Source of the DNA: an uncultured Paracoccus sp.
GTDB taxonomy: Bacteria > Pseudomonadota > Alphaproteobacteria > Rhodobacterales > Rhodobacteraceae
Direction: 5' to 3'
Assembly (NCBI RefSeq): GCF_937873615.1
Contig: NZ_CALMYP010000065.1
Location: 97,542 to 161,541, forward strand
DNA: 64,000 bases
Below the pieces are notes generated by a model, which saw nothing but the letters and a program-made list of their open reading frames with translations, was not told the DNA's origin and made no database searches. The translations under genes were made by a program, and so were the position numbers. This document shows, piece by piece, positions 1 through 64,000 of the stretch. The number at the start of each line of letters is the position of its first letter. The first letter of the stretch is position 1.

Positions 1-2
1 CC

Positions 3-1337
3 GTCTATTACGTCGAAATGGCCCCCATCGGCCCGCAGATGCCCGTGTTTTCGCTGATGCCCGCCGCCGGCGATGTCGACATCATGATCACCGCCGAAAT
101 GATGGAGGCCGGGCGCGCCATCATCCGCGGCTTTGTCACCCCCGACCGGACCGTGCTGATCACCTCGTCGCATCGGGCACTGGCAGTTTCGGAAAAGATG
201 GTGCCGGGCGACGGCATCGCCTCCAGCGCCGAGGTTCTGGCAGCGGCCGAGATCGCTGCCCGCCGGTTGATCTGCGCGGATTTCGACCGGCTGGCGGTGG
301 AAAACGGCTCGGTCATCTCGGCGACGCTGTTCGGGGCGCTTGCCGGCTCGGGCGCGCTGCCATTCGACCGCACCGCCTTCGAGGAAGCCATCCGCGCCGG
401 CGGCAAGGGGGTGGAACCGAGCCTGCGGGCCTTTGCCGCCGGTCACGATCTGGCAGTCGGCGGCGCAGCACCGCAGCCGGATCGTCCCGAGGCAACGGCA
501 ACCGAGATCAGCGGCCCGGAAGAATTGCTGCAGGAATGGCGCGCCTTGACCGCACGCGCCGCCAGTCTACCAGCCGCCGCGCAGGAGATGGCCTTGGCCG
601 GACTGCGCAAGACCGTCGATTTTCAGGATGCGGCTTATGGCGCGGAATACCTGACCCATGTCGAAAGCCTCGCGCAACTGGGCAATGACGACCTGACCCG
701 CGAGGCCGCGAAATACATCGCCAATGCCATGGCTTATGACGACATCATCCGCGTCGCCGATGCCAAGACCCGCGACGGGCGCGAGGCCCGGATCTCGCGC
801 GAGATGCGCCTGCAGGATGGCCAGATCATGCAGGTGACCGAGTTCCTGCATCCGAGAGCCGAGGAGATCGTCTCGCTTCTTCCCGCGCGGATGGGCGCAC
901 GCTGGCAACAGAACCCAGGCCGGATGAAACTGATCGACCGGCTGTTCAATCGTGGCCGCCGCATCCGCAGCGACGGCATCTTCGGCTTCGGGCTGCTCTA
1001 TCTGCTGGGCGGGGCGAAGTCGTGGCGACGCCGGACCCTGCGCCATGCCGAGGAGACGGCGCATCTGCAAAGCTGGCTGACCAAGGTCCGCGAAGCCGCC
1101 GGGCGCGATGCGGGTCTGGCCATCGAATTGCTGCGCTGCCAGCGCCTCATCAAGGGCTATTCCGACACCCATGCGCGCGGTCAGTCGAAATTCGCCCGGG
1201 TGATGGGTGGCGCCGATCTGGTTCAGGACCGGGCCGACGCCGCCGACTGGGTCCGGCGCCTGCGCGAGGCGGCGCTTCAGGACGAGAAGGGCGAGGCGCT
1301 CGACGGGGCGCTGGAAACGGTTCGCAGCTTCGCCTGA
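3..1337 (+). CDS. Indolepyruvate oxidoreductase subunit beta family protein (IorB-like, with C-terminal extension); 5' end lies before the window
   Basis: Frame is open from base 3 (VYYVEMAPIGPQMPVFSLMPAAGDVDIMITAEMMEAGRAIIRGFVTPDRT). This matches the IorB-family pattern PVFALMP.PGDVD...AE.MEAGRA..RG.VTPDRT; later motifs include MAYDDIIRVAD and IKGYSDTH.RG. Confidence 0.8.
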   Translation, partial: VYYVEMAPIGPQMPVFSLMPAAGDVDIMITAEMMEAGRAIIRGFVTPDRTVLITSSHRALAVSEKMVPGDGIASSAEVLAAAEIAARRLICADFDRLAVENGSVISATLFGALAGSGALPFDRTAFEEAIRAGGKGVEPSLRAFAAGHDLAVGGAAPQPDRPEATATEISGPEELLQEWRALTARAASLPAAAQEMALAGLRKTVDFQDAAYGAEYLTHVESLAQLGNDDLTREAAKYIANAMAYDDIIRVADAKTRDGREARISREMRLQDGQIMQVTEFLHPRAEEIVSLLPARMGARWQQNPGRMKLIDRLFNRGRRIRSDGIFGFGLLYLLGGAKSWRRRTLRHAEETAHLQSWLTKVREAAGRDAGLAIELLRCQRLIKGYSDTHARGQSKFARVMGGADLVQDRADAADWVRRLREAALQDEKGEALDGALETVRSFA

Positions 1338-1344
1338 TCCGCGC

Positions 1345-1863
1345 TCAGCCTGTCGGAGAAGTCAGGCTGTCGCGCAGCCGGCGCAGCATGTCACGCATCC
1401 GGTCCAGGTCCTCATCATCGAGGACCGCGAAAAGATCCCCGACCATTTCCAGATGCTCGGCGGCAAGCACCTCGAAGAAGGCCGCCCCGTCCTCGGTCAG
1501 CCGGACCGAGACCCGGCGGCGATCCTCGTCCGAGAGCAGCCGCTCGACCATGCCATCCTGGACCAGACGGTTGACCACGGCGGTCGCGTTTCCGTTCGAG
1601 ATCAGCAACATGCGCGAAAGTTCCGTCATGGTCAGCCCGTCGCGGCGACGGTGCAGCATGGCCATGACATCGAAACGCGGCAGGGTCGTGTCATGGCTGA
1701 CACGCAGGAACTCGCGCAGCCGGCCTTCGACCTGACGGGTCACGCCCAGCATCCGGATCCATAGCCTCAGCCGGCGCATGGCCAGCGGATCGCTGACCGG
1801 ATCGTTTCGGACCGGCCTTGCGGTTTCAGGGGCGACCGGTTCCGCGCTCCGCTCTGATGTCAT
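1345..1863 (-). CDS. MarR-family transcriptional regulator, of the subtype usually found in salicylyl-/anthraniloyl-CoA hydroxylase clusters
   Basis: LRLWIRML...TTLPRFDVMAML...GLTMTELSRMLLISNGNATAVVNRL...DRR winged helix; last gene on the Rieske operon strand. Confidence 0.88.
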   Translation of the reverse strand: MTSERSAEPVAPETARPVRNDPVSDPLAMRRLRLWIRMLGVTRQVEGRLREFLRVSHDTTLPRFDVMAMLHRRRDGLTMTELSRMLLISNGNATAVVNRLVQDGMVERLLSDEDRRRVSVRLTEDGAAFFEVLAAEHLEMVGDLFAVLDDEDLDRMRDMLRRLRDSLTSPTG

Positions 1864-1942
1864 CTGAATCCGTCCATGGCCGAAAATGCTTTGAGGACGA
1901 ATATTTCAGATTGTGCGCATTTTATCCAGCCGTGAGGTTGCG

Positions 1943-2662
1943 TCAGATCGGCACAGTTCCGATGCTGGCGCCACCGCAGACGAACAGCGTCTGGCCGGTG
2001 ATAAAGCCGGCCTCTGGTTCGGCCAGGAACATGAAGGCGCGGGTCACATCCTCGACCCTGCCCAGCCGACCGACCGGGATGCGGCGCGAGAGGTCTTCCT
2101 CCTGCGCGCTGCCCTTCGGCACGATGCCCCAGAAATTGTCGGTCAGGATCGGGCCGGGGGCGACCACGTTCACGGTGATGCCATGCTCGGCCAGTTCCAG
2201 CGCCCAGGTCCGGGCCATGCCGATCATCCCTGCCTTGGACGCCGAATAGGCCGTCCGCGTCTTCGCCCCAAGCGCCGCTCGCGAGGCGTTGAACAGGATC
2301 CGCCCGAAGCCCCGCGCCTTCATCGCCGGCAGAAACGCCTGCGTCAGCGCCAGTGCCGAGCCGAGGTGAAGCTGGGTCAGCGCCAGCATATCGGCGGGCC
2401 GGGCATCCTCGATCAGGTTGGGCAGGATGATGCCCGCATTCTGGACGAAATGCGTGACCTCATGCCGGGCGGCGATATCGGCCCCGGCCTTCTCGACGGC
2501 ATCGGGGTCGGACAGATCGCAGATGAGATGTTCCACATCTGCCGCCTCGCCCGGATGGCGCGCCAGCGACACCACATGCCAGCCGCGCGCTACCATCGCC
2601 GCCGCCAGATCGGCGCCGATCCCCTTGTTGCCGCCGGTGATGACGGCGGTGTAGCCGCTCAT
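1943..2662 (-). CDS. Short-chain dehydrogenase/reductase (SDR)
   Basis: TGGNKGIG Rossmann motif, NAG, YSASK catalytic motif, NVVAPG. Start moved to the ATG at 2662, which overlaps the upstream TGA (ATGA). Confidence 0.9.
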   Translation of the reverse strand: MSGYTAVITGGNKGIGADLAAAMVARGWHVVSLARHPGEAADVEHLICDLSDPDAVEKAGADIAARHEVTHFVQNAGIILPNLIEDARPADMLALTQLHLGSALALTQAFLPAMKARGFGRILFNASRAALGAKTRTAYSASKAGMIGMARTWALELAEHGITVNVVAPGPILTDNFWGIVPKGSAQEEDLSRRIPVGRLGRVEDVTRAFMFLAEPEAGFITGQTLFVCGGASIGTVPI

Positions 2663-3126
2663 GGCAGCAACTGGATATTGCCGAAAGCGGCGTCGCAATT
2701 GAGGATGTCGACGCGCTTGCCGGCGATGCGGATGCCCTCAGGCGTGGCCTTCAGATCGTGGGTCACGGTCAGCGCCAGCAATTGCTGTTCGTCGAGCCGC
2801 GTTTCCACATAATGCATCTTGGTCGCAACACGGGCGCTGTCCTCGGTCAGTTCCAGGATCCGGGGCCGGTTCAGCACATGGTGACAGCGGCTTTTCGGCT
2901 TCTGGCTGAAGGTGCGCGCACCGTGCAGGCGTTCGATCCGCAAGCGCAGCATGAAATTGTCCTCATGCAGCAGCGAGGTTTCATTCACCGGATCCTGCTG
3001 GTTCCAGTTCAGCGGCATCCAGTAGACCGCATTCGGCAGCCAGAGGTTCAGCCAGTCGTGATACTGACCCTCGTCCAGCATCCAGGCCTCGTCATGGATG
3101 AAGTCGATCACCTCGTCCCGGTTCAT
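2659..3126 (-). CDS. Aromatic ring-hydroxylating oxygenase, beta subunit
   Basis: FIHDEAWMLDEGQYHDWLNLW...YWMP...LRIERL...KRVDILNCD; overlaps the alpha-subunit stop by 4 bp. Confidence 0.9.
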   Translation of the reverse strand: MNRDEVIDFIHDEAWMLDEGQYHDWLNLWLPNAVYWMPLNWNQQDPVNETSLLHEDNFMLRLRIERLHGARTFSQKPKSRCHHVLNRPRILELTEDSARVATKMHYVETRLDEQQLLALTVTHDLKATPEGIRIAGKRVDILNCDAAFGNIQLLP

Positions 3127-4442
3127 GCCGCACCCCCGATCATGAAGCGCTTCCAGGCATCGAACTGGTTGCGCATCTGGCGTTCCGTGGTGCCGTTCAG
3201 CACCGCCTCCTCCGAAAAGTCCTCACCGTCTTCATAGAGCCGCTGGATATTCACCCATTCCAGCCCGTCGGCCATCAGCCCTTCCTGCGCACGCTCATAC
3301 ATCTCCAGGTCGTCATGGCCGACCATCGAGGTGGGCGCATTGATCATCCGGTTATACATCGCCGTGCGCGCGGTCAGCTCCGAGGGCGCCCCGTCGAGTG
3401 CGAAGATCCAGCTTTCCACCAGCGTCTTGTCGGGGCCGAGCGGGATGAAGTTCCGCAATTGCTGGATCGGTCCCTTGATCATGATATTGGGGAAATAGAC
3501 GGTATTGTGCCGGTTCTCGCCCAGAATCGCATTCGCGCGTTCCTCGCCATAAGCGGCGACCATGGCGTCAAGATAGCCGGGGATGTCGGAATAGGCGGAA
3601 TGGATCGAGTGATGCACCCCCGTATGTCCGTGACCATTGGGCCAGGTGCGGATGCCCATATTCTCGAAGAACTCATAGGGCGACATGAAGGGGGCGATGA
3701 TCTCCATCGCCGCGGGCGTGGGCGTGCCCTCGGGCTTCTCCATCTCCTCCCAGATCTTCACGGCGGTGCCGGCGCTGGATTCATGGGCGACCATCGGGTG
3801 GCAGGTGTCGGTCTGGTTCTCGACCAGCATCTTCCAGTTGCACTTGTGCATATAGCGCAGGGGGGCGCCGGCCACGGTCAGTTTCCCCTCGGGAGAGCGA
3901 TCGACCATATTGTCGAGCGACGAGAGGGAATCGCCGAAGAATTCCTCGAAACCGATGCCCTCGGGCGCCAGCCGGGCGAAGATGAAACCGCGATAATTCA
4001 TCATCGCGCCGACCGGGGCGAGGCCATGCGATGCCTCGGTCTCCTCCAACCCCGTGCCCTCGTAACCCTTCTTCAGCGGGATCGCGAGCAGGCAGCCATC
4101 GGTCTTGAAGGACCAGGCGTGATAGGGGCAGCGGAAGAACTTTCCGGTATTGCCGGCCTTGTCGATGACGATCTTGGTGCCCTTGTGCGGGCAGCGGTTA
4201 TAAAGAACGTGAATCTCGTTATCGGTATGGCGCACCATCAGCAAAGGCTGGTCGCCGATCTGGGCGGTGATGTAATCGCCCTTGTTCGGGGTCTGGCTGT
4301 CATGGCCGATATAGACCCAGACATTGCGGAACAGGTGCCGCATCTCCAGCGCATAGACCTCGGGGCTGGTATAGACATCGCGATGCACCTGCTGCGGTCG
4401 GATCAGGGCATCGACGCGGGATTTCAGGTCGGCTTCGGTCAT
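3123..4442 (-). CDS. Rieske aromatic ring-hydroxylating oxygenase, alpha subunit
   Basis: Rieske ligands CPHKG...CPYHAW; mononuclear Fe motif ENQTDTCHPMVAH; distal DDLEMYE. Confidence 0.93.
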   Translation of the reverse strand: MTEADLKSRVDALIRPQQVHRDVYTSPEVYALEMRHLFRNVWVYIGHDSQTPNKGDYITAQIGDQPLLMVRHTDNEIHVLYNRCPHKGTKIVIDKAGNTGKFFRCPYHAWSFKTDGCLLAIPLKKGYEGTGLEETEASHGLAPVGAMMNYRGFIFARLAPEGIGFEEFFGDSLSSLDNMVDRSPEGKLTVAGAPLRYMHKCNWKMLVENQTDTCHPMVAHESSAGTAVKIWEEMEKPEGTPTPAAMEIIAPFMSPYEFFENMGIRTWPNGHGHTGVHHSIHSAYSDIPGYLDAMVAAYGEERANAILGENRHNTVYFPNIMIKGPIQQLRNFIPLGPDKTLVESWIFALDGAPSELTARTAMYNRMINAPTSMVGHDDLEMYERAQEGLMADGLEWVNIQRLYEDGEDFSEEAVLNGTTERQMRNQFDAWKRFMIGGAA

Positions 4443-4452
4443 GGCTTACTCC

Positions 4453-5418
4453 TTACAGGTCAAGCTTGAGACGGTCGGACAGCGCGCGGCTCACGCAGAT
4501 CTGCATGACCTTGCCGGAGTCGCGCTCTTCCTTCGACAGCACCACGTCGCGGTGATCGGGCGTGCCTTCCAGCACATCGGTCTGGCAGATGCCGCAATCG
4601 CCGCGCTGGCAGTCATAGACCAGGTCCACACCGGCGGCTTCCAGCGCCTCGATGATGGTCTGGTCGGCGGGGACGGTAATGACCTGCCCGGTCGAGGCGA
4701 TCTCGACTTCGAAGGGCCGGTCGCCGGCCTCGTGAGAGGTATTCTCGAACAGTTCGGCATGGAACTGTGCATCCGCGCGGCCAGCGGCTTCCATCGCGGC
4801 GCGGGTGGCATCGATCATCGGCTTCGGGCCGCAGACATAGACATGGGCGGCAGGGTCGGCCTTGGCAATCAGTTCTGCCACCGGGACCGGGCCGCCGGCC
4901 TGATCGTCGTGATGAAGCTGAATGCGCGCGCCATGGGCCGCGACCAGCCGGTCGGCAAAGGCCGCAGCGGCAGGGGAGCGGCTGGCATAAACCATGCGGA
5001 AGTCACGCCCACGGGCCGTAAGCGCCGAAGCCATGGCAATGAGCGGCGTCACCCCGATGCCACCGGCCAGAAGCAGAACCGGCCCCTGCCCATCGTCCAG
5101 CGGAAAATGGTTCTTCGGCCCGGTCGCATCGAGCCGGTCGCCCGCCTGCAAACCGTGCATGAAGCGAGAGCCGCCATTGCCCGCATCCTCCCGTCGGACC
5201 CCGAGCAGATAGGCGGCGGGCGCTGCCGCATCCCCCGCGAAATCGATCAGCGAATAGGCGTTATGCCCACCTTCCGGTAACGTCACCTCGATATGCGCGC
5301 CAGCCTCGAACGGGGGCAGCGGCGCCCCGTCGGGTCGGACCAGTTCGATTTCCCGGATCAGCTCTCCGACCTCGTCGGTGCGCCGGACGATCAGCGTCAA
5401 ATCGGTCAATGCCTTCAT
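4453..5418 (-). CDS. PDR/VanB-family FMN/[2Fe-2S] oxygenase reductase
   Basis: GAHIEV, NAYSL, GGSRFMH, AGGIGVTP, YVCGP, and C-terminal ferredoxin CQRGDCGIC...CVS. Confidence 0.92.
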   Translation of the reverse strand: MKALTDLTLIVRRTDEVGELIREIELVRPDGAPLPPFEAGAHIEVTLPEGGHNAYSLIDFAGDAAAPAAYLLGVRREDAGNGGSRFMHGLQAGDRLDATGPKNHFPLDDGQGPVLLLAGGIGVTPLIAMASALTARGRDFRMVYASRSPAAAAFADRLVAAHGARIQLHHDDQAGGPVPVAELIAKADPAAHVYVCGPKPMIDATRAAMEAAGRADAQFHAELFENTSHEAGDRPFEVEIASTGQVITVPADQTIIEALEAAGVDLVYDCQRGDCGICQTDVLEGTPDHRDVVLSKEERDSGKVMQICVSRALSDRLKLDL

Positions 5419-5475
5419 CCCTGCTGGGCGTGGGTTATGGGAAAACTATCCGCCAAGGATGGGCCGCCCGTCAAG

Positions 5476-5504
5476 TTTTAAGTTTGAAATAGTGAAAATT
5501 CATA
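5476..5504. promoter_or_regulatory. AT-rich composite operator, copy 1 (TTTTAAGTTTGAAATAGTGAAAATTCATA)
   Basis: 24/29 identical to 6241-6269. Lies next to a minus-strand TTGACG-N18-GATAGT promoter candidate (5474-5445) for the Rieske operon. Confidence 0.6.
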
Positions 5505-5592
5505 CAAATTGGCTCGCGGTGAATATGTTTGGCGGCAGCCCGGGACCGGCTTAGTCTGTCCTGCACAAGGCAGGATCGCAGGGACGGAACGC

Positions 5593-6225
5593 ATGCCCGA
5601 CAACATTGATTTCAAACAGCTTGAGAACCTGGCCACGGCACTTCTGGCAAAGCCGGGGCCGGGCCGGCAGATCATTGCCATTACCGGCGCGCCGGGTTCC
5701 GGAAAGTCTACATTGGTGGAACGGCTGGCCGATACACTCGGCATGGATGCTGCCATTCTGCCCATGGACGGCTTCCATTACGACGATGCCGTGCTGGAAC
5801 AGATGGGACGTCGTCCATGGAAAGGCGCGCCCGATACCTATGACGTCGGCGGCTTGCGTAACATCCTTGCCCGCCTGCGCAATCCGGACGAAGGCGCGGT
5901 CGCCGTCCCGGTCTTCGATCGCGATCTTGAGATTTCGCGTGGCAGCGCCCGAATCATCGGCCCGGACGCCCGCCTGATTCTGGTTGAGGGCAATTATCTG
6001 CTGCTCAACATCGATCCCTGGCCCAGCCTGAGGCCTGCCTTCGACCTTACCATTCGTATCGAGGTTCCAGAACCAGAGCTGCGCCGGCGCCTGACCCGCC
6101 GCTGGCAAAGCTATGGCCTTACCGAAGCCGAGATCGCCTTCAAACTCGACAAGAACGACCTGCCAAACGGGCATATGGTCGTCAGCAACAGCGCCGCGCC
6201 TGACCATCTGATGCATGTCAAATAA
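5593..6225 (+). CDS. P-loop kinase of the YggC/FrcK (pantothenate/uridine kinase-like) family
   Basis: Walker A GAPGSGKST, LPMDGFHY, RKGAP.T.D-like segment, VEGNYLLL. Start placed at ATG 5593. Confidence 0.8.
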   Translation: MPDNIDFKQLENLATALLAKPGPGRQIIAITGAPGSGKSTLVERLADTLGMDAAILPMDGFHYDDAVLEQMGRRPWKGAPDTYDVGGLRNILARLRNPDEGAVAVPVFDRDLEISRGSARIIGPDARLILVEGNYLLLNIDPWPSLRPAFDLTIRIEVPEPELRRRLTRRWQSYGLTEAEIAFKLDKNDLPNGHMVVSNSAAPDHLMHVK

Positions 6226-6240
6226 GCATCTTCCGTATTT

Positions 6241-6269
6241 ATTTGAATTTAAAATAGTGAATATTCATA
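6241..6269. promoter_or_regulatory. AT-rich composite operator, copy 2 (ATTTGAATTTAAAATAGTGAATATTCATA)
   Basis: Contains the perfect palindrome TGAATATTCA (6258-6267); upstream of the TRAP operon; 24/29 match to 5476-5504. Confidence 0.6.
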
Positions 6270-6343
6270 TTTTTCTTGCCTGAAATATTCGCAGGTGGCA
6301 GGCTGGAATGGAGAATCGCAGCAAATCGCCACGGGAGAAAGAC

Positions 6344-7363
6344 ATGCGACTGACAGGGAAGTTCGTTCTGCCAAGCCTGCTGGCACTGGCCTTCGCGGCC
6401 GGCGCCAGTGCTCAGGAAACCACATTGCGGCTGTCGAACTGGCTGCCGCCCTCGCATCCCGTGGTGAAGGACATCATGGTCCCCTGGGCCGAGCAGGTGG
6501 CTGAGGCGACCGAAGGTCGCGTCGCCGTGCAGATCCTCGACGCACCGCTGGGCCCGCCGCCGGCGCATTTCGACCTCGTCGCCAGCGGCGCAGCCGATAT
6601 CGGTTTCTCGGCCCACAGCTATACGCCCGGCCGCTTCACCCTGACCGAGATCGCCGAGCTGCCCTTTCTGACGCCCAGCTCCGAGGCCAATTCGCTGGCG
6701 CTCTGGAATGTCTGGACCGAGATGCTGGCCGAGAAGAACGAACATGCCGGCGTCAAGGTGCTGGCGCTGTTCGGACATGGGCCGGGGCACCTCTTCACCA
6801 CCGACCGCGCAGTGACGCCGCTGAGCGAGTTGAGCGGCGCCAAGATCCGCGTCGCCGGTGCGATCACCGACCAGCTGGTGCAGGGCTTGGGCATGGTCTC
6901 GGTTCAGGCGCCGTCTTCGGAAAGCTATGAACTGCTGTCGAACGGGGTCGCGGACGGGATCGTCTTCCCTTACGAATCCGTCCCCTTCTTCCGGCTTGAC
7001 GACGTGGTCAAGAACGGCCTCCGGGTCGAGGGCGGGATGTATAACGTGTCCTTCTTCTTCGTCATGAACCAGGCCCGTTTCGACAGCCTGTCCGAGGCAG
7101 ACCGCGCCGCCATCGACAAGGTCTCGGGCGAGGCCCTGGTGCGCATGGCCGGCAAGGCCTGGGACGCGGCGGATGCCGCCGGACTGGCGGCACTGGAAGG
7201 CAAGGTCAGTTTCCACGACGCCACCCCCGAGGAACACGCCGTGATCGAGGAAGACGCAAAGGCGATCTATGACCGCGTTGCCCAGGGCTACGCCGCCAAG
7301 GGCGTGGATTTCGAGGCTGCGCTGGCAATGTTCCGTGACGAGCTTGGCAAGGCCGGGCAGTGA
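6344..7363 (+). CDS. TRAP transporter substrate-binding protein (DctP family, aromatic-acid type)
   Basis: Signal peptide ending ASA-QE; LRLSNWLPPSHP; GAKIRV with the conserved Arg; GGAG RBS before ATG 6344. Confidence 0.9.
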   Translation: MRLTGKFVLPSLLALAFAAGASAQETTLRLSNWLPPSHPVVKDIMVPWAEQVAEATEGRVAVQILDAPLGPPPAHFDLVASGAADIGFSAHSYTPGRFTLTEIAELPFLTPSSEANSLALWNVWTEMLAEKNEHAGVKVLALFGHGPGHLFTTDRAVTPLSELSGAKIRVAGAITDQLVQGLGMVSVQAPSSESYELLSNGVADGIVFPYESVPFFRLDDVVKNGLRVEGGMYNVSFFFVMNQARFDSLSEADRAAIDKVSGEALVRMAGKAWDAADAAGLAALEGKVSFHDATPEEHAVIEEDAKAIYDRVAQGYAAKGVDFEAALAMFRDELGKAGQ

Positions 7364-7839
7364 GGATCGAAAAGCTGCGGATGCGGGTCCGCACCGTCTC
7401 GGCCATCATCCTCGGGGTGATGCTGGTGGCGCTGACCTGCATCACGGTTCTCGATGTGGTCGGGCGCTACCTTTTCAACGCGCCGCTGTCCGGCGGGACC
7501 GAACTGACCGAGCTTCTGGTCATGGGCGTCATCTTCGCCGGCCTGCCGGCGATCAGCCTCGATGACGGCCATGTCACCGCCGACCTGCTGTCACAGAACC
7601 TCAGCCGGCGCGGGCGGACGATCCAGTTGTTCCTGGCCCGGCTTTGCGCGGTCATCGCGCTGTCGCTGGTGACGATGGAGATGTGGAAGCACGGCGCCCG
7701 GTTGAGCAGCTACAACCAGACCACAGTCTTCCTGCACATCCCGGTCGGGCTGATGGTGCAGGCTGCGGCGGCGATCTGCGGGTTGTCGACGCTCATCGTG
7801 GCGGTGCTGGCGCTGACCCGTGCCCCGCATGGCAATTAA
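7360..7839 (+). CDS. TRAP transporter small permease (DctQ)
   Basis: Four hydrophobic segments, DVVGRYLFNAPL, GHVTADLL; overlaps the dctP stop. Confidence 0.88.
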   Translation: MRIEKLRMRVRTVSAIILGVMLVALTCITVLDVVGRYLFNAPLSGGTELTELLVMGVIFAGLPAISLDDGHVTADLLSQNLSRRGRTIQLFLARLCAVIALSLVTMEMWKHGARLSSYNQTTVFLHIPVGLMVQAAAAICGLSTLIVAVLALTRAPHGN

Positions 7840-7855
7840 CGCATAAAGGGCGATC

Positions 7856-9142
7856 ATGGATTGGCCGATCGGAACTGCGATACTTTTCGCCATGCTCTTT
7901 GTCGGCGTGCCTATCGGCTTTGCGCTGACCTTGGTGGGCTTTGCCGGCGTGGCCAGCATCATCGGCATCAACCCGGCACTGGCAATGATCGGGCAAGTCT
8001 ATTCCGACAGCGGCCGCAGTTATACGCTGTCGGTGGTGCCGTTGTTCCTGCTGATGGGCAACATGATCGTGCAATCCAAGATTGCCGACGAGATCTATGA
8101 CGCCGCCAATGCCTGGTTGCGCCACCGCAAGGGCGGGCTGGCCATGGCCACCATCGTCGCCTGCGGCGGCTTCGGTTCGGTCTGCGGATCGTCGCTCGCC
8201 ACCGCCGCGACCATGGGCAAGATCGCCCTGCCAGCGATGCGCCGCCACGGCTATTCCGACCGGCTGGCGACCGGATCCATCGCGGCGGGTGGCACGCTTG
8301 GCATCATCATCCCGCCTTCGGTGATCCTGGTCATCTATGGCATCCTGACCCAGCAGGATATCGGCAAGCTGTTTCTGGCCGGGATCGTGCCGGGGCTGAT
8401 GGGGATCGTCGGTTACATGCTGGCGGTCCGGCTGTCGTTGTTCCTCCACCCTGAGCCGCTGGCGCCCCTGCCCCGGCTCAGCCTCATCGCCCGGATTCAC
8501 GCCACCCGAGGCGTCGCCCCGGCACTGGCGCTTTTCGCCTTCGTGCTGGGCGGGATCTATCTTGGCATCTTCACCGCGACCGAGGCCGCCGGCATGGGCG
8601 CAGGCGCCTCGATCCTGCTGACGGCGCTGCGCGGGCGGCTGACCTGGCGGGCGACGCTGGAAACGCTGTTCGACACTGGCAAGACCACGGCGGTGATGTT
8701 CTTCGTCCTGTTCGGGGCGCTCTATTTCCTGAACTACGTCAACCTCTCGGGGCTGTCGACCGATATCCGGGGTTGGGTGCTGGGGCTCGACCTGCCGCCC
8801 GTCGGCGTGATCCTGATGATCATGCTGATGCTGCTGGTTCTGGGCAGCCTGCTGGAAAGCCTGTCGATGGTCATGCTGATCACGCCGATCCTGTTTCCCA
8901 TCGTCACCGCGCTTGGCTTCGATCCGATCTGGTTCGGGGTCTTTCTGGTCGTCGCGACCGAGCTGAGCTATATCACCCCGCCCATGGGCATGAACGTCTT
9001 CGTGCTGCGGGTCGTCGCCCGCGACGTGCCCATCGGTGAAATCTTCCGGGGCGTGGTTCCCTTCGTGCTTCTGGATGTGTTACGGCTGCTTCTGCTGATC
9101 GGTTTCCCCATTCTGGTCCTGCTGATCCCCAACGCGATGTAG
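7856..9142 (+). CDS. TRAP transporter large permease (DctM)
   Basis: GSIAAGGTLGIIIPPS, TATEAA, ITPPMGMN motifs; highly hydrophobic. Confidence 0.92.
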   Translation: MDWPIGTAILFAMLFVGVPIGFALTLVGFAGVASIIGINPALAMIGQVYSDSGRSYTLSVVPLFLLMGNMIVQSKIADEIYDAANAWLRHRKGGLAMATIVACGGFGSVCGSSLATAATMGKIALPAMRRHGYSDRLATGSIAAGGTLGIIIPPSVILVIYGILTQQDIGKLFLAGIVPGLMGIVGYMLAVRLSLFLHPEPLAPLPRLSLIARIHATRGVAPALALFAFVLGGIYLGIFTATEAAGMGAGASILLTALRGRLTWRATLETLFDTGKTTAVMFFVLFGALYFLNYVNLSGLSTDIRGWVLGLDLPPVGVILMIMLMLLVLGSLLESLSMVMLITPILFPIVTALGFDPIWFGVFLVVATELSYITPPMGMNVFVLRVVARDVPIGEIFRGVVPFVLLDVLRLLLLIGFPILVLLIPNAM

Positions 9143-9151
9143 AGGCCACCC

Positions 9152-9604
9152 TTGCCGGATCCCGACACAGCCCATCCCGGCTTTCTCGAAAACTACACCC
9201 TGTTCCTGATGGCCGTCGCCAGTGCCCAGGTCAGCCGCAGCTTTCACGAGATTGCCGCCGCGCAGGGCCTTTCCGTCGCCGAATGGCGGGTGCTGGCCTG
9301 CCTGCACGATCTGGGCAGCGCCAGCGTGTCGGAGCTGGCGCGGCTGTCGCTGCTGGAACAGTCGCGGCTGACCCATTTGATCGGCCGCATCCAGAACCGC
9401 GGGCTGGTCCTGCGTCAGCGCAGCAACCGGAACCGGCGCAGCGTGCTGGTTCGACTGACCGACGAGGGGGCGAGACTGGCCGCCGATCTGGTCGCCCAGG
9501 CCAAGGCGCACGAGAGGCAGGCGGTCACCGACAAGCTCGGCCGTGCCGATACCGAGAAGCTGCACGAGATCCTGCGCAAGCTGATCGGGCATCCGCCGGT
9601 CTGA
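9152..9604 (+). CDS. MarR-family transcriptional regulator
   Basis: GLSVAEWRVLACL...VSELARLSLLEQSRLTHLIGR...NRRSVLVRLT. Confidence 0.88.
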   Translation: MPDPDTAHPGFLENYTLFLMAVASAQVSRSFHEIAAAQGLSVAEWRVLACLHDLGSASVSELARLSLLEQSRLTHLIGRIQNRGLVLRQRSNRNRRSVLVRLTDEGARLAADLVAQAKAHERQAVTDKLGRADTEKLHEILRKLIGHPPV

Positions 9605-9616
9605 CGAAGGCCCCGA

Positions 9617-10015
9617 TCAGTCGGGGATCACCGCCGTCGCCTCGATCTCGACCTTGGCGCGGTCCTCGACCAGGGCCACGACCTGCACCAGTGCCATGGC
9701 CGGATAGCTCTTGCCGATGACCTCGCGATAGGCCCGCCCGGTTTCTTTCAACGCCGCAAGGTATTCCGCCTTGTCGGTGACATACCAGGTCAACCGCACC
9801 AGATGTTCGGGCTTTGCCCCTGCCTCGGCCAGAATGGCCACGATGCTGCGCAACGCGGTTTCGACCTGAGCGGCAAAATCGTCGGTTTCAAACTCCTGAT
9901 CGGCGTTCCAGCCGACCACCCCGCCGGTAAAGACCATGCGCCCGCGTGCGGCAATGCCGTTCGAATAGCCGGGGGTCGCTTTCCAGCCCTTTGGGTGCAG
10001 CACCTCATGTTGCAT
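9617..10015 (-). CDS. RidA/YjgF-family enamine/imine deaminase
   Basis: GYSNGIAA.G, FTGGVVGW, YPAMALVQV..L, KVEIEATA. Confidence 0.9.
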   Translation of the reverse strand: MQHEVLHPKGWKATPGYSNGIAARGRMVFTGGVVGWNADQEFETDDFAAQVETALRSIVAILAEAGAKPEHLVRLTWYVTDKAEYLAALKETGRAYREVIGKSYPAMALVQVVALVEDRAKVEIEATAVIPD

Positions 10016-10424
10016 CGCATTGCTCCTTGAATTTCATCATCGTCTCGCGGATCCCGTCCGGCCACGGCGTGGCCTTTCCGCCATCCGAGACCCAGACAAC
10101 CGTCAGCATCGCCGCCAGCCGCTTCTCGCCATCGCAGTCTGCGCGCAGATCGAAAGCCGCGCTCGCGCCGCCGATGCGATGGATCTCCAATGTGAAATCC
10201 AGCAGGTCACCAAGGCGGGAAGGGGCGGAGAATTCGGCCTCGATGCGGACCGTCGGCACGCCCGTGCCCTCGTCGAGATGCATCCGGCGGAAGGGATAGC
10301 CGACGACTTCGGCAAAGAAGTTCTCGACGACCGAGTTGGTCATCTCGAAATAACGGGGATAGAAGACGATCCCCGCCGGATCGCAATGGTTGAACTCGAC
10401 CTGAATGCGACGGCGATAGATCAT
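10005..10424 (-). CDS. Acyl-CoA thioesterase (4-hydroxybenzoyl-CoA thioesterase/hotdog family)
   Basis: [14 protein letters not shown] hotdog motif; LGDLL.F. Confidence 0.88.
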
Positions 10425-11545
10425 GGCATTACACTTCGCGCGATGATCAGGCGCTGCACGTCGCTGGCACCTTCATAGATGCGCAGGGCGCGGATCTCTC
10501 GATAAAGCTCCTCGACCTTGACGCCATGCTTCACGCCGTCGCCGCCATGAAGCTGAACCGCCATGTCGATCACCTCCTGCGCGGCCTCGGTGGCGTAAAG
10601 CTTGGCCATCGCCGCCTCGCGGCTGATGCGCGACGCGCCCCGGTCCTTGGTCCAGGCGGCGCGATAGATCAGCAGCGCCGCCGCGTCGATCTTCAATGCC
10701 ATATCGGCCAGATGCCCCTGCACCATCTGCAACGAAGCCAGCGCCTCGCCCTGAATGCGGCGGCTGGCCGTTCGCGCGAGCGCCTCGTCAAAGGCCCGTC
10801 GCGCCATGCCAAGCGCCGCCGCGCCAACTGTCGGGCGGAACACGTCCAGAACCGACATGGCCAGCTTGAACCCCTGCCCCGGCTGGCCGATCAGCGCCGC
10901 ATCGGGCAGGAAGGCACCCTCCATCCGCAGGGTCGCCAGCGGATGCGGGGCGATCACCTCGATCCTCTCTGCGATGGAGAGGCCCGCAGTCTCTGCCGGC
11001 ATCAGGAAGGCCGACAGGCCGCGCGCGCCCGGCGCCTCGCCGGTGCGGGCGAAAATGACGTAAAGATCGGCGATGCCGCCGTTGGAGATATAGGTCTTCT
11101 CGCCGCTCAGGCGGTAGCCGCCCTCGACCTTCTCGGCGGTGGTCGTGGTGGCGGCCACGTCGGAACCCGATCCCGGCTCGGTCAGGGCGAAGGCTGAAAT
11201 CGCGGTGCCGGCGCGGGTGCGGTCCAGCCAGGCGCGTTGTTCGGGCGTGCCGAAAAGGCTGATCGCCCCCATGCCCAGCCCCTGCATGGCAAAGGCGAAA
11301 TCGGCAAGCGCATCGTGCCGGGCCAGCGTCTCTCGGATCAGGCAGAGCGTGCGCACGTCAAGCGCCTCGCCCCCCGAATGGCGCAGCCAGCCGCCCTGCC
11401 CAAGCGCCGCAACCAGCCCGCGACAGGCCGCGTCCACATCGCCATGATCGACCGGCAGATTGGCGGCGCACCAATCATCCAGCGCCGCCGCCAGGTCGCG
11501 GTGGTGATCCTCGAAAAACGGCCAATCCAGAAAACTGCGATCCAT
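10421..11545 (-). CDS. Acyl-CoA dehydrogenase family protein
   Basis: [12 protein letters not shown]-terminus typical of anthraniloyl-CoA clusters; [38 protein letters not shown]. Start moved to 11545. Confidence 0.9.
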
Positions 11546-11588
11546 AACCTTACCCAAATCCTGACCGGGGGCGCTTGCCCCTGCGTGG

Positions 11589-12401
11589 TCAATTCCCTTC
11601 GAAAACCGGCTTTTCCTTGCCGACAAAGGCGCGATAGGCGCGGGCGAAATCCTGTGTCTGCATACAGATCGCCTGCGCCTGCGCCTCGGCCTCGATGGCC
11701 TGTTCAAGACCCATGTTCCATTCCTGGTTCAGCTGGGTCTTGGTGATCCCATGGGCAAAGACCGGCCCCGCCGCGATGCGATGCGCCAGCTTTTGCGCCT
11801 CTGCCTCCAGCCCATCGGCGGGGTGCAGGCTGTTCCAGAACCCCCAGGCCGCACCTTCTTCGGCGCCCATCACCCGACCGGTATAAAGAAGCTCTGCCGC
11901 GCGGCCTTGGCCGATGATCCGGGGCAGCATGGCGCAGGCCCCCATGTCGCAGCCGGCAAGGCCGACGCGGGTGAACAGGAAGGCGCATTTCGCCTCGGGC
12001 GTTGCCAGCCGCAGATCCGAGGCCATGGCGATGATCGCCCCGGCCCCCACGCAGATCCCGTCCACCGCCGCGATCACCGGCTTGCCGCAGCCGATCATCG
12101 CCTTGACCAGATCGCCGGTCATGCGGGTGAAGGCCAGAAGCCCTTTCATGTCCATGCCGACCAGCGGGCCGATGATGTCATGCACATCCCCGCCCGAGCT
12201 GAAATTCCCGCCATTCGAGGCGAAGACGACCACATCGACATCACTTGCATAGGCCAGGGCACGGAACGTGTCGCGCAACTCGGCATAGCTTTCGAAGGTC
12301 AGCGGGTTCTTCCGCTCTGGCCGGTCGAGCCGGATGGTGGCGATGCGGTCGTGGCACTGCCAGAGGAAATGTTTCGGGGTGATCCCGGCCATCTCGGTCA
12401 T
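11589..12401 (-). CDS. Enoyl-CoA hydratase family protein
   Basis: [39 protein letters not shown]; AAGGA RBS before ATG 12401. Confidence 0.9.
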
Positions 12402-12431
12402 GTCATATCCTTGGTTCACGGTTTCGGGCGC

Positions 12432-13172
12432 TCATATCTCGCCACCGGCAATGGCAATGGCCTGCCCGTTGATCGCGTCCGAGCCTGCCCCGCAGAGCCA
12501 GAGCGCGGCGGCACTGACCTCGGCTGGCTGAACCAGCCGGGCCTGCGGGTTGGATGCGGTCAGCGCCGAAAGCGCCTGCGCCCGGTCGCCGCCGGTCTTC
12601 TTCATGATATTGGCGATGGAACGCTCGGTCATTTCGGTGTCGAGAAAACCGGGGCAGAGCGCATTCGCCGTCACTGGCCGCTTCGCCACTTCCAGCGCCA
12701 GGCTGCGGATCAGCCCGACCACGCCATGTTTCGCCGCCGCATAGGGCGCGACATAGCGATAGCCCTTCAGCCCGGCGGTCGAGGCGATGGCGATCAGCCG
12801 ACCCCAGCCGTCCATCCGCAGAAGCCCTTCGCGCAGGGTCAGGAAGGTGCCGGTCAGGTTGACTGCCAGCATGGCATTCCAGTGATCCAGATCGACACGG
12901 TGAAATGGCGCGCTATTGGCCGCACCGGCATTGGCGATGACGATATCGCAGGGGCCGGCGGCGTCGAACATGGCCCGGGTGCTGGCCTCGTCGGTCACAT
13001 CGGCGGTCACGGCAAGGGCACCGGGCAGCGTGGCCGCCAGGCTTTCCAGCGGTTCCGCGCGACGCCCGGCAATGACGACACGCGCACCGGCACCGGCAAA
13101 GGCGCGTGCCAGATCGGCACCCACGCCCGAGCCCCCGCCCGTGATCAAAACCTGCTTGCCTGCAAGCGCCAT
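12432..13172 (-). CDS. SDR, 3-hydroxyacyl-CoA dehydrogenase-like
   Basis: ITGGGSGVG, NAG, YAAAKHG, NALCPGF.DT. Start moved to 13172. Confidence 0.9.
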   Translation of the reverse strand: MALAGKQVLITGGGSGVGADLARAFAGAGARVVIAGRRAEPLESLAATLPGALAVTADVTDEASTRAMFDAAGPCDIVIANAGAANSAPFHRVDLDHWNAMLAVNLTGTFLTLREGLLRMDGWGRLIAIASTAGLKGYRYVAPYAAAKHGVVGLIRSLALEVAKRPVTANALCPGFLDTEMTERSIANIMKKTGGDRAQALSALTASNPQARLVQPAEVSAAALWLCGAGSDAINGQAIAIAGGEI

Positions 13173-13270
13173 TGCCTGCCCCCTCCACTCGCCCTGCTCA
13201 ACGAACCGTGCCATAGCCATAAGTTTATATCAAACACAAATAGTTTGAACACGAAGCACCTTCTGCGCGC

Positions 13271-14458
13271 TCAAAAGAACGCCTGCAACCCGGTCTGGGC
13301 GCGACCGAGGATCAGCGCATGGACATCATGCGTGCCCTCATAGGTATTCACGGTTTCCAGGTTCACCATGTGGCGGAAGACCGGGAATTCGTCGGAAATG
13401 CCGTTGCCACCATGCATGTCGCGCGCCATACGCGCGATTTCCAGCGCCTTGCCGCAATTGTTGCGCTTGATGAGAGAGATCATCTCGGGCGCCATCTTGC
13501 CCTCTTCGAACAACCGCCCGACACGCAGCGCGGCCTGAAGCCCGATGGTGATTTCGGTCATCATGTCGGCCAGCTTCTTCTGGTAAAGCTGGGTCTGCGC
13601 AAGAGGCCGGTCGAATTGCTTGCGGTCAAGCCCGTATTGCCGCGCCGCATGCCAGCAGGTCTCGGCAGCCCCCATCGCCCCCCAGGCAATGCCGTAACGC
13701 GCGCGGTTCAGGCAGCCGAAGGGGCCGGCAAGGCCCTCGATCTCCGGGAAGATCGCGCTTTCCGGAATCTCGACATTCTCCATGACGATCTCGCCGGTGA
13801 TCGAGGCGCGCAAGGACAGCTTGCCTTCGATTTTCGGCGCCGACAGCCCCTTCATGCCCTTTTCCAGCACGAAGCCTCGGATCTTGCCGCCATGCGCCTC
13901 GGACTTGGCCCAGACCACGAAGACATCGGCAAGGGGAGCGTTCGAGATCCACATCTTGGTGCCGTTCAGCACATAGCCGCCCGGAACCTTTCGCGCCACC
14001 GTGCGCATGCCGCCCGGATCGGACCCCGCATCCGGTTCGGTCAGGCCGAAACAGCCGATCCACTCGCCCGAGGCCAGCTTGGGCAGGTATTTCTGCCGCT
14101 GCTCTTCCGAGCCATAGGCATGGATCGGATACATCACCAACGAGGACTGCACCGACATCATGCTGCGATAGCCGCTGTCCACACGCTCGACCTCGCGCGC
14201 GACAAGGCCATAGGCGACATATCCCGCGCCGATGCCGCCATATTCCTCGGGCACGGTCACGCCCAACAGGCCCTGCGCGCCCATTTCGGCGAAGATCTCG
14301 GGGTCGGTCTGCTCGTTGCGGAAAGCCTCGCGGACGCGCGGTTCCAGCTTCGACTGCGCATAGGCGCGGGCGCTGTCGCGGATCATTCGTTCTTCGCTGC
14401 TCAACTGCTGATCCAGCAGGAAGGCATCGTCCCAGACGAGCTTGTTGGTGTCTTTCAT
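13271..14458 (-). CDS. gcdH: Glutaryl-CoA dehydrogenase
   Basis: W.D.FLLDQQL..EERMIRD; [19 protein letters not shown]; [14 protein letters not shown]; [11 protein letters not shown]; [18 protein letters not shown]. Confidence 0.92.
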
Positions 14459-14468
14459 TATCCTGTCC

Positions 14469-16817
14469 TCATCCCCGCATATGCTGGCCGGGGGCGGCCT
14501 TGCGCTGGAGTTCCAGCAGTTTCTCGCGCGCCTTCTCGGCCTCTCGGAAAGCCTGCGCCCCGCCTGCGGCATAGGGCTTCGGCCAGGCCTTGCGGTTCTG
14601 CGCGCCATACCAGGCCGCGGCCTGATTGGCGAAGAAGGGGTTCGACAGATGCGGTCGGCCAATGGCGACCAGATCGGCGCGGCGGGTGTGCAGGATGGTA
14701 TTGACCTGCCCCGGCTCGGTAATGGCGCCCACGGCCATGGTGGCCATCTTCGGCACATTGCGCACGGCCTCGGCCAGGTGGGTCTGGAACATGCGGCCAT
14801 AGATCGGCTTCTGGTCCGGCACGGTCTGCCCGGCAGACACGTCGATCAGGTCGCAGCCGGCATCGCGGAAGGCCTCGGCAATGGCGAAAAGATCCGCCTC
14901 GCTCAGCCCGCCCTCTTTCCAGTCGCTGCCCGAGACGCGCACCGACATCGGCCGATCCTCTGGCCAGACGGCGCGCATGGCCGCGAAGACCTCCAACGGA
15001 AAGCGCAGGCGGTTTTCAACGCTGCCGCCATAATCATCGCCGCGCAGATTGGTCAGCGGCGACAGGAACGAGGCCAGCAGGTAGCCATGGGCGCAATGCA
15101 GTTCCAGCATGTCGAAGCCGGCCCGCGCGGCGCGTTCGGTCGCCTGCACGAAATCGGCCTTGATCCGGTCCATGCCCGCCCGATCCAGTTCCGCCGGAAC
15201 CTGGCTTACGCCCTCGAACCACGGAATCGGAGAGGCCGAGACAAGCGGCCAATTCTCCCCGCTCTCGGCAATCGGATGATCCATCCTTTCCCAGCCAAGC
15301 TGAGTCGAGCCCTTGCGACCCGCATGTCCCAACTGCATCGCCACCTTGGCGCCGGTATTGTCGTGGATGAAATCGACGATCTCGGTCCAACGACGTTCCT
15401 GCTCGTCGGTCCACATGCCGGGGCAGCCCTGCGTGATGCGGGCATCGGCGGAAGGACAGGTCATTTCGGTGAAGATCAGCCCCATGCCGCCGGTGGCATG
15501 GCTGCAATAATGCACCTTCAGCCAGTCGGTCGGATTGCCGTCGCGGTCGCAGCTGTATTGCGCCATGGGCGACATGACGACACGGTTCATCAACTCCATC
15601 CCGCGCAGGCGGAAGCGCGAGAACATCGGCGTCGGCCGGGTCTCGCGCAGATCCTCGCCGGTTTCGCGCAGGTGACGAGAATACCATTCGTCATCGGCGC
15701 AGCGCACGAAATCGGGGTCACGCACGATCAGGTTGTCATAGGTGATCGACTTGGCGCGGCACATGACCACCATGGCGAACTGGTATGGCTCCATATCCCA
15801 GGACCGGTTCATATGCTCGAACCAGGCGAGCGACACATCGGCATTGTGCTGGATGATCTGGCAGGGCGTCCGCCGGGCCGTGTCATAGGCGCGAAAGGCC
15901 GCCTGCACATCGGTCTCGGCATGTTCCAGCAGCGCATCCGACAGCGCAATGGCGCATTCCATCGCCAGCTTGGTCCCCGACCCGATCGAGAAATGCGCGC
16001 TCGCCTTCGCATCGCCCAGGATGACGATATTGTCGACGAACCAGTTCTCGCAGAAGACGCGCGGGAAATTGCGCCAGTTCGAGCGGTTCAGCAGCAGCGG
16101 ATGGCCCTGCAATTCCTCGGCAAAGATCGCCTCAAGCTTGGCCTTGGAACCTTCCTCGTCGAATTCCTGAAATCCGTGGCCCTGCCAGGTGGCTTCGTCC
16201 ATCTCGAAGACCCAGGTCGAGCGGTCCTTCTGATACTGATAGCAATGCGCGACCATCTGGCCATGCTCGGTCTCGCGGAAGAAATAGTTGAACTCGTCCA
16301 TGGGCCGGCTGGAGCCCATCCAGCAGAAACGGTTCGATTTCCAGACCGTGCTTGGCTGGAAACCATCCTTGTAATGCTCGCGAATGGCCGAGTTGATGCC
16401 GTCGCCGGCCACGATCACGTCGGAATCGGCGAAGCGGGTCTTCAGGTCCTCGGGCTTGATCTCGACCCCGAATTCCAGGCGCACACCCAGTTCGGCGCAG
16501 CGGTCCTGCAGGATGGTCAGCAGGGTCTGGCGCGAGGTGCCGCAGAAGCCGTTGCCGGCACAGCGCATTTCCTGCCCCTTGAAATGCACGGCAACGTCGT
16601 CCCAATAGGCGAATTCGTCGCGGATGCGGTCGAAAACCGGCTTGTCGCGGCTGAGAAACTGGTCGAGCGTCTCGTCCGAGAACACCACCCCGAAGCCGAA
16701 CGTATCGTCCGGCTGGTTGCGCTCATAAACCTCGATATCCCAGTCGGGCCGCGCCTTCTTGGTCAGAAGCGCAGTATACAGCCCGCCCGGGCCACCGCCG
16801 ATTACCGTGATTTTCAA
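14469..16817 (-). CDS. Bifunctional salicylyl-CoA 5-hydroxylase / 2-aminobenzoyl-CoA monooxygenase-reductase (AbmA-like; FAD monooxygenase fused to an OYE-type domain)
   Basis: N-terminal [37 protein letters not shown]; C-terminal OYE motifs [41 protein letters not shown] start at 16817 with GGAGG 5 nt upstream. Confidence 0.9.
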
Positions 16818-16874
16818 TGCAACCTCCTGCGAATCGAAGTTCATGGGCTGACCAATCCCTAACATGCCTGAGTT

Positions 16875-16896
16875 TATATTTTAAGCTCAAAATATA
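16875..16896. promoter_or_regulatory. 22-bp near-perfect palindrome TATATTTTAAGCTCAAAATATA, candidate MarR operator
   Basis: Differs from its reverse complement at only 2 positions; about 60 bp upstream of the abmA-like start; core is 12/16 identical to the sites at 5475 and 6240. Confidence 0.65.
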
Positions 16897-16935
16897 TGAA
16901 GTTGAAACTCATCTTTCATGGCGAGGTCCCGCCCC

Positions 16936-17979
16936 TCAGTTCAGGTTCTCACGAAAGAAGATGTCCAGCTTCGGCGCCAACGCCGCGCCATCCTGCGCCG
17001 CCAGCCGGGCAATGGTGGCCTCGATCAGCAGGTTCGGGTCCAGTTCGAAAACCGCATCCATGGTGCCGTCGATCAGCGCCCGGCGGGTATCGGCGGTCAG
17101 CCCGTGCCCGATCAGGACCACATCCTGTCGCCCCCTCTCGCGCAGCGCCCGACAGATCCCGCCCGAGGCACCGCCGATATTGTAGATGCCGACGAGATCC
17201 CGGTTCTGTTCCAGCAGGGTCAGGGTATGGCGATAATTTTCGCCCGGATCGTCATGACCCTCGCGCAGCGCCATGACGGTCAGGCCGGGAAACATCTCTT
17301 CCATGATGCTCTGCACGCCCGCCTCACGCTCGGAATGCGCCCGATACTGGCGAGAGCCGGCCAGCAGCGCCACCGAACCCGTCGCACGACCGGCGAAACG
17401 CCCGATCAGCATTCCCGCCGTGCGGCCGACGGCGTGATTGTCCAACCCGACATGGGCAATCCCCGAGGCAAGGCCAAGATCGGAAACGAAGGTGACAAGG
17501 GCGGTGCCCTGGGCGGCGACCTCGGTCGCGGCCTGCCGGACCGCCGGATGCTCGATGGCGAAGAAGGCGATGCCATCGGCCCAACCGGCATTCTTGCGCA
17601 GGGCATCGGCCAGGGCATCGGCGTTGAACCCGTCAATGAAGAAGCAGCGCAGGTTGGGCGCCCCCGGCATGATCGTCGCCGCCATCCGCGCGCGCAGCTT
17701 CTCGCCCAGAAGCTGCAGATAGGGATTGCCGCCCGAAGGCAGCAGGAAGACGATATTCGGCGGCGGTCGGGTGGTATAGGCGGCGGCATCCTCGGCGCTG
17801 AGAAGTCCCATCTCGCGGGCCAGTTCCAGCACCCTCAACCGGGTGCGCTCTTTCACGCCGCGCCGCTGGTTGATGATCCGGTCGATTGTGGCCAGCGACA
17901 CCCCTGCCGCATGGGCGAGGTCTGGCAAGGTCGGGCGGCGCGGCCCATCCCCAGCAGGCTCAGAGGGTTTCGAGCACAT
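16936..17979 (-). CDS. LacI-family transcriptional regulator
   Basis: PTLPDLAHAAGVSLATIDRIINQR HTH plus periplasmic-binding-type effector domain; divergent from the TRAP operon. Confidence 0.9.
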   Translation of the reverse strand: MCSKPSEPAGDGPRRPTLPDLAHAAGVSLATIDRIINQRRGVKERTRLRVLELAREMGLLSAEDAAAYTTRPPPNIVFLLPSGGNPYLQLLGEKLRARMAATIMPGAPNLRCFFIDGFNADALADALRKNAGWADGIAFFAIEHPAVRQAATEVAAQGTALVTFVSDLGLASGIAHVGLDNHAVGRTAGMLIGRFAGRATGSVALLAGSRQYRAHSEREAGVQSIMEEMFPGLTVMALREGHDDPGENYRHTLTLLEQNRDLVGIYNIGGASGGICRALRERGRQDVVLIGHGLTADTRRALIDGTMDAVFELDPNLLIEATIARLAAQDGAALAPKLDIFFRENLN

Positions 17980-18102
17980 CAAAACACATCATTTCATTCA
18001 TTTTGACGGATGATCGCGCGATCCCTACCCTTGGTCAATACCGTTGATGCTGCGATTCATACGGCCCGAGGAGAGGCCACTCGCACATCAAATCACATCA
18101 TT
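17974..18102. promoter_or_regulatory. Pair of 20-bp direct repeats (GCACATCAAAACACATCATT at 17974-17993; GCACATCAAATCACATCATT at 18083-18102), candidate LacI-type operators
   Basis: 19/20 identical; each holds tandem CACATCA units 10 bp apart. One covers the regulator start codon, the other sits about 20 bp before the dctP start. Confidence 0.6.
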
Positions 18103-18124
18103 CCGGGTAAGGGGGAGGAAACCC

Positions 18125-19141
18125 ATGACCAAGAGCTTCACTCAGATCCACCGTCGCGGCTTCATGGCGCTTGGCGCCGGTGCTGCCGCCATGTCGCTGC
18201 TGCCGCGCCGCGGCTTCGCGCAGACCAGCCTGCGTTACGGCCATAACAACGAGCCCGCCTCGGTCGCGGGCGCACAGGCCGACTGGTTCGCCGAGGCGCT
18301 CGGCCAGACCTCGGGCGGCGATATCGAGGTGCAGGTCTTCCCGGCAAGCCAGCTCGGCAAGCTGCAGGAACTGGCCGAAGCGGTCTCGCTTGGCACCATC
18401 GCATTCTCGCATAACACCGCCGGCGCGCTAGGTTCGCTGTATGAGCCCTTCGCGGCGCTGGATACGCCTTACCTTTACCGCGACGTGGATCACCTGATGA
18501 AGGTGACCGATGTCGACAGCCCGGTCATGCAGGAACTGAACAAGGGCCTGATCGAGGCGGCGAATGTCCGCGTGATCTATGCCCATTACTTCGGCAAGCG
18601 GAACCTGACCTGCAACAAGGCAGTGATGTCGCCGGCCGACCTTGCGGGCGTCAAGATCCGCGCCGTGCCCTTCCCGATCTATACCACCGCGGTCGAGGGC
18701 ATGGGCGCCGTCGCCGTGCCGGTCGACTGGTCCGAAGTGCCGACGGCGCTCGCGACCGGGGTCGTGCAGGGGCAGGAAAACCCGGTCAATGTGGTGCTGA
18801 ACGTCAAGCTTTACGAGGTGCAGTCGCATCTGATGCTGACCGGCCACATGTCCAATGCCGAGGTCGTGGTGATGAACGAGGACGTCTGGCAGGGCATGTC
18901 CGACACCCAGAAGGACGCGGTGCGCGAAGCCGCCAGCCAGACCCGCGAGAAGGCGACCAAGGCCATTCTGGACAATGAAGAGGCCGAGACCCAGCAGCTT
19001 CGCGATCTCGGCATGACCGTGATCGGGCCGGATGAGGGGCTGGATATCGAGGCCTTCCGCGCCTCGGTCAGCAAGCTGGTCGAGGAACGCTTCGGTGCGC
19101 AATATGGCGATCTCTACGCCCAGATCGCGGCGATCGAGTGA
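18125..19141 (+). CDS. TRAP substrate-binding protein (DctP), Tat-exported, sugar-acid type
   Basis: Twin-arginine signal HRRGFMALG; FPASQLG, GVKIRAVP, VQGQENP. Confidence 0.9.
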   Translation: MTKSFTQIHRRGFMALGAGAAAMSLLPRRGFAQTSLRYGHNNEPASVAGAQADWFAEALGQTSGGDIEVQVFPASQLGKLQELAEAVSLGTIAFSHNTAGALGSLYEPFAALDTPYLYRDVDHLMKVTDVDSPVMQELNKGLIEAANVRVIYAHYFGKRNLTCNKAVMSPADLAGVKIRAVPFPIYTTAVEGMGAVAVPVDWSEVPTALATGVVQGQENPVNVVLNVKLYEVQSHLMLTGHMSNAEVVVMNEDVWQGMSDTQKDAVREAASQTREKATKAILDNEEAETQQLRDLGMTVIGPDEGLDIEAFRASVSKLVEERFGAQYGDLYAQIAAIE

Positions 19142-19674
19142 TGCAGGCCGGGACGGAAAGGCCGGGCCTTCTGTCCCGGTTGACCCATTGGGGCATCGGC
19201 GCGGGCATGGTGCTTCTGGCGCTGATGGCCGGGCTGGTCGTGCTGCAGGTGCTGGCGCGGAACCTCGTCGATATGGGCCTGCCCTGGGCGGATGAGCTGG
19301 CGCGGTTCTGCGGGATCGGGCTGGTCTTTCTGGGCGTGCCGGCGCTTGCCGGGCGCGGGGTCATGGTCTCGGTGACCATGCTGCCCGACGCGGCTCCGGC
19401 TGCGGCGCGGCGCTGGATGGTGCTGTTCGCCGATCTTGCGACGCTGGCTTTCGCGGGCCTGCTGCTGTGGAGCTTCGCCGAATTCCTGCCCCGCGCCGGC
19501 AAGTTCCTGACCCCGGCCATGCGACTGCCCAACTGGGTCTATTATTCGCTGGCGCTCGCGGGCAGCCTGATGCTGTTCGCGGTCGCCCTGCAGCGCATCG
19601 TTGCGACGCTGCGCGGCAACAATCCCGCGACCGCCTTCGGCGGCGACGATCACGACACGGTGCCCCAGCCATGA
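19141..19674 (+). CDS. TRAP small permease (DctQ)
   Basis: QVLARN...LPWADELARF; TGATG overlap with dctP. Confidence 0.87.
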   Translation: MQAGTERPGLLSRLTHWGIGAGMVLLALMAGLVVLQVLARNLVDMGLPWADELARFCGIGLVFLGVPALAGRGVMVSVTMLPDAAPAAARRWMVLFADLATLAFAGLLLWSFAEFLPRAGKFLTPAMRLPNWVYYSLALAGSLMLFAVALQRIVATLRGNNPATAFGGDDHDTVPQP

Positions 19675-20948
19675 GCCTTCTTCTCATCGCCATCTTCGCC
19701 CTGCTGCTGGCACTGGGCGCGCCGGTCGCGGTCTGCCTCGGGTTGTCCTCGGCGGTCGTGATCGTGACCCAGGGCCTGCCGGTCTCGGTGCTGGCGCAGC
19801 GCAGCCTGAACGCGCTCGACAGTTCGCCCCTGCTGGCGGTGCCGCTGTTCATCTTCGCCGCCAGCCTGCTGAACGCGACCGGCGTCACCACCCATATGTT
19901 CGACCTCGTGCGGATGATCTTCGGGCGCATCCGGGGCGCGGTGGCGCAGGTCAGCATCTTCGTCTCGCTGATCTTTTCCGGCGTTTCCGGCGCGGCGCTT
20001 GCCGATATCGGCGCGCTCGGCAAGATCCAGGTGGACGAGATGACGCGGCAGGGCTATCGCAAGGATTTCGCCGCCGGGCTGACGGTCGCGGCGGCCACCA
20101 TCGGGCCGATCTTCCCGCCCTCGATCCCGATCATCATCTATGCCTCGGTCGCCAATGTCTCGGCGGTGAAGCTGCTGATCGCGGGGATCGTGCCGGCGCT
20201 TCTGCTGACTGCCTTCCTGATGATCCAGGTGGCCGTCATCGCCCGGCTGAAATCGCTGCCGCGCGATGACATCCGCCCCGCCGCCGGCGACGTGCTGCGG
20301 AAATTCGTCTTCTCGGTCCCGGCGCTGTTCGCCCCGGTCCTGCTGATCGGCGGTCTGCTGAGCGGCTATTTCGGCCCGACCGAGGTCGCCGGCGTCACCG
20401 TGGCCTATGCGCTGCTGATCGGCATCTTCGTCTATCGCAGCCTCGGCCTGCGCAAGATCCTGGGCGCACTGCGCGAGACCACGGAAGCGACCGCGAATAT
20501 CCTGTTCGTCGTCTCCACCGCCGCCTTGTTCGCCTGGGTGCTGACGCTGGACCAGGTGCCGATGAAGGTCTCGGCGCTGATGCTGGGCGTGTCGGAAAAC
20601 CCGCTGGTGCTGCTTCTGCTGGTCAATCTCCTGCTGCTGGTCGTCGGCATGGTGCTGGAAAGCATCGCCGCGATCCTGATCATCGCCCCCATCGTCGCGC
20701 CGGCCCTGACCGCCGCCGGGGTCGATCCGCTGCAGCTTGGCATCGTTTTCGTGCTGAACCTGATGATCGGGTTGCTGACGCCGCCCGTGGGGATGAGCCT
20801 CTACATGATCTCGATCGTCGCCCGGATGCCGATCGGGCGGGTGATCGCGGGGGTCATGCCCTTCTTCATCCCGCTGCTTCTGTCCCTGCTGGTCGTGACG
20901 CTGGTGCCCCAGCTGTCGACCTGGCTTCCCGAAACCCTGATGAAGTGA
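19671..20948 (+). CDS. TRAP large permease (DctM)
   Basis: AVPLFIFAA, SGSALAD-like SGAALADIG, TIGPIFPPSIP, LLTPPVG. ATG 19671 overlaps the dctQ stop. Confidence 0.92.
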   Translation: MSLLLIAIFALLLALGAPVAVCLGLSSAVVIVTQGLPVSVLAQRSLNALDSSPLLAVPLFIFAASLLNATGVTTHMFDLVRMIFGRIRGAVAQVSIFVSLIFSGVSGAALADIGALGKIQVDEMTRQGYRKDFAAGLTVAAATIGPIFPPSIPIIIYASVANVSAVKLLIAGIVPALLLTAFLMIQVAVIARLKSLPRDDIRPAAGDVLRKFVFSVPALFAPVLLIGGLLSGYFGPTEVAGVTVAYALLIGIFVYRSLGLRKILGALRETTEATANILFVVSTAALFAWVLTLDQVPMKVSALMLGVSENPLVLLLLVNLLLLVVGMVLESIAAILIIAPIVAPALTAAGVDPLQLGIVFVLNLMIGLLTPPVGMSLYMISIVARMPIGRVIAGVMPFFIPLLLSLLVVTLVPQLSTWLPETLMK

Positions 20949-20958
20949 GGCGCGCGAG

Positions 20959-21498
20959 ATGAGCACCTTCCTTGGCCCGATCCGCCAGCTTGGCTATGTC
21001 GTCGACGATATCGAGGCGGGCATGAACTACTGGTCCGAAACCATGGGCGTCGGCCCCTGGTTCTACAATCCCGCCGTGCCGATCCGGGATTATACCTTTG
21101 ACGGTCAGCGTTACGACGTGACCAATTCCGTCGCGCTCGCCAATTCCGGCGAGATGCAGGTGGAACTGATCCAGACCCGCAGCGACACGCCCTCGATGTA
21201 TCGCGACTTCAAGGAACGGGGCCTGCGCGGCTTGCAGCATGTCGCCTTCTGGACCCGCGATTACGACCGCGACCTGAAGATGATGCTGGATCGCGGCTTC
21301 ACCCCGAAGATGAGCGGTTACGTCGGCAAGAACGGCCGCTTCGTCTATTTCGCCGAGGAACATCACCCCGGCACCTGTATCGAACTGTCCGAGGTCATGG
21401 GTCCGAAAGGCCGCATGTTCGACCTGATCCGCGATGCCGCGAAGAACTGGAATGGCAGCGACCCGGTGCGGCCTTTCCCCGACCTGTCGGGCGACTGA
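20959..21498 (+). CDS. VOC (glyoxalase/methylmalonyl-CoA epimerase-like) family protein
   Basis: IRQLGYVVDDIE, QVELIQ, GLQHVAFW, CIELSE: VOC metal-ligand pattern. Confidence 0.8.
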   Translation: MSTFLGPIRQLGYVVDDIEAGMNYWSETMGVGPWFYNPAVPIRDYTFDGQRYDVTNSVALANSGEMQVELIQTRSDTPSMYRDFKERGLRGLQHVAFWTRDYDRDLKMMLDRGFTPKMSGYVGKNGRFVYFAEEHHPGTCIELSEVMGPKGRMFDLIRDAAKNWNGSDPVRPFPDLSGD

Positions 21499-21499
21499 G

Positions 21500-22765
21500 A
21501 TGGGCCGCATCGTCGCCGAATACCGGCTGGAAACCCCCGCCGACCCAGGCGAAGTCGCCGCCATGATGGCGGGCGAGCAATCCAGCGGCACCTTCATCCG
21601 CGTCGCCGGCGAGACCGACGAATTGCGTGCCCGCGCCGCGGCCGAGGTGCTCTCGGTCGCGGAACTGCCGCCAGTGGCGCAGCCTTCGCTGCATTCCGCC
21701 TATCTGGACCGCAAGGGGATCTCTGGCCCCTACCGGCGCGCGCGGGTCCGCATCGCCTTTCCGCCGGACAATATCGGGAAGAACCTGCCGACCCTGGCCG
21801 CGACCGTGTCCGGCAATCTCTACGATATCGGCGAGATCACCGGGCTGAAGCTGACCGGGCTTTCCATCCCCGCCGATTATCGCACAGGCTATCCCCTGCC
21901 CGTGCATGGCATCGAGGGCACGCGGGCGATAACCGGGGTCGTGAACCGGCCTGTCTTCGGCACCATCATCAAGCCCAATGTCGGCATGCGCCCCGCCGAG
22001 ATCGCCGCCCTTGTCGACCGGCTCTGCGCGGCGGGCGTCGATTTCATCAAGGATGACGAGGTCTGCGCCAATCCAGACATTGCGCCGCTGTCCGAACGCG
22101 TCCCCGCCGTCATGGCGGTGATCCGCAAATGGCAGCAGCGTTCGGGCCGGCAGGTGATGATGGCTTTCAACATCACCGACGAGGTCGATGCCATGCGCCG
22201 CCATGCCGATCTGGTCGCGGCCGAGGGCGGCTCCTGCGTCATGGCCAGCCTCAACTGGTGCGGGCTATCGGGAATGGAGAGCCTGCGCGCGCATACGCCG
22301 CTGGCCATTCACGCGCATCGGAACGGCTTCGGCGCGATGTCGCGCCACCCCGCGCTCGGCATGGGTTTCCAGCCCTATCACGCGCTTTACCGGCTGGCGG
22401 GGATCGACCACATGCATGTCCATGGCATCGGCGGCAAGTTCGTCGACACGGCGGAAGAAGTGACTGAGGCCACCCGCGCCTGCCTGTCGCCGCTGTCCGA
22501 AGGCGGCCCCGACGACCGGGTGATGCCGGCCTTTTCCTCGGGCCAATGGGCCGGGACGCTGCCAGCGACGCTGGAAGCCGCGCAGGGGCCGGAACTGATG
22601 TTCATGTGCGGCGGTGGCATCCTCGCCCATCCCGAGGGGCCGGAGGCCGGCGTCGCCTCGCTGCGCGAGGCCTATGACACGTTGCGCGATGGCGACACGC
22701 TGGAAGACGGCGCCAGGACGCGGCCGAACCTTGCCGCAGCACTCCGCTTCTTCGGCGGGCGCTGA
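21500..22765 (+). CDS. RuBisCO-like protein (form IV), 3-oxo-isoapionate-4-phosphate transcarboxylase/hydrolase (OiaX)-like
   Basis: AGEQSSGTF, GTIIKPNVG (RuBisCO Lys177 position is Asn), DFIKDDE carbamate motif, HAHRNG, SSGQWAG, GGGILAHP.G. Confidence 0.85.
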   Translation: MGRIVAEYRLETPADPGEVAAMMAGEQSSGTFIRVAGETDELRARAAAEVLSVAELPPVAQPSLHSAYLDRKGISGPYRRARVRIAFPPDNIGKNLPTLAATVSGNLYDIGEITGLKLTGLSIPADYRTGYPLPVHGIEGTRAITGVVNRPVFGTIIKPNVGMRPAEIAALVDRLCAAGVDFIKDDEVCANPDIAPLSERVPAVMAVIRKWQQRSGRQVMMAFNITDEVDAMRRHADLVAAEGGSCVMASLNWCGLSGMESLRAHTPLAIHAHRNGFGAMSRHPALGMGFQPYHALYRLAGIDHMHVHGIGGKFVDTAEEVTEATRACLSPLSEGGPDDRVMPAFSSGQWAGTLPATLEAAQGPELMFMCGGGILAHPEGPEAGVASLREAYDTLRDGDTLEDGARTRPNLAAALRFFGGR

Positions 22766-23994
22766 TGGCGGCGCGGGTCGTCTTTCTGGGCGACGATTTC
22801 ACCGGCGCATCGGACAGTCTGGCCCGCTATGCCCAGGCCGGATGGCGCAGTCGCCTGCTGATCGAAACGGGGCACGCAGCCGATGATCTCGACGCGCTCG
22901 GCATCGCCACCGACCTGCGCTCTCGTCCGCCGGAGGAGGTAGGGGCCGAAATCGCCCGGCTCTGGCCGCTGATCGCCGCGCAGGACCCGCAGATCGTCCA
23001 TCTGAAGATCTGCTCGACCTTCGATTCCTCGCCCCGGATCGGCTCCATCGGGGCCATGGTCGCGGCGCTTCGCCAGCACTTCCAGCCCGAGGTTACCGCC
23101 ATTATCGGCGGCCAGCCGAGCCTTGGCCGATACCTCGCTTTCGGGCATCTTTTCGCGCGCGGCCCGGACGGGGAAATCCACCGCATCGACCGCCACCCGG
23201 TCATGGCCCGTCACCCGGTCACGCCGATGCGGGAAGCCGACATGCGCCTGCATCTGGCCGCGCAGGGCCTGCAATCGCTGGACCTTGTCACGACAGACAT
23301 GCTTGCCGATGCCGATGCGGTTGCCGTGCGGCTGCGGGCGGGGGCGGTCGTCTTCGACATCCTTCGCCAGCAGGACCTTGAACGGGTCGCCGAGGCGCTT
23401 CGCCGTGCAGGCGGGCGGCAATTGCTGGTCGGTGCAAGCTCGGTCGCGGAGATGCTGACCGGGGCCGGTCATCAGCAGAGGGCAGCCGCCGAAACGCCGG
23501 TGCCGCGGCATGGTGGCGTGCTGATCTTCGCCGGCAGCCGGTCGCCCCTGACCGGGGTGCAGGTGGCGGGTTTCCGGGATGGGCCGGTGATGCGGGCGGG
23601 GCCCGCAGACCTGGCCTCGGAGAGCTTCGCCGAGGGCTGTGCAGGGCAGTTGCGCAAGGGCCGGCCGGTGCTGGTGGCGCTGGATCCTGAGGCCGATTAC
23701 GCCATGTCGCCCGACGCTCTGGCGGATCGCTCGGTCGCGCTTCTGGCACGCATTCTTGCGCAGGTTTCGCTGGGTTATCTGGGCATTGCCGGTGGCGATA
23801 CCTCCAGCCGTATCTGCGCCGGATTGGGCTTTCATGCGCTGGAGTTCGACCACCAGATTTCGCCGGGAGTCAGTGTCTGTATCGGGCGCCATAGAGACCC
23901 GGGACGGGACCGGATGCGGCTGATGCTGAAGGGTGGGCAGATGGGCGATCCGGCACTTTTCGGGCGCTTCGTGGACTGGGCCGGAAGGCGCTGA
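22765..23994 (+). CDS. Four-carbon acid sugar kinase family (DUF1537), OiaK-like
   Basis: GDDFTGASD, LKICSTFDS, GS.S..T, AGGDTSS, LKGGQMG. Confidence 0.87.
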   Translation: MAARVVFLGDDFTGASDSLARYAQAGWRSRLLIETGHAADDLDALGIATDLRSRPPEEVGAEIARLWPLIAAQDPQIVHLKICSTFDSSPRIGSIGAMVAALRQHFQPEVTAIIGGQPSLGRYLAFGHLFARGPDGEIHRIDRHPVMARHPVTPMREADMRLHLAAQGLQSLDLVTTDMLADADAVAVRLRAGAVVFDILRQQDLERVAEALRRAGGRQLLVGASSVAEMLTGAGHQQRAAAETPVPRHGGVLIFAGSRSPLTGVQVAGFRDGPVMRAGPADLASESFAEGCAGQLRKGRPVLVALDPEADYAMSPDALADRSVALLARILAQVSLGYLGIAGGDTSSRICAGLGFHALEFDHQISPGVSVCIGRHRDPGRDRMRLMLKGGQMGDPALFGRFVDWAGRR

Positions 23995-24097
23995 AACCGC
24001 GTCCATATTGCGTGCATACCCCCGTACATACCGCGTCGATATTCCGTCGATACGGTTTTGCAGCCCTGCGGGAGGACGCGACAGACAGCGAGGGGCG

Positions 24098-25528
24098 TCA
24101 GGCGGCCTTTTCGGTCAGCCGTTCCGGCAGCGCATTGGCCCATGTGGAAATCGTGCCGGCGCCGAGGCAGACGACCATGTCGCCGGGGCGGGCCTGTTCG
24201 CGGACCAGCCGGGCGAGATCGGCCTCGTCCACCACGGCGCGGGCGTGGCGGTGGCCGTGGGCGATCAGCCCGGCGACCAGATCGTCGCGCGAGGCGCCGG
24301 GGATCGGGTCTTCGCCGGCGGCATAGACTTCGGCGATGCCGACCACATCGGCCTCGTTGAAGCAGGTGCAGAAATCGTCGAAGAGGCTGGAGAGCCGCGA
24401 ATAGCGATGCGGCTGGTGGACGGCGATGACGCGACCCTTGGTGGCCTGACGCGCGGCTTTCAGCACGGCGGCGATTTCGACCGGGTGGTGACCGTAATCG
24501 TCGATGATGGTGACCCCGTTCACCTCGCCCACGCGGGTGAAGCGGCGCCCCACCCCGCCGAATTTCGCCAGCGCCTCGCGGATCTCGCCGCGTTTCATGC
24601 CGAGGTGGCGGGCTACGGCGACGGCGGCAAGCGCGTTCGAGACGTTGTGATCGCCCGGCATCGGTAGGGTGCAGCCCTCGATCACCGGGATCTCGCCGCT
24701 TTCGTCCAGATCGGCCTCGCCCTGAAGGGCGATGTCGAAATGCGCGATGCCGTTTTCATAGGTCAGGTTCATGGCCCGCACATCGGCCTGGGCGTTGAAG
24801 CCGAAGGTGACGACGCGGCGGTCGGAGAGTTTGCCGACAAGCGCCTGCACCTCGGGGTGGTCGGTGCAGCAGACGGCGAGGCCGTAGAAGGGCACCGAGG
24901 AGGCGAAGTTGTAGAAGCCTTCGCGCAATCTGTCGAAATCGCCCCAGTGCTCCATATGCTCGGGGTCGATATTGGTGATGATGGCGATGGTCGCGGGCAG
25001 GCGGTTGAAGCTGCCGTCGCTTTCGTCGGCCTCGACCACCATCCATTCGCCGGCGCCGGCGCGGGCGTTCGAGCCGTAGGCGTGGATGACGCCGCCATTG
25101 ATGACGGTCGGGTCGAAATTGCCGGCATCGAGCAGGGTCGCGACCATGGTCGTGGTCGTGGTCTTGCCATGGGTGCCGCCGATGGCGATGTTGGATTTAA
25201 GGCGCATGAGTTCGGCCAGCATCTCAGCCCGGCGGACGATGGGCAGGCCACGGCGGCGGGCCTCCTCAAGCTCGGGATTGCCCTTCTTGATCGCGGTCGA
25301 GATCACCACCACGCCGGCATCGCCGATATTTTCCGCCCGCTGGCCTTCGAAGATCCGCGCGCCGAGCTTTTCCAGCCGGTCGGTGATCTTGGATTTCTTC
25401 GCGTCCGAGCCCTGCACGTCATAGCCGAGCGTCATCAGCACCTCGGCAATGCCCGACATGCCGATGCCGCCGATGCCGATGAAATGGATCGGGCCAAGCT
25501 CTCCGGGCAGTTTGGTGGCGGCGTTCAT
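24098..25528 (-). CDS. murC: UDP-N-acetylmuramate--L-alanine ligase
   Basis: [44 protein letters not shown]. Confidence 0.97.
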
Positions 25529-26607
25529 GCGGCGATCTCCGTGACGATTTCGTAAAGCCGCGCGGCGGCGTCGGGGCGGCCCAGTTCCCGGGCGGCCTCG
25601 GCCATGCCGGAGGCGCGCTCTGGGTCGGTCAGAATGGCGAGGATGTCGCGCGCGAGCGTGTCGGGGTCAAGTATACTTTCAGGCAGGACCATGGCGGCGC
25701 CGGCATCGGCAAGGGACCGCGCATTGGCGCTCTGGTGATCGCCCGAGGCGGCGGCATAGGGGATCAGGATCGCGGGCCGGCCGATTGCGGTGATGTCGGC
25801 GACGGAGGACGCCCCGGCGCGGCTGACGACCAGATGGCAATCGGCGAGGCGTTGCGGCACGTCCGAGAAGAAGGGCTGCACTTCTGCGGTGACGCCGGCA
25901 GCCGCATAGGCGCCGGTCACGCGGTCATGATCCTCGGCCCGGGCCTGATGGGCGACGTTGAGGCGGGCGCGGGTGTCTTCGGGCAGCGCGGCGATGGCGG
26001 CGGGCACCATGTCCGAGAGGACCCGCGCCCCCTGACTGCCGCCGATCACCAGCAGGTTCAGGGAACCGTCGCCGGGCGCGGCATAGGGGCTGGCGGCGCG
26101 GTCGAGCACGGCCTTGCGCACGGGATTGCCGGTATGGATGCCCGAGACGCCTTGCGGCAGGGTGGTGGGCCAGATGCCGCAGGCGACGCGGTCGACGCGG
26201 GGGGCGAAAAGCGCGTTCACCCGGCCCATGACGCCGTTCTGTTCGTGGATCATGCGCGGGATGCGGCCAAGACGCGCCGCCGACATGGCCGGGATGGTCG
26301 GATAGCCGCCGAAGCCCACGACCACATCGGGCCGGTCCTTGGCGAAGGCGCGCCGCGCCGCCAGCACTCCGGCGGCGATCTTGAAGGGCGCGCTGAGCTT
26401 GCCCATCAGTCCGCCGCGTGCGGTGGTGGCCGATGGCACGACCTCGCGGATCACATCCACAGGGAAAGCGCCGGCATAGCGGGCGCCGCGATCGTCGGTG
26501 GAAAGCTTCACCCGCCAGCCATGGGCCAGGAGCACCTCGGCCAGGGCCTGGGCCGGGAACATGTGCCCGCCGGTGCCGCCGGCGGCGATCAGCGCATAGC
26601 CGGGCAT
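25525..26607 (-). CDS. murG: Undecaprenyl-PP-MurNAc-pentapeptide GlcNAc transferase
   Basis: [41 protein letters not shown]. Confidence 0.97.
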
Positions 26608-27770
26608 CAGTGCCGCCGCCCGAGCACGTCGGAAATCTCGCCCTGGGGACGGTTGCGGGTCAGGGCCAGCAGCATCCCCATGGCGATGCCCGAGGCGATC
26701 ACGGACGAGCCGCCATAGCTGACGAAAGGCAGGGTCATGCCCTTGGCCGGCAGAAGCCGCACCGCAACCCCCATATTGATCAGCGCCTGCACGCCGAAGG
26801 CACAGGCCAGCCCGGTGCCGGCGATGCGCGCGAAGGGGTCGCGTTCACGCAAGAGCCGCATCAGCGAGCGGAAGACGATGGTGGCGTAAAGCGCGATGAT
26901 GACGAGGACCAGGATCAGGCCGTATTCCTCGGCCGCGACGGCGATGATGAAATCGGTATGGGCATCGGGCAGCGACCATTTCACCGTGCCCTCGCCCACG
27001 CCGACGCCGAAGAAGCCGCCTTCCTGAATGGCGTTGGTGGCATAGCCGATCTGGGTGCGGGGGTCGATCTCGGCGGTCAGGAAGCCGTCGATGCGGCGGG
27101 CGAAATGCTCGGACGCGCCATAGGCGAAGACGCCGCCCATCACCGTCATCGCCGCGACCCCGCCCAGAAGCCAGAGCGGCGCACCGGCGACGAAGAACAT
27201 CACGCACCAGGAAAACAGCACCAGCGAGCCCTGTCCGAAATCGGGCTGCATGACCAGCATTCCGACCACGCCCATGGTGATGACGAAGCTGATCGACTTG
27301 CCGGGCGGGCCGCCGACCTCCTGGCTGGCGGCCATGCACCAGGCCATGGCAGCGACGAAACAGGGTTTCAGGAATTCCGAGGGCTGGACCGAGGCGAAGC
27401 CGAGGCTGAGCCAGCGCGTCGCCCCCTTGCCGAAATCGGTGCCGATCACCGGCAGAAGCGCCACCACCACGACCGAGACGACAAAGCCGATCACGCCGAT
27501 CCGGCGGATCTGCTGGGGGCCGAACATCGAGATGACCAGCATCGCCGCCAGCCCTACCCCGCCGAAGAAAGCCTGGCGGATGACGTAATAGAAGGGCGGC
27601 AGGTTGTTCTTTTCGGCCAGCGGCACCGAGGCGGCGAGGCCCAGAAGAAGCCCGATGGCAAAGAGGATGAGCACCGCGAACAGGGACCAGCGGTCCACCG
27701 TCCGCCACCATCTTGGAAGAATCGGATCGCCAACCCGCGCGGGAATCGCGCCGAATACCATCTCGGTCAT
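26607..27770 (-). CDS. ftsW: SEDS peptidoglycan polymerase FtsW
   Basis: [43 protein letters not shown]. Confidence 0.95.
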
Positions 27771-27977
27771 GAGAATACCGCCGTCACTGCCTCTGCCCGT
27801 TGCCCGGTTATCCGGGTCTGATGGGGCAGCATAGCGTGATTATCCGCATCGCGCTACAAGTGATTCGGTCCTGCCGGACCGCTGCGCGAAGCCCCGCCGG
27901 AAGGATCCCGTGCGCTTCGCGGTGGACCCGCCCGGCGCCTGCCGCTAACCTGCGCGCGTCCAGCCAGAGGCGCGCCC

Positions 27978-28175
27978 ATGTCCAACGATCCGCTCTATAT
28001 CCTGATCCTGCTGGCGATGCTGGCTGTGGTGGTCATCCTGATGATCGGAATCGGCGGCTTCGGCATCGGCGGCAAGTTCAACGCCAAGCATGGCAACCGG
28101 ATGATGCGTTGGCGGATCATCGCCCAGGCCATCGCCATCGCGCTGATCCTGCTGTTCATCGCGGTGCGCGGCTGA
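27978..28175 (+). CDS. Twin transmembrane helix small protein (HIG1-like)
   Basis: Two hydrophobic helices around N..GNRMMRWRI..Q; usual position upstream of pduO-etf. Confidence 0.8.
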   Translation: MSNDPLYILILLAMLAVVVILMIGIGGFGIGGKFNAKHGNRMMRWRIIAQAIAIALILLFIAVRG

Positions 28176-28756
28176 TGGTGGTCCTGAACCGCATCTATAC
28201 CCGCACCGGCGATGGCGGCGAGACCGCGCTTTCGGATGGCAGCCGGGTCGCCAAGACCGATCCAAGGGTCGAGGCCTATGGCACGGTCGATGAACTCAAC
28301 GCCGCGATGGGCCTGTGCCGGTTGCATGGCGGCGCGATGGCAGACCCGCTCGCGGTGATCCAGAACGAGCTGTTCGATCTGGGCGCGGACCTGTCGCGGC
28401 CCGACATGGCCGGCGATGCAAAGGCCCCCTATCCCGTCCTGCGCATCATCGACGAGCAGGTGACGCGGCTGGAGGCCGAGATCGACGCCATGAATGCGCG
28501 GCTGGCCCCCCTGCGCAGCTTCATCCTGCCCGGTGGCAGCCCGCTGGCCGCGCATCTGCACATGGCCCGCACCATCGCCCGCCGGGCCGAACGTCAGGCG
28601 GTCGCGCTTGCGGCGCTTGGCGACGCCAACCCTGCCGCCCTGCGCTATCTGAACCGGCTGTCGGACTGGCTTTTCGTCGCCGCAAGGGTTGCCAATCTGG
28701 ACGCGGGCGGCGACATTCTGTGGCAGCCGGGCGCCAGCCGGGGGGCGGAAAGCTGA
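28175..28756 (+). CDS. ATP:cob(I)alamin adenosyltransferase (PduO type)
   Basis: LNRIYTRTGDGGET, YGTVDELN, IQNELFDLG, FILPGG, RRAER, YLNRLSD; TGATG overlap with the upstream gene. Confidence 0.93.
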   Translation: MVVLNRIYTRTGDGGETALSDGSRVAKTDPRVEAYGTVDELNAAMGLCRLHGGAMADPLAVIQNELFDLGADLSRPDMAGDAKAPYPVLRIIDEQVTRLEAEIDAMNARLAPLRSFILPGGSPLAAHLHMARTIARRAERQAVALAALGDANPAALRYLNRLSDWLFVAARVANLDAGGDILWQPGASRGAES

Positions 28757-28861
28757 CCTGTCATCAACGCAGCGTCAAAGAATTTTTTTCTGTCGTCGCG
28801 GGACAGGCGCCGCTATCAATTGCAACGAATTGCTTGAGGTCAGGAAAGGGAGTGAGCACCG

Positions 28862-29620
28862 ATGAAGGTTCTCGTGCCGGTAAAACGGGTGATCGACTAT
28901 AACGTGAAGGCGAGGGTGAAATCCGACGGTTCCGGGGTCGATCTGGCCAATGTGAAGATGTCGATGAACCCCTTCGATGAGATCGCAGTGGAAGAAGCGA
29001 TCCGGCTGAAGGAAAAGGGCGCGGCCGAGGAGGTCGTGGTCGTTTCCATCGGCGTCAAGCAGGCTCAGGAAACCCTGCGCACGGCGCTGGCCATGGGCGC
29101 GGACCGGGCGATTCTGGTCGTGGCCGCCGATGATGTGCACACCGATATCGAGCCGCTGGCGGTCGCGAAGATCCTGAAAGCGGTGATCGACGCCGAACAG
29201 CCCAAGCTGGTCATTGCCGGCAAGCAGGCCATCGACAATGACATGAACGCGACGGGTCAGATGCTGGCCGCCCTGCTGGGCTGGCCGCAGGCGACCTTCG
29301 CGTCGAAAGTGGAAATCGAGGGCGAGGCCGCCAAGGTCACCCGCGAGGTCGATGGCGGTTTGCAGACCATCGAGGTCAAGCTGCCGGCCATCGTGACGGC
29401 GGACCTGCGCCTGAACGAGCCGCGCTATGCCAGCCTGCCCAACATCATGAAGGCGAAGAAGAAGCCGCTGGATGAAAAGACCGCCGCCGATTACGGCGTC
29501 GATGTCTCGCCCCGGCTGGAGATCGTCTCGACCCGGGAACCCGAGGGCCGCAAGGCCGGGATCAAGGTCGGCTCGGTCGATGAACTGGTCCAGAAACTCA
29601 AAGAAGCGGGGGTTGTGTAA
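28862..29620 (+). CDS. etfB: Electron transfer flavoprotein beta subunit
   Basis: [51 protein letters not shown]. Confidence 0.97.
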
Positions 29621-30546
29621 TGGCTGTTCTGCTGCTTGCCGAAGTCACCAATGGCGAACTCAGCCGCGATGCCACCGCCAAGGCGGTGAACGCGGTCAAG
29701 GCTCTGGGCGATGTGACGGTGCTGGCCGCCGGGTCCTCCGCCAAGGCCGCCGGTGCCGAGGCCGCGAAGATCGACGGCGTGGCGAAAGTGCTGGTCGCCG
29801 AGGATGCGCTTTACGGCCACCGTCTGGCCGAGCCGACGGCGGCGCTGATCGCCTCGCTGGCGGGTGATTACGAGCATATCGTGGCGCCGGCGACGACCGA
29901 TGCCAAGAACATCATGCCGCGTGTGGCGGCTTTGCTGGATGTGATGGTGATCTCTGACGTGTCGGGCGTCGTCGATGCCGACACCTTCGAGCGCCCGGTC
30001 TATGCCGGCAATGCCATCCAGACGGTGAAATCGAAGGACGCGAAGAAGGTCATGACCATCCGCACCGCCAGCTTTGATGCGGCGGGCGAGGGTGGCGCGG
30101 CTGCCGTTGCCGATCAGGCCACGGGCGAGGATCCCGGCCTGTCGAAATGGGTTGCGGACGAGGTGGCGAAAAGCGACCGGCCGGAACTGACCTCGGCGGG
30201 CCGGGTGGTTTCGGGCGGGCGCGGTGTCGGTTCGGAGGAAAACTTCGCCATTATCGAGGCGCTTGCCGACAAGCTGGGTGCTGCGGTCGGGGCCTCGCGT
30301 GCCGCCGTCGATTCGGGCTTTGCGCCGAACGACTGGCAGGTCGGGCAGACCGGCAAGATCGTCGCACCCGAGCTTTATATCGCGGTCGGCATCTCGGGCG
30401 CGATCCAGCACCTTGCCGGGATGAAGGACAGTAAGGTCATCGTGGCGATCAACAAGGACGAGGAAGCCCCGATCTTCCAGGTCGCCGATTACGGGTTGGT
30501 GGGCGATCTGTTCCAGGTCGTCCCGGAACTGACCGAGAAGCTGTAA
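29620..30546 (+). CDS. etfA: Electron transfer flavoprotein alpha subunit
   Basis: [37 protein letters not shown]. Confidence 0.97.
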
Positions 30547-30569
30547 ACGGCGGGCCCGAACCAATCGTG

Positions 30570-30598
30570 AAGCCGCCCGGCCCCCCGGGCGGCTTTTT
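30570..30598 (+). terminator. Intrinsic terminator after etfA
   Basis: AAGCCGCCCGG-cccc-CCGGGCGGCTT followed by a T run. Confidence 0.85.
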
Positions 30599-30697
30599 CA
30601 TGCGCGGCGCATATGCCCCCTGCCCCGCGCATTCCGGCATTGATCCGCAGGGCTTGCCCGCCTATCGTCGCGCGGAAATCGAAAAGGGGCGATGATG

Positions 30698-31573
30698 ATG
30701 GCGATTCAATCGGTAGGCGTGATCGGCGCGGGCCAGATGGGCAACGGGATTGCCCATGTTTTCGCACTGGCGGGATATGACGTCCTGCTGACCGATGTCA
30801 GCGAAGAGGCGATGAAGAAGGCACTGGCGACGGTCACGAAGAACCTCGACCGGCAGGTCAAGGGCGAGAAGATCACCGAGGCCGACAAGGCCGCCACGCT
30901 GGGGCGCATCCGCACCACGCTGGTGCTGGCCGAACTGGGCCAATGCGATCTGGTGATCGAGGCCGCGACCGAGAAGGAGGCCGTCAAGCAGGCGATCTTC
31001 GCCGAGCTTCAGCCGCATCTGAAGCCCGAGACCATCCTGACCTCGAACACCTCGTCGATCTCGATCACGCGGATGGCCAGCCGCACCGACCGGCCCGAGA
31101 AATTCATGGGGTTCCACTTCATGAACCCGGTCCCGGTCATGCAGCTGGTCGAGTTGATCCGGGGCATCGCTACCGATCAGGAAACCTATCAGACCCTGGT
31201 CGAGGTGGTGGAGCGCATCGGCAAGACCTCGGCCACCTCGGAGGATTTCCCGGCCTTCATCGTCAACCGCGTCCTGATCCCGATGATCAACGAGGCGGTC
31301 TATACGCTTTACGAGGGTGTCGGTTCGGTCAATTCGATCGACCAGTCGATGCGGCTGGGGGCGAACTGGCCGATGGGGCCGCTGGAACTGGGCGATTTCA
31401 TCGGGCTGGACACCTGCCTGGCGATCATGAACGTGCTGCATGACGGGCTGGCGGATACCAAATACCGACCCTGCCCGCTGCTGGTGAAATATGTCGAGGC
31501 CGGCTGGCTGGGCCGCAAATCGGGCCGCGGCTTCTATGATTATTCGGGGGAAAGCCCGGTGCCGACGCGCTGA
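30698..31573 (+). CDS. hbd: 3-hydroxybutyryl-CoA dehydrogenase
   Basis: GAGQMGNGIA, IEAATE, SNTSSISIT, HFMNPVP, GFIVNR-like AFIVNR, PMGPLELGD.IGLD. Confidence 0.92.
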   Translation: MAIQSVGVIGAGQMGNGIAHVFALAGYDVLLTDVSEEAMKKALATVTKNLDRQVKGEKITEADKAATLGRIRTTLVLAELGQCDLVIEAATEKEAVKQAIFAELQPHLKPETILTSNTSSISITRMASRTDRPEKFMGFHFMNPVPVMQLVELIRGIATDQETYQTLVEVVERIGKTSATSEDFPAFIVNRVLIPMINEAVYTLYEGVGSVNSIDQSMRLGANWPMGPLELGDFIGLDTCLAIMNVLHDGLADTKYRPCPLLVKYVEAGWLGRKSGRGFYDYSGESPVPTR

Positions 31574-31593
31574 AAAGGCGCGTCAGATACAGG

Positions 31594-31624
31594 AAGGGCC
31601 GGAGGCGAACCTCCGGCCCTTTTC
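31594..31624. terminator. Bidirectional terminator between hbd and the DUF2852 gene
   Basis: AAGGGCCGGAGG-cgaa-CCTCCGGCCCTT-TTT. Confidence 0.82.
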
Positions 31625-31642
31625 TCATTGCGCGGGGCGCGG

Positions 31643-32059
31643 TTACAGCGTGACCGGGCGATTCGCGGCTTCGCGGCGTTCGGTCAGGAACTGGTCGAAC
31701 TCGGTCTTGTCGCGGGCCTCGCGCAGGCGCGCCATATATGCCATGAATTCGCGATGTTCCTCTTCAAGACGCTTCAGCGTCTCGTCGCGATAGGAATCGA
31801 AGGCGACATTGCCGGTCGATCCGGTGAAGTGATTGCGCGCCGAATTCCGGCGATGCGAGCAGTTGAACATGCGATTGCTCCCGATCATGTAGATGAGAAT
31901 GGCCAGACCGACCGGCCAGACGAAGATGAAGCCCGCGATCATGGCGAGGATCCAGGCACCCTTGCCCTTCGCGTCCAGCCAATCCCGGGCCTGGATCAGC
32001 ACGCCGTTGATGCGGCTGAACAGTCCGGGCCGATAGGTTGAGGTCGCACCATATTCCAT
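31643..32059 (-). CDS. DUF2852 domain-containing protein
   Basis: WI.AMIAGFIFVWPVGLAIL; STGN.AFD.YRDETL.RLEEE..EF..Y..RLREARDK.EFDQF. Confidence 0.85.
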   Translation of the reverse strand: MEYGATSTYRPGLFSRINGVLIQARDWLDAKGKGAWILAMIAGFIFVWPVGLAILIYMIGSNRMFNCSHRRNSARNHFTGSTGNVAFDSYRDETLKRLEEEHREFMAYMARLREARDKTEFDQFLTERREAANRPVTL

Positions 32060-32080
32060 TTTTGTTACCCTTCGCTTGTT

Positions 32081-32099
32081 ATGTGAAGACCATTCACAT
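32081..32099. promoter_or_regulatory. Palindrome ATGTGAA-N5-TTCACAT, candidate operator for the adjacent TetR
   Basis: Perfect 7-bp arms about 20 bp upstream of the DUF2852 start. Confidence 0.55.
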
Positions 32100-32220
32100 T
32101 AACAGAGATGGGGGGCGCAATCCGCGTATCAAGACCCACGGGTCGAAAAATCGACCTGCGGCGGAAAGACGCGAAAAAAGGGCCGGCCCAAAGCCGGCAA
32201 CCACATCGAGCGGCGGGGTT

Positions 32221-32835
32221 TCAGTGAACGACGAGGTTGAGGCCGCGCAGATAGATCAGCACACCCGAGGCCAGCATATCCTCGGGCGAGACCGGGCTGC
32301 GTGAGAAGTTGCGGTTGCGCGAGAACAGCTCGACCACGCCATGGCTCAGCGCCCAGATGTGGTTGGCGACCATGCGCGCGGGCGGTCGCTCTTCCTTCGG
32401 CAAAGGCTCGGACAGGGCTTCGGCGGCGCGAACGAGCACCCCGAAGGCGCGTTCCGAGGTCTCCCACAGTTCGGAATTCGAGACCACGGCGACGTTACTT
32501 TCAAACATGGCCATGTAATAGCCGGGATTCCTGCTGGCGAAGTCGAGATAGGCATTGCCGACGCGTGACAGCGCCCGAAGCGGGTTCGGCTTGCCGTCGT
32601 CATAGGCGTCGTTCATGCATTCGGCGAAGGCGATGAAACCGCGCCGTGCGACTTCCTCCAGCAGATCGTCGCGATTCTTGAAATGGCGATAGGGGGCGGC
32701 GGGCGAGACGCCGGCGCGGCGCGCGGCCTCGGACAGCGAAAAAGCCTGCGGGCCGCTTTGTTCGATCAGCGCGACGGCGGCTTCCACAAGCGCCTCACGG
32801 AGATTGCCGTGGTGGTAGGATTGCCGCCCTGCCAA
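32221..32835 (-). CDS. TetR/AcrR-family regulator (WHG-domain type)
   Basis: YHHGNLREAL, FSLSEAARRAGVSPAAPYRHF, IWALSHG; TTG start. Confidence 0.9.
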   Translation of the reverse strand: MAGRQSYHHGNLREALVEAAVALIEQSGPQAFSLSEAARRAGVSPAAPYRHFKNRDDLLEEVARRGFIAFAECMNDAYDDGKPNPLRALSRVGNAYLDFASRNPGYYMAMFESNVAVVSNSELWETSERAFGVLVRAAEALSEPLPKEERPPARMVANHIWALSHGVVELFSRNRNFSRSPVSPEDMLASGVLIYLRGLNLVVH

Positions 32836-32838
32836 GGC

Positions 32839-33117
32839 TCAACTGTCCTCGCCGAAACGCTGAGCGACCAGTTCGGTCAGGGCATCGGCAAGGGCCCGGG
32901 CGTCGGCGCCCGAAACCGCGAGCGCGATCTCGCTGCCGCGCCCGGCGGCCAGCATCAGAAGGCCCATGATCGAATCGCCCGAGACGGTCATGCCGTCGCG
33001 GGTGACCTGGGCATTGGCATCGAAACGCTCGACCATCTCGACGAATTTCGCCGAGGCGCGGGCATGGAGGCCCTTTTCGTTGACGATGGGCAGGGTGAGG
33101 CGGATGGGATCGGTCAT
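32839..33117 (-). CDS. ptsH: Phosphocarrier protein HPr/NPr
   Basis: NEKGLHARAS (His15), DSIMGLLMLAA (Ser46). Confidence 0.92.
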   Translation of the reverse strand: MTDPIRLTLPIVNEKGLHARASAKFVEMVERFDANAQVTRDGMTVSGDSIMGLLMLAAGRGSEIALAVSGADARALADALTELVAQRFGEDS

Positions 33118-33530
33118 TGGGCGACGTGGCGGGGCGCCAGTTCCTCATGGACCGTGTAGCTGTCGATATATTTGCGCCCGGCGGCGACAGCATGGGCGGC
33201 GGCCTGCTGGGCCGGCAGGTTGCGCAGTTTCGCGAGCTTGACCAGCATCGGAAGATTTGCACCGTAAAGGATGATGCGATTGCTTGCCGAACAGGCCGGC
33301 AGCGACAGGTTGGAGGGCGAGCCGCCGAAAAGGTCGGTTACCACAACCACCCCGTCGCCCTCGTCGACCTCGTCGGCGGCGATGCAGATCTCGCGGCTTT
33401 TGGCGTTGCGGTCGTGATCGTCCTCGATGGTGATGGTGCGCACCCCGGGCTGCGGGCCGACCACATGTTCCATCGCTGACCGATATTCTCGTGCCAGACC
33501 GCCATGTGCGACGATGACAATTCCGATCAA
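33114..33530 (-). CDS. PTS EIIA component (mannose/fructose family, ManX-like)
   Basis: [26 protein letters not shown]; TTG start overlaps the rapZ stop. Confidence 0.9.
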
Positions 33531-34492
33531 ATCTGCGTTCCCCGAGCGGCCGAACCCGGAAGCGTCAGCTGCGGTCGTTCCGCTTCGCGACGTTCGAGTT
33601 CCCTGTGACGTTTGGACACCTGCCAACCATGTTCAGCAAGCGCTTTTGACATAATCTCTGCCAGAGTGACAGAGCGATGTTGCCCGCCCGTGCAGCCGAA
33701 ACCGATGGCCAGATGGGTTTTTCCCTCGGCCAGATGCGCAGGCAGGACAAAAAGAACCAGATCCAGCACCTTCTGCAGGAATTCGGCGAAGCGCGGATCA
33801 TCCTCGACGAATCGCTGAACGGCACCGTTGCGCCCGTCGAGAGCGCGTAATTGGGGATCCCAATGCGGGTTTTCAAGGAAGCGGCAGTCGAACATCATGT
33901 CGATGCCGCGCGGAACGCCGCGTTTATAGGAAAAGCTCTGGACCGAGACGGTCAGGCGGCTGCCCGGTTCGACATCGAAGAAGCGCGCCAGTTCCGCCTT
34001 CAGGTCATGGGGCGACATCTCGGTCGTATTGACCAGCACATCGGCCCGCGACCGGATCGGTGCCAGCAGGTCCTTTTCGGTCAGGATACCGTCAAGCGGC
34101 GCGCCCTCGCCGGCGATGGGATGGCGGCGGCGCGTCTCGTTGAAGCGGCGCACCAGCGTGGTGGAATCGCAGTCGAGATAAAGCACTTCGGCGGTATAGC
34201 TCGGGTGTCGGGTCAGCCGGTCGATCAGTTCGATCACCGCCGAGGCCGAGAAATCGCGGTTGCGCACATCGAGACCGAGGGCCAGCGGCGCATTGCGCGG
34301 CGGCCCGTCGAGAAGTCGCGGCACCAGAGAAAGCGGGAGGTTGTCGATGGCCTCGTAACCGAGATCTTCCAGCACGTCGATCGCGGTCGAACGCCCGGCA
34401 CCGGAAGGGCCGGTGACGAGCACCAGCCGGGTCGCGGCGCTGTCCGTTGCGGCCGTCCGGGCAGGATCGCTGGGAGTCATGGCTTCGTTCAT
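33527..34492 (-). CDS. rapZ: RNase adapter RapZ-family P-loop protein
   Basis: [44 protein letters not shown]. Confidence 0.93.
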
Positions 34493-34510
34493 CGCTTGAC
34501 CGGCAACAAT

Positions 34511-34963
34511 TCATACGTCGGGGGCGATCCAGCCTCCCCGCAATAACAGACTGATCGCAGATGAAAGATGATCGGTTAACGGGCCGAGGACAAGGGGCAG
34601 TAACATGTCCTTTACGCAGGTGTTGCGGATTGGCGGCAGCCTTTCCGGACAGGTCTGGCCCAGATCGGCGACCAGCACGATGGGACCGGGGGCATGTGCG
34701 GTGCGGATCAGGCCGACATGGCGGGCCTCGATCAGCCCCGCCAACGCGGCCGGGGCCTCGGCCCATAACGTTGCGTCACGCCGGGTCAGGATCACCCGGT
34801 CATCGGCGATCAGCACCCCGCCAAGCGCGATCAGCCGAAGTGCCAGCGCGGATTTGCCGCTGCCCGAGGGACCGAGGATCAGGACGCCACGCCCGTCCAT
34901 CTGCACGGCGCTTGCGTGAACGGTTTCAACTTCAACCAATTCCACCCCCTCCAACGCCTGCAA
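34511..34963 (-). CDS. hprK: HPr kinase/phosphorylase, short alphaproteobacterial type
   Basis: HASAV, GVLILGPSGSGKS, LIADDRV, GLIEARHVG. Confidence 0.8.
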   Translation of the reverse strand: MQALEGVELVEVETVHASAVQMDGRGVLILGPSGSGKSALALRLIALGGVLIADDRVILTRRDATLWAEAPAALAGLIEARHVGLIRTAHAPGPIVLVADLGQTCPERLPPIRNTCVKDMLLPLVLGPLTDHLSSAISLLLRGGWIAPDV

Positions 34964-35104
34964 ACGCGGCAGCGCGAGGCCTGTTTGCGCTAAACATTCC
35001 TGATTTCGCTAACATGGGAAAATCGCCTCTTTTTTCACAAATTTGCCATGTTATAGGGGCGAAGACCAACGTGCCTGTCCAGCCAGAAGCGGAGATATCC
35101 CCCC

Positions 35105-36703
35105 ATGTCGCAGACCCGAGTTAACCCCGATTTCAAACTTGAGGACCAGGGTATCGAAGGGGTGGGTTCTGTCTATTACAACCTGCTCGAACCGGCACTG
35201 GTCGAACATGCCGTCCGCCGTGGCGAGGGCAAGCTGGGCCTTGGCGGTGCGTTCCTGGTTTCGACCGGCAAGCATACCGGCCGCTCGCCCAAGGATAAAT
35301 TCGTCGTCCGCACGCCCCTGGTCGAAGATTCGATCTGGTGGGAAAACAACCAACCGATGGAGGCCGAGGCCTTTGATCGGCTCTATGAGGACATGCTGGC
35401 CCATATGCAGGGCCGCGAATATTTCGTGCAGGACCTTTATGCCGGTGCCGATCCCGAACAGCGCCTCGATGTCCGGGTGGTTTCGGAACTGGCCTGGCAC
35501 AACCTGTTCATCCGCCACCTGCTGCGCCGTCCCAAGGCCGACGAGTTGGCGAGTTTCAAGGCCGAATACACGATCATCAACTGCCCCAGCTTCAAGGCCG
35601 ATCCGGCCCGCCACGGCTGCCGTTCGGAAACCGTGATCGCGCTGAATTTCGACCGCAAGCTGATCCTGATCGGCAATACCGAATATGCGGGCGAGAACAA
35701 GAAGGGCGTGTTCACGCTGATGAACTACATCCTGCCGGGGCGTGGCGTCATGGCCATGCATTGCAGCGCCAACCACGCCCCCGAGGATACCAGCGATGTC
35801 GCGATCTTCTTCGGCCTGTCGGGCACCGGCAAGACCACGCTGTCCGCCGACCCGGACCGGGTGCTGATCGGTGACGACGAACATGGCTGGTCCGACAAGG
35901 GCGTCTTCAACTTCGAAGGCGGCTGCTATGCCAAGACCATCAACCTCTCGCCCAAGGCCGAGCCGGAGATCTATGCCACGACCTCCAAATTCGCGACCGT
36001 GATCGAGAACATGGTCTTCGACCCGGCGACGCTGAAACTGGATTTCGAGGACAGTTCGCTGACCGAGAACATGCGCTGCGCCTATCCGCTGGAATATATC
36101 TCGAACGCCTCGGAAACCGGCATGGCCGGCGTGCCGAAGAATGTCATCATGCTGACCTGCGACGCCTTCGGCGTGCTGCCGCCCATCGCGCGGCTGACCC
36201 CGGCGCAGGCGATGTATCACTTCCTGTCGGGCTTCACCTCGAAGACGCCGGGCACCGAGGTCGGCGTGACCGAGCCGATCCCGACCTTCTCGACCTGTTT
36301 CGGTGCCCCCTTCATGCCGCGCCGCCCCGAGGCTTATGGCGCGCTGTTGCAGGACCAGATCGCCAAGACCGGCGCGACCTGCTGGCTGGTCAATACCGGC
36401 TGGACTGGCGGCGCTTTCGGTCAGGGCTCGCGGATGCCGATCAAGGCGACGCGCGCGCTGCTGCATGCGGCGCTCGACGGTTCGCTGAACGATGTGGAAT
36501 TCCGCAAGGATCCGAATTTCGGCTTCGAGGTTCCGGTCTCGGTCGAAGGTGTGTCGGATGTGCTGTTGGACCCGCGCCGGACCTGGGGCGACGGACCTGC
36601 CTATGATGCGCAGGCGAAGAAGCTGGTGCAGATGTTCTCGGACAATTTCGAGCAATATATCGACAAGGTCGACGCACAGGTGAAATCGGCCGCCATCGGC
36701 TGA
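35105..36703 (+). CDS. pckA: PEP carboxykinase (ATP)
   Basis: [60 protein letters not shown]. Confidence 0.97.
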
Positions 36704-36723
36704 TATCCCGGCGATGAAAAGGA

Positions 36724-36754
36724 AAACGCCCGCCGGATGGCGGGCGTTTGCTTT
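36724..36754. terminator. Intrinsic terminator after pckA
   Basis: AAACGCCCGCC-ggat-GGCGGGCGTTT followed by GCTTT. Confidence 0.8.
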
Positions 36755-36831
36755 ATTGGCTGCAAGTTCAGCATCACGCGTCTTGCGGCCCAAAGCAAGC
36801 GGTTCATTCGTAAAACTCTAACGAGTGCCGC

Positions 36832-38622
36832 TCAGACCGGCGCCGTCGCCCGCTCCAGCCAGCGGCGCGTCTCGGCATCGACCAGAGGGGCGACCTTCGC
36901 CAGCACCTCGGCGTGATAGGCGTTCAGCCAGTCGCGCTCGACCGGCGAGAGCATCTCGGCAACGATCATGCGCCGGTCGATGGGCACGAAATTCAGCGTC
37001 TCGAAGCCCAGCATCTCGCGCCCATCGGGGCTGTCGGCAGGGGCGACAACGAGCAGGTTCTCGATCCGGATGCCGAAAGCGCCCTCGCGGTAATAGCCGG
37101 GTTCGTTGGACAGGATCATGCCGGGGGACAACGGCACCTCAGACGCGCGGGAGATCCGGGCCGGGCCTTCATGGACGCAAAGCGCGGCCCCGACGCCATG
37201 GCCGGTGCCATGGTCGTAATCCATGCCCACGGACCAGAGCGGCGCGCGGGCGACGGCGTCGATATCGCGCCCCGACAGCCCCTTCGGAAAGCGCAGCCGC
37301 GACACCGCGATCATGCCCTGCAGCACGCGGGTAAAGGCTTCGCGGATCTCAGGCGCCATCCCGCCCACGGCCATGGTGCGGGTGATGTCGGTGGTACCGT
37401 TCGGATATTGCCCGCCGGAATCGACCAGCAGGACCTGACCCTCGGCAAGCGGCAGATCGCTCGCCTCGGTGACGTGGTAATGCGGCAGGGCGGCATGGGG
37501 ACCGACCGCGCTGATCGTGTCGAAGCTGATATCGAGAATGCCTGCCTCGCGGCGCATCTGTTCCAGCCTTTGGGCCACGGCGATCTCGGTCAGCCCGCCG
37601 GGTGCGGTGGCATCGAGCCAGCAGAGGAAGCGCGCCATCACCGCCGCGTCGGTCAGATGGGCGGCGCGCATCCCGTCAAGCTCGGCCTCGTTCTTGCACG
37701 CCTTGGGCAGGACGATGGGGTCCTCGCCCTCGGCAATCTCGATCTCGCATTCGGCAAGTGCCGCAAAGACCGCCTCGGGGGCCGAGGCCGGATCGACGCG
37801 AACCGGGCCGTCCAGCGTCCTGAGCGCGGCGGCGAAGCTTTCGGGATGGATGATTGACACCTCGGGGCCGAGATGGGCGCGCAGCTCATCCGGGAACTTG
37901 TCGGGATCGACGAAAAGCTGGACCGAGGCATCGGCGCCGATCACCGCGAAGCCCAGCAGCACCGGGTTGCGGGGGATGTCGCTGCCACGGATGTTCAGCA
38001 GCCAGGCCAGCGAATCCGCCAGTGTCACGACCGCAAATTGTTGGCCCTGCTTGCGCAGATCGGCGGCGATACGGGCGCGTTTCTCGGCCGCCATCGCCCC
38101 GGCGATACGGTCATCATGCAGCCGGACCCGCCCCTTGGGCGGTGCCGGGCGGTCGGTCCAGATGCGATCCACGAGGTTTTCGACCGGGACCAGCCCGATA
38201 TTCGCCGGTGCCAGCGTCTTTCGCATCTCCTCGATCTCGCGATGGGGGTGCAGCCATGGATCGAAGCCCACGCGCCCGCCTTCCGGCAGCGCCTCGGGCA
38301 GCCAGCCGGCGGGGCGGGTGGCCGGGAAGTCGACGGGGGTGAAATGGCCGAGATCCAGTTCCGCCCGCGCCTGCACCTTGTAGCGGCCATCGACAAAGAC
38401 CGCCGCCTGATCGGCGGTGATCACGGCAATGCCGGCGCTGCCGGAAAAGCCGGTGAGCCAGCGCAGCCGGGCATCGGCATCGGCCACATATTCGCCCTGA
38501 TGCGCATCGGCGCGGGGGATCAGGAAGGCATCGACGCCTTCCGCCGCCATCGCCTGACGCAATGCGGCAAGGCGCGGCGGATGCAGCGCGGGATTGCCGG
38601 TTTCGGTGAAATTCTGGAACAT
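36832..38622 (-). CDS. Aminopeptidase P family (Xaa-Pro aminopeptidase, M24)
   Basis: D.HQGEYV, TGFSGSAG, DGRY..QA, DSGGQY..GTTDITRT, HGTGHGVG..L.VHEGP, SNEPGYY, GIRIEN. Confidence 0.92.
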   Translation of the reverse strand: MFQNFTETGNPALHPPRLAALRQAMAAEGVDAFLIPRADAHQGEYVADADARLRWLTGFSGSAGIAVITADQAAVFVDGRYKVQARAELDLGHFTPVDFPATRPAGWLPEALPEGGRVGFDPWLHPHREIEEMRKTLAPANIGLVPVENLVDRIWTDRPAPPKGRVRLHDDRIAGAMAAEKRARIAADLRKQGQQFAVVTLADSLAWLLNIRGSDIPRNPVLLGFAVIGADASVQLFVDPDKFPDELRAHLGPEVSIIHPESFAAALRTLDGPVRVDPASAPEAVFAALAECEIEIAEGEDPIVLPKACKNEAELDGMRAAHLTDAAVMARFLCWLDATAPGGLTEIAVAQRLEQMRREAGILDISFDTISAVGPHAALPHYHVTEASDLPLAEGQVLLVDSGGQYPNGTTDITRTMAVGGMAPEIREAFTRVLQGMIAVSRLRFPKGLSGRDIDAVARAPLWSVGMDYDHGTGHGVGAALCVHEGPARISRASEVPLSPGMILSNEPGYYREGAFGIRIENLLVVAPADSPDGREMLGFETLNFVPIDRRMIVAEMLSPVERDWLNAYHAEVLAKVAPLVDAETRRWLERATAPV

Positions 38623-38648
38623 CTGCGCCCTTCCCCTGCCCGCGCCGA

Positions 38649-40520
38649 TCAGCCGATCCGGCGCTGCAAGCCCCGTCCCATGACCCGCGCCCGCTGGCGC
38701 GGATCGGATTCGAACAGCCCGGCCAGTTGTTCGGTCATGGCGCCGCCCAATTGTTCCGCATCGGTGATGGTGACGGCGCGTTCATAGTAACGCGTCACGT
38801 CATGGCCGATGCCGATGGCCAGCAATTCGACCTGCCGGCGCTTCTCGATCATGGCGATCACGTCGCGCAGGTGCTTTTCCAGATAGTTCGCCGGGTTCAC
38901 CGACAGCGTGCTGTCATCGACCGGCGCCCCGTCCGAGATCACCATCAGGATCTTGCGCGCCTCGCCGCGCCGGACCAGCCGGCGATGCGCCCATTCCAGC
39001 GCCTCGCCGTCGATGTTTTCCTTCAGCAGCCCTTCCTTCATCATCAGGCCCAGATTCGGGCGCACCCGACGCCAGGGCGCATCGGCGCCCTTGTAGATGA
39101 TGTGGCGCAGGTCGTTCAGACGCCCCGGCAAGGCCGGGCGGTTGTCCTTCAGCCATTGCTCTCGGCTTTGGCCGCCCTTCCAGGCGCGGGTGGTGAAGCC
39201 CAGTATCTCGACCTTGACCTGACTGCGTTCCAGCGTGCGGGCCAGCACATCGGCGCAGATCGCGGCGATAGAGATCGGCCTGCCGCGCATGGAGCCGGAA
39301 TTGTCGATCAGCAGCGTCACCACGGTGTCGCGGAATTCGGTATCCTTCTCGATCTTGAAGCTGAGCGGCGTGGTCGGGTTGGCAACGACGCGAGCAAGAC
39401 GCCCGGCATCGAGCACACCTTCCTCCTTGTCGAATTCCCAACTGCGGTTCTGCTGGGCCTGAAGTCGGCGCTGCAGCTTGTTGGCCAGCCGGCTGACCGC
39501 GCCCCGCAGGGGTTCAAGCTGCTTGTCGAGATAGGCGCGCAGCCGTTCCAGTTCCGCCGGCTCGGCCAGATCCTCGGCCTTGATCTCCTCGTCATAGGCC
39601 TGGGTATAGACCTTGTATTCGGCGCTGGCTTCGCTGACCGGGGGCGGCAGTTCCTCGGGCATCTCGCCGTCGGGCATTTCGCTGTCCTCGGCGAATTCCT
39701 CCTCCGAGGAATCGTCCATCGAGACCTGCGCCTGCCGTTCGTCCTGGGTGCGTTCCTGGCTCCGCTCGGGCGAGGATTCGCTGTCCTCGCTGTCATCCTG
39801 ATCGCGGGCCTGGTTGTCGCCGGCCTCGGGATCGGGCTCGGCTTCCTCGGAGGCATCGTCTTCCGGTTCCGCATCCGGGTCTTCGCCAAGCTGATCGCCG
39901 TAGCCCAGATCCTCGATCATCTGCCGGGCAAGGCGGGCGAAGGCGGCCTGATCTGCCATGGTTTCGCGCGCGGCTTCCAGCACATGACCGGCCTGCTGGC
40001 TGACGAAAGGCCGCCAGAGTTCTGCCGCATGGGCGGCAGCGGCGGGCAACTTGCGCCCGGTCGCGGCCTCGCGCAGCAGGTAACCGGCGGCCACCGACAA
40101 AGGAATGTCGGCGGGCTGCTTGACCTGAGCGTAGCCGCGCCGCTCGGCCTCGGCCCCCATCTTCGCGTCAATATTCGACAGGGCACCCGGCATTTCGCGC
40201 GCCCCGAGCGCCTCGACCCGTGCGGTCTCCACCGCCTCGAAGATCTCGCGCGCCATCGGGCCACTGGGGGCGTATTTCGCATGCGTGGCCGGGTCGTGAT
40301 GCCGCAGCCGCATCGCCAACGCATCGGCGGTGCCGCGCGCCTGCACGATCTCGTCACGGGTCATGCGCCGGCTGACCTGCGGCAGCCGCATCGTGTCGCC
40401 CGCCACGCCCGAGGGATCGGCGGTGAAGGTCACGTTCAACTCGGCCTCGTCCGCGAGCGCACGCGTCGCCTCGGTCAGGGCCTTCTTGAAGGGATCGGCG
40501 GGGTTGTCGGATTTGTTCAT
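38649..40520 (-). CDS. cobT: Cobaltochelatase subunit CobT
   Basis: [14 protein letters not shown], acidic linker, LDAGRLAR, vWA domain [28 protein letters not shown]. Confidence 0.95.
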
Positions 40521-40892
40521 ACAGGGTCGATCAGTCAGCGCATCATTCGGTCGGCGACAGGCTAGGCCCTTTGGCGGCGGATGACCAGCATTCGCAGCGA
40601 TGGCCGGCCAGATTTCCACCCGCCTTCAGTATGGTGCAATAGGCAATACGACAGCCCCCGCACGGACCATGCCAACAGCACGCACTTATGCGCTGCCAGA
40701 TATACCTCCGATCATGTCCCGTGCCTGAACCGGGCATGCTAAGCAGAGGACGCGTCGTCGGGTGGTCCACGTCGATTCACCCCTTATTCACCGTTCAGCC
40801 ATGTTCCCGGCCAAGGTGTGCAGCCCCCACTGGCTGTCAAAGAGCCAGAAGGGACTTCGGCACCAATTCATGTCAAGGCGAAGAGCAGCCAA

Positions 40893-41948
40893 ATGGTCGC
40901 AAGCAATACTTATGGCGTAATCTATCTCGGCACCGTCGCGGATCTGGACCCGACCGAGGGCAACCCGGTTGCCGAAAATGCCAATACCATTCTGAACACG
41001 ACCTTCGGCAGCAGCGTGGACCCGCTCTGGTCGCATGTCGGGACCATGTCCCCGGTCGGATCGCCCGGCGACTATTACCGGACCAATAACAACTCCTTCA
41101 CCGATCAGTTCACCATCGACGGCGGCTCCGCCCAGACCTTCGATTCGATCAGCCAGTATACCGCCACCTTGACCTATACCGACGGCACCACCGCGACGCT
41201 GAACACTGCGGTTGTCTTTCAGGACTCCACCGGGAAACTCTATCTCGCGCCCAAGCTGACAAATGATGCCGACCAGCAGGCTCTGGCGGCGAAGTCGATC
41301 CGGTCGATTACGCTGACGACCTTGAACAATAATAGCAACTTCGGCATGGATGTGGTCCGCGTCCAAACCGATTTCGTGTGCTTCGCCCGTGGCACCCTGA
41401 TCGAGACCAGCATCGGCCCGCGCCCGATAGAGGAATTGCGGCCCGGCGACGCCTTGCGCACCGCCGATCGCGGGTTCCAGCCGCTTCGCTGGGTCGGCTC
41501 TGCCACGGTCGCGGCCATCGGCCGGCTGGCCCCGGTGCGGATCGCCGCACATGCCATCGGGAATACGCGTGCCCTCGTCGTCTCTCAGCAGCATCGCATC
41601 CTGAGTTGGGGCGAGTTGAAGGACGGAACGGGGCGGATGGCCGAGTGTTTCATTCCGGCCAAGAAGCTGGTCAATGGCAGCACCATCCGGCTGCAGGAGG
41701 GTGGCGAGGTCGAATATTTCCACCTGCTTCTCGACCGGCACGAGGTGCTCTACTCGGAAGGGGTGCCGACCGAAAGCTTCTATCCGGGCAGGGAAGGCTG
41801 GAAGATGCTGACCGAACGCAGCCGTCTGGAAATTCTGGATATCTTCCCGGACCTTCATTTCAAAGAGGACGGCACCAGCAGCTATGGCCCGCTGGCCCGG
41901 CCGGCGGGCAAGCCGGCAAAGCAGGGGAAACTTGCCCGGGCCTGCTGA
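40893..41948 (+). CDS. Hint-domain (bacterial intein-like, B-type) protein with a T/N/D/S-rich N-terminal domain
   Basis: Hint begins VCFARGTLIET..GPRPIE.LRPGD; VSQQHRIL; ends VEYFHLLLDRHEVLYSEGVPTESFYPG. Confidence 0.85.
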   Translation: MVASNTYGVIYLGTVADLDPTEGNPVAENANTILNTTFGSSVDPLWSHVGTMSPVGSPGDYYRTNNNSFTDQFTIDGGSAQTFDSISQYTATLTYTDGTTATLNTAVVFQDSTGKLYLAPKLTNDADQQALAAKSIRSITLTTLNNNSNFGMDVVRVQTDFVCFARGTLIETSIGPRPIEELRPGDALRTADRGFQPLRWVGSATVAAIGRLAPVRIAAHAIGNTRALVVSQQHRILSWGELKDGTGRMAECFIPAKKLVNGSTIRLQEGGEVEYFHLLLDRHEVLYSEGVPTESFYPGREGWKMLTERSRLEILDIFPDLHFKEDGTSSYGPLARPAGKPAKQGKLARAC

Positions 41949-41968
41949 TCGGCAGGCCCCGTCCGGGA

Positions 41969-42892
41969 TCAGGACGAACGGAAGACCGACCAGTCCATGA
42001 CCCGGGCCAGCCGTTCGGCGGCATAGGATCCCATCTGCGAATTGCCGTTGCCGTTCAGCCCCGGCGACCAGATCCCGATCGAGGCCCGCCCCGGCGCGAC
42101 CAGCAGGATGCCGCCGCCGACCCCGCTTTTGCCGGGCAGGCCGACACGGAAGGCGAAATCGCCCGAGGCATCGTAATGCCCGCAGGTCATCATCAGCGCA
42201 TTCAGCCGCCGAGCCCGCTGTTCCGACAGCAGGCTTGGCGCGCCGGGCAGACCGGCAATGCAGCGCCCGGCAAGGGCAAGCTGTTCGCAGGTCATCTCGA
42301 TGGCGCATTGGTGGAAATAGGTGCCGAGCACGTAATCCACCGGGTTCTTCAGATTGCCATAGGATTTCAGGTAATTCGCCAGCGCCCGGTTGCGAAAGCC
42401 GGTCTCGTCCTCGGACTTCGCGACATGCTTGTCGATATGGATGTCACCGTCGCCCGTCGCCGCCGTCAGGAAGCCGAGGATTTCCGACAGCGCATCGCGC
42501 GGACTGCGCCCGGTCAGAAGCTCGTCCGTGGTGACAAGCGCGCCGGCATTGATGAAGGGGTTGCGCGGCCGGCCCTTTTCCAGTTCCAGAAGCAGGATCG
42601 AATCGAAGCGCGACCCCGAGGGCTCGCGCCCAACCCGGGTCCATATCTGTTCCCCGATCCTGCCCAGAACGCAGGCCAGCGAGAAGACCTTGGAAACCGA
42701 CTGGATCGAGAAGCGCTTCCGCGCATCCCCGGCGCTGATCATGGTCCCATCGGCAAGCGCCACGGCAATGCCGAATTGCGCCGGATCGACGCGGGCGAGT
42801 TCGGGGATGTAGTCGGCCACCCTGCCCCAATCCGCGCGATCCCGGATGTCGCGGTCGAGCTGGGGCAGGAAATCGGCAAGATCAGTGGTCAT
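41969..42892 (-). CDS. glsA: Glutaminase
   Basis: GRVADYIPELA, FSIQSVSK, VGREPSG, PRNPFINAGA, MMTCGHYDASG.FA..VGLPGKSGVGGG. Confidence 0.95.
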   Translation of the reverse strand: MTTDLADFLPQLDRDIRDRADWGRVADYIPELARVDPAQFGIAVALADGTMISAGDARKRFSIQSVSKVFSLACVLGRIGEQIWTRVGREPSGSRFDSILLLELEKGRPRNPFINAGALVTTDELLTGRSPRDALSEILGFLTAATGDGDIHIDKHVAKSEDETGFRNRALANYLKSYGNLKNPVDYVLGTYFHQCAIEMTCEQLALAGRCIAGLPGAPSLLSEQRARRLNALMMTCGHYDASGDFAFRVGLPGKSGVGGGILLVAPGRASIGIWSPGLNGNGNSQMGSYAAERLARVMDWSVFRSS

Positions 42893-43041
42893 GCTGGTTT
42901 TTTTTTTCGGCGACAGGCTTACGAACAGCTTAGCCGTCGTAAGCCTGTCTGGGAAACCACTCAATCCTATTCATGCGTGACGCAAGCGCAGACAGCCGTC
43001 CGGGACCCAACTGAGCCCCGGATGCCGCTTCGTCGTATGGA

Positions 43042-44019
43042 TCACCCCGCCTTGGCTGCGGCACTTTCCGGCAGTTCCTCGTCGAACAGGCGCTGATAGA
43101 ACTCGGCCACGGTCTGGCGTTCCAACTCGTCGCATTTGTTCAGGAAGGTCAGGCGGAAGGCGTAGCCGACATTGTCGAAGATGCGCGCGTTCTGCGCCCA
43201 ACTGATGACCGTGCGCGGCGACATGACGGTGGACAGATCGCCCTGCATGAAGGCGGTGCGGGTCAGGTCGGCCAGCGTGACCATGCGAGAGATCACGTCG
43301 CGACCCTTCTCGTTATTGTAGTTCGGGTTCTTGGCCAGAACGATGGCGGCCTCGGCATCGTGGGAAAGATAGTTCAGGGTGGACACAAGCGACCAGCGGT
43401 CCATCTGGCCCTGGTTGATCTGCTGGGTGCCGTGATAAAGGCCGGTGGTGTCGCCCAGACCCACCGTGTTCGCGGTCGCGAACAGGCGGAAGAACGGGTT
43501 CGGGGTGATGACCTCGTTCTGGTCCAAGAGCGTCAGCTTGCCGTCAGCCTCCAGCACGCGCTGGATCACGAACATGACGTCGGCGCGGCCGGCATCGTAT
43601 TCGTCGAAGACGATGGCGGTCGGGTTGCGCAGGGCCCAGGGCAGGATGCCTTCGTGAAAGACCGTGACCTGCTTGCCGTCGACCAGCTTGATCGCGTCCT
43701 TGCCGATCAGGTCGATCCGGCTGACATGGCTATCGAGGTTCACGCGCACACAGGGCCAGTTCAGCCGCGCGGCGATCTGTTCGATATGGGTGGATTTCCC
43801 GGTGCCGTGATAGCCCTGGATCATCACCCGGCGGTTATAGGCAAAACCCGCCAGAATCGCGAGCGTAGTATCGGGGTCGAACTTGTAGGTGGTGTCGATA
43901 TCCGGCACCCGGTCGGTCTTCTCGGCAAAGCCCTTGACCTTCATGTCGCTGTCCAGCCCGAAGACCTCGCGCAGGTCGATTTCCTCGGTCGGTTTCGCTT
44001 TTGCGTCCAGATCGGCCAT
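43042..44019 (-). CDS. cobS: Cobaltochelatase subunit CobS (AAA+)
   Basis: [43 protein letters not shown]. Confidence 0.96.
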
Positions 44020-44145
44020 GGTCTTGCCCTTTCGCTTGCATCGCCGCCGTGATGAAGGATTCGCCGGGACAGTGCAAGCGATGGCGGCTCTGGAACCTTT
44101 CCATCTGGCCAGTATTATACCCGGCGAACCGGGAAAGGACTGTGA

Positions 44146-45171
44146 ATGAGCGGATTGATCGCGCTACTCGACGACGTGGCAGGCATTGCCAAGGTGGCGG
44201 CGGCCTCCATCGACGATGTGACCGGGATGGCGGCGAAGGCCGGTGCCAAGGCCGCCGGCGCGGTCATCGACGATGCAGCGGTGACGCCGAAATATGTCCA
44301 TGGCTTCAGCGCCAAACGCGAATTGCCGATCATCTGGAAGATCGCGAAAGGCTCGATCTTCAACAAGGTGGTGATCCTTCTGCCCATTGCGCTGCTGCTT
44401 TCGGCCTTTGCGCCCTGGGCGATCTCTCCCTTGTTGATGCTGGGCGGGTCCTACCTGTGCTTCGAAGGTGCCGAGAAGATCTATCACGCCATCTCGCCAC
44501 ATGGCGATCCGCATGACCATTACGAGGGCGGCACCGGCGATCCCGCGCATCTGGAGGAAAAGAAGGTCTCGGGCGCGATCAAGACCGACTTCATCCTGTC
44601 GGCCGAGATCATGACCATCACATTGAACGAGGTCACTGCGCTGATGGCCGACAGCCCGCTGCATGGTGCAGCGAAATTCGCGATGGAGGCAGGTGTGCTG
44701 TTCGTCGTCGCATTGGCGATCACGGCGGTCGTCTATGGCTCGGTGGCGCTGATCGTGAAGGCGGATGACCTGGGCCTCGCCATGGCCGGAGGACGCAGCA
44801 GACTGCTTGCCGCGCTTGGCCGCGGGCTGGTCCGGCTGATGCCGGTGCTGATGAAGCTGCTGACCATTATCGGCACGGCGGCGATGATCTGGGTTGGCGG
44901 CAACATCATCGTCCACGGTCTGCACGAGTTGGGCTGGCACACAGCTTATGACTGGATCCACCATCAGGCAGAGGCCGCTGCCCTCGCGGTCCCGCAGGCA
45001 CCGGGACTGGTCGGTTGGGCCGTCACCGCGTTCTTCGACGGGATCATCGGGCTGATCTGGGGCCTGATGCTGATCCCGCTGTCGGAATATCTGATCGTGC
45101 CCCTTGCCCGCGTGACCATCCTGCCGCTGATGAACGCGGCAAAATCGCTGTTCAGGCAGGGCGAAGCCTGA
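44146..45171 (+). CDS. DUF808 (YedI-like) inner-membrane protein
   Basis: [49 protein letters not shown]. Confidence 0.88.
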
Positions 45172-45420
45172 CGGCCCGACCCGGATCACACCGCAGGACC
45201 AGCCGCTGCCAGCCCACCGCCGCCCCGGATATCCCCCGGGCATCTGGTAGGCTGGCGGATTTCATCCACAAGATTTTGCGGAAATTAACGAAAAATTCCT
45301 TTACAGCGGCCGCCCGGTGGCACACCCTTATCTTGTAGGGCGCGAAGGGCAAACCACATCCTGTCGCGGTTCTACACGAGACAAGGTGGGTTCACCACCG
45401 AAACACAGGGGACGGCAGGC

Positions 45421-45924
45421 ATGGCACAGGCGGACGCGTATATCCACAGCAGTGAAATCCATCCCATCGACATCGTCGAGACCATCGCGACCCATCACGA
45501 CTGGGATTTCGACCGGCTCGCCGATGACCAGATCGCCATGGCGGTCGAAGGCCAGTGGCGCAGCTATTCCATCACCCTCGCCTGGTCGGGGGCCGAGGAA
45601 ATGCTGCGCCTGATCTGCACCTTCGACATGGACCCGCCGGCAGAGCGGATGGGCACGCTCTACGAGGCGCTGAACCTTGCCAATGATCAGGTCTGGGACG
45701 GCGCCTTCACCTTCTGGCCCTCGCAACGGATGATGGTCTGGCGTTACGGGCTGTGCCTCGCGGGCGACAGCATCGCCAGTGCCGAACAGATCGATCACAT
45801 GATCCGCAACGCGGTCGAGCAGGCAGAGCGGCTTTATCCGGCCTTCCAGCTGGTCGCCTGGGGCGACAGCACCGCCGAGGCGGCACTGGACATCGCCATG
45901 GGCGCAGCCTACGGACGGGCATAG
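45421..45924 (+). CDS. YbjN domain-containing protein
   Basis: IHPIDIVE.IA.HHDWDFDR...QIAMAVEGQWRSYS; conserved neighbour of proC. Confidence 0.8.
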   Translation: MAQADAYIHSSEIHPIDIVETIATHHDWDFDRLADDQIAMAVEGQWRSYSITLAWSGAEEMLRLICTFDMDPPAERMGTLYEALNLANDQVWDGAFTFWPSQRMMVWRYGLCLAGDSIASAEQIDHMIRNAVEQAERLYPAFQLVAWGDSTAEAALDIAMGAAYGRA

Positions 45925-45965
45925 CCGGGCCGCAACCGACGCGCCCCCGGCGAAAGGGGGACGCA

Positions 45966-46769
45966 ATGGATTTTACCGATATCAATTCTCGTGGACTGGT
46001 TCTGGTCGGCTGTGGCCGCATGGGCGGCGCCATGCTGACCGGCTGGCTGAAGAACGGCATCCATCCCGGCGCGGTGACGGTGATCGACCCGAACGTGCAG
46101 GCGCAATGGGCGGATCGGGGCGTGCGGCTGAACCAACCGCTGCCCGGGAATCCCGCCGTGCTGGTGCTGGCGGTCAAGCCGCAGATGATGGGCGCGGTGC
46201 TGGACGGGCTGCAGGTCGGAGCCGACACGCTGGTGGTTTCGGTGGCCGCCGGGGTGACGCTGGCGGCCTATGGTCGGGCCTTCCCCAGCGCGCGGATCGT
46301 GCGCGCCATGCCGAATACACCCGCCGCCATCGGGCGCGGCATCACCGCCCTGATCGGCAACGAGGCTGCGGGCGCTGAATCCCTCGACCTGGCCCAGGGG
46401 CTGATGTCCGTGGTCGGCGAAGTTGTGCGGCTTCAGGACGAAAGCCAGATGGATGCGGTCACCGCCTTGTCGGGGTCCGGCCCCGCCTATGTCTTCCACA
46501 TGATCGAGGCTTTAACCGAAGCAGGCCGCGCTCAGGGCCTGCCCGAGGCACTGGCGCTGCAACTCGCGCGCGCGACCGTGGCCGGGGCCGGCGCATTGGC
46601 CATGGCCGACGACACGCCCCCCGCCGCCCTGCGAGAGGCCGTCACCTCGCCCAATGGCACCACCGCCGCCGGGCTGGCGATCCTGATGGACGCAGGCACC
46701 GGCCTGCCGCCGCTGATCGCGCGCACCGTCGCCGCTGCCGCCGACCGCTCGCGGGAGTTGGGGAAATGA
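45966..46769 (+). CDS. proC: Pyrroline-5-carboxylate reductase
   Basis: GCGRMG, LAVKPQ, RAMPNTP, TALSGSGPAY, VTSPNGTT. Confidence 0.95.
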   Translation: MDFTDINSRGLVLVGCGRMGGAMLTGWLKNGIHPGAVTVIDPNVQAQWADRGVRLNQPLPGNPAVLVLAVKPQMMGAVLDGLQVGADTLVVSVAAGVTLAAYGRAFPSARIVRAMPNTPAAIGRGITALIGNEAAGAESLDLAQGLMSVVGEVVRLQDESQMDAVTALSGSGPAYVFHMIEALTEAGRAQGLPEALALQLARATVAGAGALAMADDTPPAALREAVTSPNGTTAAGLAILMDAGTGLPPLIARTVAAAADRSRELGK

Positions 46770-47101
46770 CCATCACCTATGACGATTTTCAGGCCGTCGA
46801 TATTCGCACCGGCCGCATCACCCGGGCCGAACCCTATCCTGAGGCGCGCAAGCCCGCGATCAAGCTCTGGGTCGATTTTGGCGGCGAGATCGGCGAGAAA
46901 CGCAGCTCGGCCCAGATTACCGCGCATTACAAACCCGAGGAGCTTGTCGGCAAGCAGGTGCTCGCCGTGGTCAATTTCCCGCCGCGCCAGATCGGCAAAT
47001 TCATGTCCGAAGTGCTGGTCCTCGGCCTGCCCGATGCCGATGGCGAGGTGGTGCTGATCGGGCCGGATCTAGACGTCCCCATCGGTGGAAGGATGTTCTG
47101 A
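46766..47101 (+). CDS. csaA: tRNA-binding protein / chaperone CsaA
   Basis: DF.AVDIRTG, SSAQIT, VVNFPPRQIG..MSEVLVLG. Confidence 0.88.
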   Translation: MTITYDDFQAVDIRTGRITRAEPYPEARKPAIKLWVDFGGEIGEKRSSAQITAHYKPEELVGKQVLAVVNFPPRQIGKFMSEVLVLGLPDADGEVVLIGPDLDVPIGGRMF

Positions 47102-48054
47102 TGAAACTGCTTGTCACCCGCCCGATGACCAAGGCGGCCGAGGCCGCCATCGCCGAACGTTTCGAGACCCGCTTTCGCGACACCAATGTGCCGATGACCG
47201 AGGCCGAGGCGGCAACGGCGCTGGCAGAATACGACCTGATCATGCCCACGCTCGGCGATGCCTTCCGGGCCGGCGCGTTTCAGGCCGCGAAGCCGCGCAC
47301 AAGGCTGCTGGCGAATTTCGGCGCCGGTTACAACCATATCGACCTCGACGCCGCGCGAGCGGCCGGGGTCGCCGTCACCAATACGCCGAATGTCGTCACC
47401 GCCTCGACCGCCGAGCTTGCGGTAACGCTGCTTCTGATGACCGCGCGTCGCGCCGGCGAGGGCGAGCGGCTGGCGCGCAGCGGCACTTGGACCGGCTGGC
47501 ACCCGACGCAGATGCTGGGCGCGCCGGTTACCGGCCAGAAGCTCGGCATCGTCGGCATGGGCCGGATCGGGCAGAGCATCGCCCGGACGCTGCATCGCGG
47601 CTTCGACATGGAGGTGGTGTTCTTCAACCGCTCGACCGTCAGCGGGCTGGACTTTCCGGCGCGCCAGCTTGGGACGGTTGCAGAGCTGATGCGCGAGGCC
47701 GATTTCGTGGTGATCGCAGTGCCCGGCGGGGCCGGCACCCATCACCTGATCGACGCGGCAGCGCTTGAGGCACTTGGCCCCGAGGGGATCGTCGTCAATA
47801 TCGCGCGTGGCGACGTGATCGACCAGCAGGCGCTGATCGCGGCGCTGAGCACGGGGAAGATCCGTGCCGCCGGGCTGGATGTGTTCGAGTTCGAACCCGA
47901 GATCGCGGAGGCGCTGCGCAGCCTCGACAATGCCGTGCTGCTGCCGCATCTGGGCACCGCCGTCGAGGCGACGCGAACCGAGATGGCGCTGCGCGCGCTC
48001 GATAACCTGATCGCCTTTACTGAGGGCCGCACACCGACCGATCTGGTCGCCTGA
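47101..48054 (+). CDS. D-2-hydroxyacid dehydrogenase (glyoxylate/hydroxypyruvate reductase-like)
   Basis: GAGYNHID, VTNTP, GMGRIG, VNIARG, AGLDVFE.EP, LLPHLG. Confidence 0.9.
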   Translation: MKLLVTRPMTKAAEAAIAERFETRFRDTNVPMTEAEAATALAEYDLIMPTLGDAFRAGAFQAAKPRTRLLANFGAGYNHIDLDAARAAGVAVTNTPNVVTASTAELAVTLLLMTARRAGEGERLARSGTWTGWHPTQMLGAPVTGQKLGIVGMGRIGQSIARTLHRGFDMEVVFFNRSTVSGLDFPARQLGTVAELMREADFVVIAVPGGAGTHHLIDAAALEALGPEGIVVNIARGDVIDQQALIAALSTGKIRAAGLDVFEFEPEIAEALRSLDNAVLLPHLGTAVEATRTEMALRALDNLIAFTEGRTPTDLVA

Positions 48055-48068
48055 ACCCCGGCCAGCCA

Positions 48069-48094
48069 TGAGGCGGCTCGGACAAGCCGCCTCA
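48069..48094. terminator. Hairpin between convergent genes, probable terminator
   Basis: TGAGGCGGCT-cggaca-AGCCGCCTCA; no clear U-tract. Confidence 0.5.
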
Positions 48095-48101
48095 CTCAGG
48101 A

Positions 48102-48695
48102 CTAGCGGCGGTCAAGCTCGCTCTGGATGGCGAAGGTCGACGGCTTGAAACTGACGCCCTTGCGGCCTTCGCCCAGAATGACCGTGGTCTTCTTGCCGGT
48201 ATCGTCGGTCACGATCCACTGGCGCAGCTCGGTCGGGTTGGTGAAGACCATCTGGATATTGCCGTATTCGGGGTGCTGAGGATCCTGCGCCGTCACCACG
48301 GTGCTGTTCTTCACCTCGCTATGGCCAGTGACCATGCCCTGACGCGCCAGGTTCACATTCGCCGCCAGGATGATCGAAAGCGGCGTCTCGCTCAGCGGAA
48401 ATATCTGCGGTCCCTGGTTGGATTTGGAATCGAAGACCGCCACCTGCCCGCCCGAGGCCAGCACCAGCTGTTTCGAGTTCTTGTATTCGAAGCGCACCCG
48501 GTTCGGTCGCTGAATATAGACCGTCCCCGCCGAGATCGTCCCATCCGGGTTGATCTGCGTGAACTCGGACTGCAGCGTCGTCAGCCCGTTCAGGTAATTC
48601 GAGATCGTGTTGAGCGGAATCTTCTGTGCCAGCGCCGCCGGGGCGGTGACCAGAAGGGCGATGACGGGCGCGAGTGCGAGAGCTAACTTTTTCAT
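48102..48695 (-). CDS. lolA: Outer-membrane lipoprotein carrier LolA
   Basis: Signal peptide; FTQ.NPDG...G..YIQRP.R.RFEY; L.ETPLS; L.QW.VTD. Confidence 0.85.
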   Translation of the reverse strand: MKKLALALAPVIALLVTAPAALAQKIPLNTISNYLNGLTTLQSEFTQINPDGTISAGTVYIQRPNRVRFEYKNSKQLVLASGGQVAVFDSKSNQGPQIFPLSETPLSIILAANVNLARQGMVTGHSEVKNSTVVTAQDPQHPEYGNIQMVFTNPTELRQWIVTDDTGKKTTVILGEGRKGVSFKPSTFAIQSELDRR

Positions 48696-48863
48696 GCGGC
48701 CTTTATGCAGTCCTTTGGGGCGGTTTGCACATCACCTTGCGGCGACGTTTCTCTGCTTGAACGCGCACCGTTATGTTACCGTTCCGAGACCTTTGGCCCC
48801 TGCATCGAATTCGTGAAGGTGCCGGAGCCGGGTCGCGCCCTTGTAAACAGGTCCCGTTGACGG

Positions 48864-49277
48864 TCAGCGCGCGAAAATCCCGTCCCAGTCGCGAAACCCC
48901 TTGATCTCGATGGGATTGCCCGACGGATCGGTGAAGAACATCGTCGACTGCTCGCCCGGCTCACCGGCAAAGCGGGTCTGGGGCGGCAGGATGAACGCGA
49001 TCCCGGCGGCCTCCAGCCGGTCGGCCAGAGCGCGCCAGTCATCCTGATGCATGACCAGTCCCAGATGCGGCATCGGCACCATGTGATCGCCGACCTTTCC
49101 GGTGCGCGCGGTGGCGAAAGGCTCTCCCAGGTGCAGGCTGATCTGGTGGCCGAAGAAATCGAAATCGACCCAGGTTTCGGTGCTGCGCCCCTCTTTACAG
49201 CCCAGAACGCCGCCATAGAAGCCGCGCGCTTCATCAAGATCGCGAATGTGATAGGCAAGGTGAAAGCGGGTTTCCAT
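48864..49277 (-). CDS. VOC/glyoxalase family protein
   Basis: FHLAYHI.DL, WVDFDFFGHQI, VPMPHLG, F.DPSGNPIEIK. Confidence 0.88.
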   Translation of the reverse strand: METRFHLAYHIRDLDEARGFYGGVLGCKEGRSTETWVDFDFFGHQISLHLGEPFATARTGKVGDHMVPMPHLGLVMHQDDWRALADRLEAAGIAFILPPQTRFAGEPGEQSTMFFTDPSGNPIEIKGFRDWDGIFAR

Positions 49278-49619
49278 ATTGGCCTCCTGATCTGCAGCGA
49301 TGCGGAGTCTGCCCTGCCTGCGTGGCAAGGCCAAGCCCCGGCGTGGCGGCTTGAAACCGGGTCCGGAAACGCAACAGGCCCTTCGCACCATGGCGAAGGG
49401 CCTGTCTCCTCCCGCTTATGGGCGCCCGGGCCTCCCCGCCCCGCACCCAGCGTATTCTGCATCGTCACGAAAGCATCACATCTGCTTGACGATGGCGCAG
49501 TTCTGCCCGATCGCGGGGCAACCTGTCAACGATTCATATTATAAACTGCATATCGCTCGACTTGACGCCCCGGCCATGCGGGCGCATGACGACTTCCATA
49601 TCTGCCAAAGGAGTCGCGC

Positions 49620-50480
49620 ATGTCCCGGATCGTCTTTCTCAACGGCGAATACCTTCCCGAGGCCGAGGCCAAGGTCTCGATCTTCGACCGGGGGTTTGTC
49701 ATGGCCGATGCCGTCTATGAGGTGGTCAGCGTTCTGGACGGCAAGCTGATCGATTTCGACGGGCACCAGGCGCGGCTGAACCGGTCGCTGTCGGCGCTGG
49801 AGATCGGCAATCCGATGGCCGACGCGGATTACCTGGCCATGTTCCGCGAATTGGTGACACGCAACGGGATCACCGACGGCATGATCTATCTGCAGGTCAC
49901 GCGCGGCAATCCCGGCGACCGCGACTTCGCCTATCCGGCCGCAGACACGCCGCAGACGGTCGTGGCCTTTACGCAGTCCAAGCCGGGGCTGGCAGACAGC
50001 CCGGCCGCAAGAACCGGCTGGAAGGTCATCAGCATTGCCGACGAACGCTGGGGCCGGCGCGACATCAAGACGACGCAGCTGCTTTACCCCTCGATGGCGA
50101 AGATGGCGGCGAAAGCCAAAGGGGCCGACGACGCCTGGCTGGTCGAGGAAGGCGCCGTGACCGAGGGCACCTCGAACAACGCCTATATCATCAAGAATGG
50201 CACCATCGTTACCCGCCAACTCAGCCATGACATCCTGCACGGCATCACCCGTGCCGCCGTGCTGCGCTTCGCCCGCGAAGCCCAGATGAAGGTTGAGGAA
50301 CGCCCCTTCACCATCGAAGAGGCGCAGGCGGCTGACGAGGCCTTTGTCACCTCGGCCTCGGCCTTCGTGATGCCGGTGGTCGAAATCGACGGCCAGAAGA
50401 TCGGCAGCGGCACCCCCGGCCCGGTCGCGGGCAGGCTGCGCGAGATCTATCTGGACGAGATGCGCAAGGCGGCGATCTGA
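49620..50480 (+). CDS. dat: D-amino-acid transaminase (class IV PLP)
   Basis: SIFDRGFVMADAVYEV, YLQVTRG, RDIKTTQL (PLP Lys), TEG.SNN, ILHGITR. Confidence 0.88.
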   Translation: MSRIVFLNGEYLPEAEAKVSIFDRGFVMADAVYEVVSVLDGKLIDFDGHQARLNRSLSALEIGNPMADADYLAMFRELVTRNGITDGMIYLQVTRGNPGDRDFAYPAADTPQTVVAFTQSKPGLADSPAARTGWKVISIADERWGRRDIKTTQLLYPSMAKMAAKAKGADDAWLVEEGAVTEGTSNNAYIIKNGTIVTRQLSHDILHGITRAAVLRFAREAQMKVEERPFTIEEAQAADEAFVTSASAFVMPVVEIDGQKIGSGTPGPVAGRLREIYLDEMRKAAI

Positions 50481-50517
50481 TCCTGTCCGGCCCGGTTGGC
50501 AGAACCGGGCCGACCGC

Positions 50518-51705
50518 TCAGCGAGACGGCGCGACCCGCAGAACCGGGGCCATCGCCGCCGCCCAAAGCGCCAGCAGGGCCAGCATCGCGAAGGACACCC
50601 GCAATCCGAAAAGCTCGGCGACAAAACCCACCACCGGCGGGCCGAGCAGCATGCCGCTGTAACCCACGGTGGCAACGCTGGCGATGGCCGGTCCCGGCGG
50701 CAGGTCCGGGTCGTTCGCCGCACGAGAGAAGACAAGCGGCATGATCAGCGCATAGCCGATTCCGACAAGCGCAAAGCCGAACAACGCCCAGGACAGCCCC
50801 GGCGCGAAGATGACGATCACCAGACCGAGGCAGGCCATCAGCCCGCTCATCCGGGTCACACCGACGGGGCCCAGCCATTGCACCAGCAGCCCGCCCGCCA
50901 GACGCGTCAGCACCATGGTCGCGCTGAACGCCGCATAGCCGAGCGCAGCCTGCGCTTCGCTGACCTGAACGACACGCTGAAGGAAGACGGCGCTCCAATC
51001 GGCCATGCCGCCTTCCCCCATCGAGATCGCCAGGGCGACCAGCCCGACCAGCAAAAGCGGCCCCTTCGGCAGCGCGAACAGCTTCCGCTCGGCATGGCTG
51101 GCGGCAGGGATGGGCGGCGTCGCATCCCGTTCGGGCCACATCAGCCGCAAGGCAATGGCACCACCAATGCCCGCCATCAGCAGGAAATGCGCGGCGGGCG
51201 CCAGCCCCAGCTTCACGGCGATATAGCCACTGGCCGCGCCAAGACCGGCACCCAGGCTGAACATGGCGTGAAAGATCGACATGGTCGGACGCGCCATGCG
51301 CGTCTCGACTTTCGCCGCCCAACCGTTCATGGCGACATCCATCGAACCATGCATCGCCCCAAAGACGAACAGCGCCATCCCCAACAGAATGACCGATGGC
51401 GCCAGCGACAGCGCCACCAGGGCCGGGCAATAAATGATGGCGCAAAGCACCGTCATCCGCGCGGCACCCAACCGTTCGCTGAGACCGCCGGCAAACGGGA
51501 ACGAGGTGATGGCACCGCCGGCCAGGCCCAGAAGCAGGAAACCAAGCGTCGCCTGCGAGAGCGCGAACTCCTCCTTGAAGCTGGGGATGCGCGAGGCCCA
51601 GACGCCGAACAGAAAGCCGTTCAGGGTAAACGCAGCCGTAACCGCGCACCAGCCGCTGTCCGACCAAAGGGCGCGAGAGGGCTGGCGAATCGATTGGTCA
51701 GACAT
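50518..51705 (-). CDS. MFS transporter
   Basis: AF.LNGF.FGVWASRIP, MDVAMN, S.FHAMFSLG, EG.MADWS; about 12 TM helices; GGAG RBS. Confidence 0.88.
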   Translation of the reverse strand: MSDQSIRQPSRALWSDSGWCAVTAAFTLNGFLFGVWASRIPSFKEEFALSQATLGFLLLGLAGGAITSFPFAGGLSERLGAARMTVLCAIIYCPALVALSLAPSVILLGMALFVFGAMHGSMDVAMNGWAAKVETRMARPTMSIFHAMFSLGAGLGAASGYIAVKLGLAPAAHFLLMAGIGGAIALRLMWPERDATPPIPAASHAERKLFALPKGPLLLVGLVALAISMGEGGMADWSAVFLQRVVQVSEAQAALGYAAFSATMVLTRLAGGLLVQWLGPVGVTRMSGLMACLGLVIVIFAPGLSWALFGFALVGIGYALIMPLVFSRAANDPDLPPGPAIASVATVGYSGMLLGPPVVGFVAELFGLRVSFAMLALLALWAAAMAPVLRVAPSR

Positions 51706-51820
51706 AATGCTCCCACCTCTCCGGGGCCGGCGGGCCGCGGAGACATCCTGAAATTGCCTCAATATGGTATGACCTGCCCTAACCCGCCAAAGGCTTCAAT
51801 ATCCCGGCAAGGGCGCCATC

Positions 51821-51849
51821 AAAAAAAAGCGCCCGCACAAGGCGGGCGC
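51821..51849 (-). terminator. Strong intrinsic terminator on the minus strand with no annotated gene ending at it
   Basis: Minus strand reads GCGCCCGC-cttgt-GCGGGCGC-TTTTTTTT. Confidence 0.8.
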
Positions 51850-52014
51850 AAGTCATGAGGCAGGTTTCATACAGGCAAGAAACCTATCGAGCAGTGACTC
51901 ATGTATAGGCGAAACCGCGCGTGAGTCCAAGGCTGTTGTTTGTCACGGTAAACTCGCTCGGCTAGTCTGAGCTTTGAAATAACTGGCATTTGCCACAAGC
52001 AACCCGGGGTCGAG

Positions 52015-53889
52015 ATGCGAATCTTCAAAAAACCTAACAAATCCGCGATCACGGGGCATTTTCTTGCCGCCCTGCTCGTCGTTTCGACTGTTGCCGCGAT
52101 GCCGCGCGCAACCCTTGCCGAACCGTCGCATGGCATTGCAATGTATGGCGAACCTGCCCTGCCCGCGGACTTCACAAGCCTGCCCTATGCGAATCCCGAG
52201 GCCCCGAAAGGCGGCACGATTCGCCTGGCCGAATCGGGCTCTTACGATTCGCTGAAGCCGTGGGTCCTGCGCGGCAGCCCGGCCTGGCCCGTCTTCACCA
52301 TGCCCGGCGTGCTGGCCGAAACGCTGATGCTGCGCTCGCTCGACGAGCCTTTCACCCTTTACGGCCTGCTGGCAGAATCGGTCGAAACCGATCCCGAACG
52401 GAGCTGGGTCGAATTCACCCTGCGCCCCGAGGCCAAATTCTCGGACGGATCGCCGGTCACGGTCGAGGATGTGATGTGGTCCTACGAGACGCTCGGCACC
52501 CAGGGTCATCCGCGCTATCGCTCGGCCTGGACGAAGGTCGAGAAGATGGAACAGACCGGCCCGAACAAGGTCCGCTTCACCTTCAACACCGAAGACCGCG
52601 AACTGGCGCTGCTGATGGGGATGCGCCCGATCCTGAAAAAGGCGCAATGGGAGGGCAAGGATTTCAGCCAATCGGGGATGGAGGTGCCGATCGGATCCGG
52701 CCCCTATGTGATTTCCGCCGCCGATCCCGGTCGCAGCCTGACCTTCACCCGCAATCCCGACTGGTGGGGCAAGGATCTGGCCGTCAATCAGGGCCTGCAT
52801 AATTTCGACAGCGTGATCTACGACTATTACGGCGACAACAACGCCATGTTCGAATCCTTCAAGGCCGGCGAAATCGATGTCTGGCGCGAACTGGACCCCG
52901 CGCGTTGGGCCAGCGAGTTCAACTTCCCCCGCGCCACCTCGGGCGAGATCGTGACTTCGGAAATCCCCAACCAGCGACCCTCGGGGATCATGGGGCTGGT
53001 GATGAACACCCGCAACCCGATCTTCGCCGACTGGCGCGTGCGTCAGGCCATGATCGAGGCCTTCAACTGGCAGTTCATCAATACCGCGCTGTCGGGCGGG
53101 GCCGAGACGCGCATCACCTCGTATTTCGCCAATTCCGATCTTGCCATGACACCGGGCACACCCGCCGAGGGCCGTGAACTGGACCTGCTGGAGCCATTCG
53201 CGGGTGAGCTTCCTCCGGACACGATCGAGGGCTACAGCCTGCCCGAAGGTTCTGAGCAGCCGACCGACCGCCGCGCCATGCGGCGTGGGTTGAAGCTGCT
53301 GGAAGAGGCCGGCTGGACGGTTCAGAACGGCACCCTGTCCGATGCGGGGGGTCGCCCCTTCGCCTTCGAGATCCTGCTGAACCAGTCCGGCGCGGCGATG
53401 ACAAGCGCCTCGGAGATGCGGGAAATCGCCCAGATCTTCAGCGAGGCGCTGCGCCAATACGGCATCCAGGTCACCGTCACCATGCTGGACAGTGCCCAAT
53501 ATGTCGAACGCACCAACAATTACGAATTCGACATGACCTGGTATGACCGCGCGCTGTCGCTGTCGCCCGGGAATGAGCAGATGCTCTATTGGGGCCGCGC
53601 CGGTGTGACCGAACCCGGCACGAGAAACTGGATGGGCATGGATTCCCCCGCCGCCGAGGCGATGATCGCCGAGATGCTGACCGCCGCCTCGCCCGAGGAT
53701 TATCGGGCCGCGGTCCATGCGCTCGACCGGATCCTGACCGCCGGGCGCTATGTGATCCCCGCCGGTTACTCGCCGATCAGCCGCCTCGCCCACGATTCCG
53801 CGCTGAAATTCCCCGCCGAGATCCCGGTCTATGGCGATTATCCCGGCTTCCTGCCAGAGACATGGTGGCGGGAAGATGGCGCGAATTAG
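52015..53889 (+). CDS. Family 5 extracellular solute-binding protein (YejA-like peptide ABC transporter SBP)
   Basis: HGIAMYGEP.LP.DF..LPYANP.APKGG, YGLLAES, F.D.RVRQA, RNWMG; no permease genes beside it. Confidence 0.88.
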   Translation: MRIFKKPNKSAITGHFLAALLVVSTVAAMPRATLAEPSHGIAMYGEPALPADFTSLPYANPEAPKGGTIRLAESGSYDSLKPWVLRGSPAWPVFTMPGVLAETLMLRSLDEPFTLYGLLAESVETDPERSWVEFTLRPEAKFSDGSPVTVEDVMWSYETLGTQGHPRYRSAWTKVEKMEQTGPNKVRFTFNTEDRELALLMGMRPILKKAQWEGKDFSQSGMEVPIGSGPYVISAADPGRSLTFTRNPDWWGKDLAVNQGLHNFDSVIYDYYGDNNAMFESFKAGEIDVWRELDPARWASEFNFPRATSGEIVTSEIPNQRPSGIMGLVMNTRNPIFADWRVRQAMIEAFNWQFINTALSGGAETRITSYFANSDLAMTPGTPAEGRELDLLEPFAGELPPDTIEGYSLPEGSEQPTDRRAMRRGLKLLEEAGWTVQNGTLSDAGGRPFAFEILLNQSGAAMTSASEMREIAQIFSEALRQYGIQVTVTMLDSAQYVERTNNYEFDMTWYDRALSLSPGNEQMLYWGRAGVTEPGTRNWMGMDSPAAEAMIAEMLTAASPEDYRAAVHALDRILTAGRYVIPAGYSPISRLAHDSALKFPAEIPVYGDYPGFLPETWWREDGAN

Positions 53890-53961
53890 GGAACCGGGTG
53901 GCCGGGGCCGGTGTTGCGCCAGAAGGACCGCGATCCGGCCCCTGTTATCAAGGAGTTGCAA

Positions 53962-54297
53962 ATGAAGTGGCACCATGTCGCCGGCAACTGGCCGGCTTTT
54001 TACGAGGCGATCATCGAACGCTGGCCGGATGTGGACGAGGCCGAACTGGACGAGATCGACGGCGATCAGCGCGGCTTCCTGCGCTATATCGCCGAGATCG
54101 AGGGGCTGGAGCCCGAAGAAGCCCGCGAGGAGGTTCGCGAATGGCTGGCCGGCGAGATTCCCGCCGATGTCGTCATGGATGAAAGCCACGACAATATCTC
54201 GATCCGCAACTCGGCCAAATATGTCGGCGAGGGCGAGGACGAATATGACGACGACGCCCGTTTCGGCGATGACGACGAAGATGGCGAAACCGGCTGA
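53962..54297 (+). CDS. Small acidic protein with a CsbD/YjbJ-like N-terminal pattern
   Basis: AAGGAG RBS; W..VAGNW......I.ERW.......LD.IDG pattern of CsbD; D/E-rich tail. Confidence 0.65.
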   Translation: MKWHHVAGNWPAFYEAIIERWPDVDEAELDEIDGDQRGFLRYIAEIEGLEPEEAREEVREWLAGEIPADVVMDESHDNISIRNSAKYVGEGEDEYDDDARFGDDDEDGETG

Positions 54298-54321
54298 TCC
54301 GTCGGGTTTCGCCCTCCGTTC

Positions 54322-55395
54322 TCAGGCCTGAGCGGCGATCCTGACCAGATGATTGTCCCAGGCGAGCGGGTGACGCGCCAGCAGGCGCAGCCCGTCCGGG
54401 TCCGCCGCCCAGACCGCACCGCCGCCATCGGTCAGCGCGAAACTGTCCGCATCGCGCGCCGCCGCCCCGCAGATATCGGCCCGCCTCAGGCTGGCCAGAT
54501 GCGCCCCATCCAGATCGTGAATCATCGCAATCCCGCCCACCGGAGAGGTGATGGCGATCATCCCCCCGGTCGCCGCGACCGAACCGGCATAGCCCTTCAT
54601 CGCATAGGCCTCGCTCTCCGGCACGGGATGGGCGACCAGATCCCCCTCGACCGGTGCAATGCCCAGAAGCGGCACCGGATCGGACGGGTCGCCCTGCCAC
54701 TGCATCGCGAAGGCCACGCCATCGGGCAAAAGCGCCAGATGCCGGATCGAGTCCTGCGCCAGATCGGGCCCGAAGGCACGCACCGAAACCGCCGCCCCCT
54801 CGCCATCCAGAACGGTCAGGTTTGGCTGCATCCGGTCCAGGTTCAGCGGCGTGCGATCCTCGGGATCGGTCTCGATCCCGCCATTCGCGATCACCAGATT
54901 GCCATCTGCCATCAACCGCAGCTCATGCGGGCCGATGCCCTGGCTGTCCCATTCGCCAAGCCGTCGATAGCCGGCGCGCACGTCCCAGACTCCGACCCGC
55001 CCGGCGGACCCCTCGGCCACGACTTCCGAGGTATAAAGCCGCGTCCCATCGGCCGAGAACGCGCCATGCCCGTTGAACTGCCGCCCTTGCGGCGGGCTGA
55101 GGCGGTGGCTGACATGGCCGTCGCGACAATCGACGACCAGCCCGAATGTGCCAGGCCGGCGCGCAAAAGCCACGACTTCGGCGCGATAAGGATGGGCGGC
55201 AGCGGCATGGCCGCGATCCGGCAGGGGCACCGCGAAGGTGATGCCGCCAGCGGCGTCGAGGCCGTGAAGCGCATGGCTGTCATCCGGCAACCTGCCCGCC
55301 GCGACCCATTCCGGCGCCCCGACCGCCGCCCAGCCCCGGATCGGCAGGATCGCGGCGGCTGCCAGCCCCTTCAGCAAGGTCCTGCGGTTAGCCAT
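54322..55395 (-). CDS. DUF1513 domain-containing protein (Tat-exported)
   Basis: NRRTLL Tat signal; RGH, FARRPG, FNGHG.FS.DG, GIGPHE, ANGGI.T. Confidence 0.88.
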   Translation of the reverse strand: MANRRTLLKGLAAAAILPIRGWAAVGAPEWVAAGRLPDDSHALHGLDAAGGITFAVPLPDRGHAAAAHPYRAEVVAFARRPGTFGLVVDCRDGHVSHRLSPPQGRQFNGHGAFSADGTRLYTSEVVAEGSAGRVGVWDVRAGYRRLGEWDSQGIGPHELRLMADGNLVIANGGIETDPEDRTPLNLDRMQPNLTVLDGEGAAVSVRAFGPDLAQDSIRHLALLPDGVAFAMQWQGDPSDPVPLLGIAPVEGDLVAHPVPESEAYAMKGYAGSVAATGGMIAITSPVGGIAMIHDLDGAHLASLRRADICGAAARDADSFALTDGGGAVWAADPDGLRLLARHPLAWDNHLVRIAAQA

Positions 55396-56387
55396 CAGTC
55401 GCCATCCTTGGAATTGAACCCGACGCTCAGCCCGAGCGCCTCGCCGATATCGCTTTCTACCGCCAGCTTGGCCGACCAGACCGCGCGTTCGACCGCCAGG
55501 GCGCGCTTGCGCCCGTCAGGATCTGAGACGCCCTCGAAAACCGGATCATCCAGCGCCTCGGCCTCGGCAATCGCCTTGTCAAACGCCGCCCGCGCCTTTT
55601 GCGCCTCGGGGCGCAAGGCCATGGCCAGATCGCGCATCCCCTGCAGCGACAGGGCGACATTGCGCAGGCTGCGACCCGCCGCGCGGGCCTCGGCGGCGTC
55701 CGGGCGCGGCTTTTCGGGGGTGCCGATGGGGCGTCCCAGCCGCACCTCAGCGAGATGATCGAGCCCGGTAACAAGTTGGGTATAAAGCGCCTGCCGCGCC
55801 TCGACCGGCGCCAGATATCGGCTGTTCTCTGGCGCGCCCGCCGTGGTCAGACTGCCCTCGAAATCGGGCCAATCCGCCGCGATCTCCGCCGCTGTCCGGG
55901 CCAGGTCCGTCGCCGTCGCACGGCGCATCCGGCACAGCACATCCTCATCGCCCTCGACGCCGGGCTGATAAAGCAGGCGCTCCATCCCCGACAATCCGCG
56001 CGCCGCGACCGAGACCGTCGCGAAAGCCTCGGGATCGTCAATCACCGGCGCATTGGCGTCGATCAGCGCCTGTTGCGCCCGCTGGCCCGAGGATTTCTTG
56101 TCGGGCCAGAAGCTGACGGCAAGCGCGCGCCCGCCCTGTTCGACCGGGCCAAGCTGAAAATAATCGATCGAGGCCCAGGCATCCCAGGCCGCCTGATAAG
56201 GCGCCTGCAAGGCCGCGGCCGAACAATCCGCCTGCGCCGCCTGGTCGAGCGCGGTCGCAGCTTCGGCAAAATGCCGATAGGCCGGCCCGATGACATCGCG
56301 CGCCGCCTGATCGACATCGGCGCTGGCTGCAGTTCCTGTCAGGACGCAGAAGGCGCATAGCGTTACGGTTTTAAATCTCATGGGCAT
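55395..56387 (-). CDS. Imelysin-family protein
   Basis: Signal peptide; FWPD.K, GL.GMERLLY, C-terminal GFNSKDGD (GFNxxDGD imelysin motif). Confidence 0.9.
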   Translation of the reverse strand: MPMRFKTVTLCAFCVLTGTAASADVDQAARDVIGPAYRHFAEAATALDQAAQADCSAAALQAPYQAAWDAWASIDYFQLGPVEQGGRALAVSFWPDKKSSGQRAQQALIDANAPVIDDPEAFATVSVAARGLSGMERLLYQPGVEGDEDVLCRMRRATATDLARTAAEIAADWPDFEGSLTTAGAPENSRYLAPVEARQALYTQLVTGLDHLAEVRLGRPIGTPEKPRPDAAEARAAGRSLRNVALSLQGMRDLAMALRPEAQKARAAFDKAIAEAEALDDPVFEGVSDPDGRKRALAVERAVWSAKLAVESDIGEALGLSVGFNSKDGD

Positions 56388-56640
56388 TCTCCGCTGCCTT
56401 GACGGGCTGGCAAACCGGGCTGGCCGTTTTGATTGCAGTCCGGGTCCGCAGTGGGTCCCGGCTTCTTGACGGGATCGGATTGGCAGATTTGGTGCCGGCG
56501 TTCAACTGCCGCCGGCATTCCGCTGCGTTACATGCACGAACGACCCGCTTTGGGCAAAGCCCTGCATCCGCAATCGCGGCAAGGCAGGTTCACCCTTCCG
56601 CCCAACGCGGCGCAACCGTCTCAAACCGGAGCAATACCGA

Positions 56641-56677
56641 AAACGAAAAGGCCGGCGCAAACAGCGCCGGCCTTTTC
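56641..56677 (-). terminator. Intrinsic terminator after recA
   Basis: GAAAAGGCCGGCGC-aaaca-GCGCCGGCCTTTTC, with a T-rich tail on the minus strand. Confidence 0.85.
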
Positions 56678-56696
56678 AGCATGGGTTCGCTGCCGA

Positions 56697-57755
<1,059 letters not shown>

Positions 57756-57816
57756 CCTGCCTACTCCCAGCCCTTATGTCAGACCCACCACCCCTGCTCA
57801 ATCGGCGCGGCATTAT

Positions 57817-57831
57817 GTTCCATAAATGTTC
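57817..57831. promoter_or_regulatory. Alphaproteobacterial LexA (SOS) box GTTC-N7-GTTC
   Basis: GTTCcataaatGTTC about 60 bp upstream of recA. Confidence 0.85.
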
Positions 57832-57890
57832 TCATACGCCAGCACCGCCATTCAGGCAAGCACCTTACGCCAAGGCCTAGCAGGATTTTC

Positions 57891-57906
57891 TTAACCAAAG
57901 GTTTAC
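57891..57906. promoter_or_regulatory. Near-consensus CtrA box TTAA-N7-TTTAC
   Basis: TTAAccaaaggTTTAC, one mismatch to TTAA-N7-TTAAC. Confidence 0.5.
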
Positions 57907-57956
57907 ACCCGAGAGCCGAGGGCTTAGTTCCGCCCCGAGCTACGGGAGGCAACGAC

Positions 57957-58526
57957 ATGCTGATTTTCTGGGATCAGAGGCTGGTGTTCCTGGCAACCCC
58001 CAAAGCCGGATCGACCGCAGTAGAGGTGGCGCTTGAGCCCCTCGCGAGCCTGGCCGTGCAGCGCCCGCATGCGATGAAACATGTCAATGCGACGCAGTTC
58101 CGCCATCATCTGCAGCCCTGGTTGCGCGAGATCGCTGCGGAAGATTTCACCACCGTCGCACTTATGCGCGAACCCGTAGAATGGCTTCGCAGCTGGTATC
58201 GATTCGAGCTGCGCGACAGCGACGCCGATCAGTTGCCGGATTTCGAGCATTTCACCCGCCGTTACCTGAGCGAGCCTGGCGCCGTGACCAACGGGATCGG
58301 CACACAATCCGCATTCCTGGGCGGCGAGACACCGGTTGACCGGATCTTCCGTTACGAGGATATCGACGCCTTTACGGCCTTTCTCGACGACCGGCTCGGT
58401 TGCGAAATCGTGCTGCCACGGGTCAACGTTCCCCCCGCAGCTGATGTGACCCTCTCCCCGGCCACCGAAGCCCAGTTGCGCGAAACGCTGCGTCAGGACA
58501 TCCTGCTATACGAAAGTCTCAGCTAG
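57957..58526 (+). CDS. Sulfotransferase-family-like protein
   Basis: GGAGG RBS; TPKAGST (5'-PSB-like) and MREPVEWLRSWY (3'-PB-like) motifs. Confidence 0.7.
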   Translation: MLIFWDQRLVFLATPKAGSTAVEVALEPLASLAVQRPHAMKHVNATQFRHHLQPWLREIAAEDFTTVALMREPVEWLRSWYRFELRDSDADQLPDFEHFTRRYLSEPGAVTNGIGTQSAFLGGETPVDRIFRYEDIDAFTAFLDDRLGCEIVLPRVNVPPAADVTLSPATEAQLRETLRQDILLYESLS

Positions 58527-60574
58527 GCGGCACGGTTCAGTTCACCGGCCACGGCTGCGATCAGGTCGCTCAGCGAGAATGGCTTTTGCAGAAATGATGC
58601 GCCCTCGACCGGGTTGCGACCGTCCTCGAAGACATCTTCGGTATAGCCGGACATGAAAATCACCCTCGTGCCCGGCCGGTCCTTGAGCGCCTGACGCACC
58701 CAGCTGACACCATCCAGTCCGGGCATCACCACATCTGACACGATCAGCTCGATCTGAAGGCGGTTATCGGTCAAGAGGGACAGCGCCTGCTCTCCCGAAC
58801 TGGCTTCGGTCACCTTGTAGCCACGCAACTTCAACGCCCGGCTTGCGAATGCGCGAACCGGCTCTTCGTCCTCGACAAGAAGGACATGCTGCATTTGCCC
58901 GGCATTGGCTGTCGCCTCAGGCAGGGGCAGCGCGACATCGTCCATTGGCTGTTCGCTGCCCGAATGGACCGGAAGAAAGATGGTGAATGCCGTCCCGACC
59001 CCGACGGTACTCTCGCAAAGAATATAGCCCCCGGTCTGCTTGACGATGCCATAGGCGGTCGACAGGCCCAGCCCGGTGCCTTCGCCGATGCGCTTCGTGG
59101 TAAAGAAGGGCTCGAAAATCTTGCCCTGCAATTCGGGCGCAATGCCGCAGCCCTGGTCGGCGACGGTGACCTGGACATAGCGGCCAGCGGGAACTGCGAA
59201 ACGGCCCTGGTGGAGCGGCTTCTCCAGGTCGAGATTCTGCGTAGAGATGTCAATGCAACCACCATCTGGCATGGCATCGCGGGCATTCACGACAAGGTTC
59301 ATGATCACCTGCTCGATCTTGCTGCGATCCGCGCGCACCGTTTCAAGGCCGGGATCATGTCGAAAGTCGAGCGTGATCTTCTCTCCCACCAGCCGGTTCA
59401 ACAGATGCGACAGGTCCGAAATGGCCTCTCGCATGTCAAGCAGTTGCGGCTTCAGCGTCTGCTTGCGTGAGAAGGCAAGCAGATGACTGACCAGATTGGC
59501 GGCACGATTGGCATTCTGGCTGATCTGGTCAAGATCTGCGTAATCGGGATCGCCCTTGTCATGGCGCAGCATGAGCAGGTCGCAATGACCGCTGATCGCT
59601 GTCAGCAGATTGTTGAAATCATGTGCAATTCCACCAGCCAGTTGACCGATGGCCTGCATCTTCTGGCTTTGGACGAATTGCGCCTCCAGCGTCTTCAACG
59701 CGCGCGCATCCGAGAGGACGGCGATCAACGTGCCCTCTGTCCCCTCTTCCGGGTGAAGCGAGATCTGGATGAAGCGGTCCGGCCCTGCCTTTGGCGCGCG
59801 CAGCACTTCGGGCGGAAGGGGCTGGCGCGATTGCTTGGCTTCTGCCAACCAGCCCTCAAACGGTCGGCCCAAGCCATCAAGCAGTTTCGAGACATGTTGC
59901 CCCGAAGCGCCATCGCCACAATAGGACCATGCCGCCCGGTTCGCCTTCAGGATCACGCCATCGCCGGACAGGCGCAAGATCGCGACAGGCAGCTTGTCGT
60001 AATCCATCGGATCCGGAATTTGTGCGGACTGGCACGACACGAAATGAAGATGCACCACCTTCGAACCGACGCGTTCAGCCCGAAAGGCATTCCCATTCTG
60101 CAGCGGAATCTCATACTTGCCGTGCCGCAATGTTCGGGTCAGCAACCGGTCAGCCTCCCCTTCCGCATCGGCGATATGGCTGGACAGAACATGTGCGAGC
60201 GGCCGTCCCACAAAATCCCCGCGGATTTCCTGCGCGGCGGCTGATTGCGCCAGAATCAGCCCGGCAGAATCGACCGCCCATTCGGGGTTTCGCGCGGCAT
60301 CCAGCGCCGGTTGCAGCCGTGACAGTTGCCGCCGCCGCATGAGTCCTTCGCGCGCATGGGCCAGTGCAAGGCCGCCGCCCAGAAAATACCAGCCGACCAG
60401 CGCCGTCGCGACGCCCATCGACAGCGCAGCACCCGGATTGGGTCGGAGCCCCGCCGCATGTAGCCAGATCTCGCCGATCAAAAGCGGCAGCACCAGAACC
60501 GGCACCCAAAGCCCGATGTGCTTGGGCAACCGCTTCAACAGCTTCTTCATGAGGGCATTCCAAACTGTTTTCAC
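58523..60574 (-). CDS. cckA: Hybrid histidine kinase CckA
   Basis: Two N-terminal TM helices; QSQKMQAIGQLAGGIAHDFNNLL; NLVVNARDAM; FEPFFTTK..GEGTGLGL; receiver SDVVMPG; located between the RsmB-family gene and recA. Start could be 60550. Confidence 0.85.
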   Translation of the reverse strand: MKTVWNALMKKLLKRLPKHIGLWVPVLVLPLLIGEIWLHAAGLRPNPGAALSMGVATALVGWYFLGGGLALAHAREGLMRRRQLSRLQPALDAARNPEWAVDSAGLILAQSAAAQEIRGDFVGRPLAHVLSSHIADAEGEADRLLTRTLRHGKYEIPLQNGNAFRAERVGSKVVHLHFVSCQSAQIPDPMDYDKLPVAILRLSGDGVILKANRAAWSYCGDGASGQHVSKLLDGLGRPFEGWLAEAKQSRQPLPPEVLRAPKAGPDRFIQISLHPEEGTEGTLIAVLSDARALKTLEAQFVQSQKMQAIGQLAGGIAHDFNNLLTAISGHCDLLMLRHDKGDPDYADLDQISQNANRAANLVSHLLAFSRKQTLKPQLLDMREAISDLSHLLNRLVGEKITLDFRHDPGLETVRADRSKIEQVIMNLVVNARDAMPDGGCIDISTQNLDLEKPLHQGRFAVPAGRYVQVTVADQGCGIAPELQGKIFEPFFTTKRIGEGTGLGLSTAYGIVKQTGGYILCESTVGVGTAFTIFLPVHSGSEQPMDDVALPLPEATANAGQMQHVLLVEDEEPVRAFASRALKLRGYKVTEASSGEQALSLLTDNRLQIELIVSDVVMPGLDGVSWVRQALKDRPGTRVIFMSGYTEDVFEDGRNPVEGASFLQKPFSLSDLIAAVAGELNRAA

Positions 60575-60593
60575 GAGGAATAGCCGTGCCGCC

Positions 60594-60608
60594 TTAAAGA
60601 ACCGTTAA
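60594..60608. promoter_or_regulatory. CtrA box TTAA-N7-TTAA upstream of cckA
   Basis: TTAAagaaccgTTAA, 20 bp upstream of cckA; overlaps the stop codon of the RsmB-family gene. Confidence 0.6.
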
Positions 60609-61774
60609 TGGGGGCCAATGCGTCGCAGCAGCGACAGATAGAACCCATCAGAGCCCTGCGGGGCGAGCCATTTGCGCTCGAACTCCTGCGAAAATCCGGC
60701 ATTCTCGCGCATAAAATCAGCGATCTGGCCCGCATTCTCCTGCGCCAGCAGCGAGCAGGTCATATAGGCGAGATGCCCGCCCGGGCGCACCATCGGCGCG
60801 ACCTCACGCAGAATCCCGGCCTGCGTCCTGATCAGCCGGTCCAGCCCGGCCGGGTCGAGACGCCATTTCGCATCCGGCGTCCGCCGCCAGGTTCCCGAGC
60901 CGGAGCAGGGCACATCGACCACCACCAGATCGTAATCCCGCCCCAACTGCCCCTGTGAGGCTATCGCAATCTCGACGCCCGCCCGGACCGCGCGGGCCGG
61001 CAAATCGGCCATGCGCGCCGGGGCCGCGTCATGCGCCGTCAGCGCAATCTCGGCGCGCGCGGCAAGCGCCAGCGACTTGCCGCCACCACCGGCGCAGTAA
61101 TCCAGCACCCGCGCGCCCGCCTGCAATGGCAGCGCCGCGCAGGCCAGTTGCGGCGAGAGATCCTGCAACTCGACCTTGCCCTCGCGATAGGCGGTGGATC
61201 CAGCGATCCGGCGCTCGCCCGCGACCACACGCAATGCGGTGGGCAGATCGGGCGTGGCCTCGGTCTCGATCCCGTCGCGGGTCAGTTCGGCGCGGACCTC
61301 ATCCGGGGTTGCGCGGCGCGGGTTCACGCGCAGCCAGACCGGCGCGCGCGACCGCATCGCCTCGGCCGCCGTGCGCGCATCGGGGCCGAGCGAGGCCTGC
61401 CAGTCGGGCCAGATCCAGTCCGGCAGATCGCTCAGCGCATCCGCCGCCTCGGGGCTGGCACCTGCCGCGCGTTCTTCGGCCAGAAGCGGCGGCGGGGCGT
61501 GGCGCTGACCGGTGAAGACCTCATCCGGGTCCTCGCCGCGCAGGCGCAGAAGCCCGATCATCAGCCCGCGCCCGCTCAGGCCGCCGCCGAGTGCGGCCAG
61601 ACTGTCGCGGCGGCGCAGGGCCTCGAAGACCAGATCGCGAATGGCGGCACGGTCGCCCGATCCGGCAAAGCGGCTGGCCCTCGCCCAGCCGAGCAGCGCA
61701 GGCTCTGCCGGTTGCCCGGCAAGAATGGCGTCGAGAATGCCGATCGCGGCGTCGATACGGGCGGCGGGGGTCAT
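60605..61774 (-). CDS. RsmB/NOP-family SAM-dependent RNA methyltransferase
   Basis: MTPAARI.AAI..LD, ELQDLSPQ, DYCAGGGGKSL, DVPCSGSG.WRR.PD, Y.TCS. Confidence 0.9.
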   Translation of the reverse strand: MTPAARIDAAIGILDAILAGQPAEPALLGWARASRFAGSGDRAAIRDLVFEALRRRDSLAALGGGLSGRGLMIGLLRLRGEDPDEVFTGQRHAPPPLLAEERAAGASPEAADALSDLPDWIWPDWQASLGPDARTAAEAMRSRAPVWLRVNPRRATPDEVRAELTRDGIETEATPDLPTALRVVAGERRIAGSTAYREGKVELQDLSPQLACAALPLQAGARVLDYCAGGGGKSLALAARAEIALTAHDAAPARMADLPARAVRAGVEIAIASQGQLGRDYDLVVVDVPCSGSGTWRRTPDAKWRLDPAGLDRLIRTQAGILREVAPMVRPGGHLAYMTCSLLAQENAGQIADFMRENAGFSQEFERKWLAPQGSDGFYLSLLRRIGPH

Positions 61775-61797
61775 GGGAAGTCCGGTTGCAGATGGGT

Positions 61798-63099
61798 TCA
61801 GGCGAAGAGGCGGAGGATGCGGCGACGCTTGACACCATCGGCGGCGGGCATCTGCGTCGAGACCTCGATCCGGGGTATCACGCAGCCCTTCCGATGCGCA
61901 AGCTCGGCACATGCGGCCCGCAGCTGCGGCAGCGCCGCAGCCGGATCGGCGCCGGTCAGATGAAAGCGCAGCCGGTCGGGCGCGGTCTGGGCAAGCGCCC
62001 AGTCCCGGACCCCGGGAATGCCGAAGGCGATGCGGCGCAACGCCTCGCTGCTGATCCAGCGCATGCCATCCGGGGCCGGCAGGAAGATCGCATCGTCCAG
62101 CCGCCCCTCGATCCGAGCAATGCCGGTCGAGGCGCAACCGCAGGGGCATGGCTCCGGGTCGGGCAACAGCACGTCGTCCAGCCGATAGTTGAGCACCATC
62201 AGGCTGCGCCGCGAAAGGTCGCTGATGATCGGCAGGAAGGCCCCGGTCCCGGCGTCGATGACCTCGCGGCGGAAGGCGATATGGCCTTCGTTCAGATGCA
62301 GCCGGCCATGGCGGCAGGTCATGGCCAGCACGCCCTCGGTGCATTGATAGATGATGTCGGGGCGGATGCCGAAGGCCTGTTCCAGCCGGCTGAGATCCTG
62401 CGGCTCGGCCGGCTCGGCCCCGCACAGGACCACGCTCGGGCGCAGGCGCAGGCCCAGTGCAGCGAGCGCCTCGGCAAGCGCCAGCAGGGTCGAGGGCGGG
62501 CCGGCCAAAACGGTCGGATCGAATTCGGCGATGCCTGCGACATGGACTTCCGCCGGCAGCATCGCCCCGAAGAAGCGCAGCCGCAGCGGCCCGGCATTCA
62601 ACGCGTCGTAAAGCCGGTTATCGGCGCGCAGGAACAGCGCGGTCCGCTGCGGGCGCAGGGCCGGGCGCGGCCAGAACCGCCCCGCCAGCGCCCCCGCCCA
62701 AAGCCGCCGCTCGGCCGGGCCGGTGACATAAAGGCCGCGCCGTCCCGACGTGCCGGTGGAGAACCCGGCGGCCAGCCCGTCCCGGCGCGACGGCAGGGCC
62801 GGCGCACCCGGTTCGGCGGAACGCGCCATGGCCTCGGCTTCGGCCCGGGTCAGGCCAGACGTGGTCAGCCCGTCGAATTCGGCCATCAGCCGGTCGCGAT
62901 CCATGGCCGGCAGATCATGGGGATCGGCGGGATCGAGGCCCCGGTAAAACCCCGTCAACGGCAGCAGGTCACGCCGCATCCGCGCCCATTCCCGGCGCTG
63001 ATGCGTCTCGATCGCCGCGCGGTCGGCGAAGCCGCCCCAGCGATGCCGGGCGAAGGCCCGGATCGCCGCCCAGATCCCGCGCTCAGGAGGTGCGGACAT
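61798..63099 (-). CDS. Adenylate-forming enzyme (F390 synthetase/PaaK-like)
   Basis: STGTSGRRG P-loop, ALFLRADN.LY, IYQCTEG, LNYRLDDVL, RIEGRLDD; K.RRI near the C-terminus. Confidence 0.8.
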   Translation of the reverse strand: MSAPPERGIWAAIRAFARHRWGGFADRAAIETHQRREWARMRRDLLPLTGFYRGLDPADPHDLPAMDRDRLMAEFDGLTTSGLTRAEAEAMARSAEPGAPALPSRRDGLAAGFSTGTSGRRGLYVTGPAERRLWAGALAGRFWPRPALRPQRTALFLRADNRLYDALNAGPLRLRFFGAMLPAEVHVAGIAEFDPTVLAGPPSTLLALAEALAALGLRLRPSVVLCGAEPAEPQDLSRLEQAFGIRPDIIYQCTEGVLAMTCRHGRLHLNEGHIAFRREVIDAGTGAFLPIISDLSRRSLMVLNYRLDDVLLPDPEPCPCGCASTGIARIEGRLDDAIFLPAPDGMRWISSEALRRIAFGIPGVRDWALAQTAPDRLRFHLTGADPAAALPQLRAACAELAHRKGCVIPRIEVSTQMPAADGVKRRRILRLFA

Positions 63100-63910
63100 G
63101 CGGGTCATGCGAGACGATGATCTCGATCCCTTCCGAGGCCAGACGGCCAAGCGCCTCGAAGGTGCGGCGATAGGCGACCGGGTCGCCCAGCCGGGCTAGA
63201 ATGGCGGCTGGCGGCAGCACGCCGTCGCGCAGTGCCGCACCGGAAAACGCCGCATCCGCCGCCAGCAGCACCGGCCCGCGAGAGCTGCGCGGCAGCCACA
63301 GCCCGATCTGGCCATTGCCATGCCCCGGCAGGGCGACCGAGATCATGCTGCCATCGCCCCTGAGGTCGTGGCCCGGCCCGAAACCCGCAAGCGCGGGCGG
63401 CAGGGCGCAGGTGGGTGCGGCCTCGATCTCGGTCAGCCGGCCATCCGTGACAAGCCCCTGCAATTGCCGGGCAAGCGCCATGGGCAGCGCCTCGAACAGG
63501 GCCGCGACCCGACCCGCAGCGCCCTTCCCAGGTGCAATCCGGGCCAGCTTCGCCAGCGCCTCGCGGCTGGCCAGACAGGGCGGCATCGGGTCGAGGTCGA
63601 ACAGCCCGGTGACATGATCGGCATGAAGATGCGAGAAGATCACCCGCGAGACCTGCCCTACCCCCAGCCGGCGCAGCGAAACGTCAAGCTGCTGACCCGC
63701 CGGGATGCGCGACGGCACTGCCAGCCGATAGGCGAATTCCGGCAGCCGTCGGGTGATCCACGACCAGGTCCGGCCATAGCCGGTATCGAACAGGCTGACC
63801 TCATCGCCATGGTCCAGCACCGCCACAAGCGCCGGCACCACGCGCGGCACCGGGGCCGCATCGCGCCGCAGCGCCGTGCCGGGCGAGACGCAATCGCCGA
63901 CGCGCAGCAT
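63083..63910 (-). CDS. MBL-fold metallo-hydrolase; start uncertain because the frame is open to the window edge
   Basis: LFDTGY, SHLHADHVTG (HxHxDH), LPGHG.GQ.G, AADAA, SHD. Confidence 0.85.
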   Translation of the reverse strand: MLRVGDCVSPGTALRRDAAPVPRVVPALVAVLDHGDEVSLFDTGYGRTWSWITRRLPEFAYRLAVPSRIPAGQQLDVSLRRLGVGQVSRVIFSHLHADHVTGLFDLDPMPPCLASREALAKLARIAPGKGAAGRVAALFEALPMALARQLQGLVTDGRLTEIEAAPTCALPPALAGFGPGHDLRGDGSMISVALPGHGNGQIGLWLPRSSRGPVLLAADAAFSGAALRDGVLPPAAILARLGDPVAYRRTFEALGRLASEGIEIIVSHDPHVRTS

Positions 63911-64000
63911 CTCCAGCCGGATGGCATTGTCGCGCGGTTGGGCCGGAACCGGGACCGGACGGGGGCCGGTCGATGGCCTGCTCAGCCCCGAGAGCCCCTC

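Follow-up and report, generated by a model that had tools for sequence, protein, structure and literature searches.

The iad auxin-degradation locus is described from Variovorax paradoxus CL14, V. boronicumulans, Achromobacter and Bradyrhizobium japonicum as iadR-iadABCDEFGHIJ-K..N. Both the order iadR-A-B-C-D-E-F-G-H-I-J and the status of iadAB as markers are published (PMC12852158, table; PMC9613470), and Variovorax genetics identify IadJ as a dehydrogenase yielding C10H9NO4 (PMC12633357). As published, the pathway ends with anthranilate and assigns no role to IadAB, and the literature searched holds no biochemical or genetic evidence for a role of IadA/IadB.

Aerobic metabolism of 2-aminobenzoyl-CoA, reportedly described by Schuhle et al. 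in 2001, is said to be encoded by the abm clusters of Azoarcus/Aromatoleum evansii, which comprise the monooxygenase/reductase AbmA, beta-oxidation-like genes and the ligase AbmG. Phenylglyoxylate:acceptor oxidoreductase (PadEFGHI) of Azoarcus/Thauera, reportedly described by Hirsch et al. in 1998, converts phenylglyoxylate to benzoyl-CoA. Isatin hydrolases A and B of Labrenzia (Roseibium) aggregata (PDB 5NNA/5NNB, 4J0N) have been studied as enzymes alone, and the structural paper leaves the adjacent IorAB/Abm genes unmentioned.

Here we analyse a 64,000-nucleotide stretch of an uncultured Paracoccus sp. genome (the window), in which the iad set is joined to a pathway predicted to consume 2-aminobenzoyl-CoA. 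Our best explanation, to which as a whole we give a probability of about 0.6, is that the left 17 kb of the window and the preceding 8 kb form one indole-3-acetate (IAA) catabolic supercluster of three modules, each with one MarR, in which IadAB would feed 2-aminobenzoyl-CoA to an AbmA-like lower module. The Rieske operon and IorB pointed out in an earlier note do not make a new combination: these genes are already published as the iad locus, iorA/iorB being iadA/iadB (PMC9613470, PMC12852158). What is new is the variant joined to an abm-type operon, together with a testable enzyme assignment for IadAB.

Architecture of the locus

Positions 3-16896 hold iorB, a MarR gene, a short-chain dehydrogenase (SDR) gene, genes for Rieske beta and alpha subunits and reductase, a kinase-family gene, a TRAP transporter, a second MarR gene and a seven-gene abm-type operon (Table 1). 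Every gene on the earlier note's list was recovered by Pfam and NCBIfam, but the unit, which the note began at position 3, reaches about 8 kb beyond the left edge of the window. That flank carries iorA, a third MarR gene, a thiolase-like gene, a DUF35+SDR gene, an isatin hydrolase gene and an AMP-forming CoA ligase gene; iorA, isatin hydrolase and a CoA ligase were what the note had suggested seeking there. The earlier proposal that the upper and lower parts of an auxin route are linked in a Paracoccus-like bacterium is supported; the closest homologues (75-93% identity) all come from Paracoccus. Paracoccus relatives have the kinase-family gene, missing from the earlier list, in syntenic position at 74-76% identity, and canonical iad loci lack it.

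Table 1. Features of the supercluster, assigned with Pfam and NCBIfam, in window coordinates unless prefixed with the contig (C65)
Feature	Position	Strand	Evidence or remark
iadA/iorA, 715 aa	C65:95217-97364, directly upstream of iorB		ThDP motif, Fe-S cysteine clusters
iadB/iorB, beta subunit of two-subunit IOR-family 2-oxoacid oxidoreductase, 505 aa	3-1337, start 180 nt left of window	+	NF006179 672 bits (cut-off 348)
MarR1, abm-type, at 3' end of Rieske operon	1345-1863	-	Pfam MarR; best PDB match 3boq
iadJ, SDR	1943-2698	-	adh_short; 60-90% identity to IadJ position of marine iad operons
iadE, Rieske oxygenase beta subunit	2659-3126	-	Ring_hydroxyl_B; orthologues 51-92% identical in iad loci
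iadD, Rieske oxygenase alpha subunit	3123-4442	-	Rieske + Ring_hydroxyl_A
iadC, FNR-type reductase with 2Fe-2S domain	4453-5418	-	NAD_binding_1 + Fer2; conserved position before iadD
Operator-like AT-rich element	5477-5504	+	iadC/kinase divergent promoter region
Nucleoside/nucleotide-kinase-family gene	5509-6225	+	NF006746 248.7 bits (cut-off 250)
Operator-like element, second copy, before dctP	6242-6269		28-nt direct repeat, 86% identical
TRAP transporter: dctP 6308-7363, dctQ 7360-7839, dctM 7856-9142	6308-9142	+	DctP, DctQ, DctM domains
MarR2, IadR-type (auxin-sensing type)	9152-9604	+	81 bits vs V. paradoxus MarR_73 (7KFO)
RidA-family deaminase, last gene of abm operon	9617-10015	-	Ribonuc_L-PSP; 75-79% identity in relatives' abm operons
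4HBT-type acyl-CoA thioesterase	10005-10424	-	4HBT_2; 50-56% identity in abm operons
Acyl-CoA dehydrogenase, true start probably near 11580	10421-11707	-	ACAD domains; 68-81% identity in abm operons
Enoyl-CoA hydratase	11589-12419	-	ECH_1; 73-87% identity in abm operons
SDR of abm operon	12432-13220	-	adh_short; 64-67% identity in abm operons
Second acyl-CoA dehydrogenase	13271 to ~14455	-	ACAD domains; best NCBIfam matches all under cut-off
abmA-like bifunctional FAD monooxygenase / old-yellow-enzyme (OYE) reductase fusion, 798 aa	14469-16865	-	FAD_binding_3 + Oxidored_FMN
Operator-like element, near copy, before abmA	16880-16900		Found by pattern derived after the fact

With the described iad loci the supercluster shares a MarR, IadA/IadB, the reductase, the Rieske alpha and beta subunits, the AMP ligase (55-61% identity), the thiolase-like and DUF35-SDR proteins, a cyclase-family hydrolase and an SDR. 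Unlike them, its genes are rearranged into three divergently arranged operons with three MarRs and the extra kinase-family gene, a TRAP transporter replaces the ABC transporter, and the abm-type operon is physically joined. With the Azoarcus/Aromatoleum abm clusters it shares the two-domain FAD monooxygenase and OYE reductase followed by hydratase, dehydrogenases and thioesterase. It differs from them in that AbmA narrowly misses the NCBIfam cut-off, the MarR of the cluster has moved to the Rieske operon, and neither cluster nor genome holds an AbmG-type ligase. In same-family relatives an AbmG-like ligase does lie 2-5 kb from AbmA.

A candidate route from IAA to 2-aminobenzoyl-CoA

For the upper module, homology to the iad pathway worked out genetically in Variovorax suggests the following roles. 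The TRAP transporter would import IAA, IadCDE (the Rieske oxygenase) with IadJ would convert it to a dioxindole-acetate-type acid, and IadF would form the CoA ester of that acid. IadG (thiolase-like) and IadH (DUF35-SDR) would then take off the C2 side chain to leave dioxindole or isatin. In the central module, IadI, an isatin hydrolase A orthologue, would open the isatin ring to give isatinate (2-aminophenylglyoxylate). We infer that IadA/IadB, as a ThDP and Fe-S 2-oxoacid:acceptor oxidoreductase, would oxidatively decarboxylate isatinate with CoA to 2-aminobenzoyl-CoA. In the lower module, the AbmA-like monooxygenase/reductase would dearomatise this thioester, and the hydratase, dehydrogenases, RidA and thioesterase would process the ring product.

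Comparison of the Rieske alpha subunit with IadD, as the earlier note had proposed, gave 74-93% identity to 80 loci with iad gene order and 61-69% to Comamonadaceae- and Reyranella-type iad loci; by homology, the iadD product is the oxygenase attacking IAA. The TRAP transporter is probably the IAA uptake system, in place of the Variovorax ABC system IadKLMN. In some marine iad loci, iadC-J has close orthologues of this transporter (~60-90% identity) at its flanks; more distant TRAP sets (~25-55% identity) adjoin many other iad loci.

Between iadE and iadG, loci of Comamonadaceae, Ottowia, Hydrogenophaga, Reyranella and Bradyrhizobium encode a ligase with which the one left of the window shares 55-61% identity; of the 80 loci found with the latter as query, 57 contain iad core genes. 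This orthology and the iadE-iadF-iadG position argue that it is IadF, a Variovorax-type side-chain ligase, and not an anthranilate ligase. The earlier note had named an essential anthranilate-CoA ligase just outside the window as potential counter-evidence; the CoA ligase in that place is of the IadF type.

IorA carries a ThDP motif (GDG-X27-N, residues 479-509) and Fe-S cysteine clusters, and a sequence search found no relative of it with a solved structure. IorB has a DUF6537 domain, and its N-terminal 200 aa resemble IOR_beta. In its ThDP alpha subunit with Fe-S cysteines and its gamma-domain-like beta N-terminus, the pair is like the archaeal/anaerobe indolepyruvate:ferredoxin oxidoreductase (IorAB, TIGR03336/TIGR03334). 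Unlike archaeal IorAB, it scores well below the equivalog cut-offs (IorA against IOR_alpha, 271 vs 651 bits, and 39 vs 206 bits), and the 505-aa beta subunit has the added DUF6537. The direct chemical precedent is PadEFGHI, a ThDP/Fe-S enzyme turning aryl-glyoxylate and CoA into aroyl-CoA and CO2; IadAB is proposed to catalyse the 2-amino counterpart of this reaction. The likeness drawn here is one of chemistry. PadEFGHI has five subunits and serves anaerobic metabolism, whereas IadAB has two, with DUF6537, and occurs in aerobes.

Gene neighbourhoods point to the substrate. IadI matches Labrenzia isatin hydrolase A at 484 bits, with 11/11 named metal-binding and pocket residues conserved. An isatin hydrolase lies just upstream in 57 of 59 related IorB loci; it precedes iorA on the same strand in 60 loci, 21 of which have AbmA within 10 kb downstream in a single co-directional array. 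In a sample of 201 genomes from the same family, with roughly one genome for each genus, AbmA occurs in 40/42 IorB-positive and 36/159 IorB-negative genomes (40/2/36/123; odds ratio 68, Fisher p = 1.3e-18). All 20 IadD-positive family genomes are IorB-positive, and 31 of 32 iad-carrying genomes of other lineages have AbmA. These statistics suggest that IadAB turns isatinate into 2-aminobenzoyl-CoA, linking iad and abm without an ATP-using ligase, and they make the IOR-like enzyme the best candidate for the step that the earlier note had assigned to it.

Free anthranilate, AbmA specificity and chance adjacency

A less probable reading, which we hold unlikely, is an ordinary iad locus ending at free anthranilate, with an AMP-forming ligase activating anthranilate into abm. 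IadAB would then have another job, which could be conversion of indolepyruvate/arylpyruvate to arylacetyl-CoA or supply of reducing equivalents. Anthranilate is indeed the reported end product, restored in Variovorax by iadC-K2 without iadAB, but C8H7NO3 (the isatinate formula) and C7H7NO build up strongly only in the iadAB-less construct (PMC12633357). NCBIfam calls the IorB family 'indolepyruvate oxidoreductase'; against this, in 22 of 42 IorB-positive family genomes (IadD being in only 20 of the 42) and in 78 of the 80 IorB loci retrieved, IorAB is accompanied by an isatin hydrolase B orthologue (~80% identity), often also by AbmA, and IadCDE/FGH are missing. These iad-less loci encode no IAA or indolepyruvate chemistry, and isatinate is the sole 2-oxoacid in sight.

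Ligase distribution cuts both ways. An AbmG-like ligase is present in 68 of 76 AbmA-positive family genomes (beside AbmA in 54 of the 68) and in 33 of the 40 that are also IorB-positive; seven of the eight lacking it are IorB-positive. Since typical isatin hydrolase-IorAB-AbmA operons also hold this ligase, the free-anthranilate route is possible there, and close Paracoccus relatives of the window strain keep one, unlinked. The window genome, in contrast, has no anthranilate-type CoA ligase, no benzoate-CoA-ligase-family member (the best match of that family is IadF, 224 bits) and no AntA-type anthranilate dioxygenase. The earlier note had seen no AMP-forming aryl-CoA ligase gene in the first 24 kb; the window part of contig C65 contains no AMP-binding gene at E <= 1e-20. 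Other AMP ligases of the genome are MatB, DmdB-like, generic acyl-CoA synthetases and similar, the last three named by length only; the generic synthetases PRK08162, PRK07529 and PRK12582 could in principle activate anthranilate. The missing ligase could reflect recent loss or a gap in this 74-contig, 99.6% complete draft. Replacement of the ligase by an IOR enzyme, proposed earlier, fits the window genome and a few others and fails as a general rule. Under the preferred explanation, no source of the CoA ester other than IadAB is apparent in this genome, while in most relatives IadAB would be an extra feeder beside the ligase.

It is improbable, though the divergence of AbmA speaks for it, that the right-hand cluster merely neighbours iad, its AbmA being a recruited hydroxylase for salicylyl-CoA or another 2-substituted benzoyl-CoA. 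By sequence, the window AbmA is a divergent subtype of uncertain substrate: it scores 1012.7 bits against NF006101 (cut-off 1078) and is 45-48% identical to typical-cluster AbmA. Proteins 76-82% identical to it are encoded beside a thioesterase, an AMP ligase and an ABC transporter rather than among beta-oxidation genes, and this ligase-thioesterase neighbour set is salicylyl-CoA-hydroxylase-like. Yet the six genes behind abmA (SDR, ECH, ACAD, thioesterase, RidA, second ACAD) share 50-87% identity with their counterparts in typical abm operons, and the RidA deaminase among them fits an amino substrate. The abm-type MarR is still within the supercluster, an iad-type operator-like element (a post hoc pattern) precedes abmA, and P. 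xiamenensis and Paracoccus sp. S1E-3, close relatives, have a typical AbmA in the same position beside iorB. The AbmA-like cluster that the earlier note called complete does contain all its genes; its gcdH label was not confirmed, the second acyl-CoA dehydrogenase matching no glutaryl-CoA dehydrogenase model above cut-off. A 73-81% identical gene adjoins abm clusters in three loci (L003, L006, L016).

It is very improbable that iad and abm are separate catabolic islands which adjoin by chance where aromatic-degradation genes abound. In favour of chance, iad and abm are usually far apart in Variovorax and Bradyrhizobium, and IorB and AbmA lie more than 15 kb apart or on separate contigs in 22 of 40 co-occurring family genomes. 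Against it speak the co-occurrence given above, the 18 of 40 pairs, from different genera, that are no more than 15 kb apart, linkage recurring in Reyranella-type, Thiomonas and Phenylobacterium loci, and a supercluster kept through rearrangement between the window genome and Paracoccus sp. S1E-3 / P. xiamenensis.

MarR regulators and operator-like elements

MarR1 is 58-66% identical to the MarR inside relatives' AbmA-SDR-MarR-ECH operons, which agrees with the earlier remark that an abm-type MarR sits at the end of the Rieske operon. The MarR that canonical loci encode divergently from iadC shares 40-72% identity with MarR2, which also resembles the IAA-binding MarR_73 of Variovorax. The operator-like motif was derived after its sites had been seen, and the copy before abmA is a putative operator. 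In the iadC/kinase region, the core of the 28-nt element, TTTAAGTTYGAAATAGTGAA, is conserved at the equivalent intergenic position in three Paracoccus relatives and has no further occurrence in 4.6 Mb of loci.

Gene content and relation to the iad locus

By homology and gene order, the cluster that spans the left edge of the window belongs, in rearranged form, to the known iad family of IAA-degradation loci and is fused to an abm operon of the 2-aminobenzoyl-CoA type. For root-associated bacteria such as Variovorax, the iad locus is the chief means of clearing surplus auxin and restoring root growth, and work to engineer it into commensals is under way. In the 3.86-Mb draft source genome (74 contigs, 99.6% complete), GC3-guided ORF picking combined with Pfam and NCBIfam scans recovered every gene that the earlier note had listed, and agreed with it that positions 1-24 kb hold no AMP-forming ligase. 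We also examined the 20 kb before the window. The seven genes of the abm-type operon are transcribed in the order AbmA-like protein, acyl-CoA dehydrogenase, SDR, enoyl-CoA hydratase, acyl-CoA dehydrogenase, 4HBT thioesterase and RidA.

Features of the supercluster in the window and its left flank (C65, the window's contig; other positions are those of the window)
Feature	Position	Strand	Remarks
Left operon: SCP-x-type thiolase-like gene, DUF35(ChsH2)+SDR fusion, cyclase-family hydrolase, AMP-forming CoA ligase	left of window	-	
AMP-forming CoA ligase (IadF)	C65:89597-91264	-	6.3-7.9 kb left of window; 555 aa
MarR0	left of window		divergent from iorA
iorA	left of window		715 aa; stop overlaps iorB start
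IorB-like gene	3-1337	+	start at window -180; DUF6537; NF006179 672 bits; 505 aa
MarR1	1345-1863	-	
SDR (IadJ)	1943-2698	-	
Rieske beta (IadE)	2659-3126	-	
Rieske alpha (IadD)	3123-4442	-	
FNR/2Fe-2S reductase (IadC)	4453-5418	-	
Nucleotide-kinase-family gene	5509-6225	+	NF006746 248.7 bits vs cut-off 250
TRAP DctP/Q/M	6308-9142	+	
MarR2	9152-9604	+	
RidA	9617-10015	-	last gene of abm-type operon
AbmA-like protein	14469-16865	-	first gene of seven-gene abm-type operon

In Variovorax, the published order is iadR(MarR)-iadA(iorA)-iadB(iorB)-iadC(reductase)-iadD/E(Rieske)-iadF(AMP ligase)-iadG(thiolase)-iadH(SDR)-iadI(cyclase)-iadJ(SDR)-transporters (PMC12852158 table; PMC9613470 Supplementary Table 1), and iadA/iadB have been described as exclusive markers of iad-like loci (PMC9613470). 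Homologues of all Iad proteins are present here, with the IorA and IorB genes (iadA and iadB) placed between two iad operons. IadD is 74-93% identical to its counterparts in the best 80 loci, all of which have iad gene order and come from marine Alpha- or Gammaproteobacteria, mostly marine Alphaproteobacteria, including Roseibium aggregatum; Variovorax iad loci are not among these 80 and come from searches with the ligase and within the genus. Identity of IadD to Comamonadaceae/Reyranella-type loci, ordered iadA-B-C-D-E-F-G-H-I-J, is 61-69%, and IadG, IadH, IadI and IadJ are 57-90% identical to those of marine iad loci. The Rieske and IorB genes on which the earlier note built its pathway thus belong to a known locus. 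In two related genomes the IadD match falls into two adjoining pieces (G192:C3:132089-133374 and G172:C13:63343-64625) while IorB and AbmA are intact; the split gene may be frameshifted or decaying.

The flank left of the window, where the earlier note had suggested looking, contains iorA, an isatin hydrolase and also a ligase, which is not the anthranilate-CoA ligase that the note had set against its own reading. This ligase scores above the cut-off of the narrow equivalog NF004808 (804 bits; cut-off 722) and far under that of TIGR02262, the family of benzoate- and 2-aminobenzoate-CoA ligases (224 bits; cut-off 375). It shares only ~32% identity with the IadF-position ligase of marine alphaproteobacterial loci, yet the two are reciprocal best matches, and iad core genes were present in 57 of the 80 loci found with it as query. 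The TIGR02262 score, the reciprocal match and the similarity to ligases in the iadE-iadF-iadG position of betaproteobacterial and Bradyrhizobium loci together rule out an anthranilate-CoA ligase. Because it is 55-61% identical to the ligase lying between iadE and iadG in the iad loci of Comamonadaceae, Ottowia, Hydrogenophaga, Reyranella and Bradyrhizobium, we identify it as the Variovorax-type side-chain ligase IadF. Just past iadF lie RraA-like, amidase-signature (450 aa) and histidinol-dehydrogenase-like genes (C65:85299-88761, that is window -12242 to -8780, or L001:7299-10761 in the fetched locus); the amidase may supply the locus by hydrolysing indole-3-acetamide or auxin conjugates.

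IorAB, isatin hydrolase and the proposed fate of isatinate

IorA has the hallmarks of a 2-oxoacid oxidoreductase. It carries a ThDP motif (GDGGFWHNG...N, residues 479-509), a TPP_enzyme_C domain, and cysteines C408xxC411, C438, C584, C618/C624/C630 and C654xxC657xxC660...C670 in a pattern typical of the Fe-S members of that class. Scores against the archaeal IOR equivalog TIGR03336 (271 vs 650.9 bits) and against TIGR03334 (38.8 vs 205.8 bits) fall so far below the cut-offs that IorA and IorB constitute a distinct subfamily, whose substrate is not fixed by the name 'indolepyruvate'. A PDB search with IorA returned no sequence relative among solved structures.

The neighbouring hydrolase points to a substrate. 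IadI matches Labrenzia isatin hydrolase A (5NNB) with 484 bits and keeps 11 of 11 named metal and pocket residues (His69, His73, Asp75, His79, Asp193, His207, Gln219, Trp59, Trp61, Trp80 and Tyr204), and by these comparisons it is an isatin hydrolase of the Mn-dependent cyclase family. Isatinate, the product of this enzyme, is an aryl-2-oxoacid. Across 80 fetched loci with IorB 60-77% identical to ours, annotated with the window's proteins, a homologue of the hydrolase occurs in 57 of the 59 with at least 6 kb upstream, and it precedes iorA in the same orientation in 60 loci. A cyclase beside IorAB might instead be a kynurenine formamidase of the kynurenine route, an alternative removed by the ~80% identity of the hydrolase in these loci to the characterised isatin hydrolase B. 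IadD is absent within 10 kb from all 80 loci and IadG is found in only two, so IorAB and isatin hydrolase travel together, independently of the IAA-specific genes. Most of the iad-less loci L004-L082 share the layout of a Rhodobacter MAG (L036:1660-7323), in which two flavin amine-oxidase-like genes (PF01593) flank the isatin hydrolase B orthologue, one of them between the hydrolase and MarR-IorAB, and an SBP_bac_5 ABC binding protein is also present; these genes may yield isatin from some indole-type or amine substrate.

Downstream, the partner is AbmA, which follows IorB in 21 of 60 loci with enough sequence. A frequent co-directional array comprises hydrolase, FAD oxidoreductase, MarR, IorA, IorB, AbmA, SDR, MarR, ECH, ACAD, thioesterase and RidA. 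The association extends to whole genomes. To sample the window's family we took 201 genomes, roughly one for each genus. Counting only the high-scoring IorB type (42 genomes) and full-length AbmA (76), we found 40 genomes with both, 2 with IorB but no AbmA, 36 with AbmA but no IorB and 123 lacking both (odds ratio 68, Fisher p = 1.3e-18); the two genes lie at most 15 kb apart in 18 of the 40 double-positive genomes. All 20 family genomes with an IadD orthologue are IorB-positive. Outside the family, AbmA scores above the cut-off in 31 of 32 iad-carrying genomes of diverse lineages, and in the genus Variovorax the IorB family (37 of 41 genomes) and AbmA (38 of 41) are both widespread and unlinked. 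The wider IorAB family is not confined to AbmA genomes: a lower-scoring paralogue (438-530 bits) occurs in seven genomes that have no AbmA, and two to three paralogues are present in Variovorax. A record labelled 'MAG: Variovorax paradoxus' (L080, CALRPT020000008.1; 3.9-Mb genome), with AbmA ~9 kb from IorAB, was set aside as Variovorax evidence because of that small genome and an IorAB locus of alphaproteobacterial type; its taxonomic label is probably wrong.

Close relatives keep the modules together in other arrangements. P. xiamenensis and Paracoccus sp. S1E-3 carry the TRAP-kinase-iadCDEJ-MarR1 block on the other side of iadF-I-H-G, and in both the abm operon directly adjoins iorB. Persistence of the supercluster despite such rearrangement argues for functional linkage.

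Published metabolite data fit this picture. Genetics and metabolomics in Variovorax assign the first oxidation to IadCDE, the second to IadJ and side-chain removal through a CoA ester to IadF/G/H, and identify C8H7NO2 as the compound on which IadI acts (2025 preprint PMC12633357). In the same study anthranilate was restored by iadC-K2 without iadAB, and it was only in this construct that C8H7NO3 and C7H7NO accumulated strongly (PMC12633357). C8H7NO3 is the formula of isatinate. To our knowledge, no enzyme has been assigned to the conversion of isatinate, and in the literature we searched we found neither a function given to IadAB nor an enzyme converting isatinate to aminobenzoyl-CoA.

We propose that IadAB would catalyse isatinate + CoA -> 2-aminobenzoyl-CoA + CO2, for which the phenylglyoxylate:acceptor oxidoreductase of Azoarcus/Thauera provides chemical precedent. 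This reaction, an idea already put forward in the earlier note, is well supported by comparative genomics and consistent with the published metabolite data, and it is unproven. The fuller reading is that IorAB enzymes of the IadA/IadB type act as oxygen-compatible isatinate:acceptor oxidoreductases, yielding 2-aminobenzoyl-CoA with no ATP spent. 2-Aminobenzoyl-CoA would then be the physiological product both of the iad pathway and of the widespread iad-less isatin module, and the reported anthranilate a side or overflow product. We give this reading slightly better than even odds (about 0.55). A bolder extension is that electrons from IadAB might pass via the putative donor IadC, the reductase, to the Rieske oxygenase, such that the last step would pay for the first.

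The neighbourhood data thereby yield a precise assignment for iadA/iadB that is cheap to test. If true, it would complete the iad pathway, correct its end product, make clear the carbon's way into central metabolism, and give a substrate to a subfamily of two-subunit aerobic 2-oxoacid oxidoreductases. The data also show isatin/auxin catabolic modules to be frequent among marine Paracoccaceae and related groups, a finding relevant to the auxin signals that pass between algae and bacteria.

Possible ligase replacement and the AbmA subtype

The earlier note went further and proposed that IorAB replaces the CoA ligase, which is credible for the window genome and a few others but fails as a general rule. 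One ligase class reaches 340-380 bits on TIGR02262. Of the 76 AbmA-positive family genomes, 54 have such a ligase within 12 kb of AbmA, at about 2-5 kb, and 68 have one somewhere, among them most of the IorB-positive genomes. Unlinked copies persist in the close Paracoccus relatives P. xiamenensis, P. aurantiacus, S1E-3 and S-4012. Seven of the eight AbmA-positive genomes lacking this class are IorB-positive and one is IorB-negative, and all four genomes without any ligase-family match, the window genome among them, are IorB-positive; the skew is suggestive and not significant.

Neither the abm cluster nor the rest of the window genome contains a 2-aminobenzoate-CoA ligase, the top TIGR02262 match being IadF at 224 bits. 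Its other AMP ligases are MatB, a DmdB-like protein, three generic acyl-CoA synthetases, and three more that we take from length only to be Acs, PrpE and acetoacetyl-CoA synthetase. A search of the same genome for an AntA-type anthranilate dioxygenase found none. Judged by this gene content, free anthranilate would have no visible fate in the window genome, and IadAB would be the only visible thioester source.

The substrate of the AbmA-like protein is the weakest link in the lower half of the pathway. The protein is a fused FAD monooxygenase and OYE reductase (FAD_binding_3, residues 18-333; Oxidored_FMN, 414-749) that aligns to positions 2-763 of 768 of NF006101, the AbmA/salicylyl-CoA 5-hydroxylase family of ~770 aa. 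Its 1012.7 bits fall under the cut-off of 1078, against 1185-1331 bits for typical members in related genomes. Identity to typical AbmA is 45-48%, compared with 50-87% for the six genes behind it and their typical abm counterparts, and SDR, ECH, ACAD, thioesterase and RidA stand in the same order as in relatives' operons. Close relatives of the AbmA-like protein (76-82%) occur in four other genomes with a thioesterase and not with beta-oxidation genes, in one case alongside an AMP ligase and an ABC transporter. The monooxygenase gene of the operon seems to have been swapped for a paralogue, and this AbmA subtype may normally serve a different route. One locus (L086:9692-19347, genome G022) holds the subtype (76% identical) with a thioesterase, a 571-aa AMP ligase, a CMD-family gene and a branched-chain-type ABC transporter, an aryl-acid ligase/hydroxylase/thioesterase set lacking beta-oxidation genes.

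Regulators, operator-like elements and flanking genes

Three MarR regulators correspond to the three modules. MarR0 accompanies IorAB and resembles a B. japonicum MarR. MarR1 is of the abm-operon type, as the earlier note had recognised and as comparison with relatives' abm operons bears out. MarR2, the candidate for the IAA-responsive repressor IadR, matches the IAA-binding MarR_73 (7KFO) with 81 bits; in canonical loci its orthologue is the MarR transcribed away from iadC.

A 28-nt AT-rich operator-like element, TTTRAKTTTRAAATAGTGAAWATTCATA, lies before the kinase gene (5477-5504), with a copy before dctP (6242-6269), and the arrangement suggests insertion of the kinase gene along with a copy of the promoter/operator. 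Synteny of the kinase-family gene is confined to Paracoccus relatives. The core of the element occupies the same site in three of these relatives and is absent from the remainder of the 4.6 Mb of loci compared. In this genome only, a near copy that differs by one indel precedes the abmA start by 15 nt; we drew up the pattern with the sites already in view, so it gives only a hint of co-regulation with abmA. A single operator for all promoters is only partly borne out, with clear copies at iadC|kinase and dctP, a similar sequence at abmA and a different palindrome at marR0|iorA. That palindrome, of 10+10 nt (GTAGATTTTA/TACAATCTAC; L002:9125-9148), lies in the divergent marR0-iorA promoter region, differs from the element found elsewhere and could be the operator of MarR0.

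Beyond the abm operon, an unrelated sugar-acid cluster abuts abmA (16936-23994). It comprises a LacI gene divergent from a second TRAP system, a glyoxalase/VOC gene, a RuBisCO-like protein and a four-carbon-acid kinase (SBD_N/NBD_C), with murC/murG/ftsW farther on.

Follow-up and report, generated by a model that had tools for sequence, protein, structure and literature searches.

The genes iadC, iadD, iadE and iadJ in this stretch of DNA (64 kb, hereafter the window) are best explained, with a probability of roughly 0.85, as encoding the two-step oxidative entry of the auxin IAA into the iad pathway. This explanation rests on homology, on gene content and synteny, and on how well the active site and the operator are conserved. 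The module is the oxidative front end of a complete and already described iad pathway, here in a Paracoccus-like wastewater bacterium with reshuffled genes and additional regulators. The known picture of the pathway is unchanged.

Layout of the operon

The five open reading frames on the minus strand, for a reductase, a Rieske alpha subunit, a beta subunit, a short-chain dehydrogenase (SDR) and a MarR, were confirmed with the domains that the initial annotation had claimed for them (Pfam), and a GC3 of 0.78–0.83 backs all five frames.

4453–5418, minus strand: iadC, PDR/VanB-type FMN and [2Fe-2S] reductase, 321 aa (Pfam NAD_binding_1 and Fer2)
3123–4442, minus strand: iadD, Rieske oxygenase alpha (catalytic) subunit, 439 aa (Rieske and Ring_hydroxyl_A)
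2659–3126, minus strand: iadE, Rieske oxygenase beta subunit, 155 aa (Pfam Ring_hydroxyl_B)
1943–2662, minus strand: iadJ-like short-chain dehydrogenase, 239 aa from ATG 2662 (Pfam adh_short)
1345–1863, minus strand: MarR1, a third MarR, not of the IadR type, 172 aa (Pfam MarR_2)

The earlier description of the first four genes as a tightly coupled operon with ATGA overlaps holds, although the gap given as 11 bp between the end of the reductase gene and the beginning of alpha is 10 nt long (4443–4452). An ATGA overlap at 3123–3126 joins alpha to beta. For the SDR, ATG 2662 is the most likely start codon, in another ATGA overlap with the beta stop; the longest open reading frame, which begins at TTG 2698, probably overstates its length. 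MarR1 follows the SDR, as had been proposed, at a distance of 79 bp, but its co-transcription with the SDR operon is not assured because a promoter-like site lies inside this gap (1946–1919, promoter scan). Its convergence on the IorB-like gene of the plus strand was likewise borne out, the two stops (1345 and 1337) being 7 bp apart.

The oxygenase and its partner proteins

The best solved match of the alpha subunit was Variovorax IadD (PDB 9O71_A/7YLS_B, E 6e-170, 569 bits; both entries are IadDE according to the literature), and the next solved oxygenase was HcaE with 138 bits. A hand count on the 9O71/7YLS alignment gave about 57% identity. The Rieske ligands C84, H86, C105 and H108 and the iron ligands H215, H220 and D378 are all kept (C85, H87, C106, H109 and H216, H221, D377 in the numbering of Variovorax IadD), and so are eight of the nine published residues of the IAA pocket, including N209, F252, H312, K323, R330 and Y363; the Variovorax reference residues are N210, L211, F251, H311, K322, R329 and Y362. 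The one pocket substitution replaces L211 by Q210, and Gln occupies this place in all 42 alphaproteobacterial members, so that an IAA analogue could be the preferred substrate. F252 and K323 are invariant across the 42 proteins of the iad clade, and N and H stand there in the sister clade.

The alpha phylogeny, which had been set beforehand as the refuting test, placed the protein with no characterised non-indole oxygenase; it is nested within a clade defined by iad synteny, whose members, Ruegeria pomeroyi included, carry iadCDEFGHIJ. The tree was built without sequences from Variovorax, Bradyrhizobium and Achromobacter, and the tie to characterised IadD is the pairwise PDB match.

The partner proteins gave corresponding matches. 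The beta subunit matched IadE best (7YLS_A, E 1.2e-34; runner-up 5.6e-07), and the reductase matched 7YLR best (E 3.6e-80, 273 bits; the phthalate dioxygenase reductase 2PIA reaches 206 bits). 7YLR was deposited as ‘Ferredoxin’, and we take it to be Variovorax IadC because its accession adjoins 7YLS. Among reductases at the IadC position, identity is 66% for P. saliphilus and 45% for R. pomeroyi, and it is 34% for IacF. The SDR shares 77% (P. saliphilus) and 53% (R. pomeroyi) identity with the SDRs at the IadJ position of iadCDEFGHIJ operons and 58–78% with the SDR at the end of some 60 canonical loci; it is the positional orthologue of IadJ. Variovorax IadJ carries an SDR annotation (PMC12852158) and is the dehydrogenase step that follows IadCDE (bioRxiv 10.1101/2025.10.25.684584).

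Pathway genes and regulators around the operon

The flanks of the operon contain the following features.

3–1337, plus strand: 3' part of iadB (IorB-like, DUF6537; NCBIfam PRK08312, 568 bits, cut-off 348)
5445–5504, minus strand: iadC promoter region (promoter scan)
5491–5504, minus strand: operator-like box AGTGAAAATTCATA upstream of iadC (conserved block, shared consensus)
5593–6225, plus strand: P-loop kinase-like gene between iadC and dctP, in what looks like a gap (Walker A GAPGSGKST; weak Pfam AAA_18/PRK)
6256–6269, no strand assigned: second operator-like box, 39–52 bp upstream of dctP
6308–9142, plus strand: TRAP transporter genes dctP (6308–7363), dctQ (7360–7839) and dctM (7856–9142) (Pfam DctP, DctQ, DctM)
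9152–9604, plus strand: MarR2, iadR orthologue, 150 aa (matches to 3CDH and 7KFO)
9617–16865, minus strand: aminobenzoyl-CoA-type cluster (Pfam)

The complete iadB-like protein has 505 aa and its gene starts upstream of the window, where a 715-aa IOR-alpha-like gene (iadA) directly precedes it in locus L002; iadA and iadB are markers of iad loci (PMC9613470). Together with iadG, iadH, iadI and the gene for an acyl-CoA (AMP) ligase they lie at most 10 kb upstream, and all of these and the IadR orthologue are found within 20 kb. The G, H, I and J proteins share 60–80% identity with the proteins that occupy these places in canonical loci. The ligase reaches only about 33% against its counterpart at the IadF position, and its orthology to IadF is therefore uncertain. 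These flanking genes and the IAA pocket support the earlier proposal of an indole-type acid as the predicted substrate.

The TRAP genes adjoin iadC or iadR in many related loci, and the transporter probably imports IAA. The P-loop kinase-like protein is kept in the Paracoccus loci L003 and L004, with 82–86% in frame against 71–76% in the opposite frame. The cluster at 9617–16865, which encodes RidA, a thioesterase, two acyl-CoA dehydrogenases, an enoyl-CoA hydratase, an SDR and an FAD-monooxygenase/OYE fusion, is probably the anthranilate sink; the fusion (14469–16865) scored 1013 bits on PRK08255, salicylyl-CoA 5-hydroxylase/oxidoreductase, narrowly missing the cut-off of 1078. The DNA occurs in wastewater and sludge metagenomes of eight studies, and the source habitat, which is wastewater or activated sludge and not a plant or alga, counts against the auxin reading.

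The MarR at the end of the operon had been counted as a component of an iad- or iac-type locus. A MarR is indeed present, but it is not of the IadR type: its best solved match is 3BOQ (1e-22), and the IadR structures are weaker (3CDH 1.5e-11, 7KFO 1e-4). Its position is common only to L003 and L004, and homologues with 42–45% identity are located within the aminobenzoyl-CoA-type clusters of loci L025 and L050. The IadR orthologue is MarR2, which matched R. pomeroyi IadR (3CDH, 2.5e-31) and Variovorax MarR_73 (7KFO, 1.3e-21) and keeps S28 and R46, the residues for the IAA carboxylate. R. pomeroyi IadR binds IAA with a Kd of 0.24 µM (PMC9613470). By its sequence, MarR2 is a probable IAA-responsive repressor.

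A promoter-like pair of −35 and −10 elements precedes iadC (TTGACG-18-GATAGT, 5474–5445, promoter scan). The 18-mer AAATAGTGAAwATTCATA occurs in the 64-kb window only at 5487–5504 and 6252–6269; in L003 and L004 the iadC promoter block is conserved and the box upstream of dctP is invariant. The region upstream of iadC carries the palindrome TATGAA-N2-TTCATA in 57 of the 74 related loci, with a density of 3.0 per kb there against 0.03 per kb elsewhere (about 100-fold), and in the present locus the palindrome is found ahead of iadC, dctP and iadA.

Proposed mechanism

We infer the chemistry, which is drawn from the Variovorax work, the transporter substrate and the pairing of MarR with box. IAA would probably be taken up by the neighbouring TRAP transporter. 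Electrons from NAD(P)H would pass through the FMN and then the [2Fe-2S] cluster of IadC to the Rieske cluster of an IadD3E3 oxygenase, whose mononuclear iron in IadD would oxygenate the indole ring of IAA at its C2/C3 bond. Publications disagree on the first product of IadCDE, which is given as oxIAA (PMC10374108) or as a C10H9NO3 lactone (bioRxiv 10.1101/2025.10.25.684584). The SDR (IadJ) would then oxidise the hydrated product to dioxindole-3-acetate. A separate operon upstream of the window, with the iadG thiolase, the iadH DUF35-SDR, the iadI cyclase/amidase and the acyl-CoA ligase, would remove the side chain and open the ring to give anthranilate, which would probably enter the adjoining CoA-dependent cluster. 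Regulation probably falls to the IadR orthologue, which would work through the TATGAA-N2-TTCATA boxes before iadC, dctP and iadA, with IAA as the inducer.

Alternative substrates and pathways

With the same family and pathway logic, the physiological substrate might be a related aryl- or indolyl-carboxylate of wastewater rather than IAA, and 4-chloro-IAA, indole-3-propionate, indole-3-carboxylate or phenylacetate-like compounds are candidates. We regard this as unlikely. The Gln in 42 of 42 alphaproteobacterial members, the distance to characterised IadD (about 57% identity), the eight wastewater and sludge studies and a CoA ligase unlike canonical IadF speak for such a substrate, but the eight retained pocket residues include K323 and R330, the IadR orthologue retains S28 and R46 and has as its nearest solved relative a protein that binds IAA at 0.24 µM (3CDH, PMC9613470), and the downstream genes are the set that leads from IAA to anthranilate.

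A reductase, an alpha and a beta subunit and an SDR are also the gene set of benABCD, and the top NCBIfam names of the alpha subunit are BenA and AntA; the Rieske enzyme could then form a cis-diol from benzoate, anthranilate or salicylate, with the SDR as cis-diol dehydrogenase. This is very improbable, since the alpha subunit stays below the NCBIfam cut-offs (205 bits against 781 for BenA, 162 against 672 for AntA, and 154 against 830 for HcaE), is 29–31% identical to AntA and BenA/XylX and is separated from them by a branch with 99% support. NdoB, BphA1 and IacC also fall outside its iad-synteny clade. Moreover, the reductase is of the PDR type, with a C-terminal Fer2 domain, and not of the BenC type, and the SDR does not come close to the diol dehydrogenase families.

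There is hardly any chance that the genes belong to an iac-type pathway via catechol, with IacC/IacD and IacE as counterparts, even though a Rieske pair, an SDR, a reductase and a MarR are also found in iac loci (A. baumannii): identities are 27% to Acinetobacter IacC, 28% to IacD and only 26% to IacE, IacA, IacB and IacI of A. baumannii had no match in the whole genome (tblastn, E 1e-5), and the iad markers iadA/iadB are present. Of the auxin oxygenases of iad or iac type named by the initial annotation, the iad half thus stands, on the best matches of IadD, IadE and IadC and the iad markers, and the iac half does not.

Returning to the iad reading, we tentatively consider a wider version of it, which is possible but rather doubtful: in this Paracoccus lineage the pathway would have been re-cut into functional modules under layered MarR control, with a self-contained iadCDE-J operon for ‘IAA inactivation’. 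The 3BOQ-like MarR1 may couple the upper pathway to CoA-dependent anthranilate breakdown, the shared TATGAA-N2-TTCATA operator would place iadC, the TRAP importer and iadAB under IadR, and an oxo-acid intermediate could pass from the IOR-like IadAB straight into the CoA branch.

Most studies of the IadD family concern Variovorax, a genus of plant roots. Marine and wastewater Alphaproteobacteria carry the family very commonly, with more than 500 species genomes matched, and genes labelled in databases only as “aromatic ring-hydroxylating dioxygenase” receive a concrete predicted role here, the inactivation and catabolism of the auxin IAA. The compact iadCDE-J would be a natural four-gene cassette for both oxidative steps, and the conserved operator and the three MarRs are testable handles on the regulation of auxin catabolism beyond the rhizosphere.

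Comparison with known systems

With the iad locus of Variovorax paradoxus (iadR, iadABCDEFGHIJK...) the present locus shares the protein families of IadA, B, C, D, E, G, H, I and J and of IadR, the metal ligands and eight of nine pocket residues of IadD, S28 and R46 of IadR, and anthranilate as the expected end product. It differs in that the genes are split into three operons (iadCDE-J, iadG-H-I-ligase and iadAB), a TRAP transporter stands in place of the ABC system (IadK-N), the locus has three MarRs where Variovorax has two and the one in the operon is not of the IadR type, IadD is about 57% identical with L211 replaced by Q, and a diverged CoA ligase and an adjoining aminobenzoyl-CoA-type cluster are present. 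The iadCDE-J operon would match the two-step oxidation that was only recently resolved in Variovorax.

Closer relatives are found on plasmid p242883 of Paracoccus saliphilus (IadD 86% identical), which has TRAP and iadR neighbours as here, and on the megaplasmid of Ruegeria pomeroyi DSS-3 (65%). Canonical alphaproteobacterial loci such as these have the operator consensus upstream of iadC in common with this locus, but their genes run in the Variovorax order iadCDEFGHIJ. In the present locus, as in about 10 of 80 related ones, iadJ directly follows iadE and iadFGHI lie elsewhere, and this compact form appears at several separate places on the IadD tree.

The iac locus (Pseudomonas putida 1290; Acinetobacter baumannii iacHABICDEFG-R) degrades the same hormone with a Rieske pair, an SDR, a reductase and a MarR, but the oxygenase that acts first there is IacA, a flavoenzyme resembling acyl-CoA dehydrogenases that is missing here, the pathway ends in catechol, and its IacC, IacD and IacE are only 26–28% identical to the proteins described here. 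The reductase-alpha-beta-isochorismatase-SDR-dienelactone hydrolase clusters of pCAR1 and Burkholderia form the sister of the IadD clade (40–42% identity, 99% support); they share the PDR-type reductase and the order of the first three genes, but have N for F252, H for K323 and other downstream genes.

The module encodes an IadCDE-type oxygenase with its dehydrogenase

Five open reading frames with coding-type GC3 (0.78-0.83) run along the minus strand from 5418 down to 1345.

Genes of the module
4453-5418, minus strand: reductase with an FNR-like NAD-binding domain and a C-terminal plant-type [2Fe-2S] domain
3123-4442, minus strand: Rieske alpha subunit
2659-3126, minus strand: beta subunit
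1943-2662, minus strand: short-chain dehydrogenase (SDR), downstream of beta, probable start ATG 2662
1345-1863, minus strand: MarR regulator (MarR1)

The alpha and beta genes overlap by ATGA, and the most likely SDR start, ATG 2662, overlaps the beta stop in the same way. A 79-bp spacer with a promoter-like site inside separates the SDR from MarR1, whose stop lies 7 bp from that of the IorB-like gene on the plus strand. The operon of reductase, alpha, beta and SDR described in the initial annotation, with its ATGA overlaps, the MarR after it and its convergence on the IorB-like gene, was recovered as such, except that the gap between the reductase and alpha genes is 10 nt and not 11.

When the alpha subunit was compared with all solved structures, the best matches were 9O71_A (E 6e-170, 569 bits) and 7YLS_B (E 2e-168, 564 bits), the next solved oxygenase being HcaE with only 138 bits. 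Both entries are the IadD/IadE complex of Variovorax paradoxus, described in the literature as the enzyme initiating IAA degradation, and the alpha subunit is about 57% identical to Variovorax IadD over 427 residues, by manual counting on the PDB alignment. The beta subunit likewise matched IadE best (7YLS_A, E 1.2e-34; runner-up 5.6e-07), and the reductase matched 7YLR (E 3.6e-80) ahead of phthalate dioxygenase reductase; the neighbouring accession number of 7YLR, an entry deposited as 'Ferredoxin', suggests that it is IadC. Judged by the functionally important IadD residues listed by Ma et al., the four Rieske ligands and the 2-His-1-carboxylate iron site are identical in the window's alpha subunit, as are 8 of the 9 IAA-pocket residues.

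The initial annotation had proposed a phylogeny of the alpha subunit as a check on an indole-type substrate. We built a maximum-likelihood tree of 50 proteins with references from annotated records; the references were IacC of A. baumannii (from a complete, Pfam-verified iacR-HABICDEFG cluster), AntA of A. baumannii (above the NCBIfam equivalog cut-off), pDK1 BenA/XylX, NAH7 NdoB and Rhodococcus BphA1. The first A. baumannii match tried as IacC was rejected, as it is AntA; IacC lies at a second place in the same record. The window's alpha subunit groups with Paracoccus and Gemmobacter proteins within a clade of 43 proteins from iad gene neighbourhoods, among them that of the R. pomeroyi megaplasmid operon, while IacC, AntA, BenA, NdoB and BphA1 lie beyond a branch with 99% support (pairwise identity to the alpha subunit 27% for IacC, 29% for AntA and 31% for BenA). 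In this tree, which contains no Variovorax, Bradyrhizobium or Achromobacter protein, the alpha subunit did not group with a characterised non-indole oxygenase. The listed IadD residues are invariant in 42 clade members, except that L211 is Gln in every one. The sister of the clade is a pCAR1/Burkholderia clade, in which F251 is replaced by N and K322 by H. Among the Variovorax replicons of the plasmid collection, the only IadD-like protein is a 42% paralogue.

Two sets of more distant relatives were also seen. The sister clade, 40-42% identical to IadD, is found in pCAR1.3 (L092, 6988-12518) and Burkholderia sp. PAMC 26561 (L091), which share a conserved cluster of reductase, alpha, beta, isochorismatase-family hydrolase, SDR and dienelactone hydrolase. 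Plasmid p33.1_1 of Pantoea agglomerans (L090, 11045-18089) encodes a 54% identical IadD-like alpha subunit with the full IAA pocket and Q at the L211 position, but in a different cluster, made up of reductase, alpha, beta, FAD oxidoreductase, amidase, aromatic amino acid transporter and LysR, which could encode a hybrid route for auxin or indole-acetamide.

The remaining pathway genes are of the iad type

Since the window begins inside the locus, we examined the 20 kb upstream (within the locus stretch L002). This region includes the start of iadB, which continues into the window, the IOR-alpha-like gene iadA before it, and a minus-strand operon for a thiolase-like protein, a DUF35-SDR fusion, a cyclase and an AMP-ligase, which correspond to the Variovorax-annotated IadG, IadH, IadI and IadF (PMC12852158).

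Further features of the locus
L002 11998-13665 (89597-91264 of contig C65 in the same genome, G000), minus strand: AMP-ligase, sole one in the locus; NCBIfam PRK06155, 805 bits, above cut-off
L002 16993-17505, minus strand: third MarR, adjoining iadA and divergent from it; resembles 3CJN and 7KYM
9617-16865, minus strand: aminobenzoyl-CoA-type cluster of RidA, thioesterase, two acyl-CoA dehydrogenases, hydratase, SDR and a FAD-monooxygenase/OYE fusion

According to Conway et al. (PMC9613470), iadA and iadB mark iad loci exclusively, and iacA, iacB and iacI mark iac loci; none of the latter three had a match anywhere in the genome. The SDR shares 58-78% identity with the terminal gene of the iadCDEFGHIJ operons among the best 80 related loci. 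Because it is close to the SDRs at the IadJ position (77% in P. saliphilus, 53% in R. pomeroyi) and shares only 26% identity with IacE, it is assigned as IadJ. IadCDE carries out the first oxidation of IAA, and IadJ the second by a dehydrogenase mechanism (bioRxiv 10.1101/2025.10.25.684584); by analogy, the four tightly coupled genes iadCDE-J would be exactly the two-step IAA oxidation unit of that preprint. The finding is real, and the initial reading of an "iad/iac-type" module is supported for the auxin-type oxygenase but narrowed to iad, as the iad markers are present and the iac markers are not matched.

About 2 kb past the iad ligase gene lies a plus-strand amidase (L002 8542-9894), 32% identical to A. 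baumannii IacH and possibly an indole-3-acetamide-type hydrolase.

A putative IadR operator precedes iadC

What looks like 889 bp of empty DNA between iadC and dctP contains a P-loop kinase-like gene on the plus strand (about 5593-6225), with the Walker A motif GAPGSGKST, weak PRK/AAA_18 matches and a GC content of about 58%, below that of its neighbours. Only two loci, the closest ones from Paracoccus, conserve it at the protein level. This leaves 5419-5592 as the actual control region of iadC. It contains a -35/-10-like pair with the box AGTGAAAATTCATA just upstream, and a near-identical box precedes dctP. An inverted-repeat tool returned no inverted repeats upstream of iadC; the box was found by comparing the upstream regions of iadC and dctP with each other and with related loci. 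An 18-mer spanning it occurs at these two sites only in 64 kb, a pattern defined from the same two sites, so that a chance estimate is not independent, whereas the enrichment across 74 loci is. A search with the generalised form TATGAA-N2-TTCATA, allowing 2 mismatches at most, found the box in the 260 bp preceding iadC in 57 of 74 related loci, at a density about 100 times that of the rest of the same loci. In a three-genome alignment the box falls inside one conserved block. A third copy, TATGATTTTTCATA (L002 17561-17574), is located in the MarR-iadA spacer, 44-57 bp before iadA. As the regulator found most regularly beside iadC is IadR, we infer that TATGAA-N2-TTCATA is its putative operator. 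A different 24-bp palindrome, GATGATTATTCA-TGTATAATCATC, precedes iadG (L002 16915-16938).

The gene at 9152-9604 (MarR2) encodes the IadR orthologue, with matches to 3CDH (2.5e-31) and 7KFO (1.3e-21) and with S28 and R46 kept. MarR1 resembles 3BOQ and matches IadR structures weakly, and its relatives at 42-45% identity lie inside aminobenzoyl-CoA-type clusters in two other loci.

In the window, the cluster of this type directly adjoins the iad locus, a linkage seen also in the loci L025, L050 and L076, and is preceded by a 22-bp perfect-looking palindrome, TATATTTTAAG-CTCAAAATATA, at 16875-16896. Its 798-aa monooxygenase/OYE fusion scores 1013 bits on PRK08255 (salicylyl-CoA 5-hydroxylase/oxidoreductase), just below the cut-off. 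The cluster would plausibly dispose of anthranilate from the iad pathway. No convincing motif that could serve MarR1 as an operator was common to the SDR-MarR1 spacer, this palindrome, and L025 and L050.

Comparison with known iad loci

Among matches listed, Paracoccus aurantiacus is the named genome nearest to the window, its IadD being 93% identical. Eight studies contain DNA near-identical to 1345-5418 (81-100% of sampled words), in metagenomes of wastewater, activated sludge and, in one case, aquatic origin, with no RNA run among the matches listed. On the R. pomeroyi DSS-3 megaplasmid (L083), neither iadA/iadB nor a homologue of MarR1, MarR2 or the third MarR was found within 16 kb of the iadCDEFGHIJ operon; a 2.8-kb stretch upstream of its iadC is unannotated in the feature table used.

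About 60 of the best 80 related loci, taken from species-genome contigs and all at least 74% identical, show the canonical order iadR <-> iadCDEFGHIJ, as in Variovorax, whereas in the window iadJ directly follows iadE. This compact form is found in about 10 of the 80 and in several separate places on the IadD tree, and iadG was located elsewhere in all five compact-form genomes checked. The AMP-ligase shares only about 33% identity with its counterpart at the IadF position in canonical loci, and the genome holds no better IadF candidate; it could have replaced IadF without being its orthologue, or may act on another acid such as anthranilate. A TRAP system (6308-9142), whose DctP has 4P56 as its closest solved binding protein, stands in place of the Variovorax ABC components, and the three MarRs and the adjoining aminobenzoyl-CoA-type cluster are further differences from Variovorax. 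The locus adds another example to an already described system, and its architectural variation is interesting but modest.

Follow-up and report, generated by a model that had tools for sequence, protein, structure and literature searches.

A conserved TRAP–VOC–RuBisCO-like protein–DUF1537 kinase operon in Paracoccus and its probable role in the catabolism of an oxidised acid sugar

Main Finding

In the 64,000-nt stretch of Paracoccus DNA analysed here (the window), an operon combining a TRAP transporter, a VOC-superfamily enzyme, a RuBisCO-like protein (RLP) and a DUF1537 kinase matches no described pathway, and our literature search found no publication describing such a VOC–RLP–kinase module. 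Comparative sequence data and analogy with characterised systems make it, on balance, probable that this is a mobile operon, repressed by a LacI-family regulator, for an acid sugar already bearing a carbonyl, with the VOC enzyme, the kinase and the RLP acting in this order. An oxidised sugar acid would most likely be catabolised in this way without any dehydrogenase.

Structure of the Locus

The lacI gene (16936–17982, minus strand; PF00356 and PF13407; likely start the ATG at 17979) is divergent from six genes on the plus strand: dctP (18125–19141; TRAP solute-binding protein of 338 aa, PF03480, TIGR00787), dctQ (19138/19141–19674; small permease, PF04290), dctM (19671–20948, starting from the ATG at 19671; large permease, PF06808, TIGR00786), the VOC-superfamily gene (20959–21498; 179 aa, PF13669), the RLP gene (21500–22765; 421 aa, PF02788 and PF00016), and the gene of the DUF1537 (four-carbon acid-sugar) kinase (22765–23994; 409 aa, PF07005 and PF17042). 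All seven genes are thus found in the compact divergent arrangement proposed in the initial annotation. The dctP/dctQ junction is an overlap (GTGATG), ATGA is common to the stop of dctQ and the start of dctM, TGATG is common to the RLP and kinase genes, and the gaps preceding the VOC and RLP genes are 10 and 1 nt, respectively; judging by its sequence, the operon is translationally coupled. A domain search of the operon reveals no oxidoreductase or dehydrogenase among its genes, in agreement with the earlier reading that an NAD-dependent dehydrogenase or oxidoisomerase is absent from the locus. The flanking genes, a 2-aminobenzoyl-CoA monooxygenase/reductase-type gene upstream and murC/murG/ftsW downstream, belong to separate units.

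Two copies of a 20-nt direct repeat, identical at 19 of 20 positions, are candidate operators. The first, GCACATCAAAACACATCATT (17974–17993), overlaps the lacI start and contains a pair of ACATCA half-sites spaced by 10 nt; the second (18083–18102) closely precedes the ribosome-binding site of dctP. ACATCA pairs with the same 10-nt spacing are also observed in several orthologous intergenic regions, and the position and orientation of lacI are retained in 79 of 80 related loci. The operon would be LacI-repressed, self-contained, horizontally mobile and catabolic.

DctPQM constitute a complete three-component TRAP transporter, with DctP and DctM scoring above the cut-offs of TIGR00787 and TIGR00786, respectively. 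DctP carries a twin-arginine signal (HRRGFM...AQ), and its model has a pLDDT of 88.9. Sequence and fold searches place it nearest to SiaP and to four EFI structures of acid-sugar TRAP binding proteins, 4P47, 4NQ8, 4PDH and 4P9K; among solved structures of TRAP binding proteins, the closest by sequence are 4NQ8, 4P9K/4PAK and 4PDH, which we take to be binders of D-erythronate or pantoate. DctP is 76–90% identical to DctP of the other alphaproteobacterial loci, Thalassospira excepted, while Paraburkholderia has, beside the module, a TRAP system from another lineage (DctP identity 25–29%, DctQM fused).

Conservation of the Module

The module, that is, LacI divergent from binding protein–permease–VOC–RLP–kinase, retains its order and orientation in 75–79 of the 80 related loci collected from alpha-, beta- and gammaproteobacteria (LacI and VOC present in 79 loci each, the kinase in 75, the binding protein in 72). 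Every other gene cluster is confined to at most 24 loci, and no conserved dehydrogenase or any other conserved gene is seen beside the module in these 80 loci of three classes. As judged from gene order, this recurrence far exceeds chance.

Module carriers belong to Rhodobacterales, Hyphomicrobiales, Thalassospira, Burkholderiales and Halomonas. The module is found on plasmids of Alloyangia, Sulfitobacter, Roseivivax, Azospirillum and Burkholderia, with different flanks in each. Of 401 Rhodobacterales genomes sampled, 15 contain the VOC-linked RLP clade, which also occurs in many genera associated with plants (Variovorax, Paraburkholderia, Azospirillum, Herbaspirillum, rhizobia).

The RuBisCO-Like Protein and Its Clade

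The protein has the PF02788 and PF00016 fold with some RuBP-specific residues replaced (K177 by Asn, W66 by Phe, H298 by Phe or Tyr, G381 by Gln), as expected of form IV RLPs; it is encoded by the only RLP gene of the genome, and its context contains neither a small subunit nor CBB genes. Residues E60, T65, N123, K175, K201, D203, E204, H294, R295, H327 and K334 are invariant in 81 RLP sequences, and all 81 have Asn at the K177 position. By sequence, the RLP is an orthologue of PDB 3NWR (573 bits, full length), a structural-genomics entry from Burkholderia fungorum whose molecule name, "a rubisco-like protein", assigns no function; two Paraburkholderia fungorum loci (L051 and L068) have the same VOC–RLP–kinase module.

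The closest described systems are the oxidative D-apiose/D-apionate routes 1 and 2, which, according to the accounts of Carter et al. (2018) given in PMC13753588 and PMC6302742, proceed via ApnO and OiaK to an RLP, either OiaX (decarboxylase) or OiaT (transcarboxylase/hydrolase). They share with the Paracoccus operon an adjacent, translationally coupled pair of DUF1537 kinase and RLP genes near a transporter and a repressor, and OiaK is the top model for the kinase. On the other hand, ApnO is absent from both the operon and the genome, and the VOC gene is found in its place; the K177 position is Asn here, Ala in OiaX and Ser in OiaT-like RLPs; import relies on a TRAP system, in contrast to the ABC systems of the plasmid apiose clusters examined (R. 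etli and Labrenzia); and TIM-like and RpiB-like isomerases, present in the R. etli OiaX cluster, are missing from the module.

The RLP cannot be classed as OiaX: its score with the OiaX model is 404 bits (curated equivalog cut-off 700), it is 40% identical to the annotated OiaX of R. etli CFN42 (p42f), lacks ApnO context and belongs to a separate clade. Moreover, N123 and H327, both retained here, are replaced in OiaX by Gly and Gln, respectively. The kinase also stays far below its cut-off (199 bits vs. 700 for OiaK), and the suggestion of the initial annotation that the locus is a variant of the OiaK/OiaX logic, rather than OiaK/OiaX themselves, agrees well with these data. N123, H327 and K334 are also kept in the ApnO-linked RLPs, called OiaT-like here from the absence of downstream isomerases, to which the RLP is 42–49% identical. 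Assignment to this OiaT-like clade, a comparison made by clade membership, was rejected, as the VOC-linked RLPs form a clade of their own (support 100/100), sister to the ApnO-linked one (100/99).

The distribution of VOC and ApnO follows this division. The 80 VOC-type loci contain no apnO; among Rhodobacterales RLPs, those at 58–61% identity have VOC in five cases out of five and ApnO in none, while out of fifteen at 45–50% identity, thirteen have ApnO and none VOC. Gene context and the tree taken together, VOC and apnO are mutually exclusive between the RLP clades. RLPs of both types co-occur in five of the 15 carrier genomes, four of these being from one genus. True OiaX was not found in a sample of 300 Alphaproteobacteria genomes. 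The ApnO queries were two proteins taken from the clusters annotated in R. etli and Labrenzia; NF042434, NF042435 and NF042438, considered as ApnO models, all turned out to be unrelated families.

The VOC Enzyme

The protein belongs to the VOC superfamily (Glyoxalase_4, PF13669) and has the expected strand and helix order of paired beta-alpha-beta-beta-beta modules in one chain, as in methylmalonyl-CoA epimerase (MMCE) and glyoxalase I. Its model (pLDDT 93.6) retrieves MMCEs and 3GM5 as the best Foldseek matches, with the Clostridium glyoxalase I also among the closest. This likeness is confined to the fold, and the protein is not an MMCE equivalog: the TIGR03081 score is 20.7 bits (cut-off 114.95), and the protein shares 14–19% of its residues with the characterised MMCE structures, or 28% in the case of 3GM5, a putative MMCE. 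It further differs from MMCE and glyoxalase I in an additional C-terminal helix and tail of approximately 35 residues, and in the genomic context, which is devoid of CoA or glutathione metabolism. Its nearest paralogues (45–48% identity) have no conserved or informative neighbours.

Q10, E69, H94 and E142 are invariant in the orthologue alignment at the four canonical VOC metal-ligand positions, which in this superfamily lie on strands 1, 4, 5 and 8. This Q/E/H/E set, presumably that of human glyoxalase I, differs from the 2-His-1-carboxylate set of VOC dioxygenases. MMCE and glyoxalase I both shift a proton via a metal-bound enolate or enediolate. The fold together with the invariant Gln/Glu/His/Glu set therefore points to proton transfer rather than oxygenase chemistry, and we propose that the VOC protein is a metal-dependent isomerase (or epimerase) preparing the substrate of the kinase. 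The gene is hardly a dispensable neighbour, as it is present in nearly all loci and is translationally coupled to the RLP gene here. Wherever it occurs among these loci, the RLP gene follows it immediately.

The Kinase and the Rest of the Genome

The kinase has the domain architecture of the DUF1537 family (PF07005, SBD_N, 164 bits; PF17042, NBD_C, 68 bits), and its gene is single-copy in the genome. Beside OiaK, it matches OtnK with 145 bits (cut-off 350) and DtnK with 82 bits (cut-off 450), so that the models of 3-oxo-acid kinases rank above that of D-threonate kinase; each score being below the curated cut-off, it is not an equivalog of any of the three.

The genome is 99.6% complete, and the search for apnO called for by the initial annotation, done by tblastn with the two ApnO queries, gave no match in it, and the refuting condition set there, an apnO gene elsewhere in the genome, does not hold. 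LtnD or DenD equivalogs are likewise absent from the genome; a generic paralogue of the HIBADH family, matching the LtnD model with 184 bits, could in principle supply the oxidation from elsewhere. An OtnC equivalog (C23) is encoded elsewhere among unrelated neighbours. It was rejected as a missing partner of the module, since OtnC equivalogs are no commoner in module carriers (6 of 15 genomes) than across the order as a whole (66 of 151).

Proposed Pathway and Alternatives

We infer the order of steps from the ApnO–OiaK–OiaX/T and OtnI–OtnK–OtnC series, and infer likewise which reaction each enzyme catalyses and on what substrate the pathway acts. The TRAP system would import the free acid. 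The VOC enzyme, with its MMCE/glyoxalase-I-like metal site, would then isomerise it by proton transfer via a metal-bound enediolate, with no net redox change, filling the place of the NAD-dependent ApnO of the apionate pathways and yielding an acid of the 2,4-dihydroxy-3-oxobutanoate type that may bear a substituent at C2. The DUF1537 kinase would phosphorylate the 4-hydroxyl. The RLP, for which we propose C–C chemistry on a beta-keto acid phosphate based on its complete carbamate-Lys/Mg site and N123, H294, H327 and K334, would decarboxylate this compound or, like OiaT, transcarboxylate and hydrolyse it, with central metabolites as the end products. The initial annotation had offered two options, import of an already oxidised substrate or an isomerase/epimerase step provided by the VOC protein; the comparative evidence supports them, and probably both hold together.

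On chemical logic only, L-aceric acid (3-C-carboxy-5-deoxy-L-xylose) fits as the leading candidate substrate. Isomerised from aldose to ketose, it would give the 1-hydroxyethyl homologue of 3-oxo-isoapionate, and the end products would be 3-phosphoglycerate and lactate, or 5-deoxypentulose-1-phosphate; if the RLP gives the former pair, three enzymes would suffice. It is a tentative possibility, on the unlikely side, that the module is the first catabolic route for this sugar, a branched acidic component of pectin RG-II, with the VOC protein being a new type of aldose–ketose isomerase that gives 2-(1-hydroxyethyl)-2,4-dihydroxy-3-oxobutanoate, the kinase phosphorylating this product, and the RLP transferring CO2 intramolecularly and hydrolysing as RuBisCO does. 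The genomic data lend this candidate no support: GH127, a possible link to aceric acid, was found neither in the 80 loci, nor in the genome itself, nor in the 15 module-carrier genomes, and the sole GH127-adjacent RLP encountered (Croceibacterium) falls in the ApnO-linked clade.

The four-step pathway of L-threonate and D-erythronate, reportedly described by Zhang and co-workers in 2016 and comprising LtnD or DenD, OtnI, OtnK and OtnC, has the same logic, with an isomerase, a 4-kinase of the 3-oxo acid and CO2 loss from a beta-keto acid phosphate. It differs from the module, which lacks a dehydrogenase, has an isomerase of the VOC fold instead of the OtnI TIM-barrel type, an RLP instead of the class II aldolase-fold OtnC as the decarboxylase, and a kinase well below the OtnK cut-off. 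The substrate might still be L-threonate, D-erythronate or a 2-oxo- or uronate-type C4 acid, with the VOC protein standing in for OtnI, the isomerase that converts 2-oxo- to 3-oxo-tetronate, or acting as a 3-oxo-tetronate 2-epimerase, the kinase acting as OtnK, the RLP replacing OtnC to yield DHAP and CO2, and an unlinked dehydrogenase contributing if oxidation is needed. Such a route would be self-contained down to DHAP, and is consistent with the OtnK match, with the presumed D-erythronate or pantoate ligands of the DctP relatives, and with the MMCE-like fold, which suits the removal of a proton between a carboxylate and a carbonyl. We nevertheless hold it to be unlikely, given that no dehydrogenase is conserved in the approximately 80 loci, that the genome has no LtnD or DenD equivalog, that the kinase prefers the OiaK model to OtnK, and that OtnC is equally common with and without the module.

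Direct import of a ready-made 3-oxo acid sugar, passed straight to the kinase and the RLP, was the first option of the initial annotation and agrees with a module free of oxidoreductases; the VOC protein would then be an accessory, active in detoxification or, as MMCE-like enzymes are epimerases, in epimerising the wrong stereoisomer. This is improbable in view of the near-universal, coupled VOC gene directly upstream of the RLP gene, which swaps with ApnO between the clades. Moreover, free beta-keto acids are unstable and hence unlikely as environmental nutrients.

A different order or chemistry, with the RLP as an enolase or isomerase and the VOC enzyme acting downstream, seems distinctly improbable. 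Some RLPs, MtnW and that of R. rubrum among them, are indeed known to catalyse enolisation and isomerisation, and the gene order VOC–RLP–kinase is compatible with it; but the nearest functionally assigned relatives are 3-oxo-isoapionate-4-phosphate enzymes (40–49% identity), the MtnW models score far lower (114–141 bits), and the metal-ligand set of the VOC protein is unlike that of VOC dioxygenases. Finally, the ordinary D-apionate pathway via OiaK/OiaX with apnO elsewhere in the genome, although no NCBIfam models score better than OiaX and OiaK, is scarcely credible given the sub-threshold scores, the fruitless ApnO search of an almost complete genome and the clade of the RLP, apart from the ApnO-linked ones.

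Implications

RLPs are the main window on uses of the RuBisCO scaffold apart from CO2 fixation, and to our knowledge only a handful of their reactions are known. The VOC-linked clade has had a crystal structure (3NWR) since 2010 and is still without an assigned function. Because the whole cassette amounts to three enzymes with one transporter and one repressor, it is unusually amenable to experiment. Solving the module would give a new RLP reaction or substrate and a new VOC isomerase activity replacing an NAD-dependent oxidoisomerase, and would reveal a nutrient that ties these bacteria to plants or algae.

Structure and conservation of the cassette

The initial annotation described a lacI gene divergent from a dctPQM–VOC–RLP–kinase operon devoid of oxidoreductases, and both the layout and this absence are borne out by ORF listing and profile searches. 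The LacI-family gene (16936–17982, minus strand) faces, on the plus strand, dctP (18125–19141, encoding a binding protein with a twin-arginine signal), dctQ (ending at 19674), dctM (19671–20948), and genes for a VOC protein (20959–21498, 179 aa), a RuBisCO-like protein (RLP; 21500–22765, 421 aa) and a DUF1537 kinase (22765–23994, 409 aa). Successive operon genes meet in the overlaps GTGATG (dctP/dctQ) and ATGA (dctQ/dctM), then across gaps of 10 nt and 1 nt, and finally in TGATG (RLP/kinase), and the operon is therefore translationally coupled. The flanking genes are foreign to it. The cassette (16936–23994) is wedged between a 2-aminobenzoyl-CoA aromatic cluster (14469–16865), which contributes the upstream FAD/OYE-type 2-aminobenzoyl-CoA monooxygenase/reductase-like gene, and the dcw cell-division cluster (24098–27770), with murC, murG and ftsW downstream.

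Scanning one genome per species for relatives of the RLP yielded 533 stretches, and the conservation counts cover the best 80 of these (RLP identity 59–86%), in which the module order and orientation recur. LacI is found in 79 of these 80 loci, as is the VOC protein (the lone exception being a 1.6-kb contig), the kinase in 75, a binding protein in 72 and a permease in 70. No further gene cluster is conserved around the module in more than 24 of the 80, and the non-module genes that do recur are members of generic multicopy families whose distance from the module varies (ABC ATPase, TctC, MFS, SDR, aldehyde dehydrogenase). VOC orthologues of at least 58% identity always accompany the RLP module. 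Several alphaproteobacteria also have second-tier VOC paralogues (loci L103–L109), 45–48% identical and retaining the Q/E/H/E residues, with no RLP or kinase neighbours and no conserved context.

The module is present in Roseobacteraceae, Paracoccus, Hoeflea, Mesorhizobium, Thalassospira and Azospirillum, as well as in Variovorax, Paraburkholderia, Bordetella, Herbaspirillum and Halomonas. Its flanks differ in every other genome, and it often resides on a plasmid or chromid; annotated plasmid copies have six or seven module genes identical in kind, with unrelated flanks each time. Moreover, the RLP tree places two lineages of VOC-type RLPs, one Roseobacter-like and one Halomonas-like, within the genus of the window, a sign of horizontal transfer. 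The cassette behaves like a mobile unit. The only oxidoreductase seen inside any module copy is a short-chain dehydrogenase, whose gene separates lacI from the binding-protein gene on a plasmid of Neorhizobium sp. NCHU2750 (L101, 4159–4965).

VOC-linked and ApnO-linked RLPs

The wider RLP group was detected in 56 of 401 Rhodobacterales genomes, and 20 loci were fetched. Those with RLPs at 58–61% identity all have LacI–TRAP–VOC–RLP–kinase and no apionate oxidoisomerase (ApnO) (5/5), and those at 45–50% identity have ApnO within 10 kb in 13 of 15 cases and VOC in none of the 15. ApnO is also absent from the VOC-type loci (0/80). VOC and ApnO are mutually exclusive across the RLP loci. In a maximum-likelihood tree of 39 RLPs, all 19 VOC-linked proteins group in a single clade on a stem of length 0.56 (support 100/100), and a second clade (100/99) unites the ApnO-linked RLPs with the OiaT-like sequence from Labrenzia and that from Croceibacterium. 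R. etli OiaX and one Rufibacter RLP fall outside both.

Placement relative to OiaX and OiaK, proposed in the initial annotation and done here by tree and model scores, puts the RLP in a separate clade and leaves both proteins below the equivalog cut-offs (404 bits for OiaX and 199 bits for OiaK, cut-off 700 in each case). Annotated OiaX proteins (R. etli p42f, S. meliloti pSymB) share 39–40% identity with the window's RLP. The R. etli cluster exemplifies the canonical setting of OiaX, which is accompanied there by a kinase, isomerases of the TIM-like and RpiB-like types, ApnO, an ABC transporter and a dehydrogenase of the Gfo family. R. etli ApnO is annotated as a “phosphogluconate dehydrogenase C-terminal domain” protein; the ApnO fold is KARI-like, and ApnO–OiaK–OiaT constitute “route 2” (PMC13753588). 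Among solved structures, 3NWR (573 bits) is nearest to the window's RLP; it is an RLP from Burkholderia fungorum whose deposition assigned no function.

Two further loci deserve mention. A Rufibacter tibetensis plasmid (L097, 10001–14692) encodes an RLP and a DUF1537 kinase along with an Asp/Glu-racemase-fold protein and a transporter of the bile-acid:sodium symporter family, adjoining pectinesterase and GH28 genes; this is a third kind of cassette, with the racemase-fold protein at the place held elsewhere by VOC or ApnO. In L116 (G959:C23:158208–159449) an ApnO-linked-type RLP lies inside a 995-aa open frame, which suggests either that it is fused to a neighbouring gene or that it extends far upstream.

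Transporter and enzymes

DctP is 76–90% identical in the alphaproteobacterial loci except Thalassospira. Most Burkholderiales loci have DctP of another lineage (24–29% identical) and a fused DctQM, and the one Ramlibacter locus checked (L027) has an ABC-type permease gene at the transporter position. The transporter is exchangeable, and the enzymatic core is therefore VOC–RLP–kinase under a LacI repressor. The DctP model (pLDDT 88.9) and sequence search place this protein among SiaP and EFI acid-sugar TRAP binding proteins, the EFI neighbours being 4P47, 4NQ8, 4PDH and 4P9K/4PAK; all but the first are presumably complexes with pantoate or D-erythronate.

In a 47-sequence alignment, VOC residues Q10, E69, H94 and E142 are invariant and occupy the four metal-ligand strands of the superfamily. 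This Gln/Glu/His/Glu set is that of human glyoxalase I and differs from the 2-His-1-carboxylate set of extradiol dioxygenases. The best structural matches of the AlphaFold model (pLDDT 93.6) are methylmalonyl-CoA epimerases, the putative epimerase 3GM5 and Clostridium glyoxalase I, enzymes that all shift a proton adjacent to a carbonyl group via an enolate or enediolate bound to the metal. Three arginines, the invariant R127 and the nearly invariant R74 and R82, could bind an acid substrate.

In 81 VOC-type RLPs (residues numbered by their RuBisCO counterparts), E60, T65, N123, K175, K201, D203, E204, H294, R295, H327, K334, G403 and G404 are invariant, while K177 is always replaced by Asn, W66 by Phe and G381 by Gln, and H298 by Phe or Tyr. 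In OiaX, E60 is replaced by Asp, N123 by Gly, K177 by Ala and H327 by Gln; where ApnO-linked RLPs lack downstream isomerases, N123 and H327 are retained and K177 is Ser. The incoming carboxyl group of RuBisCO is held by N123 and K334, and H327 has been proposed to assist hydration and cleavage. The retention of N123, H327 and K334, with no downstream enzyme in the module, favours RLP chemistry ending directly in central metabolites, either by transcarboxylation and hydrolysis in the manner of OiaT or through a C4 substrate that is decarboxylated to DHAP.

Candidate operator

The lacI–dctP intergenic region contains two copies, 19/20 identical, of a 20-nt direct repeat GCACATCAAA[A/T]CACATCATT, one over the lacI start (17974–17993) and a second immediately ahead of the ribosome-binding site of dctP (18083–18102). 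Each includes two ACATCA half-sites 10 nt apart, and ACATCA pairs with this spacing are also observed in several orthologous intergenic regions (e.g., loci L046, L064, L031, L049, L077). The repeat is a candidate operator; direct-repeat operators are unusual among LacI-family repressors.

Proposed pathway and candidate substrates

In the mechanism that we consider rather probable, the TRAP transporter would import a free acid, the VOC protein would act on it by redox-neutral proton transfer, the DUF1537 protein would serve as a 4-kinase, and the RLP would act last, on the kinase product. ApnO delivers the 3-oxo acid through oxidation and rearrangement, whereas the VOC-linked sister clade has a putative redox-neutral proton-transfer enzyme instead. 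No dehydrogenase is conserved near the module in the best 80 of 533 loci, and none is recognisable in the window's genome. Given this replacement and the lack of a dehydrogenase, the substrate should be as oxidised on arrival as a 3-oxo acid sugar, but with its carbonyl placed elsewhere. This description fits two kinds of substrate, namely an aldose with the carboxylate on C3 and a four-carbon aldehyde acid or 2-oxo acid.

A route of the tetronate type, with its dehydrogenase encoded away from the operon, seems doubtful. The genome has a single RLP and a single DUF1537 gene, whose product scores lower with the OtnK model (145 bits, cut-off 350) than with that of OiaK and reaches 82 bits with that of D-threonate kinase; equivalogs of LtnD (best 184 bits, cut-off 350) and DenD (best 63 bits, cut-off 325) were not found in this genome. 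As a separate observation, an equivalog of the 3-oxo-tetronate-4-phosphate decarboxylase OtnC (300 bits, cut-off 250) is present elsewhere in the genome (G000:C23:75691–76299; L140, 9671–10510, minus strand), although the genome's only DUF1537 kinase is that of the operon. It lies among unrelated genes (aconitase family, peptide ABC transporter), and 66 of 151 Rhodobacterales genomes have OtnC-like genes regardless of module presence.

That the cell takes up a 3-oxo acid already formed, and that the VOC protein plays only an accessory part, is improbable, and a different step order or different RLP chemistry slightly more so. The ordinary apionate pathway with apnO elsewhere in the genome is contradicted and hardly credible, as the search for apnO suggested in the initial annotation gave no tblastn match with R. 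etli and Labrenzia ApnO queries in this 99.63%-complete genome, and the RLP falls outside the ApnO-linked clade.

For the generic mechanism, L-aceric acid, OHC-CHOH-C(OH)(COO-)-CHOH-CH3, is an exact fit on paper: a 1,2-shift would convert it to HOCH2-CO-C(OH)(COO-)-CH(OH)CH3, the 1-hydroxyethyl homologue of 3-oxo-isoapionate. We regard it as a tentative candidate, well below the generic mechanism, because the tests gave no genomic support. No GH127 gene was found in the best 80 loci, the window's genome or 15 carrier genomes, and no paper on aceric acid catabolism in the literature searched. A Croceibacterium plasmid (NZ_CP156083.1; L096, 6175–11352) has GH127, RLP, DUF1537 kinase and GDSL esterase genes in one string, surrounded by genes for a fucosidase, beta-galactosidases, a TonB receptor and a protein of the sialidase family, and resembles a locus of the RG-II type; the annotation shows neither ApnO nor VOC near the string, and its RLP belongs to the ApnO-linked clade, not the VOC clade.

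If L-aceric acid is the substrate, OiaX-type chemistry after phosphorylation would yield 5-deoxypentulose-1-phosphate, and OiaT-type chemistry, 3-phosphoglycerate and lactate. Public annotations of the module proteins read only “VOC family protein”, “RuBisCO large subunit family protein” and “four-carbon acid sugar kinase family protein”, and no description of the module was found in the literature searched; it belongs with the RLP/DUF1537 acid-sugar catabolic modules.
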